Source: Podospora anserina
Lineage: Eukaryota
Assembly (NCBI GenBank): GCA_017654855.1
Contig: CM030335.1
Coordinates: 868,001-932,000, forward strand
DNA: 64,000 nucleotides
Direction of reading: 5' to 3'
The translations under genes were made by a program, and so were the position numbers. Of this stretch, positions 1 to 64,000 are shown one piece after another (the first letter of the stretch is position 1; each line of letters starts with the position of its first letter). The notes beneath the pieces were generated by a model. The model made no database searches. It saw nothing but the letters and a program-made list of their open reading frames with translations, and was not told the DNA's origin.

Positions 1-2125
1 AAAACTATTATAAATATTCGTCCTTAAATATTATAATACTATTTCTTTATTTATTATAACGTTAACCACTATATATTAATTAAGTACCTCGGCCGCTTAA
101 TTAAAGGTAATAAAGGAAAGTATAATAATTAATTTATTTTCTTTATAGATTCTTCCTCTTACATTATATTTATCTTCGATTATATTATTAATTTAATTAC
201 TTTAAATAATAAAATTTATAGATTTTAAATAATATTCAAATCTTTTTTAATTAATAAAAATTATTTTTATTAATTTAAAGAATTTTATTTAAAAATAATT
301 AATAACCCTAGTTTTTACTACCTTTTTTTCCCCGGTTAATACTCGAAAGAATAATTTAAAATAATTAAAAATAATTTTCTTTAATTCGCTTATACTTTTA
401 AAAATAACTTTAATATAAAAATTATTTAATTCCCTATAAATATCTTCGTTTTATTAGGAATTATAAATTTTAAAAAAATATTTAAAATAAATAACTAGAA
501 TAAACTAAATATTAATAAATATAAATAGGTTTATATATTCGTTAATCTATTTTCCTATATCGAAATTATATTAAAATTTAAATTTATAAATATAAAAAAT
601 AAATTCTATAATATAATATTCTTTATAAATATTTTTAAAATGCTTTAAAGATTTTATAAAGTATTTTCTTTTAAGATTATTTTTAAAATCGATTTTCTTT
701 GGATTAAGGAATTTATATTAAAAAAAATATATAAATACTATAAGATAAGGGGTTAAATAATTAAACGTAAAGGACCTTTAAAAATAATAATAATCGGGGT
801 AAGCTTTTATAGGATATAAATATTTAGGTTATTAAAATTAATATACGAACCTAAAAGAAAAAGCGGGATATCCGGTATACCGAGTAGGAGGTATAATATA
901 ATTTTAAATAATAAAATTTAAATAAGTACGAAGTTTATTTAATATATTAGGAGCGTTAAGCTTTATAATCAAGCTACTTTAATTAAAAAAGAGGTAAAGG
1001 GTTTTAATATTTTTAAAATAAGCGCGGTTCGTAGCCGGGAAAAAAATAAATAATAATAATTCCAGGGATCTAGCCGCCGAAATAATTATTTTTATTACGG
1101 AACGAGCCGTAAAAGTTTAATACCTTTAATTATTACCGGGAAAATTAATTAAAGTAATAAGTAAAATATTATTAAATATATTAATACTCGATAATTATTA
1201 TTATATTTACGTTAATAATATAGTTTTTTCTTTATATATATTATTAAAAATATAAAAATAATTATCCTTTATAATTTTAATATATAAATATAAATTATAT
1301 TTATTTAAATTAAAAGGAAAGTATTTTTATTTCTTTATTTTTAAATTCCCGATATTCTAAATTAAATTAACCCGGAAATTTTTACGATTATTTATTATTA
1401 CTAAATAATATACTAAAAAGATTCCTTTTAATTAAAAATAAAAAAGAATTTTAATAATTAATATAGAAATAAAATTTATTAACGAATTAATTTTAATTAA
1501 TATTTTTAATTTATTTCCCGGTTTTATCCGGACTATATATTTAACTTTTTACTCGCGAGTAAAAAATTTAAAGTTTAATTGATAATAAAAAAGTTTTATC
1601 CGATTAAACGAAGAAAAATCGTTTCCGTTAAACTTCGCGGGGTTTAATAAAGTTATCGGTATTTATTATTATTTATAACTTCGTACTTCCTCTAATACCT
1701 AAGGCTTATAAATCTAATTTAGACCCTAAGCTTTACTTAACCCGGGTATAATCTCTATTTAAAATAGTAAGAAAATATATAAAACAATTATAATACTATA
1801 AATATACCTTTAATAGGTTTTAAAATAAATATACTTACGTAATAGTAACTCGCTCGCAGGCCGTACTTCACGTAAAACAAAGAAAAGACACTATAGGCTC
1901 GCAGGCCACATAATAAGTACCGGATTAGCCTGATTAGAGGGCCAGAATTGCCTGCACGCGTGTAAGGCATAAAATACGAAGAAAAGAATAAAAGTCGATG
2001 ATCTGTCTAAAATAGAATGTCCGAAGTAGACCGCTTATATACATAACCCCTGAACCCCTAAGTCCTCTGAGAGCCCCGCTTCCTTACTTATACTCTCAGG
2101 CCTGTGGCCGCACCCCAAACCAATA
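1..2125 (-). mobile_element. RIP-degenerated LTR retroelement of a second family (partial, runs off window), inserted into the integrase region of a Gypsy element
   Basis: Very AT-rich TpA-enriched DNA ending in a less-mutated ~286-bp LTR-like block (1840-2125) with RIP-compatible TG...CA ends and TATATAA on the minus strand. Gypsy integrase-like sequence begins abruptly at 2126. Internal domains cannot be confidently read. Confidence 0.55.
1840..2125 (-). repeat. Putative 5' LTR of the second retroelement family
   Basis: GC-richer block with internal direct repeat CTCGCAGGCC (x2) and TATA box; unrelated to the other LTRs in the window. Confidence 0.5.
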
Positions 2126-3428
2126 TATATAGAAAAACGAGGGTTATAAAGTATAAACTTTATAGATTTTTAAAATTATTATTAATAATAGAACGATTAT
2201 AGAGTTTAATTACGATAAACTTTATTATTAAATTATTAAAGTTTAAAAATATAATAACCGGCGTTAAATATAATAGTATATTAACGGTAATCGATAAGCT
2301 TATTAAATAAATATATTTCTTACTTTATAAAGAAATTTAGTCGGTAAAGTAATTAACGGATATAGTACTATAGTATATTATATTAATATATATATAGTTA
2401 AAAAAGTTTATTACGGACCGCGATATTAAATTCGTATCGAAATTTTAAAAAACGTTAATAACGAAGTTAAAAATAATAAATAAAGTATTTTCGGCTTACT
2501 ACCCTTAAACGGACGGTTAAACGGAACGGTTTAATTAAATTATAAAATAATATTTATAGAATTATATTAATTTCGAGTAAAATAATTAAATTAAATTATT
2601 ATTTACGGTATAATTAATATATAATATATTATTAATTAAAATAATTAAAATTATATTGTTTTTCATAAATTTTAAATATAAAATAGACCTATAGTAAGGA
2701 CTTAACGTTAAAGTATTTAAGGTTAAAATTAAAGTAAATAAATTATATATATTTTATAATAATTTTAAATAAAAATTAAAGTTTATAAAAGAAAGAATAC
2801 GGAAATACTATAATACTAAAAAGCTCGAGGAATTTTATTTTAAAGAGGGGAATATAATATTCCTTTCTATACGTAATTTACGTATTAAAAAACCTAATAA
2901 AAAGTTAAATTATAGAAAAATAAATTTATTTAAAGTTAAAAGGAAAATCTTAAAAACAATATTCGAATTAAAATTATTTAATATAATATATTTACGATTA
3001 TATACTTTTTATATTTTACTTTTAGAATTTATACTACCGGTAAATAAGGCTAATATATAAGTAATAGCGGAAGATAAAAAAAAAAATATAATATAAAAAA
3101 AAATATTAAATTTACGGTTTAATAAAAATTAATTAAAATATTTAATTAATTAATTAAAATATCCGATTATAAATAACTTATAAGAACTATAAATATACTT
3201 TAATTATTTAAATAAATAAAAAAGATTTTATTAATAATATTTAAACCGATTAAAACCTAAATAAAAGAAACGAATTTCTAGATTACTATTAAATAGTAAT
3301 AATATAAAAATTAAAGAACTTTAATAAAAATTAAACCTATATTTTTAACGTAATAATCGACGTACTATATATTATACTATAAAGTTAAAAAATATAAAAG
3401 GAATTAAATATAAATAATATTACGTATT

Positions 3429-4044
3429 TTAATTATTTTAAAAAGTAAAAAACGTATTAACGGTAATATTTTAGGAGGTTAAGAAGGAACGACCGGCTAC
3501 GCCCGGGTCTAAAGAAAGGTTAGGCGGCTAATTAAAGTTTAAAGAAGGATTTAAAAAGGAAAGATCGGAAGGAGTAACGGAAGCGTCCGCCGCCGGCGGG
3601 TTATATAGGGTAATAAGTCGCGCGGAAAACTTTCTCTCTTCCTTTTTAAAGAGCCGAAATTTATAATAGAAAGTAGTAAAGGTTTAAACCTTAAAGGTAC
3701 GCGATTATATTTCGAAACGAAAAAACTTATTTAAAATAATTTACTTTTCGGTATCCAAACGTTTTTTTTCCTTAATTAAAGGACGGACTATAAGGATAGT
3801 TAGAAAAGAAAAGGGAAGGTTAAAGAAAAAATTTACGATTTACGTTATAAATATTATAATAAAAACGATTTAAATTAATATACGGGAAGTACCGGTTATA
3901 TTAAAAGGAAGTTACGTATTAGAGGTTATTTTCTTTATAATAAATATATTTAGGTATAATAAAATTAAATTTTTTAAAAAAATATATTTAATTATAACGA
4001 TAATCGGTACTTATACGAATCGATTTCTTTATATAATTAAATAT
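3429..4044 (-). pseudogene. Antisense accessory ORF of Gypsy subfamily 1 (Cys6 Zn-finger-like + coiled coil), one intron 3788-3836, RIP-damaged
   Basis: Single frame of 189 codons after removing a 49-nt intron (GTAAAT...CTAAC...TAG). Stops are TAA/TAG only. TAT/TAC (RIP of TGT/TGC) fall in CxxC..C..CxxC..C spacing. C-terminus matches the other copies. Confidence 0.7.
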
Positions 4045-4159
4045 AATAGTTAGGATAAAAAAAGAGAGAAATTTATAATAGAGATATAGAAGAAAGGGAA
4101 ATCGGTAATTATTTTAGGAATACGGTTACCGAAGCGTTGACTTAGGAAGAGGGGTATTA

Positions 4160-4653
4160 TATTATAATTAACTTAATGGCAAGTCGCGCTATATATAGAG
4201 CGTAAGTCGTTCCTAATTAATTATTTAAAAAGTTAAGGAATAAGCCGATTAAGGCTAAATAAAAGTATTATAGCGTTAAAGCTTACGAATAGTCTATAGG
4301 ATATAAAATATTAGGGATAATTAGAAGTATAGTACGACGAGTATAATATAAATATAATATATTAGGAGTAATTAAAGGTATAGTACGATAAGTATAATGT
4401 AGGATATAATATATTAAAAGTAATCGGGCCTATAGTAGGGCGAGCACTTTACGGCCCCAAGGTCTATATATACGGAGGAACTGGCTAGTGTAAATAGATA
4501 GTTCTGTAATATATAATTTAAGCTTATATTTATAGTAATTAGTATTTATATTAAAATATTTTATTATATACTATTTAGCTATACCGAATTAATTATTAGA
4601 AGTTACCTTTAATTAGTATCCCTTTTAGAGGTTTTATATAGGGGTTCGTCACA
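4160..4653 (+). repeat. LTR (494 bp), subfamily 1
   Basis: Follows the PPT. The ~190-bp TATA/R/U5 half is shared with all other Gypsy LTRs here; the U3 half is unique, with a ~50-bp tandem duplication. Confidence 0.85.
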
Positions 4654-4694
4654 AAAACCTATAGACGGCACTAAGAAAAAACTAGATCTAAATT

Positions 4695-5113
4695 TATAAC
4701 GAACCCCTATATAGAACCTCTAAAAGGGATACTAATTAAAGGTAACTTTTAATAATTAATTCGGTATAGCTAAGTAGTGTATAATAAGATATTTTAATAT
4801 AAATATTAAATACCGTAAATATAAACTAAATTATATATTGCGGAACTATCTATCTATACTAACCAGTTCTTCCGTATATATAAACTTCGTTCCAAGCCCT
4901 AATTATAATAATTATTCCGCTCGTTCCTAATAATCATAATAATTACTATAATCCTCCGTAGCTCCCTATTAATTATATTACCGCGATTACTATATTTTCT
5001 TAGTCTATTATCTATAATCGTATATCTTTATCCTAATTAATTTTATTAACGATTAACTATATATTTTATACCCCGTATACGGTCCGTCTTACTTATTTAA
5101 CTTAATTATAATA
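4695..5113 (-). repeat. 3' LTR, subfamily 2
   Basis: Colinear with 10887-11305, same length; differences are mostly RIP transitions. Confidence 0.92.
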
Positions 5114-5221
5114 TAATACCCCTCCTCTTAAATCGAAGTCCCGTCGACTTAAAGCTTAAAATAATCGCTTATTGCTTATTTTTTTTTATTTATAAATCTT
5201 TTTTTTCTCCCTATTACTATA

Positions 5222-5880
5222 ATGTTTAACCCTTATAAAGTTTCTAAATCCTTATAACCCTTTACTCCAAACGTTAATCCGTAATACTATCGTCGTTTAG
5301 CTTTAACCGCCTTTATTAACTTTAAAGGCTTTATTATTATACCCTATTCTTTTTATACCGCCCGTAACTTAATTTATTACCTTTATAAGCGTTCTTTTCG
5401 TTCTAGTAAGTATATACGTCGAAGCCGTTTATATAACGCGTCGAATATTCTTACTATTATAAATTAATTAGTCCGTTCCTTTTTTAATATTTTATTTAAC
5501 CTTATTTAATTGAGTATTTAATTACCGAATATCGCCGTTTATTTTTAAAGGAGTTAATCGCCGAAAAATAATTTCTAAACGTTTACCGTAAAGCTAAAGA
5601 GGTTACGTATAAAGCGTAGGAAACCGTTATATATTTATCCCGCCTTTACTAATAAAAATAATATTTATCGGAGCGGGGTACCGCTATTATTAATAAGGTA
5701 ATACCTACGCTCGACTTTCTTACTATTATTACTTTTAATATTAACTTTTCTTTCCTAAATCCTTCTTTAAGCTTTAATTAATTACCTAACTTTTCTTTAG
5801 ACCCCGGCGTAGCTAATCCTTCCTTCCTAACCTCCTAAAATACTATTACTAATACGCCTTCCACTTCCTAAAGTAATTAA
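5222..5880 (+). pseudogene. Antisense accessory ORF of Gypsy subfamily 2 (Cys6 Zn-finger-like + coiled coil), probable intron 5471-5514, RIP-damaged
   Basis: ATG at 5222. De-RIP reading ~MPCSFCTARNLxCxLxxRSxRxSxCIRRxRxC (the fourth Cys position reads TCT here), then a coiled coil (LSRLxQQKQxLSERG) and the shared tail (LDPGVA...Q.N*). GT at 5471 and AG at 5513-14 restore the frame. Confidence 0.7.
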
Positions 5881-8800
5881 AGTACATAATATTATTTATA
5901 TTTAGTTCCCTTTATACCTTTTAACCTTATAGTATAGTATATAGTACGTCGATTACTACGTTAAAAGCGTAGGTTCGATTTTTATTAAGGTTCTCGAGTT
6001 TTTATATTATTATTATTTAGTAGTAATTTAAAGACTTATTTTTTTATTTAAATTTTAATTAATTTAAATATTATTAATAAAATTCCTTTTATTTATTTAA
6101 ATAATTAAAATTTATTTTTAACTTTTATAAATTATTTATAATTAAATACCTTAATTAATTAATTAAATACTTTAATTAACCTTTATTAAATTATAAATTT
6201 AATATTTTTTTTATATTATACTTTTTTTCTTTATCCTTTATTATTATTTATATATTAATTTTATTTACCGGTAATACGGGTTTTAAAAGTGAGATATAAA
6301 AAGTATATAACCGTAGACGTATCGTATTAAGTAACTCCAATTCGAATACCGTTTTTAAGATCTTCCTTTTAACTTTAAATAGGCTTACTCTCCTATAGTT
6401 TAGCTTTTTATTAAGTTTTTTAATATGTAAATTATATATAAAAAAGAATATTATATTTCTTTTTTTAAAGTAAAGTCCTTCGAGCTTTTTAATATTATAA
6501 TATTTTTATATCCTTTCCCTTATAAACTTTAATTTTTATTTAAACTTATTATAAAATATATATAATTTATTTACTTTAATCCTAACTTTAAATACTTTAA
6601 CGTTAGGTCTTTACCGTAAATTTATTTTATATTTAAAATTTACGAAAAATAATATAATTTTAATTATTTTTATTAATAATATATTATATATTTATTATAT
6701 TATAAATAATAATTTTATTTCATCGTTTTACTCGAAATTAATATAATTCTATAAATATTATTTTACGATTTAATTAAACCGTTCCGTTTAACTGTTTATC
6801 TAAGGGTAATAGGCCGATAACGCCTTACTTACTATCCCTAACTTTATTTTTAACGTTTTTTAAAACTTTAATACAAATTTAATATCGCGGTTTGTAATAA
6901 ACTTTTTTAATTATAAATATATTAATATAATATATTATAATACTATATTTATTAATTACTTTACTAATTAAATTTCTTTATATAATAAAAAATATATTTA
7001 TTTAATAAACCTATTAATTACTATTAATATATTATTATATTTAACGCTAGTTACTATATTTTTTAACTTTAATAATTTAATAATAAAATTTATTATAATT
7101 AAACTTTATAATTATTTTATTATTAATAATAATTTTAAAAATCCGTATAGCTTATATTTCGTAACCTTTATTTTCTTATACGTATAATATAACTAAATAA
7201 TTTCCTTAACGTCGTTTTTAATTTTTAATTAATTAAAATACTAGTTAGTTTTTTCTATAGTTTTTACAATACCTATATATTTTCCGAACTTTGATCCGTA
7301 AATCTCTATTACTAATATCGTCCTATTACTTAATATTATATACGCTCGATTTTTATACTATAATTTTCCCTAATTATTTTTTTAAATACTTTATAACGTT
7401 AATTTTTTTAATTAATATTATTTTATAATATTATTATTTAATTTTCTTTAATATTTATTTTTAAAAGTAATTTACTTATAATATACTATATAATACGTTA
7501 TTTATAACTAAAGTAAATATTTAAAAATACCTTCTAATATTTTTTCGAATAATAATAGTAACTCTTTAAATATATTTTCATAGTAATTAACTTACCGGCT
7601 AAATATATTTACCTTAACGTTTTCCGAACCTTTTTTATAATTAATTTAAAAATTAAATTTTTAAAAAAACTTTAATTATTATATTTATTATATATTAAAA
7701 ACCTTTATAATAATAAAATATTATAGGTTTTTATAATCCGTATAAATCTATATTTTATAATTAATATTATTAAAATATAACCTTTATTTTTTAAATACTT
7801 TAATAATAATAAATAATTTTTTATTATAAATTAAATAGTTTTAACGTACTCCTTTTAATTTCTTCGAAAAGAAAGTTATTAAATATAATTTCCTATCGTC
7901 GTTTCGCTATCCTAATTACTTACTAATCGTATAGTTTAATATATTAATTTTAATTTTAAATAATCGATTAAAATTTAATAATTTAAATATCGGGTTTTTT
8001 AAAATAACTTTATTTAATTCCTAAAAAGCTTATTCCTTTTCCTACCTTTACCGGAACTTTATATCCTTTTTAATTAAATAATTAAATAATTATATAATAT
8101 TTATATACCCTCGAATAAATATTTAATAGAAATTTATAAACCTTAAAAATTCTTTAATATATATTTATAATTACGGTATAAATTAATTTTTAATTACTAT
8201 AATTTTCTTAAATTCTATACGAACCTTACTTAATAATATTAAATATTTTAAATATATTATCTTTTATATATAAATTTTTTTTTTATTAATTAAAAGTTTA
8301 ATTTTATATAACGCGTTAAATATTTTTTATATATATTATTTATATTTTTTTAAAATATATAAATAAATAAAAATATTATTAAAATAATATATTATTATTT
8401 TATTAAAGTACTTCTGGATTATATAATTAACAAAAAATTAAAATATTATAGATATATTAATTAATTTAAATAATATTATAAGATACTTAAAATAATTATA
8501 AAATATATAAAATACTATTTTTTATTTATTTTTTTCTTTAATTTATATATAAGCGTACCTAATAAATATATTTAAATATATAAAATATTACGCCCTTATT
8601 AATTAATTCCGTAATTTAAATATTAATAATAATAAATAATTATTTTCTACCGTTTCGTTATTTAATTAATAGTAATTTATATATAATTATAAATTATTAT
8701 TTTTCTTTAATATAAAAAATATAAAATATTTTATTAGCGATATAGATTTTTTAATATATTTTTTTTTTTAAATTTTCGTTTAAATATTTCTATAATTCTT

Positions 8801-10886
8801 TATTTTACTTATTATTAATATAATAAACTTTAAATAAATATAGTTTAACTCTTTCATTTAATTTAATTTTGTAATCCTATAGTCCTCGCTCGGGAAATCC
8901 CTTTAAATATTTAACCGTAAAAGTTAAATATCTTTAATATTCTACCAATATTATTTTTTTCTTACCTTTCTCTACTTTATTATAATAAATATATTTATTA
9001 ACCTCCGATATCTCTATTAATATTATTAACTTTATTTTTTCGATTTTACTATTTATATTAATAAAATATATTATTATTTTTTAAATTTTTTATAGTAATA
9101 CCGTAAAGGATATTTATTTTATACTTTCCTTTATATATATATTTAATCTTCTATCGTTAATTAAATACTTTTAAGGTTTTTTTAATTATAAATAATTATT
9201 ATTTTTTTAATTAATATTTAAATTATAGTTTTTATATTATAGTTACTTTAAAATTATATTTTTCGAGGGTCCTATATTTATAATATTAAATATAATTAAA
9301 ATTATTTTTCTTTCGATTATAATATTTAAAAGTAATATTTTTTTATAAACTTTTTATATCGGAAATAGTCTTTATATAACGATTTATTTCTTTTTTTTAT
9401 TTTATAATATTTTAATTTAATATACGAACTATAATAAAATTAAATTCGTTTTTATATTACCGTTTATTAATATTATTACTTAAATATTTTTTTAATATAT
9501 TATAATTTAAAAATATTTTTTTTTTTTACTTCTTCCCTATATAATAATAACTTTATTAATAAATACTAAATTATTATTTTATACTTTTATTTTATATTAA
9601 TACTTTTAAAAATATTATTCGTAATCCGTTAAAGGTTATTAACCTTCGCGAAGGGCCGTAAATTATTTTTTAAACGGTTATATCGTTTAAAAATATTTTT
9701 TTATTCCGGGTTATTTAGTAATATAAAGTTTTTTAATTATATTTATTTAATTTATTTCTATTTCCCGTCTTTAACGTATTTAGTATTTTTTTATATATAT
9801 ATTTAATAACGGTTCTTCGCTTTATTTTATTAATACTTAATAATTACGACCTTTATAATTTTTAATCTTTTTAATATAATAATTATTATAATCCCTCTTT
9901 TTTATTTAAGTTACTTAAATACCTTATAATCCCTTTTAAAATATTTTACTTTATTATAATTAAACTATTTAAAATTATTTTTATTTTAATTTTACGGTTT
10001 TTATTATTAAATAATATTAATTTCTATAAACCTTATATATATAATCCCCGAAATATAAATCTCGTATAACCGTCTTTTTATTATTATTAAGGTAATAAGA
10101 TCTTTATATACGTATACCTTTACGCTTTTTATAATATTAATATTATTAATCGTTAATACAGATTACTATTATAATATATTTATCGATAGTCTCCGGTCGC
10201 TTTATTTAATATAATTTATTTTTAATTTTTTTAAACCTATTATAAAAAAATTATATTAATTTTTTATTATTAATTATATTATAAAATATATTTATTTTAA
10301 ATAATATAATATAATTAATAATAAATTAAATTTATTTAAAATTAATTAATTACTTTTAAATATATATACCTTTATTATACTCTTTAAATACTTTTTTAAT
10401 CTTTTTTTTAAAACCTTTATATAATTTAAAATATTTTTTTATAATATTTTTTTTTATTATATTTATTATCGAAATAATTTTTTAAAATCGATTCGAATTA
10501 AATACTTTATTTTTAAGCTTAAACGCAGCGTATATAACTTTAAATTCCTCGTTTAGGAAACGAAAAGAATAATATTAAAAGTAAGCTTTAAATTAAATTA
10601 AGAATCTTTTTAACTCTCCTTTTATATTTCTATAGTAATCGGGTATTTCGAGCTTAGTACGCTTTCCCTCCTTACGTAAAATAATAATTTTCTAGTAAAA
10701 TATAATATTTTTTTACGTAAATATATTATAAGAAAAGCGTAATTTATTTTTAAGTTTTTAAATATAAACGAGAAGCTAATCGATAGTAAGTTAAATCGAG
10801 CCCCTTTAAGTATTAACGTTTCTAACTATAATATTATTTTAATATTTTTAATTTATCTATAATAAAGTTAAAATAAGTATATAACG

Positions 10887-11305
10887 TATAACGAACCCCT
10901 ATATAGAACCTTTGAAAGGGATACTAGTTAAAGGTAACTTCTGATAATTAGTTCGGTGTAACTAAGTAGTACATAATAAGATATCTTAATGTAAATACTA
11001 GATACCGTGAATATAAGCTGAATTGCATACTGCGGAACTATCTATCTATACTAGCCAGTTCCTCCGTATATATAGACCTCGTGCCAAGCCCTGATCATAG
11101 TGATCATTCCGCTCGTTCCCAATGATCACAATGATCGCTATGATCCTCCGTGGCTCCCTATTGGTTGTGTTGCCGCGATCACTGTGTCTTCCCAGTCTGC
11201 TGTCCATGATCGCGTATCCTTGTCCTGATTGGTCCTGCTAGCGATTGGCTGTGCGTCTTGTGCCCCGCACACGGTCCGTCCTGCCTGTTTGGCTTAACTG
11301 TGACA
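10887..11305 (-). repeat. 5' LTR, subfamily 2 (outer half nearly free of RIP)
   Basis: Ends TGTGACA followed by TSD AAATT; multiple TGATCA/TGATC motifs. Confidence 0.95.
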
Positions 11306-13352
11306 AAATTTGAGACCAAGACCCGATGAGAAGACTGCCAAGGAAATCGAGCGGTTCCTCAAACTACACTATGTCCGTTCTAGGCCATACGACAAGTGCA
11401 TGGACATTCTCTATGGACTAGACACACCATCAGGTATGAAGCCCTCGACTCATTGGAGTACCGTATGCTTATCCCCCCGTTCCTATTCACATCCACTGAC
11501 ACATCAAAGACGTGGAGCTTTCTTTTGACCTTTCCGGCTACGACAACTGGACAGTTTCGGAAGAGCAGTTCAAGATCTTCCTAGGAAAGCTCAAGTTCAG
11601 CGATGTGCTCCAATATGTTGGGATTCCAAAAGTCCCGCTCATCCATCGGAAAGCTGCTGTTAGTCGGGAGCCTCTTGGCAGTGCTATTGGGAGAAATGAT
11701 CTCCTCTTTGCGTCTGACTGCCTTCGTGACAAGGGAGTCAGATCCATCCTTGCCGTCATGGTGGACGATGAGCCGACCGTATCCGACAACTCAGAAGCCT
11801 CACGTACCCGACCACACACTGATGAAGCAATTGAAAGATCACTTAAAGGCTTTGGGATCGAAATCTGGGATTGGAAAAAAAACAGATACATGCTCCGAGG
11901 TTATCTGGAATGTTGCGCCGAATGTGCGCGAGGTTCAATTTTACTGGAACGGCAACAATGCCGTCTTGAGAGGCTGGGCTGAGTCAGGCGGACTCAGGAA
12001 GTTGAGCAAGCTAAAGCAGGTGTTTCTTTCCATTGAAGAGGTACGTTGTTTGCGATTACTGAGCTCTCTGAGACAGATTGGAAGCGGAACTAATACCTGG
12101 CGGAGATCAGAATCAGAAGCCCGAACTGGCACCTATGTTATGGACTTTGTCGTGCGCATGAAGGAACTCTGCGCTGGAGTCAAGGTCGAACTACAAGGTC
12201 CTCCGTACCGAAACCACACAGAATTATTAGCCTACCCGCGTACCCCACGGAATGTTGGCAAGCAACAAACCAAAGATGAATGGATCAAGTGCATGAATGG
12301 GTTCCACCACCTCCTCTCCCTAGCCGAGAAAATATTTTGATGTGGAAACCGACGCTGGGGGCTCAAAGACTCTGCGGCAGACTGTGGGCGCTAGCATCAA
12401 AATTGCCCTCATAGACGACGGCGTCGACTACAAGGATCTCCCCAAGCGCACCTTCATCGGCGGACACAGCTTTTCTACTCGAGACAAAGAGCGCAACCTG
12501 ATCCATCCGCATTATGTCTCCATCATGGGCCACGGGACCGCCATGGCTAGACACATCTACTACATGTGTCCAAGCGCTGAAATATACGTCTTGCGGCTGG
12601 AAGACTACCACCACCCAGAGGACCCAAACCTTCGACTGATAGCAGCAAGAAGTGCCGTAAAAGCCATTAGGGCTGCGGTGGGCAAGGAGGTGAACATCAA
12701 TTCCGTGTCATGGACTATCGAACCTACGGGAACAGAAGGAGACCAGAACCTGGAACTGGCAATTGCCGATGCGGCACAGAGAGGTATCCTCATGTTTTGC
12801 TCTGCCAGTGACCGTGGAGCAAAGCAAAACGCCACATACCCTTCCAAGGCCGCCCCCGGAAGAATCTTTACCATCGGTGCAGCATCAGTCTGGAGAAATG
12901 CCGTTGCATCAGTCGGGAGTTTAGATCGGATAACATTCATTTTACCAGGAGAAAAAGTCAGCGTGCCTGGAAGCGAAAGAGCCAGTCTGTCTTTCAGGGA
13001 ACCGTCTGGATCATCGGTCGCCACGGCGCTAGGTGCAGGATTAGCAGCTCTGATGTTGTACTGTGTGAAGGTTCATTTGGTCCTGGCCAAACCCGGGCCG
13101 GAAAAGGAAAGGATTCAAGAGGATTATAGCTTGTTATTGAAGCATGAAATCATGGTAAAGGTCATTTATGGAATTGGCATGACACCTGACACCAAGTTTA
13201 TAAAGGTATGCGGCGTATTTGGAAAGAGTACTTCAGCGGAAAGAGTAGTCCGCAGGGAACGAGTAAGCCCATTTAATAGCAGAGGTTGGGAAGACACTGT
13301 GCGCGAAACTGCTGTAGATAGTGTAGTTCAACTAGCACCCAAGATGACTTGA
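11306..13352 (+). pseudogene. Subtilisin-like S8 serine protease (large intracellular fungal type), 3' part; disrupted by LTR insertions and frameshifts
   Basis: Catalytic motifs IALIDDGVD, GHGTAMA, SGSSVATALGAG. Upstream conserved block (LKLHY, ELSFDLSG, WDWKKTD, YWNGNNAVLRGW). +1 frameshifts at A-runs ~11875-11882 and ~12329-12332. The frame continues upstream across the TSD into 4654-4694. Confidence 0.85.
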
Positions 13353-14033
13353 GGCAGGTAGATTGCTGCAGTGACGGAAAGAATGCTATTCAATTTCGTT
13401 CGACGGCAGGCTTCATTTTTCTCAAGCATGTTGAAACCTGACTGAACTAAAGATAGGGTGCATCAAGGCCGCCGGCCAATAGAACTGCAAGCAGAACGTC
13501 TAAGCTGCTCTTGTTAGGGGCGAATATACTGATTCAATGTCGATGGATAAGTCGGAACAAATGGCTCAATCCACATGATTGGCGTGTACGAGGCACGAAA
13601 AGACAAAAAAAGAGAGCAAGTCATGAAAGCGAGGAAAAGGGCACTGACAGACAGCTTTGGGGAGAAGAGGTGGTCAGTTATACAAGGGGTTAGGGCTCAT
13701 ATCGTGTAGTTCATGTGCGATAAGGTGACACCGTGCGACTGGTCCAGTGACGTAATGAAATCTTCGCACCAACCACCCACCTCTCAGCCAACGCAACACT
13801 CTCGCCGCCGCCGCCGTCAACCTGGAACCTGCTGAGACTTGCTGTGCCCGCCTCGGATTTATTCCGTCATTCGTCTCCATTTCTCTCGATCAAATATTCT
13901 AGATCTCTCCTCACTTTCCGCACACTCAACCTTCTCCCATCTCAAGCCAAGAAACACAACAAAGCTTAATCCGACATCTCCAACGGTTCTCTCCACAGTT
14001 CATCACAACCCCCACACGCTCACCAGCATCACC

Positions 14034-14343
14034 ATGTCTCCTCAAGGCCCCACCACTCAATCGCCCATGATCATGGATGCTGCTGCTGTCCAGCGCCCAG
14101 AGAATGCGCACCTGGATAGCAAGTTGCAGACGAGTCAGCCGGCAACATTTCAACCGATGGGTATGTTTCGGTCATTTCACCCCCAGAATTGGACTGTATC
14201 AACTGACAGGCAAATCAGATACCCAGAAGCCACACGAAGACTCAGAGGTCGGTCTGAGAGGTGGTGATCGCGGTGGCTGCTGCCCTGGTCGTTTCTGCTT
14301 CATCATTCCCTGCCCATTGCCCTGCGACTGCTGTATCATCTAA
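14034..14343 (+). CDS. 83-aa small protein with LRGG motif and Cys-rich CCII C-terminus (exons 14034-14160, 14219-14343)
   Basis: ACCATG context. 58-nt intron GTATGT...ACTGAC...CAG joins two ORFs in frame: MSPQGPTTQ...FQPMDTQKPHEDSEVGLRGGDRGGCCPGRFCFIIPCPLPCDCCII*. Confidence 0.8.
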
Positions 14344-14953
14344 GCGCTCTCAATCCCGTTCTTGATGTCATCACAAGGGTGGACAACTTCAATATGGAAT
14401 TATATTTGTTTACTGGATCGGACTGGGTGGTAATTTTGAGGAAGCTGGCTAGATACAGTACCAGCCATGCATGAGTAATGACATCCCTATTTCTTGCAGA
14501 GACTTTGCTTGACTCTTCAACCTGCATCTTCTTGTAACAAGGACCCATCGATGAATGGGAATAGGGAATCATCCGATGCAGCTTACTACCTGTAACAGTG
14601 CTACTACATGCTCACGAGGTCCATGGGAAGTTCTGGGCAATGCAGGGTTTACTTGGCTGTTGCCAGATCCCTCATTGATACAACCAACAGCCCAAGCAAG
14701 ATGCAAAGTTCGAGTCTCGGCTCATTCTCAGCGTCGGTATGCAACCTATCAACTGTTGCATGACAGTCCCACCAGCCAGTAAGCAAGATGCGGCCCGCAT
14801 GCCTCCAAATTTTGTTGCGACTTTAAGTCCGAGTTTGTGTTGTAAACATGTGCAATCTTTTACTGGTTGAATGCCGCCCATAAAGGTGTCAGATTCACGC
14901 ATTTCACTACCGCTTTTGACCGTTTTTGCACTGAGACTCCGTTGGACATCACC

Positions 14954-16944
14954 ATGGGCCTCTACAAAGAGCTACCGGAATCCCTCACCGAGGTCGACAT
15001 CATCATCGCCGGAGGTGAGACTCTCACCGTTCTAATTAATGACAAGCAGTGAACGAGAGACCTAACTTAGCGGACAGGTGGCACGGCCGGCTGCATCGTC
15101 GCCGCAAGACTAACAGATGCTGATCCCAACCTTTCCATCCTGGTGATTGAGCGCGGCAGCAATAATGACCTGCCCACAATCGCATATCCGCTGTTCTTCA
15201 TGCAGAACATTGTGCCAGGCAGCAAGGCAAGCATTTTTTACCAAACAGCGCCGGAGGAGCAGCTGGATGGTCGAGAGATCATTGTCCCTGCTGGTGGTGT
15301 TCTCGGGGGCGGGTCGTCGATCAACCTGATGATGTACACTCGGGCTCAGAGGTCCGACTTCGACGGGTGGGGTGTGCCAGGTTGGTCTGCTGATGAGATG
15401 TTGCCGTATCTAAAGAAGGTCAGTATTAACCAAGGGATGCTTTGAGAGACTGGATTCACTGACACACTTAAAGCTGGAGACTTATCACGGAGTGGACCAC
15501 AATGGAACGCATGGTCATGATGGTCCCATTAATGTTTCTACTGGCACTTTCACGTCTACCAGGTTCCAAAATGAGTTCCTTTCTGTAGTGGAAGAAACGG
15601 GATGGCCCACAAGTGATGATCTCCAGAACCTGGACTCCTCGAATGGAATTGGTATGTTCTTTGCCAGTTTGCAGCTAAACTCCTATTGACCTGCTAATCG
15701 GGAACACAGGAGCCCAACCCGCCCTCCGCTATGTATCTCCCGACGGTGCACGTCAAGACACCGCGAACCGCTACCTCCACCCGCGCCTCCAATCCGGCAC
15801 CAATCCCAACCTCCATGTCCTCCTCGAAACAAGCGTCATCCGTGTCCTCTTCGACGACAACAAGCGCGTCAGGGCTGTAGAGGTCACCCGCAACCCGCTT
15901 TACCACGACACTCATTCACCCACCCAAACGGTCAAAGCCCGCAAAACGATAGTCATTTCCTCCGGCGCCCTGGGCACACCGCCCATTCTCGAGCGATCTG
16001 GCATTGGCTCCCCCGAAGTTCTCTCCCGCGCCAAAGTCGAAATAGTTGTCCCCCTACCCGGAGTTGGCGCTGAATACGAAGACCACCAACTCTGCGTGTA
16101 CCCTTACCACTCCTCTCTATCCCCATCGGAGACAGCCGATTCTGTTGCCCTTGGTCGCGTAGATCCAGCCACCCTGATCCAAAATAATGACCCCACCCTG
16201 GGGTGGAACACCATGGACGTAACCTGCAAGCTCCGCCCTCTTGCCGACAAAGACATCACCGACCTAGGACCGGCCTTTGAAGCCGCCTGGAACAACGACT
16301 TCGCCAACACCCCCGACAAGCCCCTCGGCATGATCGCCCCCGTAGCCGTTTTCCCCAACAACCCCGACCTCGTTTCCGCATTCGGCCCGGATAAACAGTA
16401 CTTCTCCATCAGCTGCTTCACCGTCCACCCTTACTCCCGCGGCCACATCCACATCACCAGCCCCGAACTGACCTCCCCACCAGACTTCAAAACCGGCTTC
16501 TTGACCGACAAAAACAATCTCGACATCAAAATGCACATCTGGTTGTACAAAACCCAACGTGAAATCGCCCGACGAATGCCCCTCTACCGCGGCGAAGTCA
16601 CCCCCTGCCACCCCCCTTTCTCTCCCTCCTCCAAAGCCAGCGCAGTCCACCTCAACCAACCCCTCAACGGCAAGGTCAACAACATCTCCTACACCCCCCA
16701 AGACGACGCCATAATCGAGCAGCATATCCGTCAAAACGTCAGCACGACCTGGCACTCCCTCGGCACATGCAAAATCGGGTCGGTAGTGGACGAAAACCTG
16801 AATGTGTACGGCACCACAGGCCTCAAGATCGCCGATTTGAGCGTCCTGCCTGGGAATGTGGCTGCGAATACGAATAACATGGCTATGGCGGTGGGGGAGA
16901 AGGCGGCGGGTGTTATTATTGGGGAGCTTGGTCTTGGTCTTTAG
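14954..16944 (+). CDS. GMC oxidoreductase (alcohol oxidase-like, AA3), intracellular, 3 introns
   Basis: Spliced DIIIAGGGTAGC Rossmann motif, GGVLGGGSSIN, WHSLGTCKIG, GLKIADLS. Introns ~15015-15077, 15419-15473, 15652-15709. Confidence 0.92.
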
Positions 16945-16964
16945 CTAGGTGCATGATAGGAGGG

Positions 16965-17306
16965 TTAGATGTAGCGAAACATGTTGTCCCTCACGCCTCT
17001 CTTCATCGCGACTGGCTTCCCGTCTTCGTACTCGACGCCTGATTCGCCTCCTTCGCCTGAGAGGCCTTCCATTTTCAGGCGGAGCTCTTCGTCTAGTTCT
17101 TTGAGGGTTTTCTTCTTTTTTGGTGGGGTGGCATCTTCTTGGGGGTTGGGCGGCGGTGTTTCTGTGGATGGCTGTGATGAGGGCTGCTGGTTGGTTTGGT
17201 GGTGTTGCTGTTGGATGGAGCGTGTTTGCGTCGAATGAGGGAGGAGATATATCTCAATTGTCGAGACCCGTGGTAGGGCAGGGATTCTTTTAGGTATTCT
17301 AAGCAT
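16965..17306 (-). CDS. Small hypothetical protein, probably mitochondrial
   Basis: Arg-rich N-terminus MLRIPKRIPALPR; C-terminus LDEELRLKMEGLSGEGGESGVEYEDGKPVAMKRGVRDNMFRYI resembles a conserved fungal hypothetical family (recollection). Confidence 0.7.
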   Translation of the reverse strand: MLRIPKRIPALPRVSTIEIYLLPHSTQTRSIQQQHHQTNQQPSSQPSTETPPPNPQEDATPPKKKKTLKELDEELRLKMEGLSGEGGESGVEYEDGKPVAMKRGVRDNMFRYI

Positions 17307-18701
17307 TTTCGCAGTTTTTGCTCGGTGGGTGAAATCGATTTGGGTGTGAAAGGGAAGACTTGGCATTGGAGGCTGATGAGGTTAACAACAGAGCTTTGGT
17401 GGAGTTTTATGGAGCCACGGGCGGTGATGTCACTGCCGAAGATCAGCAGGGACAGAGCATGTACGTAGGTAGTGAACGACCCCCTACAGTGAGAAGCGAC
17501 CACGCCCGGAGCATTTGTGCCGAGTTGCAAACGCTGGCTCTTCATCTGAAGTTCCTGAACCTTCTGCGTTGGCAACACGCGGGGTCCACAGGCACCAGGC
17601 TCGTTAGCCATGGGGGACAGTTCAACGCCAAACACTAACAATTAAAACACAAGCAACGCTGGTCAACCTCCAACTCAATGTTTCCAGCTCCTCTGCTCTT
17701 CGCCTTGCCGCCTTAAAGACATCCCCCAAATTGGCATCATCGCAGCCTCATCCTTTTTTTATTCCTCATGGTTTGTTTATGAGAGATTTTATTATGGCAA
17801 GTATTTTATAGATATTTTTTTAAGCTACCGCAATTCCTTTCGCAATGCCATCCTCGACCCTGACTCCATAGTCCTAGTCGTACAACACAATCTTGACCAA
17901 TCTGAAAGCAAACACGTGTATGAAGCGTTGGCTGGGGTATATCCTCCGTTTGAGGAGCAAATTCCGCGAGACTCTCTCAACAAGGGGAAGGCCGTTGTAT
18001 CAGTTGCAAGCTTCCCCCCACTGCCAGGCTCCCTGCGTCATGGGCAGTTTCAACCCAACGGTAAAGTCTCTACCTCACTCTGTTGGTTCATCGTGGCTGC
18101 AAACAGCATCACTGACGATTTGATCTTTTGCCTCCAATAGGGACGGTCCACCAAACACTGACGATCCGGTTTTGACGCGCGACAAAGATCCAGTGGGGGC
18201 TAAGATATTTGACGACACGCTTTCATCCGGAAGAGCTCGCGTACGTTGCGATCCATTTCGGCAGTGTTATATAAGACGCCGCGAGCTAAAATGAGTTCCT
18301 ACAGTGCGTTTAAAGGACGAGTGGTGATTAAAATGATCGCCACCCACCCAGCCAGCGTATTGGCGCAGAGAACACGCAACCGGCATCACCACCTGGCTTC
18401 TTGCTTTGGCGAAGGAAGCTGGTACTGGAATATGAGTGGCAGGGACTCCCATGGGCAGGCTGTTCTTTAAGAATATCGGTTTCAAGGAGCTCAAAACCGT
18501 CGAAATACTTGGGTATGAAGCTCATCCAAAACCCATTTATGCGTGGTTGGGTCTACTGGACCAGGCCTCCTCAGAACCTGTCGAGCGCCTGAGACGATAG
18601 ATATCGTGCACGTAGGCAGGCATACCGCACTCAAAACAGAAGTCCAAATTATGCATTAAAGTATGTACAAAAACTCCCATTTTCCCATCTTATGTCTCCA
18701 T

Positions 18702-19447
18702 CTACTTGGTAGATGGGTTGGGGGACTTGGTGTTCCCAGGAAACTTCCTAAAGATATCCGCAATGTGGTCAATAGGCGCAGCCAACATTCCCATGGCCGA
18801 CTCGAAGTAAGGGTTCTCCCCCGCACTTGGGTGGCTTCTTGACGGAACGAACGCCTTGGTGAGACCAAACTTCTTCGCCATGCCCTCCGACTCGCCCTTG
18901 GCCGACTGCAACGCCGCCTCGAGCGCCGGCAGGTCATTCTCCTCCTCCTCCTTGATGTGTTGCGACAAGACCGACCAAAGCTCCTTCAGCTTGGGGACAT
19001 AGTCTGCCGACTCGGCCTTCATGTTCTGGAATTCCTTGAGGAGCTCTTTTACCTGTTGGATTTTGTTAGTATGACTGTGCTGTATCGGAAGCGCTAGATG
19101 GAGATGCTCACTCTGTGATGTTGCTTGCGGTCGTCCTCGGCCATGGCGTGGCCCTTGTCGCCCATATGAGACTCAAAAGCGGGATAGACAATCAGCTCTT
19201 CGGCGACCGAGTGGCGCGCCAGCTCCCAAGTGAATTGGTTGCCAAAGCGCTGTTGGTGATCGGGGTCATTGGAGTTAATGACTTCGTTGTAGTACTGCTC
19301 GAGCTCTCGGTGGTCTTTGGTGATGACTTCGGAGATGGATGTGCCGGGCTTGACGGAGGCTGAGAACTGACGAGCCGCACATGGGAGGGTTTGTTGCCTA
19401 AAGGCGCCCATGATAGGGGCTGATACGAGAGGGCGTAGACGCATCAT
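18702..19447 (-). CDS. Hemerythrin/HHE cation-binding domain protein (intron 19053-19111)
   Basis: DHRE, RHSVAEELIVYP, HIKEEE motifs; canonical intron. Confidence 0.9.
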
Positions 19448-19695
19448 GGTTATTGTGATTGTGGTTGTGGTTGTGGTTGTTTAAGTGTTGTGTGACTTGT
19501 CGAAGTGGTGAAGAAAGTCGAGAAAACTGATCAATGAGGATTGCGAGATTTGAAATGACTGTTCGTCAGCTTTGGGACAGGTCCTTAAATATCGGCAACC
19601 AATTCTCGGCTCCTTCCCTCTGAATCATTTACATATAGTCCAATGACGCGTTCATGGGGTGGTGGAGAGTGAAGGTACGACAAGTGAAGTGCTCA

Positions 19696-19703
19696 TGACG
19701 TCA
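19696..19703. promoter_or_regulatory. CRE/ATF-type palindrome TGACGTCA upstream of the HHE gene
   Basis: Perfect palindrome ~250 bp upstream of the start codon; function inferred. Confidence 0.4.
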
Positions 19704-20113
19704 CCACCCATCTTCATTGATATCACCACATTTTTAATTGGAAGTCGCCTATTCACCCCCGCTTCTTCATCAGCGTAGCCCCGGTATCGTTGAAATGCAG
19801 AGAAAGGACGAGTTCCGAGCTGGCGACATCTTTCCTTCCGAAAATGGCAGTCACTTCCTTCCTCATCGAGCGTCCCTGTCGCTCGGGACACTCATCCCGG
19901 CGCGGGCAGTTTGCTCCTGACAGGCGCCATGTTAGAAGCCCAGACGGGCCGGAGCAGCTGAGAACACCAGGCGAAGGGGTAACGTGTGTAAGAACCCCGA
20001 CATTGGACGGGAGACATGTGCAATGTGGCCAAAGGCTTCTACAGGTGTTGCAGCCTGGTTCTTTAGCTAGATATTGCAATCCTTTTCATCTGTGCACAAA
20101 CCAGACGTCTTGT

Positions 20114-21092
20114 CTAGAGCACCCTCGCCCTACCATCCATCAACCGCTCAGCATAATCCACCCCCCTCTTCCTCAAGACAGTCGAGTTCAGCCTCTTCTG
20201 ATACTCGACAGCCACCGCCTGCAGGTTCCGCACCAGAATATCGGTCGTGAACTGAGCCTCGGGTCTCTTCCAGCCAAGTTCGGTCGGGAGACGCTCGTTT
20301 TCTATATTTACCAAGTCAGAAACCGGAACTTCAATGAGTGTGATAGAACGATGCTAAACGTACGGAAAAGGTATTCCACACGCGTCTTCTCGACAGTGAG
20401 GGCCTCAGCGTCTCCGAGGATGGAGATGAACGCGGCTGTCTCGCCGAGGATGAAAGCCTCGCCAAGTTGGGAGAGGGAGTATTGAGGATTGGTTGATTTG
20501 CATGTCTTCATGCGAGCGACGATGGCAGCGGCACCGCTCTCGACGTTGACGATGTCGCCCCAGTGGGAGCGGGTTTCGTCAAAGGCTTCCTGGTTGAAAA
20601 TGTCGGCGTGGCCGTGGAAGGCGTCGACGCGACTGTGAAGACATATATCAGAGCAATCCATTGGAGTTTATGGGGGTGTGACATACGAGAGACTGGCATC
20701 ATGCTCCAGCACGTTGTGGCGGGTCAAGTGGTCAAGCGAGAACCAGGTAGAGTTCGGCTCCGGGTTCGTGCTGATGGCGAAGTCAAAGAGGAAAGCGGAG
20801 ATGTTGGCATCGAAGTTGACAGCGTTGAAGAGGCCGTTGGTGAGGTCATCGAGGGTGATGTATTTGCCGGTACGAGGGAGGAAGCCGTGGTTGGCAAAGG
20901 TGTTTAGGAATGGGCATGGCCCACGGACTATGAAAAGGTTAGCTGATGCAATCAGGCATCACAGATCTCCCGCTGTGAGAATTACGCACCATCGCCTGCC
21001 TTAGGCCCATGCCATTGCTCAAAGGGGTCGCTGTTGGACACATTGACAGCCGCAGCGGCCACCGCCAAAGAAAGAAAGGCTGCAAGTCTCAT
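20114..21092 (-). CDS. Secreted heme-thiolate peroxidase / short unspecific peroxygenase, 3 introns
   Basis: Signal peptide MRLAAFLSLAVAAAA; RGPCPFLNTFANHG (PCP thiolate motif); LEHDASLS; NERLP.ELGW. Confidence 0.9.
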
Positions 21093-22345
21093 GATGAATG
21101 ACAATGATAGTACAAAACCGTCAACCTGTCCTACCTGCCTCTCATCTCAACATTGGCCACGACAAGCTCCCATCTTTATATCGATCGCTCTACAGACATG
21201 CACCAGGATCTTGGGTAGCACGGCAAGTTCCATCGGACCGCGCATATGGACGCGCAAGCGGCTCGACATCATGCGAACCCGAGCATAGCCTCCTTCGCCC
21301 AGGTATGTAATGTGGTATTCCAGGTTGCACTTTGACTAATTGGAGCCACTTCATTGGGGGAAGTCGGATCCTACACAGTTCCCCAATCCGACCTGATCCA
21401 GTCGGATATGGGCCGGCCAGGTGGGTAAAGATCCGCATGAATCAGACAACAACAAAGTCCCGGGACTTTGCATTTCCCTGCGATATCATGCTCGGTAGCA
21501 TGTAAGGTGGCTTTAAAGCCGAGAATGTGACCTCAATCCGCGGATCGGGGCAAGGCTTTTAAGGGGAAGTAAAAATGCCGATCCAGCGGTTCAAAGGCGG
21601 GCGGACCAAGGGTGTGTCTTCCTGTCACCTACCTATTTACCATGAACGTCATCTCTGGCTCTTGGAGGAAATGGGCGGAATAGCACAAGCTGAGAATGGG
21701 TCTTTAGAAGGTTGCAGTGCTGAGATTGAACATTGAGACCCAATCCAGGACTAACCTTCGTCAAAGCACGCCATCAATGTGCCTTTTCGAAACTGCAAGG
21801 CATTCTTCGGACTCTTTAAGTCGATGCCCGCCGGGCGCCTGATCCTTCACCGACTTTCCCCGGTAACCCTTCGAGAATACGAGGACCCTTATACCCATGC
21901 ATTCTGGGTTGCATCTCTGCCTACTTGACACTGCAAAGCTACAGACGACATGCGTGGTGGCTTAAACCCAACAGCTGACGTGGCTTGCTGTTGTGAGAAC
22001 AGAGGCTGAACTGTTGCCAAGACATACGTTGGGAGGATGCCAAAATCGATTCTGATTTCTTCCCAGACACGATACGACGTTACGTCTCGAAGAGTTGATT
22101 GTTAAATTGAGAAGGAATTTTCTCGGGGAGCCTGCAGTTCCATGATGTGTAACCTGGTTACACCGTCGATGTCATGAACCCCCGGCTCGGTGAAGACTCC
22201 AAATATGGCGATGACACGATGAGACAAGGCTGTGCATGAGAATTCAAATAATAACACGATACAACTCTCTCGCTTGCAAAGAGCTGCCATTGCTAGCGCC
22301 AATACATGCCTGTAAGGTACCTAGGTCCATGATGGAGTGGGAAGA

Positions 22346-23747
22346 CTACAAACTCGTGAGCTCCGGAGTCCCTTCAGCACGCGGGGCAGAGAACCTCGTC
22401 TCGACAAAACATTTCACCAGACCCTCCTCCCTCTTCTCCTGCAGCTTATATGCCTTTGCTATATCGTCAATCTTGAACCGATGCGTCAACATGATGGTGG
22501 GATCGATCTCTCCTTTTTCAACCATCTCGAGAAGCTCCTCCCAATCTGAAGCAATGTTAGCCACTGAAGCGGTCACTAAAGGTGTGAGCAAACTTACATC
22601 TCTGCACTGGAGCCTGTCCACACCCGATCAAGTAAATACCAAGCTCCATCAGGGCACCGACATTGAAATGATTAGTGAACCCGACGTAATCACCAATGAT
22701 GCCGACTCTCCCAAACTTCTTGGTCGCGTACAGACATTCATTGATCATCTCGCTTGTATCCTGCTCCGCCCCAATCGCCATCTCCAGCTTGTGCGCCCAT
22801 CCTTTGGCGTACTCTCCTCCGCTCGCATCAATGCTGACATCAACACCCCCAGGCACCATTTCGTGTATCTTTGTCGGCACTGTCTGTCCAGATTCCAATG
22901 TTGCATAGTTGATGGTCTCTAGCCCCGGGATCTTGGACTTTGCGTACTCGGTCCGCCAGTTGCTGTCGATGCCAATAACACGTTTCGCACCCTTCTTCTT
23001 TGCCCAAAAGCACGCCATGAAGCCGATGGGACCGAGGCCCCAGATGGCGACTGTGTCTCCCTCGTTGACGCCGGTGTAGACCACGCTGTGGTACGAAGTG
23101 GGCAGCACATCAGAGAGATACAGTGCCTTTTCATCCGGGACGTTGTCAGGGATCTTGAGGAGGTTGTTCTCAGCCAGCGGGATCCTGACGTACTCGGCCT
23201 GTCCGCCCGCATACCCCCCCGTCAAGTGTGAGTAACCAAAGATGCCGCCCATGCGCCCGCCATAAAGCTTGGCGTGAAGAGTTGAGGCATTCGTCTTTTC
23301 GCATGCAGTAGGGAGCTTGTCCTTGCAGTAACTACACTCGCCGCAAGAGATGCAAAAGCTGTTCACCACCCGATCACCAACAGCGAGCTTGGTGATCGAC
23401 GGTCCCACCGACTCGACAACGCCGCAGAACTCGTGTCCCAGAATATCGCCCTTTTCGACCTGCACCACCACTCCATGCATCAGGTGTACGTCGCTGCCGC
23501 AGACGGTAGAACCAGTGACCTTGAGGATGACATCGTGGTCATCGACAATCTTAGGCTTGGACGTCTCGATGACTCGTACGTCGTTCTTGCCCATCCAAGC
23601 GAGGGCTTTCATCTTCGCGCCGCTGTCGTCCGTGTACCGGCCGCCGTCGCGGTCAGGGTTGGAGATATCGGTGTGGGCCGCACGGTTTTGGTCACCGTGT
23701 CCGAGGGCCATCTCGGCCAGCCTGGCCGTCATGTTCTCTGCAACCAT
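22346..23747 (-). CDS. Zn-dependent medium-chain dehydrogenase (formaldehyde dehydrogenase-like; intron 22546-22597)
   Basis: CGSDVH, GHEFCG, CGECSYC...C structural Zn site, GLGPIG NAD-binding motif. Confidence 0.92.
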
Positions 23748-24248
23748 GGTGGATGATCTGTCGATGAATGTAAATAGGGTACCTTGGGTCGTGAGAGATA
23801 CTGGGCAGTGGATTTGTGGGGAGAAGACATGAGTTCGGCGACGGTAACAATGCTGCCGTCATATGGACACGAGTTGTCTTGGCATCCATATCTTCAACCA
23901 AATCGTCGACGTCACGACATGTTGCGTGCGGAGAAAACTCTCCGGGTTTCGAGAGTAATGTTGGCTTAAAATTTGCGACTTCCTTCAAGTTAAATCCCCA
24001 AATTGACCGGCGCTTAAATACTTGGTCAGCGGGGTTTGTGGCTGAAAGGGAGGGAAGGGGCAACAGCCTTGGGCTCTTACCAAGATTTAAATAAAGATTG
24101 AGAAGAGGAAGGTGCTTTGATGAATATCAAACGAGGAAGGTGCTCTTGAGTATCACGCCATATTTGCTCGTCTCTCCTGCTTTGACAGCAACAGTTGTGG
24201 CTGGGGCCATCGATGCTGCCAGTAAGCCACCGAGCAAAGGTTTGTTCC

Positions 24249-36432: not shown

Positions 36433-38292
36433 ACGTATTTGATAAGCGAGCGGATCGGACAAGCGAGTGGATCGATTTCCACTACCCTATTACAACCATC
36501 CTCAATTGCAAAACAATAATACTATTAACCTACTATAATTATATCAGAAACAGCTGAATCAGACTCTTCTGTAACCTTCTGGTATGTACGGATATTATGG
36601 CCAGGCTTGCCGCACATATTACAGCACTAAACCTTCGTACGCCCTCCCCCTATATTACTACCACCCTGCTTCTTTCTTTGCGCCACCTCTCTACCTACAG
36701 CCTTCTAGTCCAGTAAATCCTATATATTTTATATAATAAGTAATCCTTTAAACTATACGTATATTTTTTTTACTCTCCGGCGCTTACTTAGTACCTCGTT
36801 TATTTTACGGAGCGAAGATACCTTTAATTAAAAGAGAGTTACTTAATATATTATAATTATTATATTTTTAATAAATTAATTTACTATAATTAATATTAAA
36901 GTTAAAAAGTTATTTTAATAATTAATAATATAAATTTTAATAAATATTAATTATAAATTAATTTTTTAAAGGTTTTATAATATTTAGAATACTTAAAGTA
37001 ATATTATATTTAACTTTAAAGATAAGGGTATAGATATATAAAACTTTATATTTAATTTAAAAAGTATTTTTTTTAAATTATATAATATAAAGTTAATATT
37101 TATAAAATTATTTTATATATTTTTTTTTTATAAAAGCGAAAAAAGTTTTATAGAAAGTATAAAGAAATTTGAATTTATTTATGTAATTAATATATATATA
37201 TATTAAGCTTTTAATTTAATAGTTATATATTTATTTTAATAGTTTAAAGTAATTAATATTAAATAATTAAAAAAAGTAAAAGAAATATAAAGGTATATAA
37301 AGTATAATAATATTATTTTATTAATAATAATATTTAAATTTAATTAAATAATAACTTTCGTAGTTATTAAAGATTAATAATTAAGATTTATTTTTTATAT
37401 AGAACGTTATATAATAATCGAAATATTTAATTTAATTTAGGTTTATTAGATTAATAATTTAATTATTATTAATAATTATAATACGTTAAATAAATAATAA
37501 ATTATATTTAGTATATTAATTAATAAAATAATACTATATAATTAAAATAATAAAAAATAAAATAATTTAACCGAGGGTATTAATTTTTTAAATTATTATT
37601 ACTTACTTATAGTTATTAAATTAAATTAATTTTATTTTATTAAAGCCGTCCGAAATTATAATTACTATATTTACGAAAATAATATTTATTATAAATTTAA
37701 TTTCGTCTAAATTATAAATATCGTTATTTATAATACTATATTTAACTTTAATATTTTATATAAGCGTTAACTATTCGGTAATAACTTTCGGATCTTTATA
37801 TTTAGCCCTTTAATAATTATATTTATACGTAAAATATATACGGAACTATAATTAACGTTTAATAAAATTATATATTTAGCGTTAATTAATAGGGAGCGTA
37901 TCGTATACGCGTAATAATTAATTAGTTATATCTTTTACGCTACTTAATTTAAGTAGGAATATATATATAGATAGCTTAAAAACGTACTAAACTATTATCT
38001 TTTCCTCTAGATTCGTTAAATTACGTAAATTAATTGGAATATCGTATCGTATAAGCTTATTAACGCGCCGGCGATAAAGGGTAGTATAAGGTATAAAATA
38101 GAGCCTCGCTATAGCTTTGAGGCTTAGTTTAGGGTTATTTTTAAGGGCTTCGAGTGTAAGAATAACTTTTGCTTTAACTAGAATCGAAGACATCTTGATA
38201 TGGTAGAGGAAATCGATGTTGCAGGTAGAGAGCTATATCGCGTACAAAATCGATCCACTCGCTTGTCCAATCCGCTCGCTTATTAAATACGT
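36433..38292 (-). mobile_element. Fot1/pogo-type DNA transposon (1.86 kb), RIP-inactivated
   Basis: ~46-bp TIRs ACGTATTT(G/A)ATAAGCGAGCGGATCGGACAAGCGAGTGGATCGATTT, TA duplication, transposase start at 38193 with HTH (SLKAIARLYFIPYTTL), C-terminal zinc-knuckle relic. Confidence 0.93.
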
Positions 38293-39316
38293 TATACAAG
38301 AAGTCCATAGATCTCCTGCCCCTTCTGTACGTCATACATTCATTTCCACGGTTTTATTGAGCACTTCAATGGTGTCCCGGTGTTCAGAACCTTTGCAAGG
38401 TGAGTAAAGGGGGTACGCAGGTAGTAAATGTATTTTCTGGTCTTGGTAGCCTGTGGCAGTACCAAGGCAAGTTTCAGGGTAGTTGCTTCGCCATCGTTGA
38501 ACGGGAGGAAGATACAACCGCCGAGTGGCTCAAGCTAATCAAAGAGACACCCAGGCGCCTCCTTAGCTGCCCTGTGTAAAGTGGTTGAGACTGGAAGGCA
38601 TGTCTCCCGAGATTACTCTATATAGGTATCGTTTCAAGTCCTTAGAGAGACCTTTTAGATACGAGATAACTCTATTACCTGGCCTTCAACGCCTGGTGGC
38701 TATCTGCAAACGCCTATTAACCATCTATAAAGCCCTTTTAACTCAGATTTGTGAAGGCCTACTCGGTTCCTGTAAAAGGGCCTACTCCCAGTAGCTGTCT
38801 CTAGGTGCATCTCGATTCATGACATGTCCAGCTGAAAAGGCACATGTCGTAAGTAGACGGAAAAGACAAGCGTTGGCATAACGTGATCATCGACTCGGCA
38901 AATTCGGAACCCTGCTCCCCAGAGCCAACCACTGAAGAGCCTGCCCATCAGCTTGGTTCAGAGCTGCATGGCGTAAGCTAGCGTTGCATTGCAGCAAATA
39001 CTACCACGAGGCGCAGAATATTGTCCACCACAAGCACGCAGTTCCTGACTGTTCAGGTAAGGCTTTCCCCGACTAATGCTGGTACACCCCTGGCATGCCA
39101 CGTAAAGGTGTGATGACTGATGACGGTTCCAGACTTGCTGTTGCGCTGGTTCGGATTCCCAAATCAGCACTATTGCACCATGGCTTGGAGAGCAGAATAT
39201 CAACCTAAGTATGGCTTAGTTCCTTGGTAAGGTGAAGATGACTGCAGTGGTATAAGAGGAGGTATTGCTTTGCCAGACATTTACAATCGGGTTCTTTCTT
39301 CTCTTCAGTCGCAACA

Positions 39317-41369
39317 ATGGCAGCCAAATTTACGCATTGCTTGACGGCCATTTTGGCCCTGTGCGCCACCCCCGCACTTGCTATTCCAGGTGGCGGCAAC
39401 AACAACAATCAAGATGTTTACGACTATGTGATTGTAGGCAGTGGACCCGGCGGATCTCCACTTGCTTCCAACCTCGCCAAAGCCGGATACTCTGTCTTGC
39501 TCCTGGAGGCAGGCGATGACCAGAGCAACGATATTGGAACACAGCTCATCAATGTCGGCAGTACGTCCAATGCCAACCGCTGGGGATTTTACGTGAGGCA
39601 GTATGGCGACGACACGCAGCAGCTGAAGAACAACCACCTGACATGGAGACGTGCTGACGGGACCTTGTTCGTTGGCAATGGAAGCTCTGCTCCAGCTGAT
39701 GCCACGCCTTTGGGTGTTTTCTACCCCCGCGGCGCGACTCTCGGTGGGTCGTCGGTCATCAACGCCGGCGTTACAGTGTTGCCCAGCAAGAGCACCTGGG
39801 ATGAAATTTGGAGGAAAACGGGTGACCGCAGCTGGAGGTTGGTGATCCCCTCACAAGATATGCGGCTTTGTCGAGAACTGACAATTCCACAGCGGTGACA
39901 ACATTCGCAAGATCTTCACGCGTGTTGAGAGGAACCATTATCTCCCACCCGGAACCCTGGGCCATGGATTCAATGGCTATCTCGACATCAACGGAAATGA
40001 TGGCGAGGTCTACTCTCGCAGTCCCGGCATTCTCTCCGTCTTCAGGTCTATGATCGCATCCATCGGCGGCAACCCCAACAACGCACTCACCGATGTGACT
40101 CGCGATCTCAACAACCCCTCTCCATCTCGAGACACAACCCAAGGTCTTTTCGGCCTTCCTTTCCACGCCAACCAAACCTGGGGTCGTTTCAGTGCCCGCA
40201 CCATCGTCCTTGACACTCTGGCTGCCAAAAAACCCAGTGGATCTCCTCGCTACCCCCTGACCCTCAAAACAAACAGCCTCGTAACCAAAGTCCTCTTCGA
40301 CAGACCCCGAAACAAGAAGCCCCGTGCCATCGGAGTCGAGTACCTCGAAGGACAATCCCTCTACTCGGCCGACGCCCGCCACAACCCTTCCAACACAGGC
40401 ACCAAACGCACCGTCAGAGCCCGCAAAGAAGTCATTCTCTCCGGCGGCGTCTTCAACACCCCGCAACTCCTCCAACTCTCAGGAATCGGCCCAAAAGAAC
40501 ACCTCCGCTCGCTCAATATCTCCGTCCTAGTCGACCTCCCCGGCGTTGGCTCCCGCCTCCAAGACAACCCGGAATACCCCGTCGTCGGCATCGCAAAAGA
40601 CAACCAACCCTTCTTCACGATCCCCATCCCAGGCGAGCCAGAATGCTTCTTCGGCTTCGGCCCTCCCGGCGTCCCAGATCCGTGCATCGACCTCTGGTAT
40701 CAGGGTCTTGGCCCCTATGCCCGCCCGGCGGCAAACACAAACGCTTTTATGCTCAAGACGAACTACTCCGGTGACGGGGAGCTTGACATTCTCGTGTTTA
40801 GTCTGGCGAATTTTGCGTTCAGGGGGTATTGGCCCAATGATGCGGCTGTGGCTATCCCTCCTGATCCGTTGGGGGTGTTTGGCTTTTCGGTTGTAAAGAT
40901 CAATCCTATTTCCCAGGCGGGGACTGTTAGGTTGAGGAGTGCGAATCCGCAGGATACTCCCCTGATTAACTTTGAGATGTTCCAGACGGGGGCTGATCAA
41001 GATTTGGGAGCGTTGGCTGAGGCAGCTGCTTGGGGGAGGAGGGTTTATGGGAATGTGGAGGGGCCGACGGGGCCGATGACGACTACTGAGCCGCCTTGTG
41101 ACGGGGGGACGGGTTGTTTTGCTGGGGATAAGGAGTGGGCGAGGGATCAGAGTTTTGGGCATCATGCTACTAGTACTTGTGCTATTGGTGGGGATAGGGA
41201 TCGGTTGGCGGTGTTGGATAGCAAGTTTAGGGTTAGGGGCGTGGATGGGTTGAGGGTGGTGGATGGGAGTGCGTTTCCCAAGACGCCAGGGGCGTTCCCG
41301 GTGCTGAGCACGTTTTTGTTGAGTGAGAAGGCGAGTGTGGATGTTTTGGCGGATGCTAGGCGGTGGTGA
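39317..41369 (+). CDS. Secreted GMC oxidoreductase (AA3), intron ~39838-39892
   Basis: Signal peptide, YDYVIVGSGPGG, RGATLGGSSVIN, GHHATSTC, GLRVVDGS. Confidence 0.92.
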
Positions 41370-42161
41370 GGTTTGGGCGATGTGGCGCTGTCGGTGCCTA
41401 CCCTAGGTATCTAATGTAACCAATATCAGAATAGGTACCTTGCTTTCGTGATCCAAATGGTTTTCTGCGGGCATCAGGTTTGGTCAAGGTATCCCAACAT
41501 GTTTTCCTGAGAAGTCTCCTTTGCAAATCGGCATTGGCACATTGTTTCGGCCATGACTACAAGGAAGGCGTTTGATGACAGTCAGACCAATCTTCATTCT
41601 GGTATAAAGGGGTCACCTCCCTGAACCATCTCAGAGCCCGAAGAGGTCTTGTGGAGGACTTGGCTGCAGCAGAGGCTGGTCCAGCCCTAGGAGCAATTCA
41701 TGGCACACTCATCATACCCATACCAAGTCCATCTTAAACGACATATGATAATAAATTTGGGATGGTCTCTTGCTGCTCTTTGCGATATCCTCGCCAATTA
41801 ACTCAGCATGTGCGTCATTTCAGGAGCCTCACAGTCTGGCTGTTATCATCGAGTCTTCCCACATCCTGAAGTGAATGGGTCGACTTGTCGACCCATAGAT
41901 TCTCTTTCCTTTCCAACGATGGATTTGTTCCCCTTTATCCCTATACCAGACCTCACGAGAGCTTGTGATTTTGTGAACCTCCAGCCAACTACACATCCGC
42001 GCTCTCCTTCTCGTTTTTAGACATCTTATGAGAGCTATCACATCTTTCATTTCAATATCTTGGCAAGAGTAGGTTCTTATAAACGCAGAACAACGAAAAG
42101 CATTCCTAACATAACTTCTTTGGTAATCCTGAATTTCTCTCAACCATAGTCTGTTCCCAAG

Positions 42162-43337
42162 ATGCAACGCTTTGAGCACTTCCCGTATCTCCCTCAGGAA
42201 CTCAAGGATCAGATCTGGGGCTATCTTTGAGGAAGCCAGAGCCGGGCGCGCATATTTTCGCCCTACTGAACCACCACCTCTATCATTTATACAGAGCTGA
42301 GCTACAGCGATCTTGTCGACAAGATACGGGTTCTGAAGCCAAATGCCACACCAGCCGCCGCCAACGAGATGGTCACTCCCCAAGAAACAGCAACTTATTT
42401 TGGCTATGCCTTGTCGACCACAGCAACCAGGAACTTCTCCGCCTACATCTTTGAGAACACAGTCGAGGAAAGCTGCGCCGATGCTTGCCGTGAGATAGCA
42501 CGGCTCGGCCGCCTGGGGAGGTTGCCAATGGGCAGAGTTGCGGGCAAAACACGGGAGATCGAGATTCCTCTTGACCCCTTGGACAGCCCGAGCACCCGCC
42601 GGGTCTCGATTGATAGGTTCAAAGACTTGATTGTCGTCATTGGTGATGTATTGCCCAAAGAGATACCGATGCCGAGAAGTTTCTTGGTGCCGGAACCGAA
42701 GTGGGCACATGCCGTGCCATTCTCTGCCACGCACATCGCCATCGAGTTCAATCCCCAATGAGTTCAACCCAATGAGGACTTCGACTGGGGTCCCAAGGAG
42801 TACCACGGCTTCTACGATTTCGACGTCAAGTACAGCCTAACAGTGGCCAAGCAGTACTTTCCTAACTTTTGGATCATCGACCGGCATATCAACAGACCCA
42901 GCTACGGCATCCCAGCCCCTCCCAACCGTCGGACCTTTAACGCCAAGTCAGGTGGTTTTGTTGAAGTTCGCCGCCGGGCTGACGGTCCGAAGTATGAGTA
43001 GTGGTTTCAAAAAACAACATGTAGGGGATGGCGGCAGGTGGAGAACGTCAAGGTTGCTGTCCGCCCTGGCATCTAGGAGTACCACGACGGTAGGCCGCTC
43101 GATGATTCCCGCCATGCAAATGCTTTCGATTTCAAGGACGAGTTGAAACGAATGGAGACATCGCGGTATGTCTGGCATGGCGATGAGGACGACTTGATTG
43201 TCATGTCCAAAATTATCGACCGGGATGACCCTGATTATCGTGACGACTTGGAAAAGATACCTGCCCAAGATCTGGCTGAGATCACGGAAGGCTACCCCAA
43301 TTTGGGAGTTCTTGCTTGGGAAGAGGGTTGTTTTTAG
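42162..43337 (+). pseudogene. 2EXR-like domain gene, multiple frameshifts
   Basis: MQRFEHFPYLPQELKDQIWGY then a frameshift into LRKPEPGAHIF; fragments continue in changing frames to VLAWEEGCF*. Confidence 0.7.
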
Positions 43338-45197
43338 GGTTTGGGGATAGGGGGGAGTATGAAGGATTTTGTTTATTCTGTCTGTAGTCTGGGGTATAAC
43401 TCGCTAGGAAGTTGCCCATAGACATATTAAACTGAGCATGGGTTATTCCTACTTCAAACATTCACAACATCTCTTCAACATGTATGTTTTCTTCGTGCAG
43501 ATGTATGCCCGACTCATTCGCTTAGAAACACTGCGGACATGCAGTTCCGACTCTGTTTCAGTTCATAAAATGGTCGCTATTAGCAACTGCGGTACTCTGA
43601 GTCATGACCGTAGAGTAAGTGTGTGCTCTTTGCAATTACCCCCAGTCTTTTTGGGTAGGAAGGTATAAGACGTTATCAGCTTGTTCTTGTGGCTCTGCCA
43701 TCAGCCCATCCCACAGGCGCAAGAGGTCTTGGCATAGCCTTTACACATACTGCTAAAAGGTTTCAAGTTCACTCACGGTGTGTGGGGCAAGCAATCGGTG
43801 AGTAAAAAGAGGCAGATGAAACTTCCGATGCAAATAACGTACTTACTGTATAAAACCAAAGAAAGCCAAAGGGTAGCTATGGTAAAAGACGATAACCAAC
43901 AAAACCCTTAGAGTAACTGGTGTGTGGCTTTTAAATCAAGTGGGCCATGCCTTTCTACAAGATACCTTATTAATATCAACTTTTTCAAGCGTTGCTCCTC
44001 GAAGATTCACTTTCCAGCGTGGCCATGAGGTGAATTGAGGGTGGGTCATGTCTTGAAGCTTGACCTGCTCCAAACTGTAAAGTGAATAACGTATTTAATA
44101 AGCGAGCGGATCGGACAAGTGAGTGGATCGATTTCGTACGCGATATAGTTCTCTACCTGCAACATCGATTTCCTCCACCATACCAAGATGTCTTCGATTC
44201 TAATTAAAGTAAAAGTTATTCTTGCACTCGAAGCCTTTAAAAATAACCCTAAGCTAAGCCTTAAAGCTATAGCGAGGCTCTATTCTATGCCTTATATTAC
44301 CCTTTATCGCCGGCGCGCTAGTAAGCCTATACGACGCGATATTTTAATAAACTTACGTAATTTAACGGATCTAGAGGAAAAAACGATAGTTTAGTACGTT
44401 CTTAAGCTATCTATATATATATTCCTACCTAAATTAAGTAGCGTAAAAGATATAACTAACTAACTATTACGTATACGCGACGCGCCCCCTATTAATTAAC
44501 GCTAGGTATATAACTTCGTTAAACGTTAATTATAGCTCTATATACGTTTTACGCATAAATACGACTATTAAAGGGCTAAGTATAAAGATCCGAAGATTAT
44601 TACCGAGTAATTTACGTTTATACGGAATATTAAAATTAAATATAGTATTGTAACGAACCCCTGTATAGAACCTTTAAAAGGGATATAGGTTAAAGGTAAT
44701 TTTTAATAATTAGTTCGGTGTAACTAGATAGTGCATAATAAAATGTTTTAATATAAATATAAAATGCTATAAATATAAGTTTAAATTATATATTACGGAA
44801 CTGTTTATCTATATTAGCTAGTTCCTCCGTATATATAGTCCTTATACTAAGCCGTAATTAGTTTTTTAAGGCTACTAATTACCTCGGTTTAATTTACTTA
44901 GTACCTTAATTATATGAATTACCTTTATTTAGTTTATTTAGTACTTTAATTATATTAATTATTTTATTTAATTTACTTAATACCCTAATTATATTAATTA
45001 CTTTACCTTTACTATAATTAACTTCCCTATACGTTCTCCCGATTAACTCTTTATTCCTATAGCCCTATAACCGTTTTATATTAGGGTTATAATATAATAT
45101 TCCCCCTCTTAAATTAACGCTCCAATAATTTAACTCGTTTATTTTTCTTATCGATAATTTTAAATAAATTTTCTTCCTTTATTACTATCCTTCTATA

Positions 45198-45794
45198 ATA
45201 TTTAACCGCATTAAAAAATCTACGCTAAAAGGTCCCTCGAATATCCTTCGCCGTTAAAATCTTATAGCCGCTATTTTTATTTTCGGTAATAAAATACTTC
45301 CCTATTCTTACTATAAGGCCCTTAATATCCCCGATTACCGCACTTCCGAACGCTCCTTTAAATATAATTACTATATATATTCCGGTTACTCCGATTATAA
45401 TATTTTAGGCCTTACTTTTACGTTAATAACTTCTTTATATTACTAAAAAAAGAAACTAAACGCCGACGAATAATAAAGTTATATAGCTATATTATAAATT
45501 ATTTCGAAACTTTTACGAATAAATATTTAGCGTTATACTTTAGTTATTACATTCCGTTACCTAACCGCTCGCGAAAAGCGGATAATTAAGGATCTAAAGC
45601 GGAAAGAAATATAAGCTTCTTCCGCGGCTAATCCTCCTTTAGCCTCTTCCCTTAACTAAGCTTCCGATATACTAGACTAACCTAATTAGTCCTTACCGGA
45701 CGATCTATCTTTTAATCCTAATATAGCCGGTCTTTCTTTCCTCGCTATTTAAAATACCGTTAACGGCATACTTTCCTTTTTTTAAAGTAATTAA
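45198..45794 (+). pseudogene. Antisense accessory ORF of Gypsy subfamily 3 (199 codons, intronless), RIP-damaged
   Basis: One frame, only TAA/TAG stops. De-RIP ~LPCSYCKALxIPDCRxSERSSKCxxCxxSGRSDCxxLG, coiled coil (KLLRIxIQR...REKRxIxDLxR), acidic/Trp tail. Confidence 0.75.
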
Positions 45795-47384
45795 GGCGTA
45801 TAATATTACTTATATTTAATCCCTTTTATATTTTCTAACTTTATAGTATAGTATATAATACATTAATTATTATATTAAAAATATAAGTTCGATTCTTATT
45901 AAAATTTTCGACTTTTTATATTATTATTATTTAACGGTAATTTAAAGATTTTTTTTTATTTAGGTTTTAATCGGTTTAAATATTATTAATAAAATTTCTT
46001 TTATTTATTTAAGTAATTAAAATTTACCTCTAGCTCCTATAAATTATTTATAATTAAATACTTTAATTAATTAATTAAATATTTTAATTAATTTTTATTA
46101 AACCGTAAATTTAATATTTCCTTTATATTATATTTTTCTTTTTCGTTCTCCGCTATAGCCTATATATTAGTTTTACTTACGTATAGTACGGGTTTTAAAA
46201 GTGAGATATAAAAGGTATATAATTATAAATATATTATATTAAATAATTTTAATTTAAATACCGTTTTTAAGATTTTCCTTTTAATTTTAAACGGGCCTAC
46301 TCTTTTATAGTCTAGTTTCTTATTAGGTTTTTTAGTATATAAATTACGTATAGAAAGGAATATTATATCCCCTCCCTTAAAGCAAGGTTCCTCGAGCTTT
46401 TTAGTATTATAATATTTCTATATCCTTTTTTTTATAAACTTTAACTTTTATTTAAATTTATTATAAAATATATATAATTTATTTACTTTAATTTTAGCCC
46501 TAAATACTTTTATATTTAATTTTTACCGTAAGTTTACTTTATATGTAAAATTTATAAAAAATAATATAGTTTTAATTATTTTAGTTAGTAATATATTATA
46601 TATTAATTATATTTTAAATAATAATTTAATTTAATTATTTTATTCGAAATTAATATAATTTTATAAATATTATTTTACAATTTATTTAAACCGTTCCGTT
46701 TAATAGTTCGTTTAAGGGTAGTAAACCGAAAACACTTTATTTATTACTCCGAGCCTCGTTATTAACGCTTTTTAAAATTTTAATACAAATTTAATATCGC
46801 GGTCTATAATAATTTTTTTCGGCTATATATATATTAATATAATATACTATAGTACTATATTTGTTAATTACTTTACCGATTAAGTTTTTTTATAAAGTAA
46901 AAAATATATTTATTTAATAAACTTATCGATTACCGTTAATATATTATTATATTTAACGCCGGTTATTATATTTTTTAATTTTAATAATTTAATAATAAAG
47001 TTTATTATAATTAAACTCTATAATTATTTTATTATTATTAGCTAGTAAGCCCTGATAGGCCTATAATATAGAACCTATATAGGGTTGCTGTAAAATACAG
47101 CAGTGCGTAAGCGGAGGCAGGAGGATACGACGGCAGTACCGAAGGAAGGTAAAGCACTGTGTAACGAACCCCTATATAGAACCTCTGAAAGGGATACGGT
47201 TAAAGGTAACTTCTAACAATTGGTTCGGTGCAGCTAAATAGTGCACAACAAAATATCTCGATATAAATATAAAATACCGTAAATATAAGCTTAAATTACA
47301 TACTGCGGAACTATTTATTTATACTAGCTAGTTCCTCCGTATATATAGTCCTTGTGTTAAGCCGTGATCAGTCTCCTAAGGCTA

Positions 47385-47515
47385 CTAATCACCTCGGCTC
47401 AGTCTGCTTAGTGCCCTGATCACACTGATCACCTCTGCTCAGTCTACTCAGTGCCCTAATCACACTGATCACTCTGCTTAGTCTACTCAGTACCCTAATT
47501 ACATTAATCACTCTG
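47385..47515. repeat. ~40-bp tandem repeat x3 in LTR U3 (CTGATCACCTCTGCTCAGTCTGCTCAGTGCCCTGATCACA)
   Basis: Visible in all three subfamily-3 LTRs, least mutated here. Confidence 0.85.
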
Positions 47516-47707
47516 CTTTTACTATAATTAGCTCCCCTATACGTTCTCCCGATTAGCCCCTTATTCCTGTAGCCCTATAACCGTCCTATATTAAAGTTAT
47601 AATATAATACTCCCCCTCTTAAACTAATACCCTGATAATTTAATTCGCTTATCTCTCCTATTAATAACCTTAAATAAATTTTCCTCCCTTATTACTATCT
47701 TTCCGTA

Positions 47708-48303
47708 ATATTTAACTATATTAAAAAATCTACGCCGAAAAGTCCCTCGAATACCTTTTACTATTAAAATCTTATAACTATTACTTTTATTTTCGGTAAT
47801 AAAATACTTTTTTATTTTTTTTATAAAGCCCTTAATATCCCCGATTACCGTACTTCCGAATGCTCCTCTAAATATAATTACTATATATATTCCGGTCGCT
47901 TTAACTATAATATCCTAAACTTTATTTTTATATTAATAACCTCCCTATATTACTAAAAAAAAAATTAAATACTAACGAATAATAGATTCGTATAGCTATA
48001 CTATAAACTACTTTAAAACTCTCGTAAATAAATATTTAACGCTATATTTTAATTACTAAATTCCGTTACCTAACTATTCGCGAGGAGCGGGTAATTAAAG
48101 ATTTAAAGCGGGAAAAAATATAAGTTTCTTCCGCTACTAATCTTCCTTTAACCTCTTTCCTTAATTAAACTTCCGATATACTAAACTAACTTAATTAGTT
48201 TTTACCAGATAACCTATCTCTTAATCCTAACGTAACCGGTCCTTCCTTCTTCGCTACTTAAAATACTATTAATAACGCGCCTTCCCTTTTCTAAAATAAT
48301 TAA
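47708..48303 (+). pseudogene. Second copy of the subfamily-3 antisense ORF
   Basis: Colinear with 45198-45794, with independent RIP changes. Confidence 0.72.
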
Positions 48304-51300
48304 AGCGCGTAATATTATTTATATTTAATTTCCTTTATACCTTCTAACCTTATAATATAATATATAATATATTAATTATTATATTAAAAATATAGGTTCG
48401 ATTCCTATTAAAATTCTTAAGTTTCTATATTATTATTATTTAACGGTAATCCAGGGACTCATTTCTTTTATTTAGGTTTTAATCGGTTTAAATATTATTA
48501 ATAAAATTCCTTTTACTTATTTAAATAATTAAAATTTATATTTAGTTCCTATAAATTATTTATAATTAAATACTTTAATTAATTAATTAAATACTTTAAT
48601 TAACCTTTATTAAACCGTAAATTTAGTATTTCCTTTATATTATACTTTTTTTTTTCGTCCTCCGCTATAGTTTATATATTAGTTTTACTTACGTGTGGTA
48701 CGGGTTTTAAAAGTAAAATATAAAAAGTATATAATTATAAATATATTATATTAAGTAGTTTTAATTCGAATATTATTTTTAAGATTTTCCTTTTAACTTT
48801 AAATGGGCCTACTCTTTTATAATTTAGTTTTTTATTAGATTTTTTAGTACGTAAATTGCGTATAGAAAGGAATATTATATCCCTCCCTTTAAAGTAAGGT
48901 CCCTCGAGCCTTTTAGTATTATAATATTTCTATATCTTTTTCTTTATAAACTTTAGTTTTTACTTAAATTTACCGTAGAGTATATATAATTTATTTACCT
49001 TAACCCTAGCCCTGAGTACCTTAACGCTAGGTCTTTACCGTAAGTTTACTTTATATTTAAAGTTTATAAAGAACAGCGTAACTTTAATCGTCTTTATTAG
49101 TAATATATTATATATTAATTATATTATAAATAATAGTTTAACCTAGTCGTCCTACTCGAAATTAATATAATTCCGTAGGTACTATTCTATAATTTAGTTA
49201 AGCCGTTCCGTTTAACCGTCCGTTTAAGGATAGTAGGCCGAAGACGCCTTACTCACTACCCCGAGCCTCGTTATTAACGCTCTCCAAAACGTAGTACCAC
49301 ATCCGCTAGCTGCTCTGCCGACCAGGTCTCCTTATATAGCAAAAAGTATACCCACTTAGTAAGCCGATCAACTACCGTTAATATACTATTATACTTAACG
49401 CTGGTTGCCGTGTCTTTAGACTTTAGTAATTTAGTAATAAAGTCTATCGTAACTGAATTTCATAATCGTTTTACTATTAGTAGTGGCTCCAGAAATCCGT
49501 ATAGCTTATACCTTACTACCCTCGTTTCTTCGCACGTATAATATAACTAGATAACTTCCTTAACGTTATCCTTGATCCTTAGCTAATTAAAGTATTACTT
49601 AATCTTTTCTATAATCTTTACGATACCTATATACCCTCCGAGCTTTAACCCGTAAATCTTTATTACTAGTGCCGTCCTATTATTTAATATTACGTACGCT
49701 CGATTCCTATATTATAGTCTTTCCTAATTATTTTTTTAGATACTTTATAGTTCCAATTTTTCCTACTAATATTATTCCGTAATATTATTACCTAGCCTTC
49801 TTTAATACTTACTGCTGGAAGTAGCTTGCTTACGATATACTACGTAATACTCTATTTACGGCTAAAGTAAATACTTAAAAGTACTTTCTAGCGTCTCTTT
49901 AAGTAATAGTAGTAACTCCCTAGGTATATCCTTATAATAGTTAGTTCGTTAATTAAGTATATTTACCTTAACGTTTTCCGAACCCTTTTTATAATTAATT
50001 TGAAAATTAAATTCCGAAAGAAACTTTAATTATCGTATTTATTATACGTTAAGGACTTTCGTAGTAATAAAATATCGTAGGTTCTTATAATCTATATAGA
50101 CCTATACTTCGTAATTAATATTATTAAAGTATAGCCTTTACTCCTCGAACGTTTCGATAATAGCGAATAACTTTTTATTATAAATTAAATAGTTTTAATA
50201 TATCCCTTTTAGTTTCTTCGAAAAGAAAGCTATTAGGTATAATTTTTTGTCGTTGTTTCGCTATTTTAATTACTTACCGATCGTATAGTTTAATATATTA
50301 ACCTCGATTTTAAATAATTAATTAGGATTTAATAATTTAAGTACCGGGTCCTTTAAAATAATTTTTTTTAACTTTTAAAAAACTTATTTCTCTTCCTACC
50401 CCTACCGGAATTCTACGTCCTTCTTAATTAAATAATTAAATAATTATATAATTTTTATATATTTATAAATAAATATCCGATAAAAATTTATAAACCTTAA
50501 GAATTTTTTAATATATATTTATAATTATAGTATAGGTTAATTTTTAATTACCGCGATTTTTTTAAGTTCTATACGAACTTTACTTAATAATATTAAATAT
50601 TCTAAATATATTATTTTTTTTATATAAAACTCGCTTTTTTTTTATTAATTAAAAATCCGGCTCCGTATAACGCGTCGAGTATCTCTTATATATATCGTTT
50701 ATATTTCTCTAAAGTACGTAAGTAAATAAGAACGTTATTAAAATAATATATTATTATTTTATTAAAGTACTTCCGGATTATATAATTAATAAAAGATTAA
50801 AATATTATAGGTATATTAATTAGCCTAAATAATATTATAGAATATTTAAAATAATTATAAAATATATAAAACGCTATTTTTTATTTATTTTCTTTTTTAA
50901 TTTATATATAGGCGTATCCGATAGGTATATTTAAGTATATAAAGTATTATACTTTTATTAATTAACTTTATAATTTAGATATTAATAGTAATAAATAATT
51001 ATTTTTTACTATTTTATTATTTAGTTAGTAGTAATTTATATATAGTTATAAATTACTATCCTTCTTTAGTACGAAAAATATAGAGTATTTTACTAGCGAT
51101 ATAAACTCCCTAATATATCCTTTCTTTAAATTTTTATTGAAATACTTTTATAACTCTTTACTTTACTTATTATTAATATAGTAAATTTTAAATAACTATA
51201 GTTTAATTCCTTTTTTTAATTTAATTTCGTAGTCTTACGGTCTTTACTCTAAAAATCCTTTTAAATATTTAACTATAAAAGCTAAATATCTTCGATATTC

Positions 51301-54300
51301 TACCGGTATTATTTTTTTTTTACTTTTCTTTATATTATTATAGTAAGTATACTTATTAATCTCCGATATTTTTATTAACGTTATTAATTTTATTTTTTTA
51401 ATTTTATTATTTATATCGATAAAGTATATTATTATTTTTTAGGCTTTTTACGGTAGTACCGTAAAGGGTACTTATTCTATACTTTACTCTATACGTACGC
51501 CTAATCTCTTATTGTTAATTAAATACTTTTAAAATTCTTTTAATCGTAAATAGTTACTATCCCTCTAATCGATATTTAAATTATAATTTTTATATTATAA
51601 TTACCCTAGGATTATATCCTTCGAAAGTTTCATATTTATAATATTAAATATAATTAAAATTATTTTTCTTTTAATTATAATATTTAAAAGAAATATTTTT
51701 CTATAAACCTTTTACGTCGGAAATAATTTTTATATAATAATTTATTTCTTTTTTTTATAGTATTTTAATTTAATATACGAATTATAATAAAATTAAATTT
51801 ATTTTTATACCTCCGTTTACTAATATTATTATTTAAATATTTTTTTAATATATTATAATTTAAAAACGTTTATTTTTTTTACTTTTTTTCTATACGGTAG
51901 CGATCTCGCTAATAAATACCGGGTCGTTATTCTATACTTTTATTTTATATTAATATTTTCGATAATACTGTTTATAATTCGTTAAAGGTTATTAGCCCCC
52001 GCGAAAAGCTATAAATCGTTCTCTAAATAATTATATCGTTTAAAAGTATTTTTTTACTCCGGATTATTTAATAATATAAAATTTTTTAATTATACCTATT
52101 TAGTTTCTTCCTATTTTCCGTCTTTTATATATTTAATATTTTTTAATGTATATATTTAATAACGGTTCTTCGCTTTACTTTATTAATACCCGATAACTAT
52201 AACTTTTATAATTCTCGGTCCTTTTAATATAGTAATTACTATAATCTTTCTTTTTTATCTAAATTATTTAAATACCTTATAATCCCTCTTAAAGTATTTT
52301 ACTTTATTATAATTAAAATATTTAAAATTATTTTTATTTTAATTTTATAATTTTTATTATTAAATAGTATTCATTTTTATAAACTTTATATATATAGTCC
52401 CCGAAACGTAAGTCCCGTATAACTATTTTTTCTTTTTATTGTTAAGGTAGTAAGGTCTTTATATACATATACCTTTACGTTTTTTACGGTATTAATATTC
52501 TTAATTATCGATATGGATTATTATTATAATATATTTATCGATAGTCTTTAGTCGTTTTATTTAATATAATTTATTTTTAACTTTTTTTAAAGCCTGTTAT
52601 AAAATAATTATATTAACCCTTTATCGTTAATTATATTACGAAATATATTTATTTTAAATATTATAATATAATCGGTAGTAAATCGAGTTTATTTAAAGTT
52701 AGTTAATCGCTCTTAAATACGTTTACCCTCGTTATACTTTTTAAATACCTTTTTAATCTTCTTTTTAAAACTTTTATATAACTTAAAATACCTTTTTATA
52801 ATATTTTTCTTTTCGTTATATTTATTATTAAAATAATTTTTTAAAATTAATTTAAATTAAGGAAATACTTTATTTTTAAGCCGGAACGTAATATATATAA
52901 TTTTAGATTCTTCGTTTAAAAAACGAAAACGGTAGTACCGAAAGTAAGTTTTAAGTTAGATTAAGAACTTTTTTAGTTTTTCCTTTACGCCTTTATAGCG
53001 ATCGGGTACCTCGAGCTTAATATACTTTCCTTCCCTACGTAAGGTACTAATTTCCCAGTAAAGTATAGTATTTTTTTACGTAAAGGTATTATAAGAAAAA
53101 CGTAACTTATTTTTAAGCTTTTAGATATAAGTAAGAAGCTAGTCGATAGTAGGCTAGGTCGAGCCCCTTTAAGTACTAACGTTTTTGGCTATAGCGTTAT
53201 TTTAATACTTTTAATTTATCTGTAATAAAATTAAAATAAGTATATAACGTATAATAAACCCCTATATAAAACCTTTAAAAGGGATATAGGTTAAAAGTAA
53301 TTTTTAATAATTAATTCGGTGTAGTTAAATAGTGTATAATAAGATGTTTCGATATAAATATAAAATACTATAAATATAAATTTAAATTATATATTACGGA
53401 ACTATTTATCTATATTAGCTAGTTCCTCCGTATATATAGTCCTTATATTAAGCCGTAATTAGTTTCCTAAGGTTATTAATTACCTCGGCTCAGTCTGCTT
53501 AGTGCCCTAATTACACTAATCACCTCTGCTTAGTCTGCTTAGTGCCTTGATTATACTGATTACTCTGCTTAGTCTGCTTAGTGCCCTAATCACACTAATT
53601 ACTTTACCTTCACTGTAATTAGCTCCCCTATACGTTCTCCCAATTGGCCCTTTATTCCTGTGGCCCTACAACCGTCCTATACTAGGGTTATAATAAGTAT
53701 TATAAATAATAATATTTATAATTTCGACGAAACTAAATTTATAATAAATATTATTTTTATAAGTATAATAATTATAATCTCGGACGGCCTTAATAAAATA
53801 AAACTAACTTAATTTAATAACCGTAAATAAATAATAATAATGTAGGAAATTAATACCCTTAATTAAACTATTCTACCCTTTATTATTTTAGCCGTATAAT
53901 ATTATTTTATTAATTAATATATTAAATATAATTTATTATTTATTTAATATATTATAATTATTAATAATAATTAAATTATTAATCTAATAAATTTAAATTA
54001 AATTAAATATTTTAATTATTATATAACGTCCGGTACGAAAAATAAATATTAATTATTAATCTTTAATAATTATAAAAATTATTATTTAATTAAATTCGAA
54101 CGTTATTATTAATAAAATAATATTATTACGCTTTATATACTTTTATATTCCTCTTACTTCCTTTAACTATTTAATATTAATTACTTTAAGCCGCTAAAAT
54201 AAATATACGGTTATTAAATCGAGGGTTTAATATATATATATATTAATTATATAAGTTAATTCGAATTTCTTTATACTTTCCGTAAAACTTTTTTTACTTT

Positions 54301-56663
54301 TATAATAGAGAAAAATATATAGAGTAGCTTTATAGGTATTAACTTTATACTATATAATTTAAAAAAGGTACTTTTTAAATTAAATATAAAGCTTTATACG
54401 CTTATACCCCTATCCTTAAAGCCGGATATAATATTACTTTAAGTATTTTAAATATTATAAAACCCTTAAAAAATTAATTTATAATTAATATTTATTAAAA
54501 TTCGTATTATTAATTATTAAAATAATTCTTTAATTTTAATATTAATTATAATAAATTAATTTATTAAAAATATAATAATTATAATATATTAAATAAATTT
54601 CCTTTAATTAAAAGTATTTTCGTTCCGTAAAGTAAACGAGATACTAAGTAAGCGCCGGAGAATAAAAAAAATATACGTATAGTTTAGAGGATTATTTACT
54701 GTATAAGATACATAGGATTTACTAGACTAGAAGGCTGTAGGTGGAGAGGTGGCGCAAGGAAAGGAGCAGGGTGGTAGTAGTATAGAGGGAGGGCGTACGA
54801 AGGTTCAGTGCTATAGTGTGTGCGGTAAGCCTGGCTATAATATCGGTACGTGCCAGGAGGTTGCAGAAGAGTCTGATTTAGCTGTTTCTGATATAATTGT
54901 AGTAGGTTAATAGTGTTGTTGTTTTGCAATTGAGGATGGTTGTAATAGGGTAGTGGAAATCGATCCACTCGCTTGTCCGATCCGCTCGCTTATTAAATAC
55001 GTTAGATGACAAGGCCTCTTGATACTGAGCCTCTTGGTTTCATAGGCCATGAGCCTAAGCGAGATGAGACAATGAATACCCAAAAAAGAACAAAGTGACC
55101 TATCCATCCCATACTGCACTTGGCCTCAATAATAACGGCGGAGGAAATGGGACGGGCCGAAGCAACTGGCATCGGTCGGGCTCAAACGTCGTTCAGGAAC
55201 CCCCGACACAAAAAGGTCTCTGTTTAATCTAACAATACCAGCATGAAGCGTGCTGCTCTGGTCATTCAGCACCAGGCTCAGATGATGGCCGATAAAAGGC
55301 TGAAGGGTGCAGCGGCCCGTGGGCCTTAAACACGGAGGTTTATATCATACGGTCTATTTAACCAGGTGCAGAAAGCACTAGGGAACAGTTTCTGGACCTG
55401 GACTCAGGGATAATAGGGGTTTGTCACCGAGATACACTGTCTCAACTGAGCCTTTTCTAGTAGGCACACGAGCGACTTCCGAGCTTCAGGTATAGCCCTT
55501 TTAGAGTCTGGGATTGTGGGAAAAACGTTTAGGGATCCAGCATTGTCACGTAAGTTACCAATGCACGTCTTCAGACCAGACTGGAATGAATTTGGATCAG
55601 ATGGTACAACTCGGGTAAAGGTGTGCTGTGAATGCTGATCATTTTATCAAGGTCCCAAGGTCTCTTTTGTTATGACTTCTTTGTTTACGTTTGCAGGGCC
55701 CCTGAACCCCTGACTCTGTGAGTGGATCCGTCCCTGCTGGACAAAACAAAATCTGTAATTTCTCCTCTTACGAGCGAAAACAGAGAGGCTGCCTCTTCTG
55801 TTGCAGGTATGCTTCTTACTGGGGTTCTCTGAGGTCAACTGCAAAAGAAACCGACAGCCGAGCCAATGGGCCCCAGTCGGAACAATGTGCCGTAGTTTCA
55901 TGATACGAATCATCATCCATTTGGTTGCATACTGCAAAGTGGTTTTCGTACTGTGCTAGATGGAGAGCTGCGTGTCATAAATCACATCTTGGACACAAAT
56001 CCTGAAACGAACGCGGCACCTTGCCTGCAGTTATCAACTCTGCCCCTTGGTACATGGTGCCTTACCAAAATCTGATAAACACCACTACTTCGCAACATGT
56101 TGGCACTCATCCCACAACTGCAGTTTGGGCAAGATGTTTCAGGCCAAAGACACTGCCATCGTGTCATCTGGCTTGCCCGAGTTGGCGCGATGGTGTGCCG
56201 CAGAAGGCTTAAGAGGGGATGGCCGTCCTGGACCGTGCCGTAGGCCGGCCGTGGCCGGCCGTCAGTTTATGCAGTGGCACCCTGTACGTTCTCGAGTTCC
56301 TCAGGCAGATGCACGGGCCAGAAGGGTGCTGGTCGGCTCTTGTATGGGGTCGCGACAAGCTTGACTGCCGGTGCCCCTGATCAGACCTGTCTGCAGCCAC
56401 TAGAACAGTCCACAAGTTCATTGATACACTCTATTGGTGTGTTTGATGATGGGGTTGCAATGAAGCTGTGTGAGATGTCGAGAAAGGAAATACGCTGCAG
56501 CGTGATATTGACTCCCTGCGGCTTCAGGGGATAGAACGCGAGCCTTGTGGTGAAGAGCTGAAACGGAGGCCGGATGTGATAATTAGACGGCCACCCACCA
56601 GGAATTGTTTCTGCGTCGTCGATTTGTCGTTGAGGCTTTTAATGTGGTTTACATTATTACCTA

Positions 56664-58619
56664 GGTTGGATGACCAGGAAATGGACCACATGTGGATCTG
56701 GTCCACCACCACCACACCAGCCACACAACCTTGTTGAGATTACCCCTGAATGATCACACTGGCCACAACAAGACTAATATTGGGTCAATTTCTATGGGAG
56801 TTATACCAAAATGTAGCTCAATCACTGTCAGAGTCAGACATTGCATCTGCTTCTCGCCTGCGCCTGGTTTGAACCCGATGACGTGCGCTGCGCCGCACAG
56901 GCTGGGCTGGCTCTGGCTGCTCCACATCCTCCTTGGCTACCACTTCTTCCTCCACCACCCTCCCTTCAATGCGGGCCTCTTCCAGTTCACAGAGCCTCAT
57001 AAACTTGGAATTCGAGTCTTCTCTATTTAACTTGCGCCTTTTTCTTGCCTCCTGGGCCTTTTGGGCGTTCTGTTAGTACCTTACCGCATCAGCTTTGTGG
57101 ATGGATGCCTCAGATCTCAGTGTGAGTATAGTACTAGTAAGAGTCCTTACTGTAAGCCGTTTTCCGGCCGGCGTATAGTTCTTAAGTAGGTCCCTAACCT
57201 TCTTAGCTACCTGGGAATCCCCTACGGTATGGAAAGTAAGTGTTTTTAAAGAGAGATCCAACGGCACTACAGGGACTATTACTTAACTTAAAAAGAGCGG
57301 TTTGCGCTTACGTATAGACTATAATCCTATCCTACGCTAGCCGCTAATAATATTTTTTTTCTTAAAGCCCTACTTGCGGGTAAAGTTATATAGCCGGATT
57401 AAATCGATTTTACCGTTAAACGTATAATTAATAAGGGCGTCGTTTATAGTTATAAGCCTTTTATACGTTTTTTTTATATTAGAAAAATAATTAATATTAA
57501 AAGGTTAAAGGACGTAAAAGTAATAGGGGGGTAGGAAAAGAAAATAAATATTACTTTTATAGTACCGGATTATAAAGTCGTTAATAGTATATAAATTATA
57601 ACTATTATAAATAAAAAAACAGGATTTTAATAGATCCTTAAATTTAATTCTTAATATAAAAACCTTTTTAAATTAATTAACGGTAAGGTTATTATTAATT
57701 TAATTATTTTTTAATATAATTATATATTAATTTTTATTTAATTAATTTTTAAATTATTATTTTTAAAGGTTTTTACCTTTAAAAATAATTCCGGAGGGAA
57801 AGACTCTTCCGTCTTATAAAATATATTTAAGTATAGTAGTTTAAATCCTTCTTTCGTTTTATTTAACGTATATAGATTTCTTATCCCGCTTCGAAAACCT
57901 AATAACTAAATTGTTTTCTCCTTAGCTTTCTATTATACTTACTTTATTATAATTATATTTATACTTAAATTTAATTTAATTAATAGTAAAATATAAATTA
58001 AAAAACTTATTAATATTTTCCGGAGTAATTTCGTTAATTCTAATATAATTAAATTTTTTTTAAATTTTTATTTTAATATCGGAATAATAATTAATAAAGT
58101 ATAATATTTAGTATTTACTAAGGGGGTTAGGATTACTTTATTTAATTAATAAATTAATTATTAAAGTTTTTATATTAATATAGATAGGAGCGTAATTAAA
58201 GTTTTTTTAACGAAGGATTTATTAAATAATAAGATTTTTTTTAGCCGTAAAAAAATCGTTATTAGTTTTTATAAGTAAAGTTCCTTAATAAGGTACTATT
58301 AATACGGTATTTTAACGTAGAACATAGAATCCCGTACTTATTAGACGCTTTTCGCTGGCTTATACCAGCGGCAATGTCTTTCTGGGCATTTTTAATATCC
58401 TCCTCGGTATATTTGGCCATTGTTAGGTACCTGAAGCAAAAAAAAGTAAAAGAAAAGCTTCATTTTTGGTTTCTGTGGGTGGAATATAAAGTGTGTGTTG
58501 ATATCGGGGGGCTTTCGGAGGTCCAGGGTTGTGGAGGGTTTAATGTGGGTAGATGGCTTGGGTAGTTCAAACTTACCTGGGCCATATCCATATGTGGTCC
58601 ACTTCCTTGTCATCCAACA
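56664..58619 (-). mobile_element. Fot1/pogo-type DNA transposon of a second family (1.96 kb), RIP-inactivated
   Basis: Imperfect ~40-bp TIRs (G/T)GTTGGATGAC..GGAA.TGGACCACAT.TGGAT.TGG.CC, TA TSD. Transposase from ATG 58420 (MAKYTEEDIKNAQKDIAAGISQRKASNKYGI) to 56818. Confidence 0.88.
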
Positions 58620-58652
58620 TACCTACCAAACAAACAATCATCATTCTCAACC

Positions 58653-60572
58653 ATGGACTGGCCCGACATTCAGGATCCATATTTTACCGACGCCAGGCTT
58701 AAGCAGTAGAACTATGAACAGACGACCACAGAAGAAACTGACCAGAGCCTCGTGCTTTATGCACAGAGGTCCCAACCTAATAGCAGATTTCAGGCCGCAG
58801 ATCAGGTGCACTTGCCCAACAATGCCGAATGGACGACGCCATGGCTACAGGTTAGTGCTTCGTTCTTTTCACTCCCTCGCGTCTACTGATGCATAGTTGA
58901 ATCCTAGAGTGAATGCTTTCGCCAAATACTTCTCGTTAAGCCACCCCAAAACCACGTGGACATCTCGGGCTTTCACATTCTGTAAGTTCACTTTCAAGAC
59001 ACAAAGCAAATAGCTAGGTAGGGTACTGATCAGTTCAGCTTCCCTAGCAAAGTGAAGCCTTTTGAAAGCCGGAACGCGAACGACGAAATCCAGACGATTC
59101 CCAAAGAACATTACAACCTCCCATTCTCCAAAACGAACTGGACACGTATCATCAAACACTTCCACATCAACTGTGTCATCAGGGACGCAATGAGGGAAAA
59201 CAAGTGTTACACCGATTTTCAGGAAAAAAGGCTCCAAGATAACTACATGATCCGCTGGTTGACAGGAGTAACGAGCCCCAAGATCGAGCCGCTCAGTGTT
59301 TCCATGTCTGCGGTTTACTTCCCGCAATACAGACTATCCCTGGCAGTTGCTTACAGCTGCGACACGACGCAACTGAGTCTGGTCAGAAGGCTGCTCCGAG
59401 CCTCCCCAGAAGCCAGTCCACACTCGCTTCTGATGATTGGGCTATTCGTGGAAATCCAGCACCATCGTATATCGTCCAAGTTCGAGTATGAAGAGAACCA
59501 AAAGCTGCGCAAGGCTCTTGTAGCTACCAAACACTGAAGAAGAAGCACTTACTGCGAGGAGCCAGTTGGAGAAGATTATAAAACACGCAACAGACCACCA
59601 AAACGCCAACCACAGGGGGGCTAGCACCGAGTACATCCAGACAACGTGGAGGTTCAAGGAGAGATTCAAACAGATTGGCTATCAACTGGAGGCAATCTCG
59701 GCCGAATCCCGCGTCAAAGCTGAAGATCTTAGGACCACGTCAGATCTCGAAGTGGCCGGATAATCGGCCGGATCAACTTGACACTTGGTCCAAAATACTA
59801 GGTTTCAAGTACCCTACGCGCTCATTCCGCTAACGATGTTATCCAGTATCTAGCACAGCTGGCAAGGAGCGAAGCCCGAGAGGCAGCCTCGATGGCATCG
59901 ACTGCCACCCACCAAGGGCAAATTAGCAAGTATATAGCCCTGGTCGCCATGTTTTATCTTCCAGTGACTGCTGTTTCAGTAAGAAATCCCCTGCTGGACC
60001 TGGCAGAGTGTCTCGAGCCGGGAGACTACTACATCAACGGCTTCTTGGTCCCAATAACATGCTAACCGATACATCAGACAATATTTGCCACTCCCGTCTT
60101 CAAATTCGAAAACAAATGGGTAGAGATGAAATGGAACGAGCAGGGTGGCGCCAAATCCGAAGCTGACAAGTTAGATGTGTTTCCCGGGTACTTCACAATA
60201 CATATAGTACTCGGAGTTCTCTTAACAGCGGCAACGTACGGGAGCTACTACTGGTACAAATCTCACGCTTCGGCCCACTCGGAGCGAGAAAGACTAGGCA
60301 AGGAGTCAGCTACAACAGACCCGGATGATAACTCAAACGGTACCCATTCACGACCAAACTCACCAGCTGCCTCAACGGTTGGGGCAGTTGCGAATGGAAA
60401 CAGGGGTATTTGGTCTCACATAACCTCGGGATGGTCGCGAATCAAATCCCTTATCTCCATCAAAAGAGCAAGGAGCACCAATGATAGACATCAACTTGGG
60501 AATTTGCCGCCGGACTCCAGTGTCCTTTCTCCTAGTCATCCAGGTAATCCTCAGGCGGTTTCAATGGTTTAG
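58653..60572 (+). pseudogene. CorA-like 2TM-domain protein, paralogue A (premature stop, frameshift)
   Basis: MDWPDIQDP start then TAG; LPFSKTNWTRIIKHFHI; HSLLMIGLFVE; IALVAMFYLPVTAVS|TIFATPVF; second TM YFTIHIVLGVLLTAATY. Confidence 0.72.
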
Positions 60573-60994
60573 ATCTCATTCTGTGTTCTTTAGCTATAGG
60601 GCAGGGGAAGAGGCAGGGAAACAGGACACCAGTGCAACAAGATGAAACTATAGAATCCTTGTCATGAACATCTGCTATTACTTCTCTACCCTTATACTTC
60701 TCTCACTGTTGATTAGGTATTGTGCCGGGCGCTTCCTCCTGCTTCGGGCAATGTTCTTCAGGTGTGTCTGAGAGCAGTTCGTTCGACGATCCCTTCTGAT
60801 CATACGGTGCCGCATACGGGGTATATGGCGGCGGTGGCTCTATCTCGCAAGATTGAGTATCCCTCACTCGTATTCAACTTTTGTTGGCCCCTTGGTGGCT
60901 TCTTAGGTGGGAACTGGATTGCCTTCTGTTCGAGAAGCAGGCGATTGCTGTCTCAGCCAGGGTTTCAATGACGGCTTCTGGGAGAAAATCTGTA

Positions 60995-61560
60995 TCAATC
61001 TAAGATCGTCCTATCAACCTTTGCCGTGTTAGACGGTCCTTGATAACAGTACAAGCCATGGTTCCAATCGGAATGGTGAGAACTTGCCTTTGTCAACACA
61101 GTTTGTGTGATAAACCAGTACCGCGCAACTCCACCGAAGTCACTGCTGGGTTTCCGTTTTGATTGTCTGTTAAAAGTTGTCCATGGATGTTGGGTGAGGG
61201 TAGCAAACCACAGACTTACATCTATGTGGAATTTGCCATTGCCGCAAATTTCTTGCAGAGTCAGGATGAGGCGTTGGATGTCTCCGCCCTCGATCGTGCA
61301 GGAAGATAGGTGCCAGTCAGACGAATAACCGTCAGGAACAGGAACAGATCCCTGATGGGATACCCCGATTTCATCCTCTGTAGAACAAGGGAGAGGAGAT
61401 ATGGTTGGCTCTTCCTGGGCGGTTAGGTGAACAAGAGCTAAACCTCCAAACTCTTTCAAGCTGTTGAGAGCTGACTCGGAGGGTGGGGGAAATATTCTAG
61501 TTGGTGGGAGCAACAAGAGACCGCTTCTTAACCAGCTCAGAAGTGGCGGTGCAAGGTACG
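60995..61560 (-). CDS. Small hypothetical gene or relic between the CorA-like genes
   Basis: 173-codon ORF ending DIQRLILTLQEICGNGKFHID followed by a GTAAGT donor; start and splice acceptor unclear. Confidence 0.4.
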
Positions 61561-61918
61561 GGCTGTCAGGTCAGCGTTGCATACTGCACAGTGTAAAACG
61601 ACGGCTCAGCATTTTGCTCCGTCGTTACGGCCTTAAACCTTTGCACTGAGAAACAAGCACTCATCCCTACCTATCACATGGGCTGGTCTGCTCCTTTATC
61701 TTTGTGCATGATTTGTACGGTTGCATAAGTCCATGGTGAAGATGCATAAAATCAAGTGTGCTCGTTTGGCCTTGCGGGCGCTTAGCACCGTGTGCAAACG
61801 CATAAGGTAAGGTAGCCAAAAATAGCACATTGGGTCCCTGTTGTTATGGGCCCAACGCGACGAAAAAACATGGTGGGGAAGAAAGACTCTACTCAATGTT
61901 CAAAAACAAGAATTCATC

Positions 61919-63639
61919 ATGGAATGGCCACGAGTGGTAAATCCAATATTGACAATTGAAGACAATGGCTGTCTATTTGAGTATGATTGCCCGTCAACTA
62001 TCGTGTCGAAGGTGCTCCGCAACCATGTAAGTAACCCGATAAGTGAATGCATTTGCGTGATAGATGTGTTGAAATGGGAATTGATGAGTTATCTCATAGG
62101 GGAGAGAAACCGAGAGTATTGATCTGAAGAGCGATGGGGATTGGAGCCACTGGTTTCAGGTATTTTATCTCCATGGATAAGAATACATTCGGGTATGGCA
62201 GAGGGAACTCACACGACGGCTCAAGAGTCAAATCTTTGCAGAAAACCTTTTGGAACAACCATCGAAACACCAGGAGCGATCTGGCTACCACATACTCTAA
62301 GTTTCACATACAAGCAACGCACCTTCGTATCTCTGATGGCTGACGCTGAACACCCCCAAGAGTCTGCGGTGCCGTGGGGCCAGCATTCACAGCACTCGAA
62401 CATGTCCCAACTGATCTGTACTACCTTCCCTTTTCTCTACCTCGCTGGCAAAGGATCACCAAGGCCTTCCATCTCCATGATGAAATCTGCAGGGCCTTCA
62501 CCAAGAGCCACGAAGGCGGCTGCGCGACCTACCTCATGCACGGCAACTCACTCCGGATGTACACCTCAGCCATGTCATGGGATCACCAGAGCTGGACCTC
62601 GGCAAATAGCCTCGCAATTTCATCCACCTATATTGAAGCTTCGAAGCTTACTGTCGCGGTCATATTCGGATGTTCAGAACAGCAAATGGCCAGGGTTGAG
62701 GAGCTGCTTGCATCATGTCCGGGGGTCAAGTCACATCCCCTGCTTACGGTCGGGATATTTGCGGAACTACACAAGGATAGGATGCAGGAGATTGTCAAGA
62801 AGGCGATTTATGAGTGCACTGCAGCTATTACAGATCTGAAGCTGGATCGTGATGCGCCTCCGTTGGTGAAGCGAGACTTCAAGCTGAACAGGAAGCTGAG
62901 AAACTGGCGGCTGAAGACGAAGATGGCGGAGGAGGTCAGAACTACCAAGGGTTTGCTCCAGAAGATGATAACGCAGGTTGAGGAGGAGCAGCAGCTGCAA
63001 TCCTTCCAATACGACGGCGAGTTTGCCACGAGCACGCGGAGATTTAAGCAACGGTTTACGGAGATTGAGATTGAGTTGGACGCCCTGATGGCTAGGTGCC
63101 GGATGATGTTTGACGACATGACTTATTCCGAGGAGCTGGTGACTCTTTTCGATCGTATCTTCCGATTGTTTCTTGCCCACATGGGGGCTGAAGTTGGCTT
63201 CAGTTTATGAATGAGCTCCTCAGTGATGATGCCGAGCGAGCAAGGGACCAAGCAAAGATGAGTACGGTCATAGCCTTTGTTGCTATGCTGTATCTTCCAA
63301 TAACAGCTGTGGCGGTAAGAGGTCTTCCTGATAGTAATCTTGGGCTTAGTGCTGATGCGTCTCGTCAAGACAATTTTCGCTATGCCGGTTTTTGATTTTC
63401 AGAACGAGCGGAGAGATATCTACTTCCGAAAGGCAGAGACTGGGGAAGATTCCGATCAACCGCCAGTCCTATCTTCATACTTCTGGGTGTACCTAATTGT
63501 GTCTGTTGTCCTTACCGGATTCACAGTGTTCGGTTGGTGGCATTACGCAAGAGGTACGAGCAAAGCGCACAACCGGAGAAAAGCTTTGAAGCGCATGCGG
63601 CGAGCACATGCGACCACGGGAGGGTGGAACAACTCATGA
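61919..63639 (+). CDS. CorA-like 2TM-domain protein, paralogue B (multi-exon; one weak or mutated donor near 62297-62302)
   Basis: MEWPRVVNP start; LPFSLPRWQRITKAFHLH; HPLLTVGIFAE; coiled coil; IAFVAMLYLPITAVA|TIFAMPVF; YFWVYLIVSVVLTGFTVFGWW. Lacks the GMN motif. Confidence 0.75.
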
Positions 63640-64000
63640 ATCTCGAGGGCGTTTCTTGGGCTTTGGGATCGACCACAAGGAAAGTGTTTGACAATCAAGA
63701 CAAGGTCGGGATATGGAGGGAAACACAATCCTCCACTTCCTTTTATTGACTTGTGGAGTCTGACCTCTTACCAGAAAATGTCTCCGAAGAATCGAACCCA
63801 AAGAACCTGAAGTCGGAGTGAAGAGAATTTGGGCCCAATTGTTCTGGGCCGGGGGGTTTGCTGGACAAATTCTTCCGGTTTAGCGTTGCAAAATGATTGT
63901 CTCTGATTGGCACACGTTGGGTTGCAGCCCTGATAAAGTGGAGGACCGGATGCTTGACCACGTCACACATAATGCCAAGCCAACCCCATCAGGGGTAGCG

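Follow-up and report, generated by a model that had tools for sequence, protein, structure and literature searches.

Antisense third gene in RIP-degraded Ty3/Gypsy chromoviruses of Podospora anserina: a candidate regulator of the element

An antisense gene carried by fungal retroelements, brtn, has reportedly been described by Zhao et al. (2011, Virology 417:248). Passages of PMC8365987, PMC7264820 and PMC4227169 place it in Boty-like elements (Ty3/Gypsy) from Botrytis cinerea and from Sclerotinia, and PMC7264820 also mentions that the plant elements Grande1, RIRE2, Retand and PvRetro13 have additional ORFs, in antisense, in the interval from pol to the 3′ LTR. For the Podospora anserina species complex, the parts of PMC10787394 that deal with crapaud describe a chromodomain Gypsy element with LTRs of ∼400 bp, heavily mutated by RIP (GC down to 14%), whose subfamilies differ in U3 and share R/U5 and most of the interior. 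Fourteen such U3-defined subfamilies are distinguished there, with separate bursts whose cause is not agreed, and LTR subfamily and internal region are described as little associated.

The DNA analysed here, referred to as the window, is a stretch of 64,000 nt from P. anserina (contig CM030335.1). A sequence-only reading had proposed that each Gypsy copy in it hides an antisense gene and had known of no functional description in fungal chromoviruses, a statement that is incomplete in that brtn of Boty is cited in passages of PMC8365987 and PMC7264820.

Four chromovirus copies and their antisense frame

The window holds four RIP-mutated Ty3/Gypsy copies, A on the plus strand and B, C and D on the minus strand. 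Each is a RIP-killed Ty3/Gypsy chromovirus, and every copy in the window is dead. Copy C is truncated, its internal part reaching ∼47040. The antisense frame between pol and the polypurine tract is abbreviated aORF.

3429..4044, minus strand: aORF of copy A, RIP-degraded; start ATA (RIPed ATG) at 4044-4042, stop at 3431-3429, net frameshift inside
4144..4154, plus strand: polypurine tract of copy A, directly 5′ of its 3′ LTR
4155..4653, plus strand: 3′ LTR of copy A; U3 subfamily-specific, last ∼200 nt (TATA/R/U5) common to the copies
4695..5118, minus strand: 3′ LTR of copy B; 4695-5105 matches 10887-11297 at 80%
5119..5129, minus strand: polypurine tract of copy B, its complement visible on the plus strand
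5222..5880, plus strand: aORF of copy B, RIP-degraded; ATG kept at 5222, stop at 5878-5880, net frameshift inside
6044..6838, minus strand: 3′ end of pol, copy B; integrase SH3 domain, chromodomain-like stretch, likely stop 6046-6044; tblastn match 6838-6110
∼10887-11310: 5′ LTR of copy B
44649..45099, minus strand: 3′ LTR of truncated copy C
45100..45110, minus strand: polypurine tract of copy C
45198..45794, plus strand: aORF of copy C, RIP-degraded; 199 codons in one frame
47160..47609, minus strand: 3′ LTR of copy D; 47159-47604 matches 53249-53695 at 85%
47610..47620, minus strand: polypurine tract of copy D
47708..48303, plus strand: aORF of copy D, RIP-degraded, of the subfamily of C; split over two frames by a 1-nt deletion relative to C
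48468..49262, minus strand: 3′ end of pol, copy D, stop at 48470; tblastn match 49262-48534; convergent with the aORF
∼53249-53699: 5′ LTR of copy D

In the alignment all four copies share a conserved island formed by the polypurine tract and the first 12–13 nt of the LTR. In copy B, SH3_Tf2-1 occupies residues 1527–1575 of the pol frame from 10999 (∼6275–6421), and pol, which likely stops after a KEFY motif, ends convergently with the aORF at a distance of ∼165 nt from the aORF stop. Between copies C and D, 409 of the 432 substitutions are transitions, and a single-base indel lies at position 45452 of C.

In all four copies an antisense frame of ∼200 codons lies in the interval from the pol stop to the polypurine tract, as had been claimed, although in A, B and D a net frameshift is needed between start and stop. 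Its distance from the LTR edge, previously given as 104–116 nt, is 110, 103, 98 and 98 nt in A to D with the present boundaries. The frame in copy C contains 12 internal stops (10 TAA and 2 TAG) ahead of its terminal TAA, and raw stop counts do not distinguish the aORF, with 12–14 in ∼200 codons versus 12–22 in the other two frames of the same strand; two-copy de-RIP was likewise of no help in singling out the frame. The proposed Cys pattern, searched as a regular expression, was recovered in A (as six Y/C positions, at 3948), C and D and was absent from B, with one further, unrelated match in 48,604 codons.

By phmmer the aORF translation of copy C, with X at stops, matches intact proteins of Podospora pseudopauciseta, Triangularia verruculosa and T. 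setosa, with E values of 2e-17 and 2e-15; the profile search gave 4.5e-44, and in tblastn the protein P0005 matches copy C with 52% identity (E 2e-42). Over 198 aligned columns C and P0005 are identical in 96, and 77 of the 102 mismatches require C>T/G>A changes only, compared with 20.5±3.8 (maximum 35) in 1000 shuffles, whereas the reverse direction of change explains just 6. The Gln and Trp codons said to have become stops are seen in the intact proteins, where 10 of the 12 internal stops of C align with Q or W, and the same holds for the Cys codons said to have become Tyr, as all six conserved Cys residues face TAT or TAC codons in C. The aORF of copy D is matched in two frames (tblastn/profile, E 9e-17 and 2e-8) because of its 1-nt deletion relative to C.

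Ordinary tblastn and HMM searches missed the aORFs of A and B, the recognition of which comes from a home-made RIP-aware score. Aligned with P0007, P0012 and P0005, copy A scored 271, 245 and 240 (null maxima 219, 226 and 228) and copy B 273, 231 and 224 (null maxima 229, 212 and 221), values reached by none of 200 codon shuffles. In comparisons with copy C, the claimed frame was the best of 18 frame pairings both for A (z 4.8) and for B (score 85, z 7.4). The intact homologues, the RIP-compatible mismatches and the scores of A and B above all 200 shuffles bear out the earlier proposal of a genuine antisense gene wrecked by RIP: as judged from these alignments, the aORF of all four copies is the remains of a real third gene beside gag and pol.

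The gene family and its predicted protein

The gene is one of a family that has this same location in chromoviruses from many Sordariomycetes, is intact when un-RIPed and is under purifying selection. A total of 128 proteins match at E≤1e-3; among the matches listed, those that are named all come from Sordariomycetes, and several copies of the gene occur within individual strains of Pyricularia oryzae and of Colletotrichum, in clusters that reach 21 members. The six-Cys pattern is present in 96 of 122 family proteins, and the Cys module together with an 'RLRKQKK.WFEKMMRA' helix is conserved across the whole family, though the LTRs are unrelated. In metagenome loci, 13 of 16 place the gene tail to tail with a chromovirus pol, the integrase–chromodomain end lying on the opposite strand immediately beyond the end of the gene. 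One of the loci, L005, is a fully intact element: its gag and pol frames are open, with RVT_1, RNase H, rve and Chromo, and its antisense gene is intact and encodes 215 aa. The un-RIPed L001, L002, L003, L005 and L013 have a window-like LTR edge and polypurine tract and a spacing of 100–135 nt to the ATG; from gene start to LTR edge the distance is 121–135 nt in L004, L006 and L013. In the un-RIPed P0008 the read-through N-terminus encodes the complement of the LTR edge and polypurine tract, and 15 of 16 positions of the polypurine-tract stretch of copy C are RIP-compatible with it; the read-through of P0003 also encodes these two features. The un-RIPed copies keep both the open frame and the Cys residues, and pN (0.26–0.44) is below pS (0.65–0.73) in six of six pairs of intact copies. 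Lack of an intact frame or of its Cys residues and lack of purifying selection, two outcomes that the sequence-only reading had named as refuting it, are contradicted by these copies. The corresponding dN/dS of 0.21–0.42 is a rough value because dS is saturated.

The protein is predicted to have ∼200 residues, which form in order a basic N-terminal arm, the six-Cys module, a long helix and a disordered acidic/aromatic tail, and the module, coiled coil and tail that had been read from the de-RIPed sequence are borne out in the family proteins. The Cys module has the form C-x2-C-x6/7-C-x8/9-C-x2-C-x7-C, in which each CxxC is predicted to lead into a short helix, an arrangement also seen in the binuclear zinc clusters of fungi. 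Beyond the module comes a predicted helix of 65–70 residues, for which the model is an antiparallel homodimer. The N-terminal arms contain 20% K+R, and the tails 12% D+E versus 5% K+R. AlphaFold (96 sequences) gave pLDDT >87 for residues 11–140, with helices at 37–41, 57–62 and 74–142. The homodimer model scored 0.58 versus 0.02 for the best of three controls, a mark that 21 of 30 proteins with structures solved as pairs of one chain attained, and none of 23 solved as single chains; for eukaryotic proteins the figure was 17 of 29, but just 1 of 7 for those without an older solved relative. At least 96% of contacts agree between runs, with a partner pLDDT of at least 82, and the contact pairs sum to ∼195, hence the antiparallel arrangement of the modelled dimer.

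Resemblance to Zn2Cys6 domains is weak by structure, as seven of ten Foldseek rows are such DNA-binding domains but all have E>3, and VIA-align to HAP1 gave Z 3.3–3.4 at an rmsd of ∼7 Å. By sequence, Pfam gave no Zn_clus hit, with none of four proteins at E≤1 and two of ten at a best E of 1.5, and a search of the PDB gave no Zn2Cys6 match. The first spacer of the Cys module in most cases has 7 residues versus the canonical 6, and the stretch from Cys 2 to Cys 3 is acidic or neutral rather than basic; the UniRef label of P0002 is 'Zn(2)-C6 fungal-type domain-containing protein'. As modelled, the protein looks zinc-cluster-like and coiled-coil, and resembles a regulator.

U3 variation and the role of the gene

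The variable block is as the sequence-only reading described it: U3 and ∼150 codons vary, and the gene tail, pol and R/U5 are shared. Tandem repeats of their own were detected (TRF) in the U3 of A, C and D:

4295..4437, no strand assigned: U3 tandem repeat of copy A, 51–52 nt, 2.1–2.4 copies
44876..45005, no strand assigned: U3 tandem repeat of copy C, 40 nt × 3.3
47384..47517, no strand assigned: U3 tandem repeat of copy D, 40 nt × 3.4

No such repeats were found in the U3 of B, L013 or L005, so that, counting L004, three of the six U3 types examined have them and the claim of private repeats in every subfamily stands only in part. The U3 of L004 has a 31-nt repeat (4.3 copies) with an internal 7-nt inverted repeat, and L004 compared with L013 gives a profile of variable block and shared parts like that of the window. 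Gene type was also said to track U3 type; it does so for the three types in the window, where the types are physically adjacent and linkage alone suffices to explain the co-variation. In a related metagenomic lineage, L013 and L015 have gene, polypurine tract and pol end in common (90% over 966 nt) and R/U5 89% alike, with unalignable U3 segments. Across 15 pairs in this lineage the N-terminal divergence of the gene tracks pol (rho 0.92) more than U3 (0.72). Paralogues of P. oryzae and Cordyceps javanica are 97–100% identical in the C-terminal ∼100 residues and divergent in their N-terminal parts, and the stretch after the Cys module is identical at 12 of 30 positions versus 24 of 30 in the module itself.

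These elements are RIP-killed chromoviruses with an antisense third gene, and we propose that its product was probably a nuclear, dimeric regulator of the element's transcription or silencing. The gene lies in antisense in the interval from the pol stop to the polypurine tract; it starts ∼100–110 nt away from the 3′ LTR, measured to the U3 edge, and ends ∼165 nt from the pol stop. Its transcription would begin at a putative antisense promoter within the 3′ LTR or next to it. The protein may bind nucleic acid as a dimer in the nucleus and tune the element's own transcription or silencing. The joint divergence of the first ∼150 codons and U3 would represent an old, recombining variable block, not a proven matching of partners.

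The cassette originally envisaged, in which the protein recognizes its own U3 repeats and gene and sites form one matched module for private activation or immunity-like repression, appears unlikely. It would account for a divergent block made up of U3 and the first ∼150 codons, alongside a shared polypurine tract, tail, pol and R/U5, for the repetition of this profile between L004 and L013, and for the mosaic paralogues of P. oryzae and C. javanica, whose most divergent stretch follows the Cys module; in Zn2Cys6 factors it is the linker that sets half-site spacing. The L004 repeat with its inverted repeat is moreover the kind of site a dimer could bind, and the passages on crapaud offer 14 U3 subfamilies with separate bursts (PMC10787394). 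However, joint inheritance is the null expectation for a gene that adjoins the U3 of the 3′ LTR, the same passages of PMC10787394 report little association of LTR subfamily and internal region, and the decoupling in L013/L015, the closer tracking of pol and the types that have no tandem repeats all argue against a matched module. A job not tied to U3 is possible, if doubtful: anti-silencing (of RIP, DNA methylation or RNAi), a cofactor role in particle assembly, integration or nuclear import, or a general copy-number restraint, with fast N-terminal evolution reflecting weak constraint or conflict with a host factor. This reading differs from the preferred regulator in target alone. Conservation of gene position across distant chromoviruses, purifying selection weaker than expected for pol, a Cys module and helix kept family-wide despite unrelated LTRs, and the same L013/L015 decoupling are in its favour, and VANC of VANDAL and p22 of Ty1 are small element-encoded proteins able to do such jobs and may serve as precedents by analogy. 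The predicted metal-binding module, dimerising helix, acidic tail and basic arm, on the other hand, suggest the architecture of a transcription factor rather than of a structural protein.

That the gene is a captured host fragment carried passively, or that its intact homologues are ordinary host genes, is very improbable. P0002, P0005 and P0006 are indeed annotated as single hypothetical genes on large contigs, but position and orientation beside pol are the same in the 13 of 16 loci and all four window copies, the P0003 and P0008 read-throughs encode element sequence, the family is multi-copy within single strains, and the gene is intact inside an intact element. There is next to no chance that the frame is an artefact of a generous reading of AT-rich RIPed DNA, and for C and D this is refuted. 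Raw stop counts do not set the frame apart, any TAA or TAG can be 'de-RIPed' and Tyr codons are common in such DNA; such a reading is nevertheless contradicted by the intact homologues, the RIP-compatible mismatches, the beaten shuffles, the pol-adjacent loci, the intact element and pN<pS.

Comparison with known systems

Zn2Cys6 (GAL4-type) transcription factors of fungi resemble the present protein as predicted: in both, six Cys are divided over two CxxC...C halves that have one short helix apiece, and a linker, a coiled coil for dimerisation and an acidic tail come next. The present protein differs in a first spacer of mostly 7 residues, in lacking a basic patch between Cys 2 and Cys 3, a Pfam or PDB sequence match and a fungal_trans domain, and in its length of just ∼200 residues; GAL4-type dimers are parallel, whereas the modelled dimer is antiparallel. 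HBZ of HTLV-1, whose gene likewise runs antisense at the 3′ end of its retroelement under the control of the 3′ LTR, is a regulator that dimerises through a coiled coil and has an activation domain. It comes from a vertebrate retrovirus, is a bZIP rather than a Cys-cluster protein and is unrelated in sequence, the likeness being an analogy only.

The plant antisense ORFs, compared by their description in passages of PMC7264820, are alike in position, orientation, conservation among family copies and unknown function, but belong to non-chromovirus lineages, whereas the present protein has a fungal-type six-Cys module. The brtn gene, likewise compared by published description alone, is similar in being an extra antisense gene of unknown function between pol and the 3′ LTR of a fungal chromodomain Gypsy element, although no Botrytis or Sclerotinia protein is in the present family among the 120 matches listed. 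For crapaud, the published diagram has two ORFs (Fig. 2A legend, PMC10787394), and the words 'antisense' and 'zinc' do not occur in the main text of that paper. The window elements nevertheless share with the crapaud described there the layout, variable U3 and heavy RIP, and the nearest protein relatives of the window gene are from Podospora and Triangularia. By these likenesses, the window elements are presumably crapaud.

The four elements and their antisense frame in the window

Gene blocks with a GC content of ~50–54% alternate in the window with AT-rich blocks that fall to 10–15%. Self-comparison revealed one LTR element in four copies (A to D), all of them RIP-mutated and each with a proposed antisense gene opposite pol, between the pol stop and the polypurine tract (PPT) and 3′ LTR (3429–4044, 5222–5880, 45198–45794 and 47708–48303). 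They are arranged as follows.

From 2128, + strand: interior of copy A, with its 3′ LTR at 4155–4653 (self-comparison and alignment)
4695–~11310, − strand: copy B, tail to tail with A
44649–~53699, − strand: copies C and D, an array of LTR, partial interior, LTR, full interior and LTR

The 3′ LTR ends of A and B face each other across a gap of ~41 nt (4654–4694, in the region 4144–5129), and their conserved R/U5 parts make up a large inverted repeat. The truncated interior of the C/D array comprises the 3′ part only, extends to ~47040 and is followed by an LTR, a full interior and an LTR; the array looks like the product of unequal recombination or nested insertion. Transitions account for 409 of the 432 substitutions between C and D, a near-exclusive bias that marks the action of RIP. 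Translation of pol in B still yields matches to the Pfam families RT_RNaseH_2 (1.4e-12) and integrase SH3_Tf2-1, and both B and D are matched in the expected order by the gag, RT-RNase H and integrase-chromodomain pieces of L006, a better preserved metagenome locus that carries the antisense gene. On this basis the elements are assigned to the Ty3/Gypsy chromoviruses: they contain gag, a pol in which RT is followed by RNase H and then integrase, LTR pairs, a PPT and a C-terminal chromodomain, the last recognized by eye as a motif in the window and by Pfam Chromo (3.7e-18) in L005, an intact relative.

Copies of a second RIPed repeat family (36426–38298, 44083–44653 and 53679–55009) flank the C/D array, with 36426–37754 matching 55009–53679 and 37728–38298 matching 44653–44083, both inverted and at 88%. 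Upstream of the alignable part of A, the AT-rich, RIPed segment 1–2128 matches no other part of the window at the thresholds applied. The gene block between the two transposon nests includes three neighbouring HET-domain (heterokaryon incompatibility) ORFs at 24249–26252 (−), 26942–28936 (−) and 29513–31117 (+), with a subtilase, a GMC oxidoreductase and a zinc alcohol dehydrogenase nearby.

The window sequence by itself cannot show the antisense frame. The frame contains 12–14 stops per ~200 codons versus 12–22 in the other two frames of the same strand, while the true pol frame retains 11–21 per 200 codons, and two-copy de-RIP of C and D neither removes stops nor separates the claimed frame from the others. 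Every TAA or TAG could be taken for what was once CAA, CAG or TGG. Across the pol of B (~6200–10700), one antisense frame on the + strand has 7–17 stops per 200 codons compared with 11–21 for pol, and a low stop count opposite a coding frame is therefore no evidence of a gene. The pattern of six Tyr/Cys codons that the sequence-only reading ascribed to all copies is found at the corresponding position of A, C and D but not in B, with one other site in 48,604 RIPed codons.

Intact relatives and the effect of RIP

The translation of the C frame with X at stops (P0001) is matched by no Pfam family. When it was searched against 1.84 billion representative proteins, only three matches were obtained: P0002 (178 aa, E 2e-17), P0003 (200 aa, 2e-15) and P0004 (83 aa, 6e-6), the last a partly RIPed relative in which Cys and Tyr are mixed at the six-Cys positions. 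P0002, annotated as hypothetical in Podospora pseudopauciseta, carries the UniRef label "Zn(2)-C6 fungal-type domain-containing protein", and its near relatives include P0005 from Triangularia verruculosa and P0006 from T. setosa. P0005 (211 aa) matches C from the first codon to the stop (52% identity, E 2e-42). The two were compared over 198 columns, of which 96 are identical and 102 are mismatches, and C>T/G>A changes alone derive 77 of the 102 from a codon for the P0005 residue, compared with 20.5±3.8 for shuffled columns (maximum 35 in 1000); the reverse direction accounts for just six. Ten of the 12 internal stops of C lie opposite Gln or Trp, and TAT or TAC stands opposite all six Cys residues of P0005. 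These results bear out the proposal that RIP converted Cys codons to Tyr and Gln or Trp codons to stops.

A profile of the family matches C with an E-value of 4.5e-44 and D in two frames (9e-17 and 2e-8), the result of a 1-nt deletion. Copies A and B were not detected by ordinary tblastn, hmmsearch or phmmer, whose best E-values were at noise level and included wrong-strand matches, since these copies are both too mutated and too divergent for standard searches. A RIP-aware score was used: C>T/G>A changes were undone in each window codon, the best residue so obtained stood for that codon, and the result was aligned to intact relatives. In the positive control, C gave a z of 41 in its own frame and at most ~1 in the other frames. 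The claimed frame of A scored 271, 245 and 240 against the relatives P0007, P0012 and P0005 (null maxima 219, 226 and 228), and that of B scored 273, 231 and 224 against P0005, P0007 and P0012 (null maxima 229, 212 and 221), the observed score being reached by none of 200 shuffles in each of the six tests. Smith–Waterman comparison of the A, B and C translations also places the claimed frames best of 18 pairings for both A–C and B–C. In A, B and D, start and stop can be joined only through a net frameshift.

All four window copies thus carry an antisense ORF between pol and the 3′ LTR (the aORF-3R class), and its membership of the six-Cys/coiled-coil family of P0002 and P0005 follows from profile matches for C and D and from RIP-aware alignment only for A and B. 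The central claim of the sequence-only reading, an antisense gene in every Gypsy copy that has been wrecked by RIP, is confirmed in four of four copies, and the gene is real.

Un-RIPed relatives place the gene within the element. Gene callers extended P0003 and P0008 upstream of the gene start, and the P0008 extension, CDTMPPLQGRRPDGSA, aligns with the window sequence complementary to the LTR edge and the polypurine tract, with 15 of 16 positions RIP-compatible. A first metagenome scan using Podospora-type patterns gave nothing, and a second one, which used a broad profile, recovered 16 loci. At 13 of these, an integrase-chromodomain C-terminus lies on the opposite strand just past the end of the gene; the remaining three have ≤520 nt of flank at that side. 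LTR pairs are present in L004, L006 and L013, where the gene starts 121–135 nt from the inner LTR edge, and the order of LTR edge, PPT, spacer and ATG can be aligned between un-RIPed loci and the window. As the earlier reading required, un-RIPed copies are intact and keep the Cys residues (L001, L002, L003 and L005). L005 is an intact element with an open 1141-aa pol (RVT_1, RNase H, Integrase_H2C2, rve, SH3_Tf2-1 and Chromo), an open gag (Retrotrans_gag, Ty3_capsid and zf-CCHC) and, between them on the other strand, an intact 215-aa antisense gene. Four lines of evidence from sequence indicate that the antisense gene is a gene of the element.

Positions 1–6646 of L005 read as a circular permutation of an intact chromovirus (pol, antisense gene, one LTR and gag, with three open ORFs); the contig represents a tandem or one-LTR form, unless copies of an active, multi-copy element were collapsed in its assembly. 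Locus L007 contains two related elements in opposite orientation (1310–4087 and 8244–11217), and an ORF adjoining the end of the first pol (4286–4750, −) is a candidate for a second antisense-gene copy.

Protein features and selection

The protein has a basic N-terminal arm (20% K+R in the alignments) followed by a Cys module, MPSC-x2-C-x6/7-C-x-V-S-x3-S-S-R-C-x-E-C-V-R-x5-C-D-V, a strongly conserved helix, RLRKQKK.WFEKMMRA..RGID..EELERVEREEAE, and a disordered tail that is rich in Ser, Pro and Gly and contains acidic and aromatic residues and a PSLL motif. The six-Cys module, coiled-coil helix and acidic/aromatic tail that had been read from the RIPed copies are thereby recovered in the family alignments. 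An AlphaFold model built from 96 sequences, which superseded a shallow one (10 sequences, pLDDT 66), gives pLDDT >87 for residues 11–140, with predicted helices at 37–41 and 57–62, one after each CxxC, and at 74–142.

Zn2Cys6 clusters have the consensus spacing C-x2-C-x6-C-x5-12-C-x2-C-x6-8-C. The first Cys spacer is x7 in most family members and x6 in some, for example P0039 and P0046, and copy A fits the canonical Zn2Cys6 expression while C and D do so only with x7. No Pfam family matches the antisense proteins: the gathering score of Zn_clus (PF00172) was not reached, none of four proteins matched at E ≤1, and two of ten members matched with a best E of 1.5. A PDB sequence search gave chance matches only and no solved Zn2Cys6 protein. 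Seven of ten Foldseek matches, none significant, are Zn2Cys6 DNA-binding domains (Pho7, HAP1 and PUT3; E 3.4–8), VIA-align to HAP1 gave Z 3.3–3.4 with an rmsd of 7.1–7.2 Å over 67–69 aligned residues, and a wide PDB structure search was filled by long coiled coils (Z ≤6.9). Because these matches are weak, the module is termed zinc-cluster-like.

Modelling supports a predicted homodimer of residues 30–145, which scored 0.58 compared with 0.02 for the best of three controls. In calibration, the mark for a dimer was reached by 21 of 30 solved one-chain pairs and by none of 23 solved single chains; among eukaryotes, 17 of 29 attained it, although just one of seven did so where an older solved relative was lacking. 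Contacts are at least 96% concordant between runs, the partner pLDDT is at least 82, and contacts 87–108, 94–101, 83–115 and 97–97 make the modelled dimer antiparallel, unlike that of GAL4. The gene product looks like a small dimeric regulator.

The profile search retrieved 128 proteins at E ≤1e-3, and all of the named ones are from Sordariomycetes. Many are from Pyricularia oryzae, with others from Colletotrichum, Cordyceps, Beauveria, Metarhizium, Fusarium, Gaeumannomyces, Cryphonectria, Apiospora and Microdochium, among others; several clusters at 90% identity have up to 21 members. The six-Cys pattern is present in 96 of 122 proteins retrieved, and 30 unnamed Ascomycota clusters in the ESM Atlas (0.92–0.93) serve as leads only. 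Among four intact DNA copies, pN (0.26–0.44) is lower than pS (0.65–0.73) in six of six pairs, in agreement with the purifying selection anticipated by the earlier reading, and dN/dS is 0.21–0.42 with dS saturated.

The gene, the U3 repeats and known systems

When the four copies were oriented alike and aligned, three regions proved common to all: ~200 nt of R/U5, at the edge of which lies the TATA stretch (raw identity 76–93%), a short island comprising the first 12–13 nt of the LTR and the polypurine tract, and all of the sequence that runs into pol from ~130 nt ahead of the antisense stop (~70–95%). The U3 and ~450–500 nt of spacer are alignable only between C and D (62–89%), with 22–60% identity among A, B and C/D. 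The original description of a variable block set against a common tail, pol and R/U5 is thus correct. The further statement that each subfamily has its own U3 repeats holds for A (51–52 nt, 2.1–2.4 copies) and C/D (40 nt, 3.3 copies in C and 3.4 in D) but not for B, in which TRF finds no tandem repeats, just two weak two-copy repeats of 17–21 nt.

The variable gene might be matched to the U3 of its own subfamily as a cognate cassette. The profile seen in the window recurs between L004 and L013, where R/U5 is 80–90% identical, U3 33–52%, the PPT island 91%, the gene 56–73% and the tail with pol 70–88%. Paralogues in P. oryzae (P0026, P0055 and P0058) and in Cordyceps javanica (P0017 and P0030) likewise share C-terminal ~100 residues that are 97–100% identical while their N-terminal parts differ, with divergence greatest just after the Cys module. 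Gene and U3 do vary together in the window, but they adjoin each other and only three types are represented there. L013 and L015 have R/U5 at 89% and, at 90%, a 966-nt stretch that reaches from the PPT to the pol end and includes the gene in full, yet their U3 regions (about 204 and 236 nt) are unalignable despite the common gene. The identity of the gene's N-terminal part tracks pol (rho 0.92) more than U3 (0.72) over 15 non-independent pairs, the U3 regions of L013 and L005 are without tandem repeats, and in crapaud, a chromodomain Gypsy element of Podospora, the text of PMC10787394 reports little association between LTR subfamily and interior. On this evidence, matching of gene and U3 is a somewhat weakened hypothesis, and a cognate cassette is possible but unlikely as a strict rule.

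Within the U3 of L004, a 31-nt unit is present in 4.3 tandem copies (1656–1786), each holding a 7-nt inverted repeat, GGATCGT ... ACGATCC. From its sequence, this repeat resembles the kind of site that a dimeric protein would bind.

Additional antisense genes have been described before in Gypsy elements. The example is brtn of Boty-like elements in Botrytis, cited in PMC8365987 and PMC7264820; the latter, a plant review, assigns such genes to a class of antisense ORFs between pol and the 3′ LTR of unknown function. In the literature searched, no description of the six-Cys family was found. A search of main texts for antisense or zinc-cluster genes in fungal retrotransposons gave the brtn citations only. 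The words 'antisense' and 'zinc' each occur zero times in the main text of the crapaud paper (PMC10787394), and 'antisense' zero times in a 2025 Podospora preprint (10.64898/2025.12.02.690432) and a 2011 survey of fungal LTR elements (PMC3248453). The main text on crapaud describes a scheme of two ORFs, subfamilies defined by U3 with 14 U3 types, a chromodomain, ~400-bp LTRs and a GC content as low as 14%. The window elements resemble crapaud in layout and in the taxon of their nearest proteins.

Diagrams of fungal chromoviruses usually show just gag and pol, and here a third, antisense gene has a transcription-factor-like product. It has unusually good comparative support, as judged from sequence, with its place conserved in many Sordariomycetes, some of them from genera whose active retrotransposons are well studied, and with purifying selection. 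It is easily missed, being erased by RIP, lacking a Pfam family and called as scattered hypothetical proteins; RIP-aware comparison can recover such genes lost to standard searches. The gene is a concrete candidate for self-regulation of the element or for dealing with host defence, and offers a handle on the U3-proximal diversification of crapaud-like elements into subfamilies.

A bolder proposal, which we regard as a long shot, is that the protein and the U3 repeats constitute an immunity-like specificity module. Expressed from the side of the 3′ LTR, a dimeric zinc-cluster-like factor would act only on the U3 of its own subfamily, and swapping or divergence of the module would allow a new subfamily to escape the control of resident copies, or to avoid helping them. 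If true, this would explain the serial subfamily-specific bursts reported for crapaud and its 14 U3 types, and would make the 'speciation' of fungal retrotransposons experimentally testable. Such a module would be analogous to the repressor-plus-operator cassettes of lambdoid phages or to Tat/TAR.

Follow-up and report, generated by a model that had tools for sequence, protein, structure and literature searches.

A conserved two-exon micro-gene of Podospora anserina with an internal LRGG element and a cysteine-rich C-terminal tail: a candidate S-acylated membrane protein

The micro-gene described here lies in a 64,000-nucleotide stretch of Podospora anserina DNA (contig CM030335.1; hereafter the window, meaning the whole stretch that was analysed) and encodes a small protein in which a ubiquitin-tail-like LRGG stands in the interior of the chain, shortly before a C-terminus crowded with cysteines. 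The locus raises two questions, namely whether so short a gene is genuine and what an internal LRGG followed by such a tail could be for. A sequence-only reading of the window had proposed that a deubiquitinase (DUB) cuts a precursor after the Gly-Gly and releases a short lipidated or disulfide-rich membrane peptide, or that the leader ending in Gly-Gly becomes conjugatable. Here, we analyzed the structure, conservation, architecture and surroundings of the gene and weighed this proposal together with several other explanations.

A spliced and transcribed two-exon gene

The features of the locus are listed in Table 1. The spliced 83-residue product set out in the sequence-only reading, with its Gln/Pro leader, LRGG, seven cysteines and CCII end, is present in the sequence in all these respects and matches a database protein of the same length from Podospora (P0003). 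The latter is identical to the translation of exon 1, a single aspartate and the translation of exon 2 joined together, and was taken as the spliced product wherever one was needed. The database entry with 100% identity belongs to Podospora pseudocomata, and a second accession is held within the same record.

Table 1. Features of the micro-gene and its neighbours, in window positions
Feature	Position	Strand	Remarks
Peptidase_S8 (subtilase) ORF	12324-13352	+	upstream; ends 680 bp before the gene
Transcribed 5' leader, minimum extent	13821..14033	+	X5 contig from 13821
CDS, ATG to TAA	14034-14343	+	TAA at 14341-14343; both ends exactly as in the sequence-only reading
Exon 1	14034..14160	+	Met1-Met42 and the first base of the split Asp43 codon
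Intron	14161..14218	+	58 nt, GT..AG; branch-like CTGAC at 14203
Exon 2, including the TAA stop	14219..14343	+	residues 43-83
Hydrophobic-x-LRGG element, ubiquitin-tail-like	14248..14265	+	residues 53-58; LRGG = 55-58
Linker DRGG	14266..14277	+	residues 59-62; length and sequence variable in the wider family
Cys-rich hydrophobic tail	14278..14340	+	residues 63-83; 7 Cys, 4 Pro, Arg67, Asp79; terminates in CCII
Transcribed 3' region, minimum extent	14344..14610	+	X5 contig to 14610; X1 and X11 to ~14500
GMC oxidoreductase	15071-16944, probably from 14954	+	downstream; start about 600 bp away

Contigs of four public runs were compared with the window over positions 13600-14800. In X1, X5 and X11, which come from three studies, one contig each omits exactly the 58 bases of the intron, in agreement with the spliced transcript that the sequence-only reading had assumed, while the DNA-like run X17 (25-kb contig) keeps the intron and is collinear with the window. 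The designation of X1, X5 and X11 as RNA is a guess from the data, none of them being on record as such, and it is therefore the intron-less joint itself that constitutes the evidence for an mRNA. The contigs define the minimum extents of the transcribed region given in Table 1 and carry no information on transcript ends, strand or expression level; a scan of the covered leader (13821-14033) revealed no upstream ATG.

Taken together, the locus is a genuine, spliced and transcribed two-exon gene. That it is more than a chance reading frame follows from the presence of homologues, with E-values reaching 1e-31, in three classes of Pezizomycotina and from the almost invariant tail described below. 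A THAP match (E=0.0017) was considered and rejected; it arises in an 88-aa ORF in the wrong frame, lies below the Pfam cut-off and corresponds to intron or out-of-frame sequence.

The leader of the product (residues 1-53) contains seven Gln and seven Pro, and the head encoded by exon 1 is rich in Gln, Pro, Ser and Thr. All seven cysteines lie within residues 63-83, a second RGG occupies residues 60-62, and no signal peptide was found in the 83-residue protein. Two AF2 runs of low confidence, based on alignments of 36 and 62 rows, gave neither helix nor strand (mean pLDDT of 58.9 and 59.8, respectively, in models that do not include metals), and the head is predicted to be disordered. Over 19 residues, the tail of this protein attains a Kyte-Doolittle maximum of 1.32; the customary cut-off of 1.6 is attained by 12 of 86 family tails.

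A family with a conserved LRGG and cysteine core

A word-indexed search with the part of the protein encoded by exon 2 returned 43 homologues, all named 'hypothetical' or 'uncharacterized', from Sordariomycetes (Podospora, Triangularia, Xylaria, Coniochaeta, Trichoderma, Diaporthe, Pyricularia and others) and Leotiomycetes (Phialocephala, Mollisia). A 36-sequence HMM profile, searched exhaustively against 1.84 billion representatives, gave 53 matches at E<=1e-3. Three of these (P0054, P0081 and P0077), which correspond to repeat proteins or to a fused gene model, were excluded from all counts. Ten distant members identified by name add Fusarium, Clonostachys, Sarocladium, Plectosphaerella, Xylogone and the Dothideomycete Verruconis, the classes represented being Sordariomycetes, Leotiomycetes and one Dothideomycete, and metagenome contigs contributed 45 further loci. 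As far as these sequence searches reach, the family is compact and restricted to Pezizomycotina. Searches of the published literature by orthologue locus tags or by the core motif CPGRFCF found no paper on the family, and none was found that joins LRGG with cysteine-rich, fungal and palmitoylated.

Among the 43 closest homologues, R56, G57, G58, R60, C64, P65, G66, R67, F68, C69, F70, P73, C74, P75, P77, D79 and C81 are invariant. Position 55 is occupied by Leu (32), Met (8) or Ile (3), and position 53 is usually hydrophobic (Val, Met, Leu or Ala). Of the remaining cysteines, C78 is kept in 40 and C63 in 32 of these proteins, and position 80, the cysteine of a putative CaaX box in P. anserina, is occupied by Cys in 23 proteins and by Phe in the other 20. 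Asp79 is found in all 43 close homologues; in the wider family either Asp or Asn stands at this position. Conservation extends into the head, in which Q35, P36, M42, P47 and H48 form conserved blocks. In several database models, moreover, translation continues into the intron directly after M42, which we take to mean that the position of the intron is common to the family.

For a wider comparison, 96 family proteins were used, some of which are near-identical cluster mates, and 88 of them carry a CPGx[F/L/C]C core. An [L/M/I]RGG stands upstream of the cysteine core in every one of these 88 proteins (73 with Leu, 12 with Met and 3 with Ile), at a distance of two to seven residues between the Gly-Gly and the CPG. 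Among the sequences of the family and the metagenomic loci, the extended motif takes forms such as MRLRGG and VHLRGG. The eight proteins in which the core was not matched by the regular expression comprise P0083, with LSGG, and seven in which LRGG was recognized by eye; three of these seven are without the tail and appear to result from frame or model errors. Among the 45 metagenomic loci, [L/M]RGG was found in 43, the two exceptions being one locus truncated at the RGG and one represented in the count by a diverged paralogue in place of the canonical copy. Conservation of the LRGG in homologues, on which the sequence-only reading had made its proposal depend, is strongly confirmed by these alignments as a feature of the family. 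The C-terminal ends, on the other hand, differ among members and include CCII, FCII, ...IIPL and ...PCPC.

Relation to CYSTM proteins and other cysteine-rich anchors

CYSTM proteins were defined as small tail-anchored proteins in which a Pro/Gln-rich head and a strand-like element are connected through a variable linker to a C-terminal helix; this helix contains five to six cysteines, three to four of them consecutive, and is followed by an acidic residue (PMC2804304). Examples of the CYSTM/CYSPD class (PF12734) are yeast Cpp1-3 (YBR016W, YDR210W and YDR034W-B), S. pombe Uvi15, plant PCC1 and CDT1, and human CYSTM1. The Podospora protein is akin to these in its small size (<150 aa), in a presumably cytosolic, disordered Pro/Gln-rich head followed by a candidate for the short conserved element and variable linker, and in a cysteine-rich hydrophobic segment at the extreme C-terminus, where all seven cysteines fall within the last 21 residues; the same holds for its homologues. 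The five to six conserved cysteines of CYSTM have their counterparts in the invariant C64, C69, C74 and C81 and in the nearly invariant C78, and the acidic residue near the end in Asp79, although the latter is only partly kept as Asp in the wider family. The hydrophobic-x-LRGG element and its linker of two to seven residues stand in the place that corresponds to the strand-like element and variable linker of CYSTM, but no strand is predicted there.

Several features set the Podospora protein apart from this class. Instead of three to four consecutive cysteines, at most two are adjacent (C63-C64 and C80-C81), and in each pair one member (C63 and C80) is variable. Where CYSTM proteins have a segment predicted as a single alpha-helix, four invariant prolines together with Arg67 and Asp79 interrupt the tail of this protein, and no helix is predicted. 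By sequence, the head contains neither a PPxY-type motif nor Tyr, which distinguishes it from the heads of the yeast CYSTM proteins. Moreover, neither the LRGG element nor the CPGRFCF...PCP.PC core is described for CYSTM in the text of PMC2804304.

Profile searches gave a similar picture. At E<=10, PF12734 matched none of the 43 homologues and none of 45 family members in a second scan (87 in all), nor any translation of the window, and no other Pfam family was matched at this threshold except for scattered chance matches. A PDB profile search likewise yielded no match at E<=10. The HMM search ended at the 53 representatives and never reached the large CYSTM superfamily. In the ESM Atlas, the language-model neighbours are Ascomycota clusters of 534, 109 and 60 members (scores of 0.96, 0.92 and 0.90, respectively); these clusters, as well as some newer UniRef entries, are automatically named CYSTM domain-containing and have no Pfam family in common, whereas clusters that truly bear PF12734 appear at a score of only 0.77, which is at the level of a lead. 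Judged on architecture, the protein is a sharer of the CYSTM layout, yet it is not to be filed as a member of PF12734.

According to passages of Giolito et al. (PMC10840359), yeast Cpp1-3 are not transmembrane proteins and are bound to the plasma membrane via palmitoylation of their cysteine-rich end, while Mnc1 has a non-helical tail, is 'not strictly CYSTM' and is palmitoylated on preliminary data. The same passages state that the definition of CYSTM needs reassessment and call for these proteins to be redefined as a broader class with a palmitoylated C-terminal domain. As far as a comparison with the description in those passages allows, the Podospora protein resembles yeast Mnc1 (YBR056W-A) in its cysteine-rich C-terminal end and in a tail that is not predicted as one helix.

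The tail can also be compared with cysteine-string and dual-Cys anchors, as in SNAP25, cysteine string protein and the CC end of yeast Yck2; their sequences are unrelated to it, and the Podospora tail is far more conserved per residue. In these proteins, clusters of cysteines in a hydrophobic, proline-containing context are S-acylated and anchor otherwise soluble proteins. SNAP25 and Yck2 are also mentioned in passages of PMC10840359.

Candidate roles of the tail and the LRGG element

The explanation that we favour, and to which we give about an even chance by analogy with the proteins described above, is that of a CYSTM/CYSPD-like peripheral membrane protein with an S-acylated cysteine-rich tail, in which the LRGG would act as a juxta-anchor recognition element. 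The 83-residue protein would reside in the cytosol, with the C-terminal tail tethering its disordered Gln/Pro-rich head to a membrane on the cytosolic side. This hold would most probably be provided by S-acylation (palmitoylation) of several of the five near-invariant cysteines, and not by a spanning helix or a CaaX prenyl group. The hydrophobic-x-[L/M/I]RGG, placed two to seven residues before the tail, would be a juxta-anchor recognition or self-association motif and not a protease site, its Arg facing acidic lipids and its Gly-Gly serving as a hinge. A role in stress or metal tolerance at the membrane would be in keeping with CYSTM proteins. We observe the structure of the gene, its splicing and transcription, the pattern of conservation and the lack of any predicted fold or helix, and infer the membrane location, the S-acylation, the role of the LRGG and the physiological role. 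The absence of a signal peptide, the disordered head and the hydrophobic, five-cysteine tail of poor helical character make the protein fit the widened palmitoylated class. As the CaaX end is not conserved, any lipid anchor common to the family would have to be attached by thioester acylation. Finally, four invariant prolines together with the invariant Arg67 and Asp79 within 21 residues, and a Kyte-Doolittle value of 1.32, make the tail a poor candidate for a helix. The near-total invariance of the 20-residue tail nevertheless exceeds what a simple lipid anchor would seem to need, which hints at a fold, a metal site or an enzyme partner and leaves room for a metal-thiolate mini-domain as well as for a membrane-spanning anchor.

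A metal-thiolate tail would be a membrane-proximal, metallothionein-like mini-domain that binds Cu(I), Zn or Cd through C64, C69, C74, C78 and C81, an explanation that we regard as unlikely but worth keeping in view. These five near-invariant cysteines have fixed spacing (5, 5, 4, 3) and each lies beside an invariant Pro or Gly, and an almost invariant stretch of 20 residues would be more in keeping with a defined metal site than with a flexible lipid anchor. Chelation is among the functions proposed for CYSTM proteins, plant CDT1 confers tolerance to Cd and Cu (PMC2804304), and yeast paralogues are linked to manganese stress in passages of PMC10217909. Phe68, Phe70, Ile/Val72, Leu/Ile76 and the Ile-Ile end, however, render the tail hydrophobic. 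Metallothioneins are largely devoid of aromatic and bulky aliphatic residues, and the searches returned no metallothionein match in Pfam, no relative in the PDB and no fold in AF2. In addition, acylated cysteines are not free for chelation, as is argued in passages of PMC10840359. The classical CYSTM model, in which the tail spans the bilayer as a tail-anchor and its cysteines line the membrane interior, was the one originally predicted for CYSTM modules (PMC2804304). The location of the tail at the extreme C-terminus, an Arg on the cytosolic side, an Asp near the end and the 12 of 86 tails at or above the Kyte-Doolittle cut-off of 1.6 would all be consistent with it. Nonetheless, just 11 residues lie between the invariant Arg67 and Asp79, four prolines are invariant, the tail examined here remains at 1.32 with no helix predicted, and the yeast prototypes were shown to be non-transmembrane in passages of PMC10840359, so that we hold a spanning anchor to be rather improbable.

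The cysteine tail was also taken as lipidated or disulfide-rich in the sequence-only reading, which had pointed to a CCII box of the kind that can be prenylated and palmitoylated. A lipidated cysteine tail is indeed the most likely explanation, whereas prenylation is not borne out by the family. The C-C-I-I end resembles those of Ras and RalA, where a CaaX prenyl group with or without nearby palmitoylation serves as the anchor, and both this species and 26 of the 88 core-bearing proteins have a Cys at -4 with two aliphatic residues after it. Of the 43 closest homologues, however, 20 have Phe at this position, and the Cys is missing from 62 of the 88 proteins and from 32 of the 45 metagenomic loci (present in 13). 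C-terminal extensions (IIPL, PCPC) furthermore shift the end, and the invariant Cys is the one at -3. As the feature is dispensable in most members, CaaX prenylation would not be the mechanism of the family, and we consider it highly improbable as the anchor.

Cleavage at the LRGG, the central proposal of the sequence-only reading, would make the hydrophobic-x-LRGG a ubiquitin-tail mimic that a protease, be it a DUB, a Ubl protease or one of another kind, cuts after the Gly-Gly, leaving either a lipidated tail of 21-25 residues in the membrane or a cytosolic head ending in -LRGG and freed from its anchor. The tails of ubiquitin, NEDD8 and ISG15 read LRLRGG or LALRGG, and the Podospora family retains the same hydrophobic-x-L-R-G-G pattern, including a hydrophobic residue at -2 relative to the Leu. 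The LRGG equals the cysteine core in its degree of conservation (88 of 88 proteins; 43 of 45 loci) and is predicted to lie in a disordered, accessible region just ahead of the variable linker. In contrast to ubiquitin, NEDD8 and ISG15, the motif is internal, is followed by a tail resembling a membrane anchor and is not preceded by a beta-grasp. A ubiquitin-like fold ahead of the LRGG was absent from Pfam, from the PDB profile search and from AF2 on the 58-residue leader; the sequence-only reading had likewise described a precursor without one, and this observation now weighs against cleavage by a DUB. DUBs need exosite contact with the body of ubiquitin and hydrolyse LRGG tetrapeptides 'very poorly', as stated in passages of PMC7477763, and a bare LRGG would accordingly be a very poor substrate. 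The head has conserved blocks of its own, which argues against a throw-away leader, and no database member was found to end at the Gly-Gly, nor any tail-only gene besides fragmentary models. A simpler precedent for the architecture exists in the CYSTM/CYSPD proteins (PMC2804304, PMC10840359), for which processing is not required. Cleavage at this site appears improbable on these grounds. Even less credit can be given to a precursor of a ribosomal peptide natural product that is cut by the adjoining subtilase and modified by the adjoining GMC oxidoreductase, which we consider extremely improbable. Both enzymes are encoded on the same strand as the micro-gene, and the succession of leader, Gly-Gly and Cys-rich core recalls the double-glycine leaders of bacteria. 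The sequence around the micro-gene in the 45 metagenomic loci, which exceeds 2 kb upstream in 23 and downstream in 23 of them, contains no homologue of either neighbour, however, and no sign of a gene cluster was recognized; tblastn of the neighbours against the loci (E<=1e-3) gave only a match of 17 low-complexity residues to another ORF. This search also missed the micro-gene itself, which is short and probably masked, and its negative outcome is meaningful only for the large domains of the neighbours. Furthermore, the gene is conserved, with no patchy, cluster-like distribution, and its product has no signal peptide.

The proposed S-acylated anchor and the LRGG element are of wider relevance, as CYSTM/CYSPD proteins are widespread small stress-related proteins. 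The family described here keeps the CYSTM architecture but combines it with a tail that differs from theirs and is conserved far more rigidly, and with an invariant ubiquitin-tail-like LRGG, providing two sharply defined motifs that can be mutated in tractable fungi (Podospora, Neurospora, Trichoderma, Fusarium and Pyricularia). Demonstration that the tail is S-acylated would support the redefinition of CYSTM for which passages of PMC10840359 call. If the LRGG proves to be cut, it would represent a new kind of processing, a regulated switch for release from the membrane and a maturation route undescribed in fungi. Should neither apply, a correctly modelled, conserved and transcribed micro-gene outside the coverage of Pfam would still have been defined.

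Some further observations concern the head, the paralogues and the surroundings of the gene. The ankyrin-binding motif recognized by zDHHC17/Akr1 is [VIAP][VIT]xxQP. Compared with it by eye, the conserved head block ...Q-T-x-Q-P is off by one in its spacing, and it was not retained as a candidate. A diverged tandem paralogue (loci L002 and L003), considered as a bridge to CYSTM, was likewise dismissed, homologues being absent in either length class. Upstream of the micro-gene, seven of the 45 metagenomic loci carry an ORF with a HET domain; as these fungi abound in HET genes and several of the loci look to be from the same organisms, we judged this observation uninformative. Lastly, the legend of Fig. 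1 in PMC2804304 names a Podospora anserina sequence, and an orthologue of the gene may already have been included in the CYSTM alignment of 2009.

Intron and head segment of the micro-gene product

Comparison of the micro-gene with its homologues indicated that some of them are without the intron of the Podospora gene (window 14161-14218), since they match residues 13-83 in one unbroken stretch, for example at metagenomic locus L002 (6001-6216). Insertions that look like intron read-through follow directly on the conserved Met42 in several proteins of the database, such as P0015, P0029, P0039, P0057 and P0059.

Within the head of P0003, the database protein identical to the micro-gene product, AF2 structure prediction placed the confidence peak at residues 31-50 (window about 14124-14241; block means 78-81), coinciding with the conserved Q-P...M-D-x-Q-x-P-H blocks. 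AF2 assigned no secondary structure to these residues, and the modelled segment may serve for partner binding.

Genomic surroundings of the micro-gene and its homologues

Neither flanking gene, subtilase or GMC oxidoreductase, was found again beside the homologues at the 45 metagenomic loci. At 7 of these loci, the homologue has on its upstream side a large ORF that encodes a HET (heterokaryon incompatibility) domain; several of the 7 apparently derive from the same organisms.

At two loci, a diverged copy of exon 2 accompanies the canonical gene. This copy reads ...DGG... where the canonical gene has LRGG and contains four consecutive Cys; a search in both length classes found no homologues of it. 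It could be a decaying duplicate.

Features around the micro-gene and its homologues
Feature	Position	Strand	Remarks
AGGGG site	window 13685-13689		STRE-like core
TGACGTAA site	window 13748-13755		ATF/CRE-like
Subtilase (Peptidase_S8)	window 12324-13352	+	domain match E=2e-13; flanks micro-gene, same strand
GMC oxidoreductase	window 14954-16944	+	GMC_oxred_N and GMC_oxred_C; flanks micro-gene, same strand
Diverged exon 2 copy	L002:4952-5080; L003:1678-1806	same as canonical gene	~0.9 kb upstream of canonical gene
HET-domain ORF	L002, L009, L010, L021, L026, L032, L033	either	1-3 kb upstream of match

Upstream motifs and base differences

The TGACGTAA and AGGGG sites are located 70-140 bp 5' of the first transcribed base within contig cover; both are short and may therefore occur by chance.

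At window position 13890, the window carries T, as opposed to G in all four compared runs, the DNA-like run X17 included. X17 differs from the window further at 14701, and both differences look like strain-level variation and not editing.
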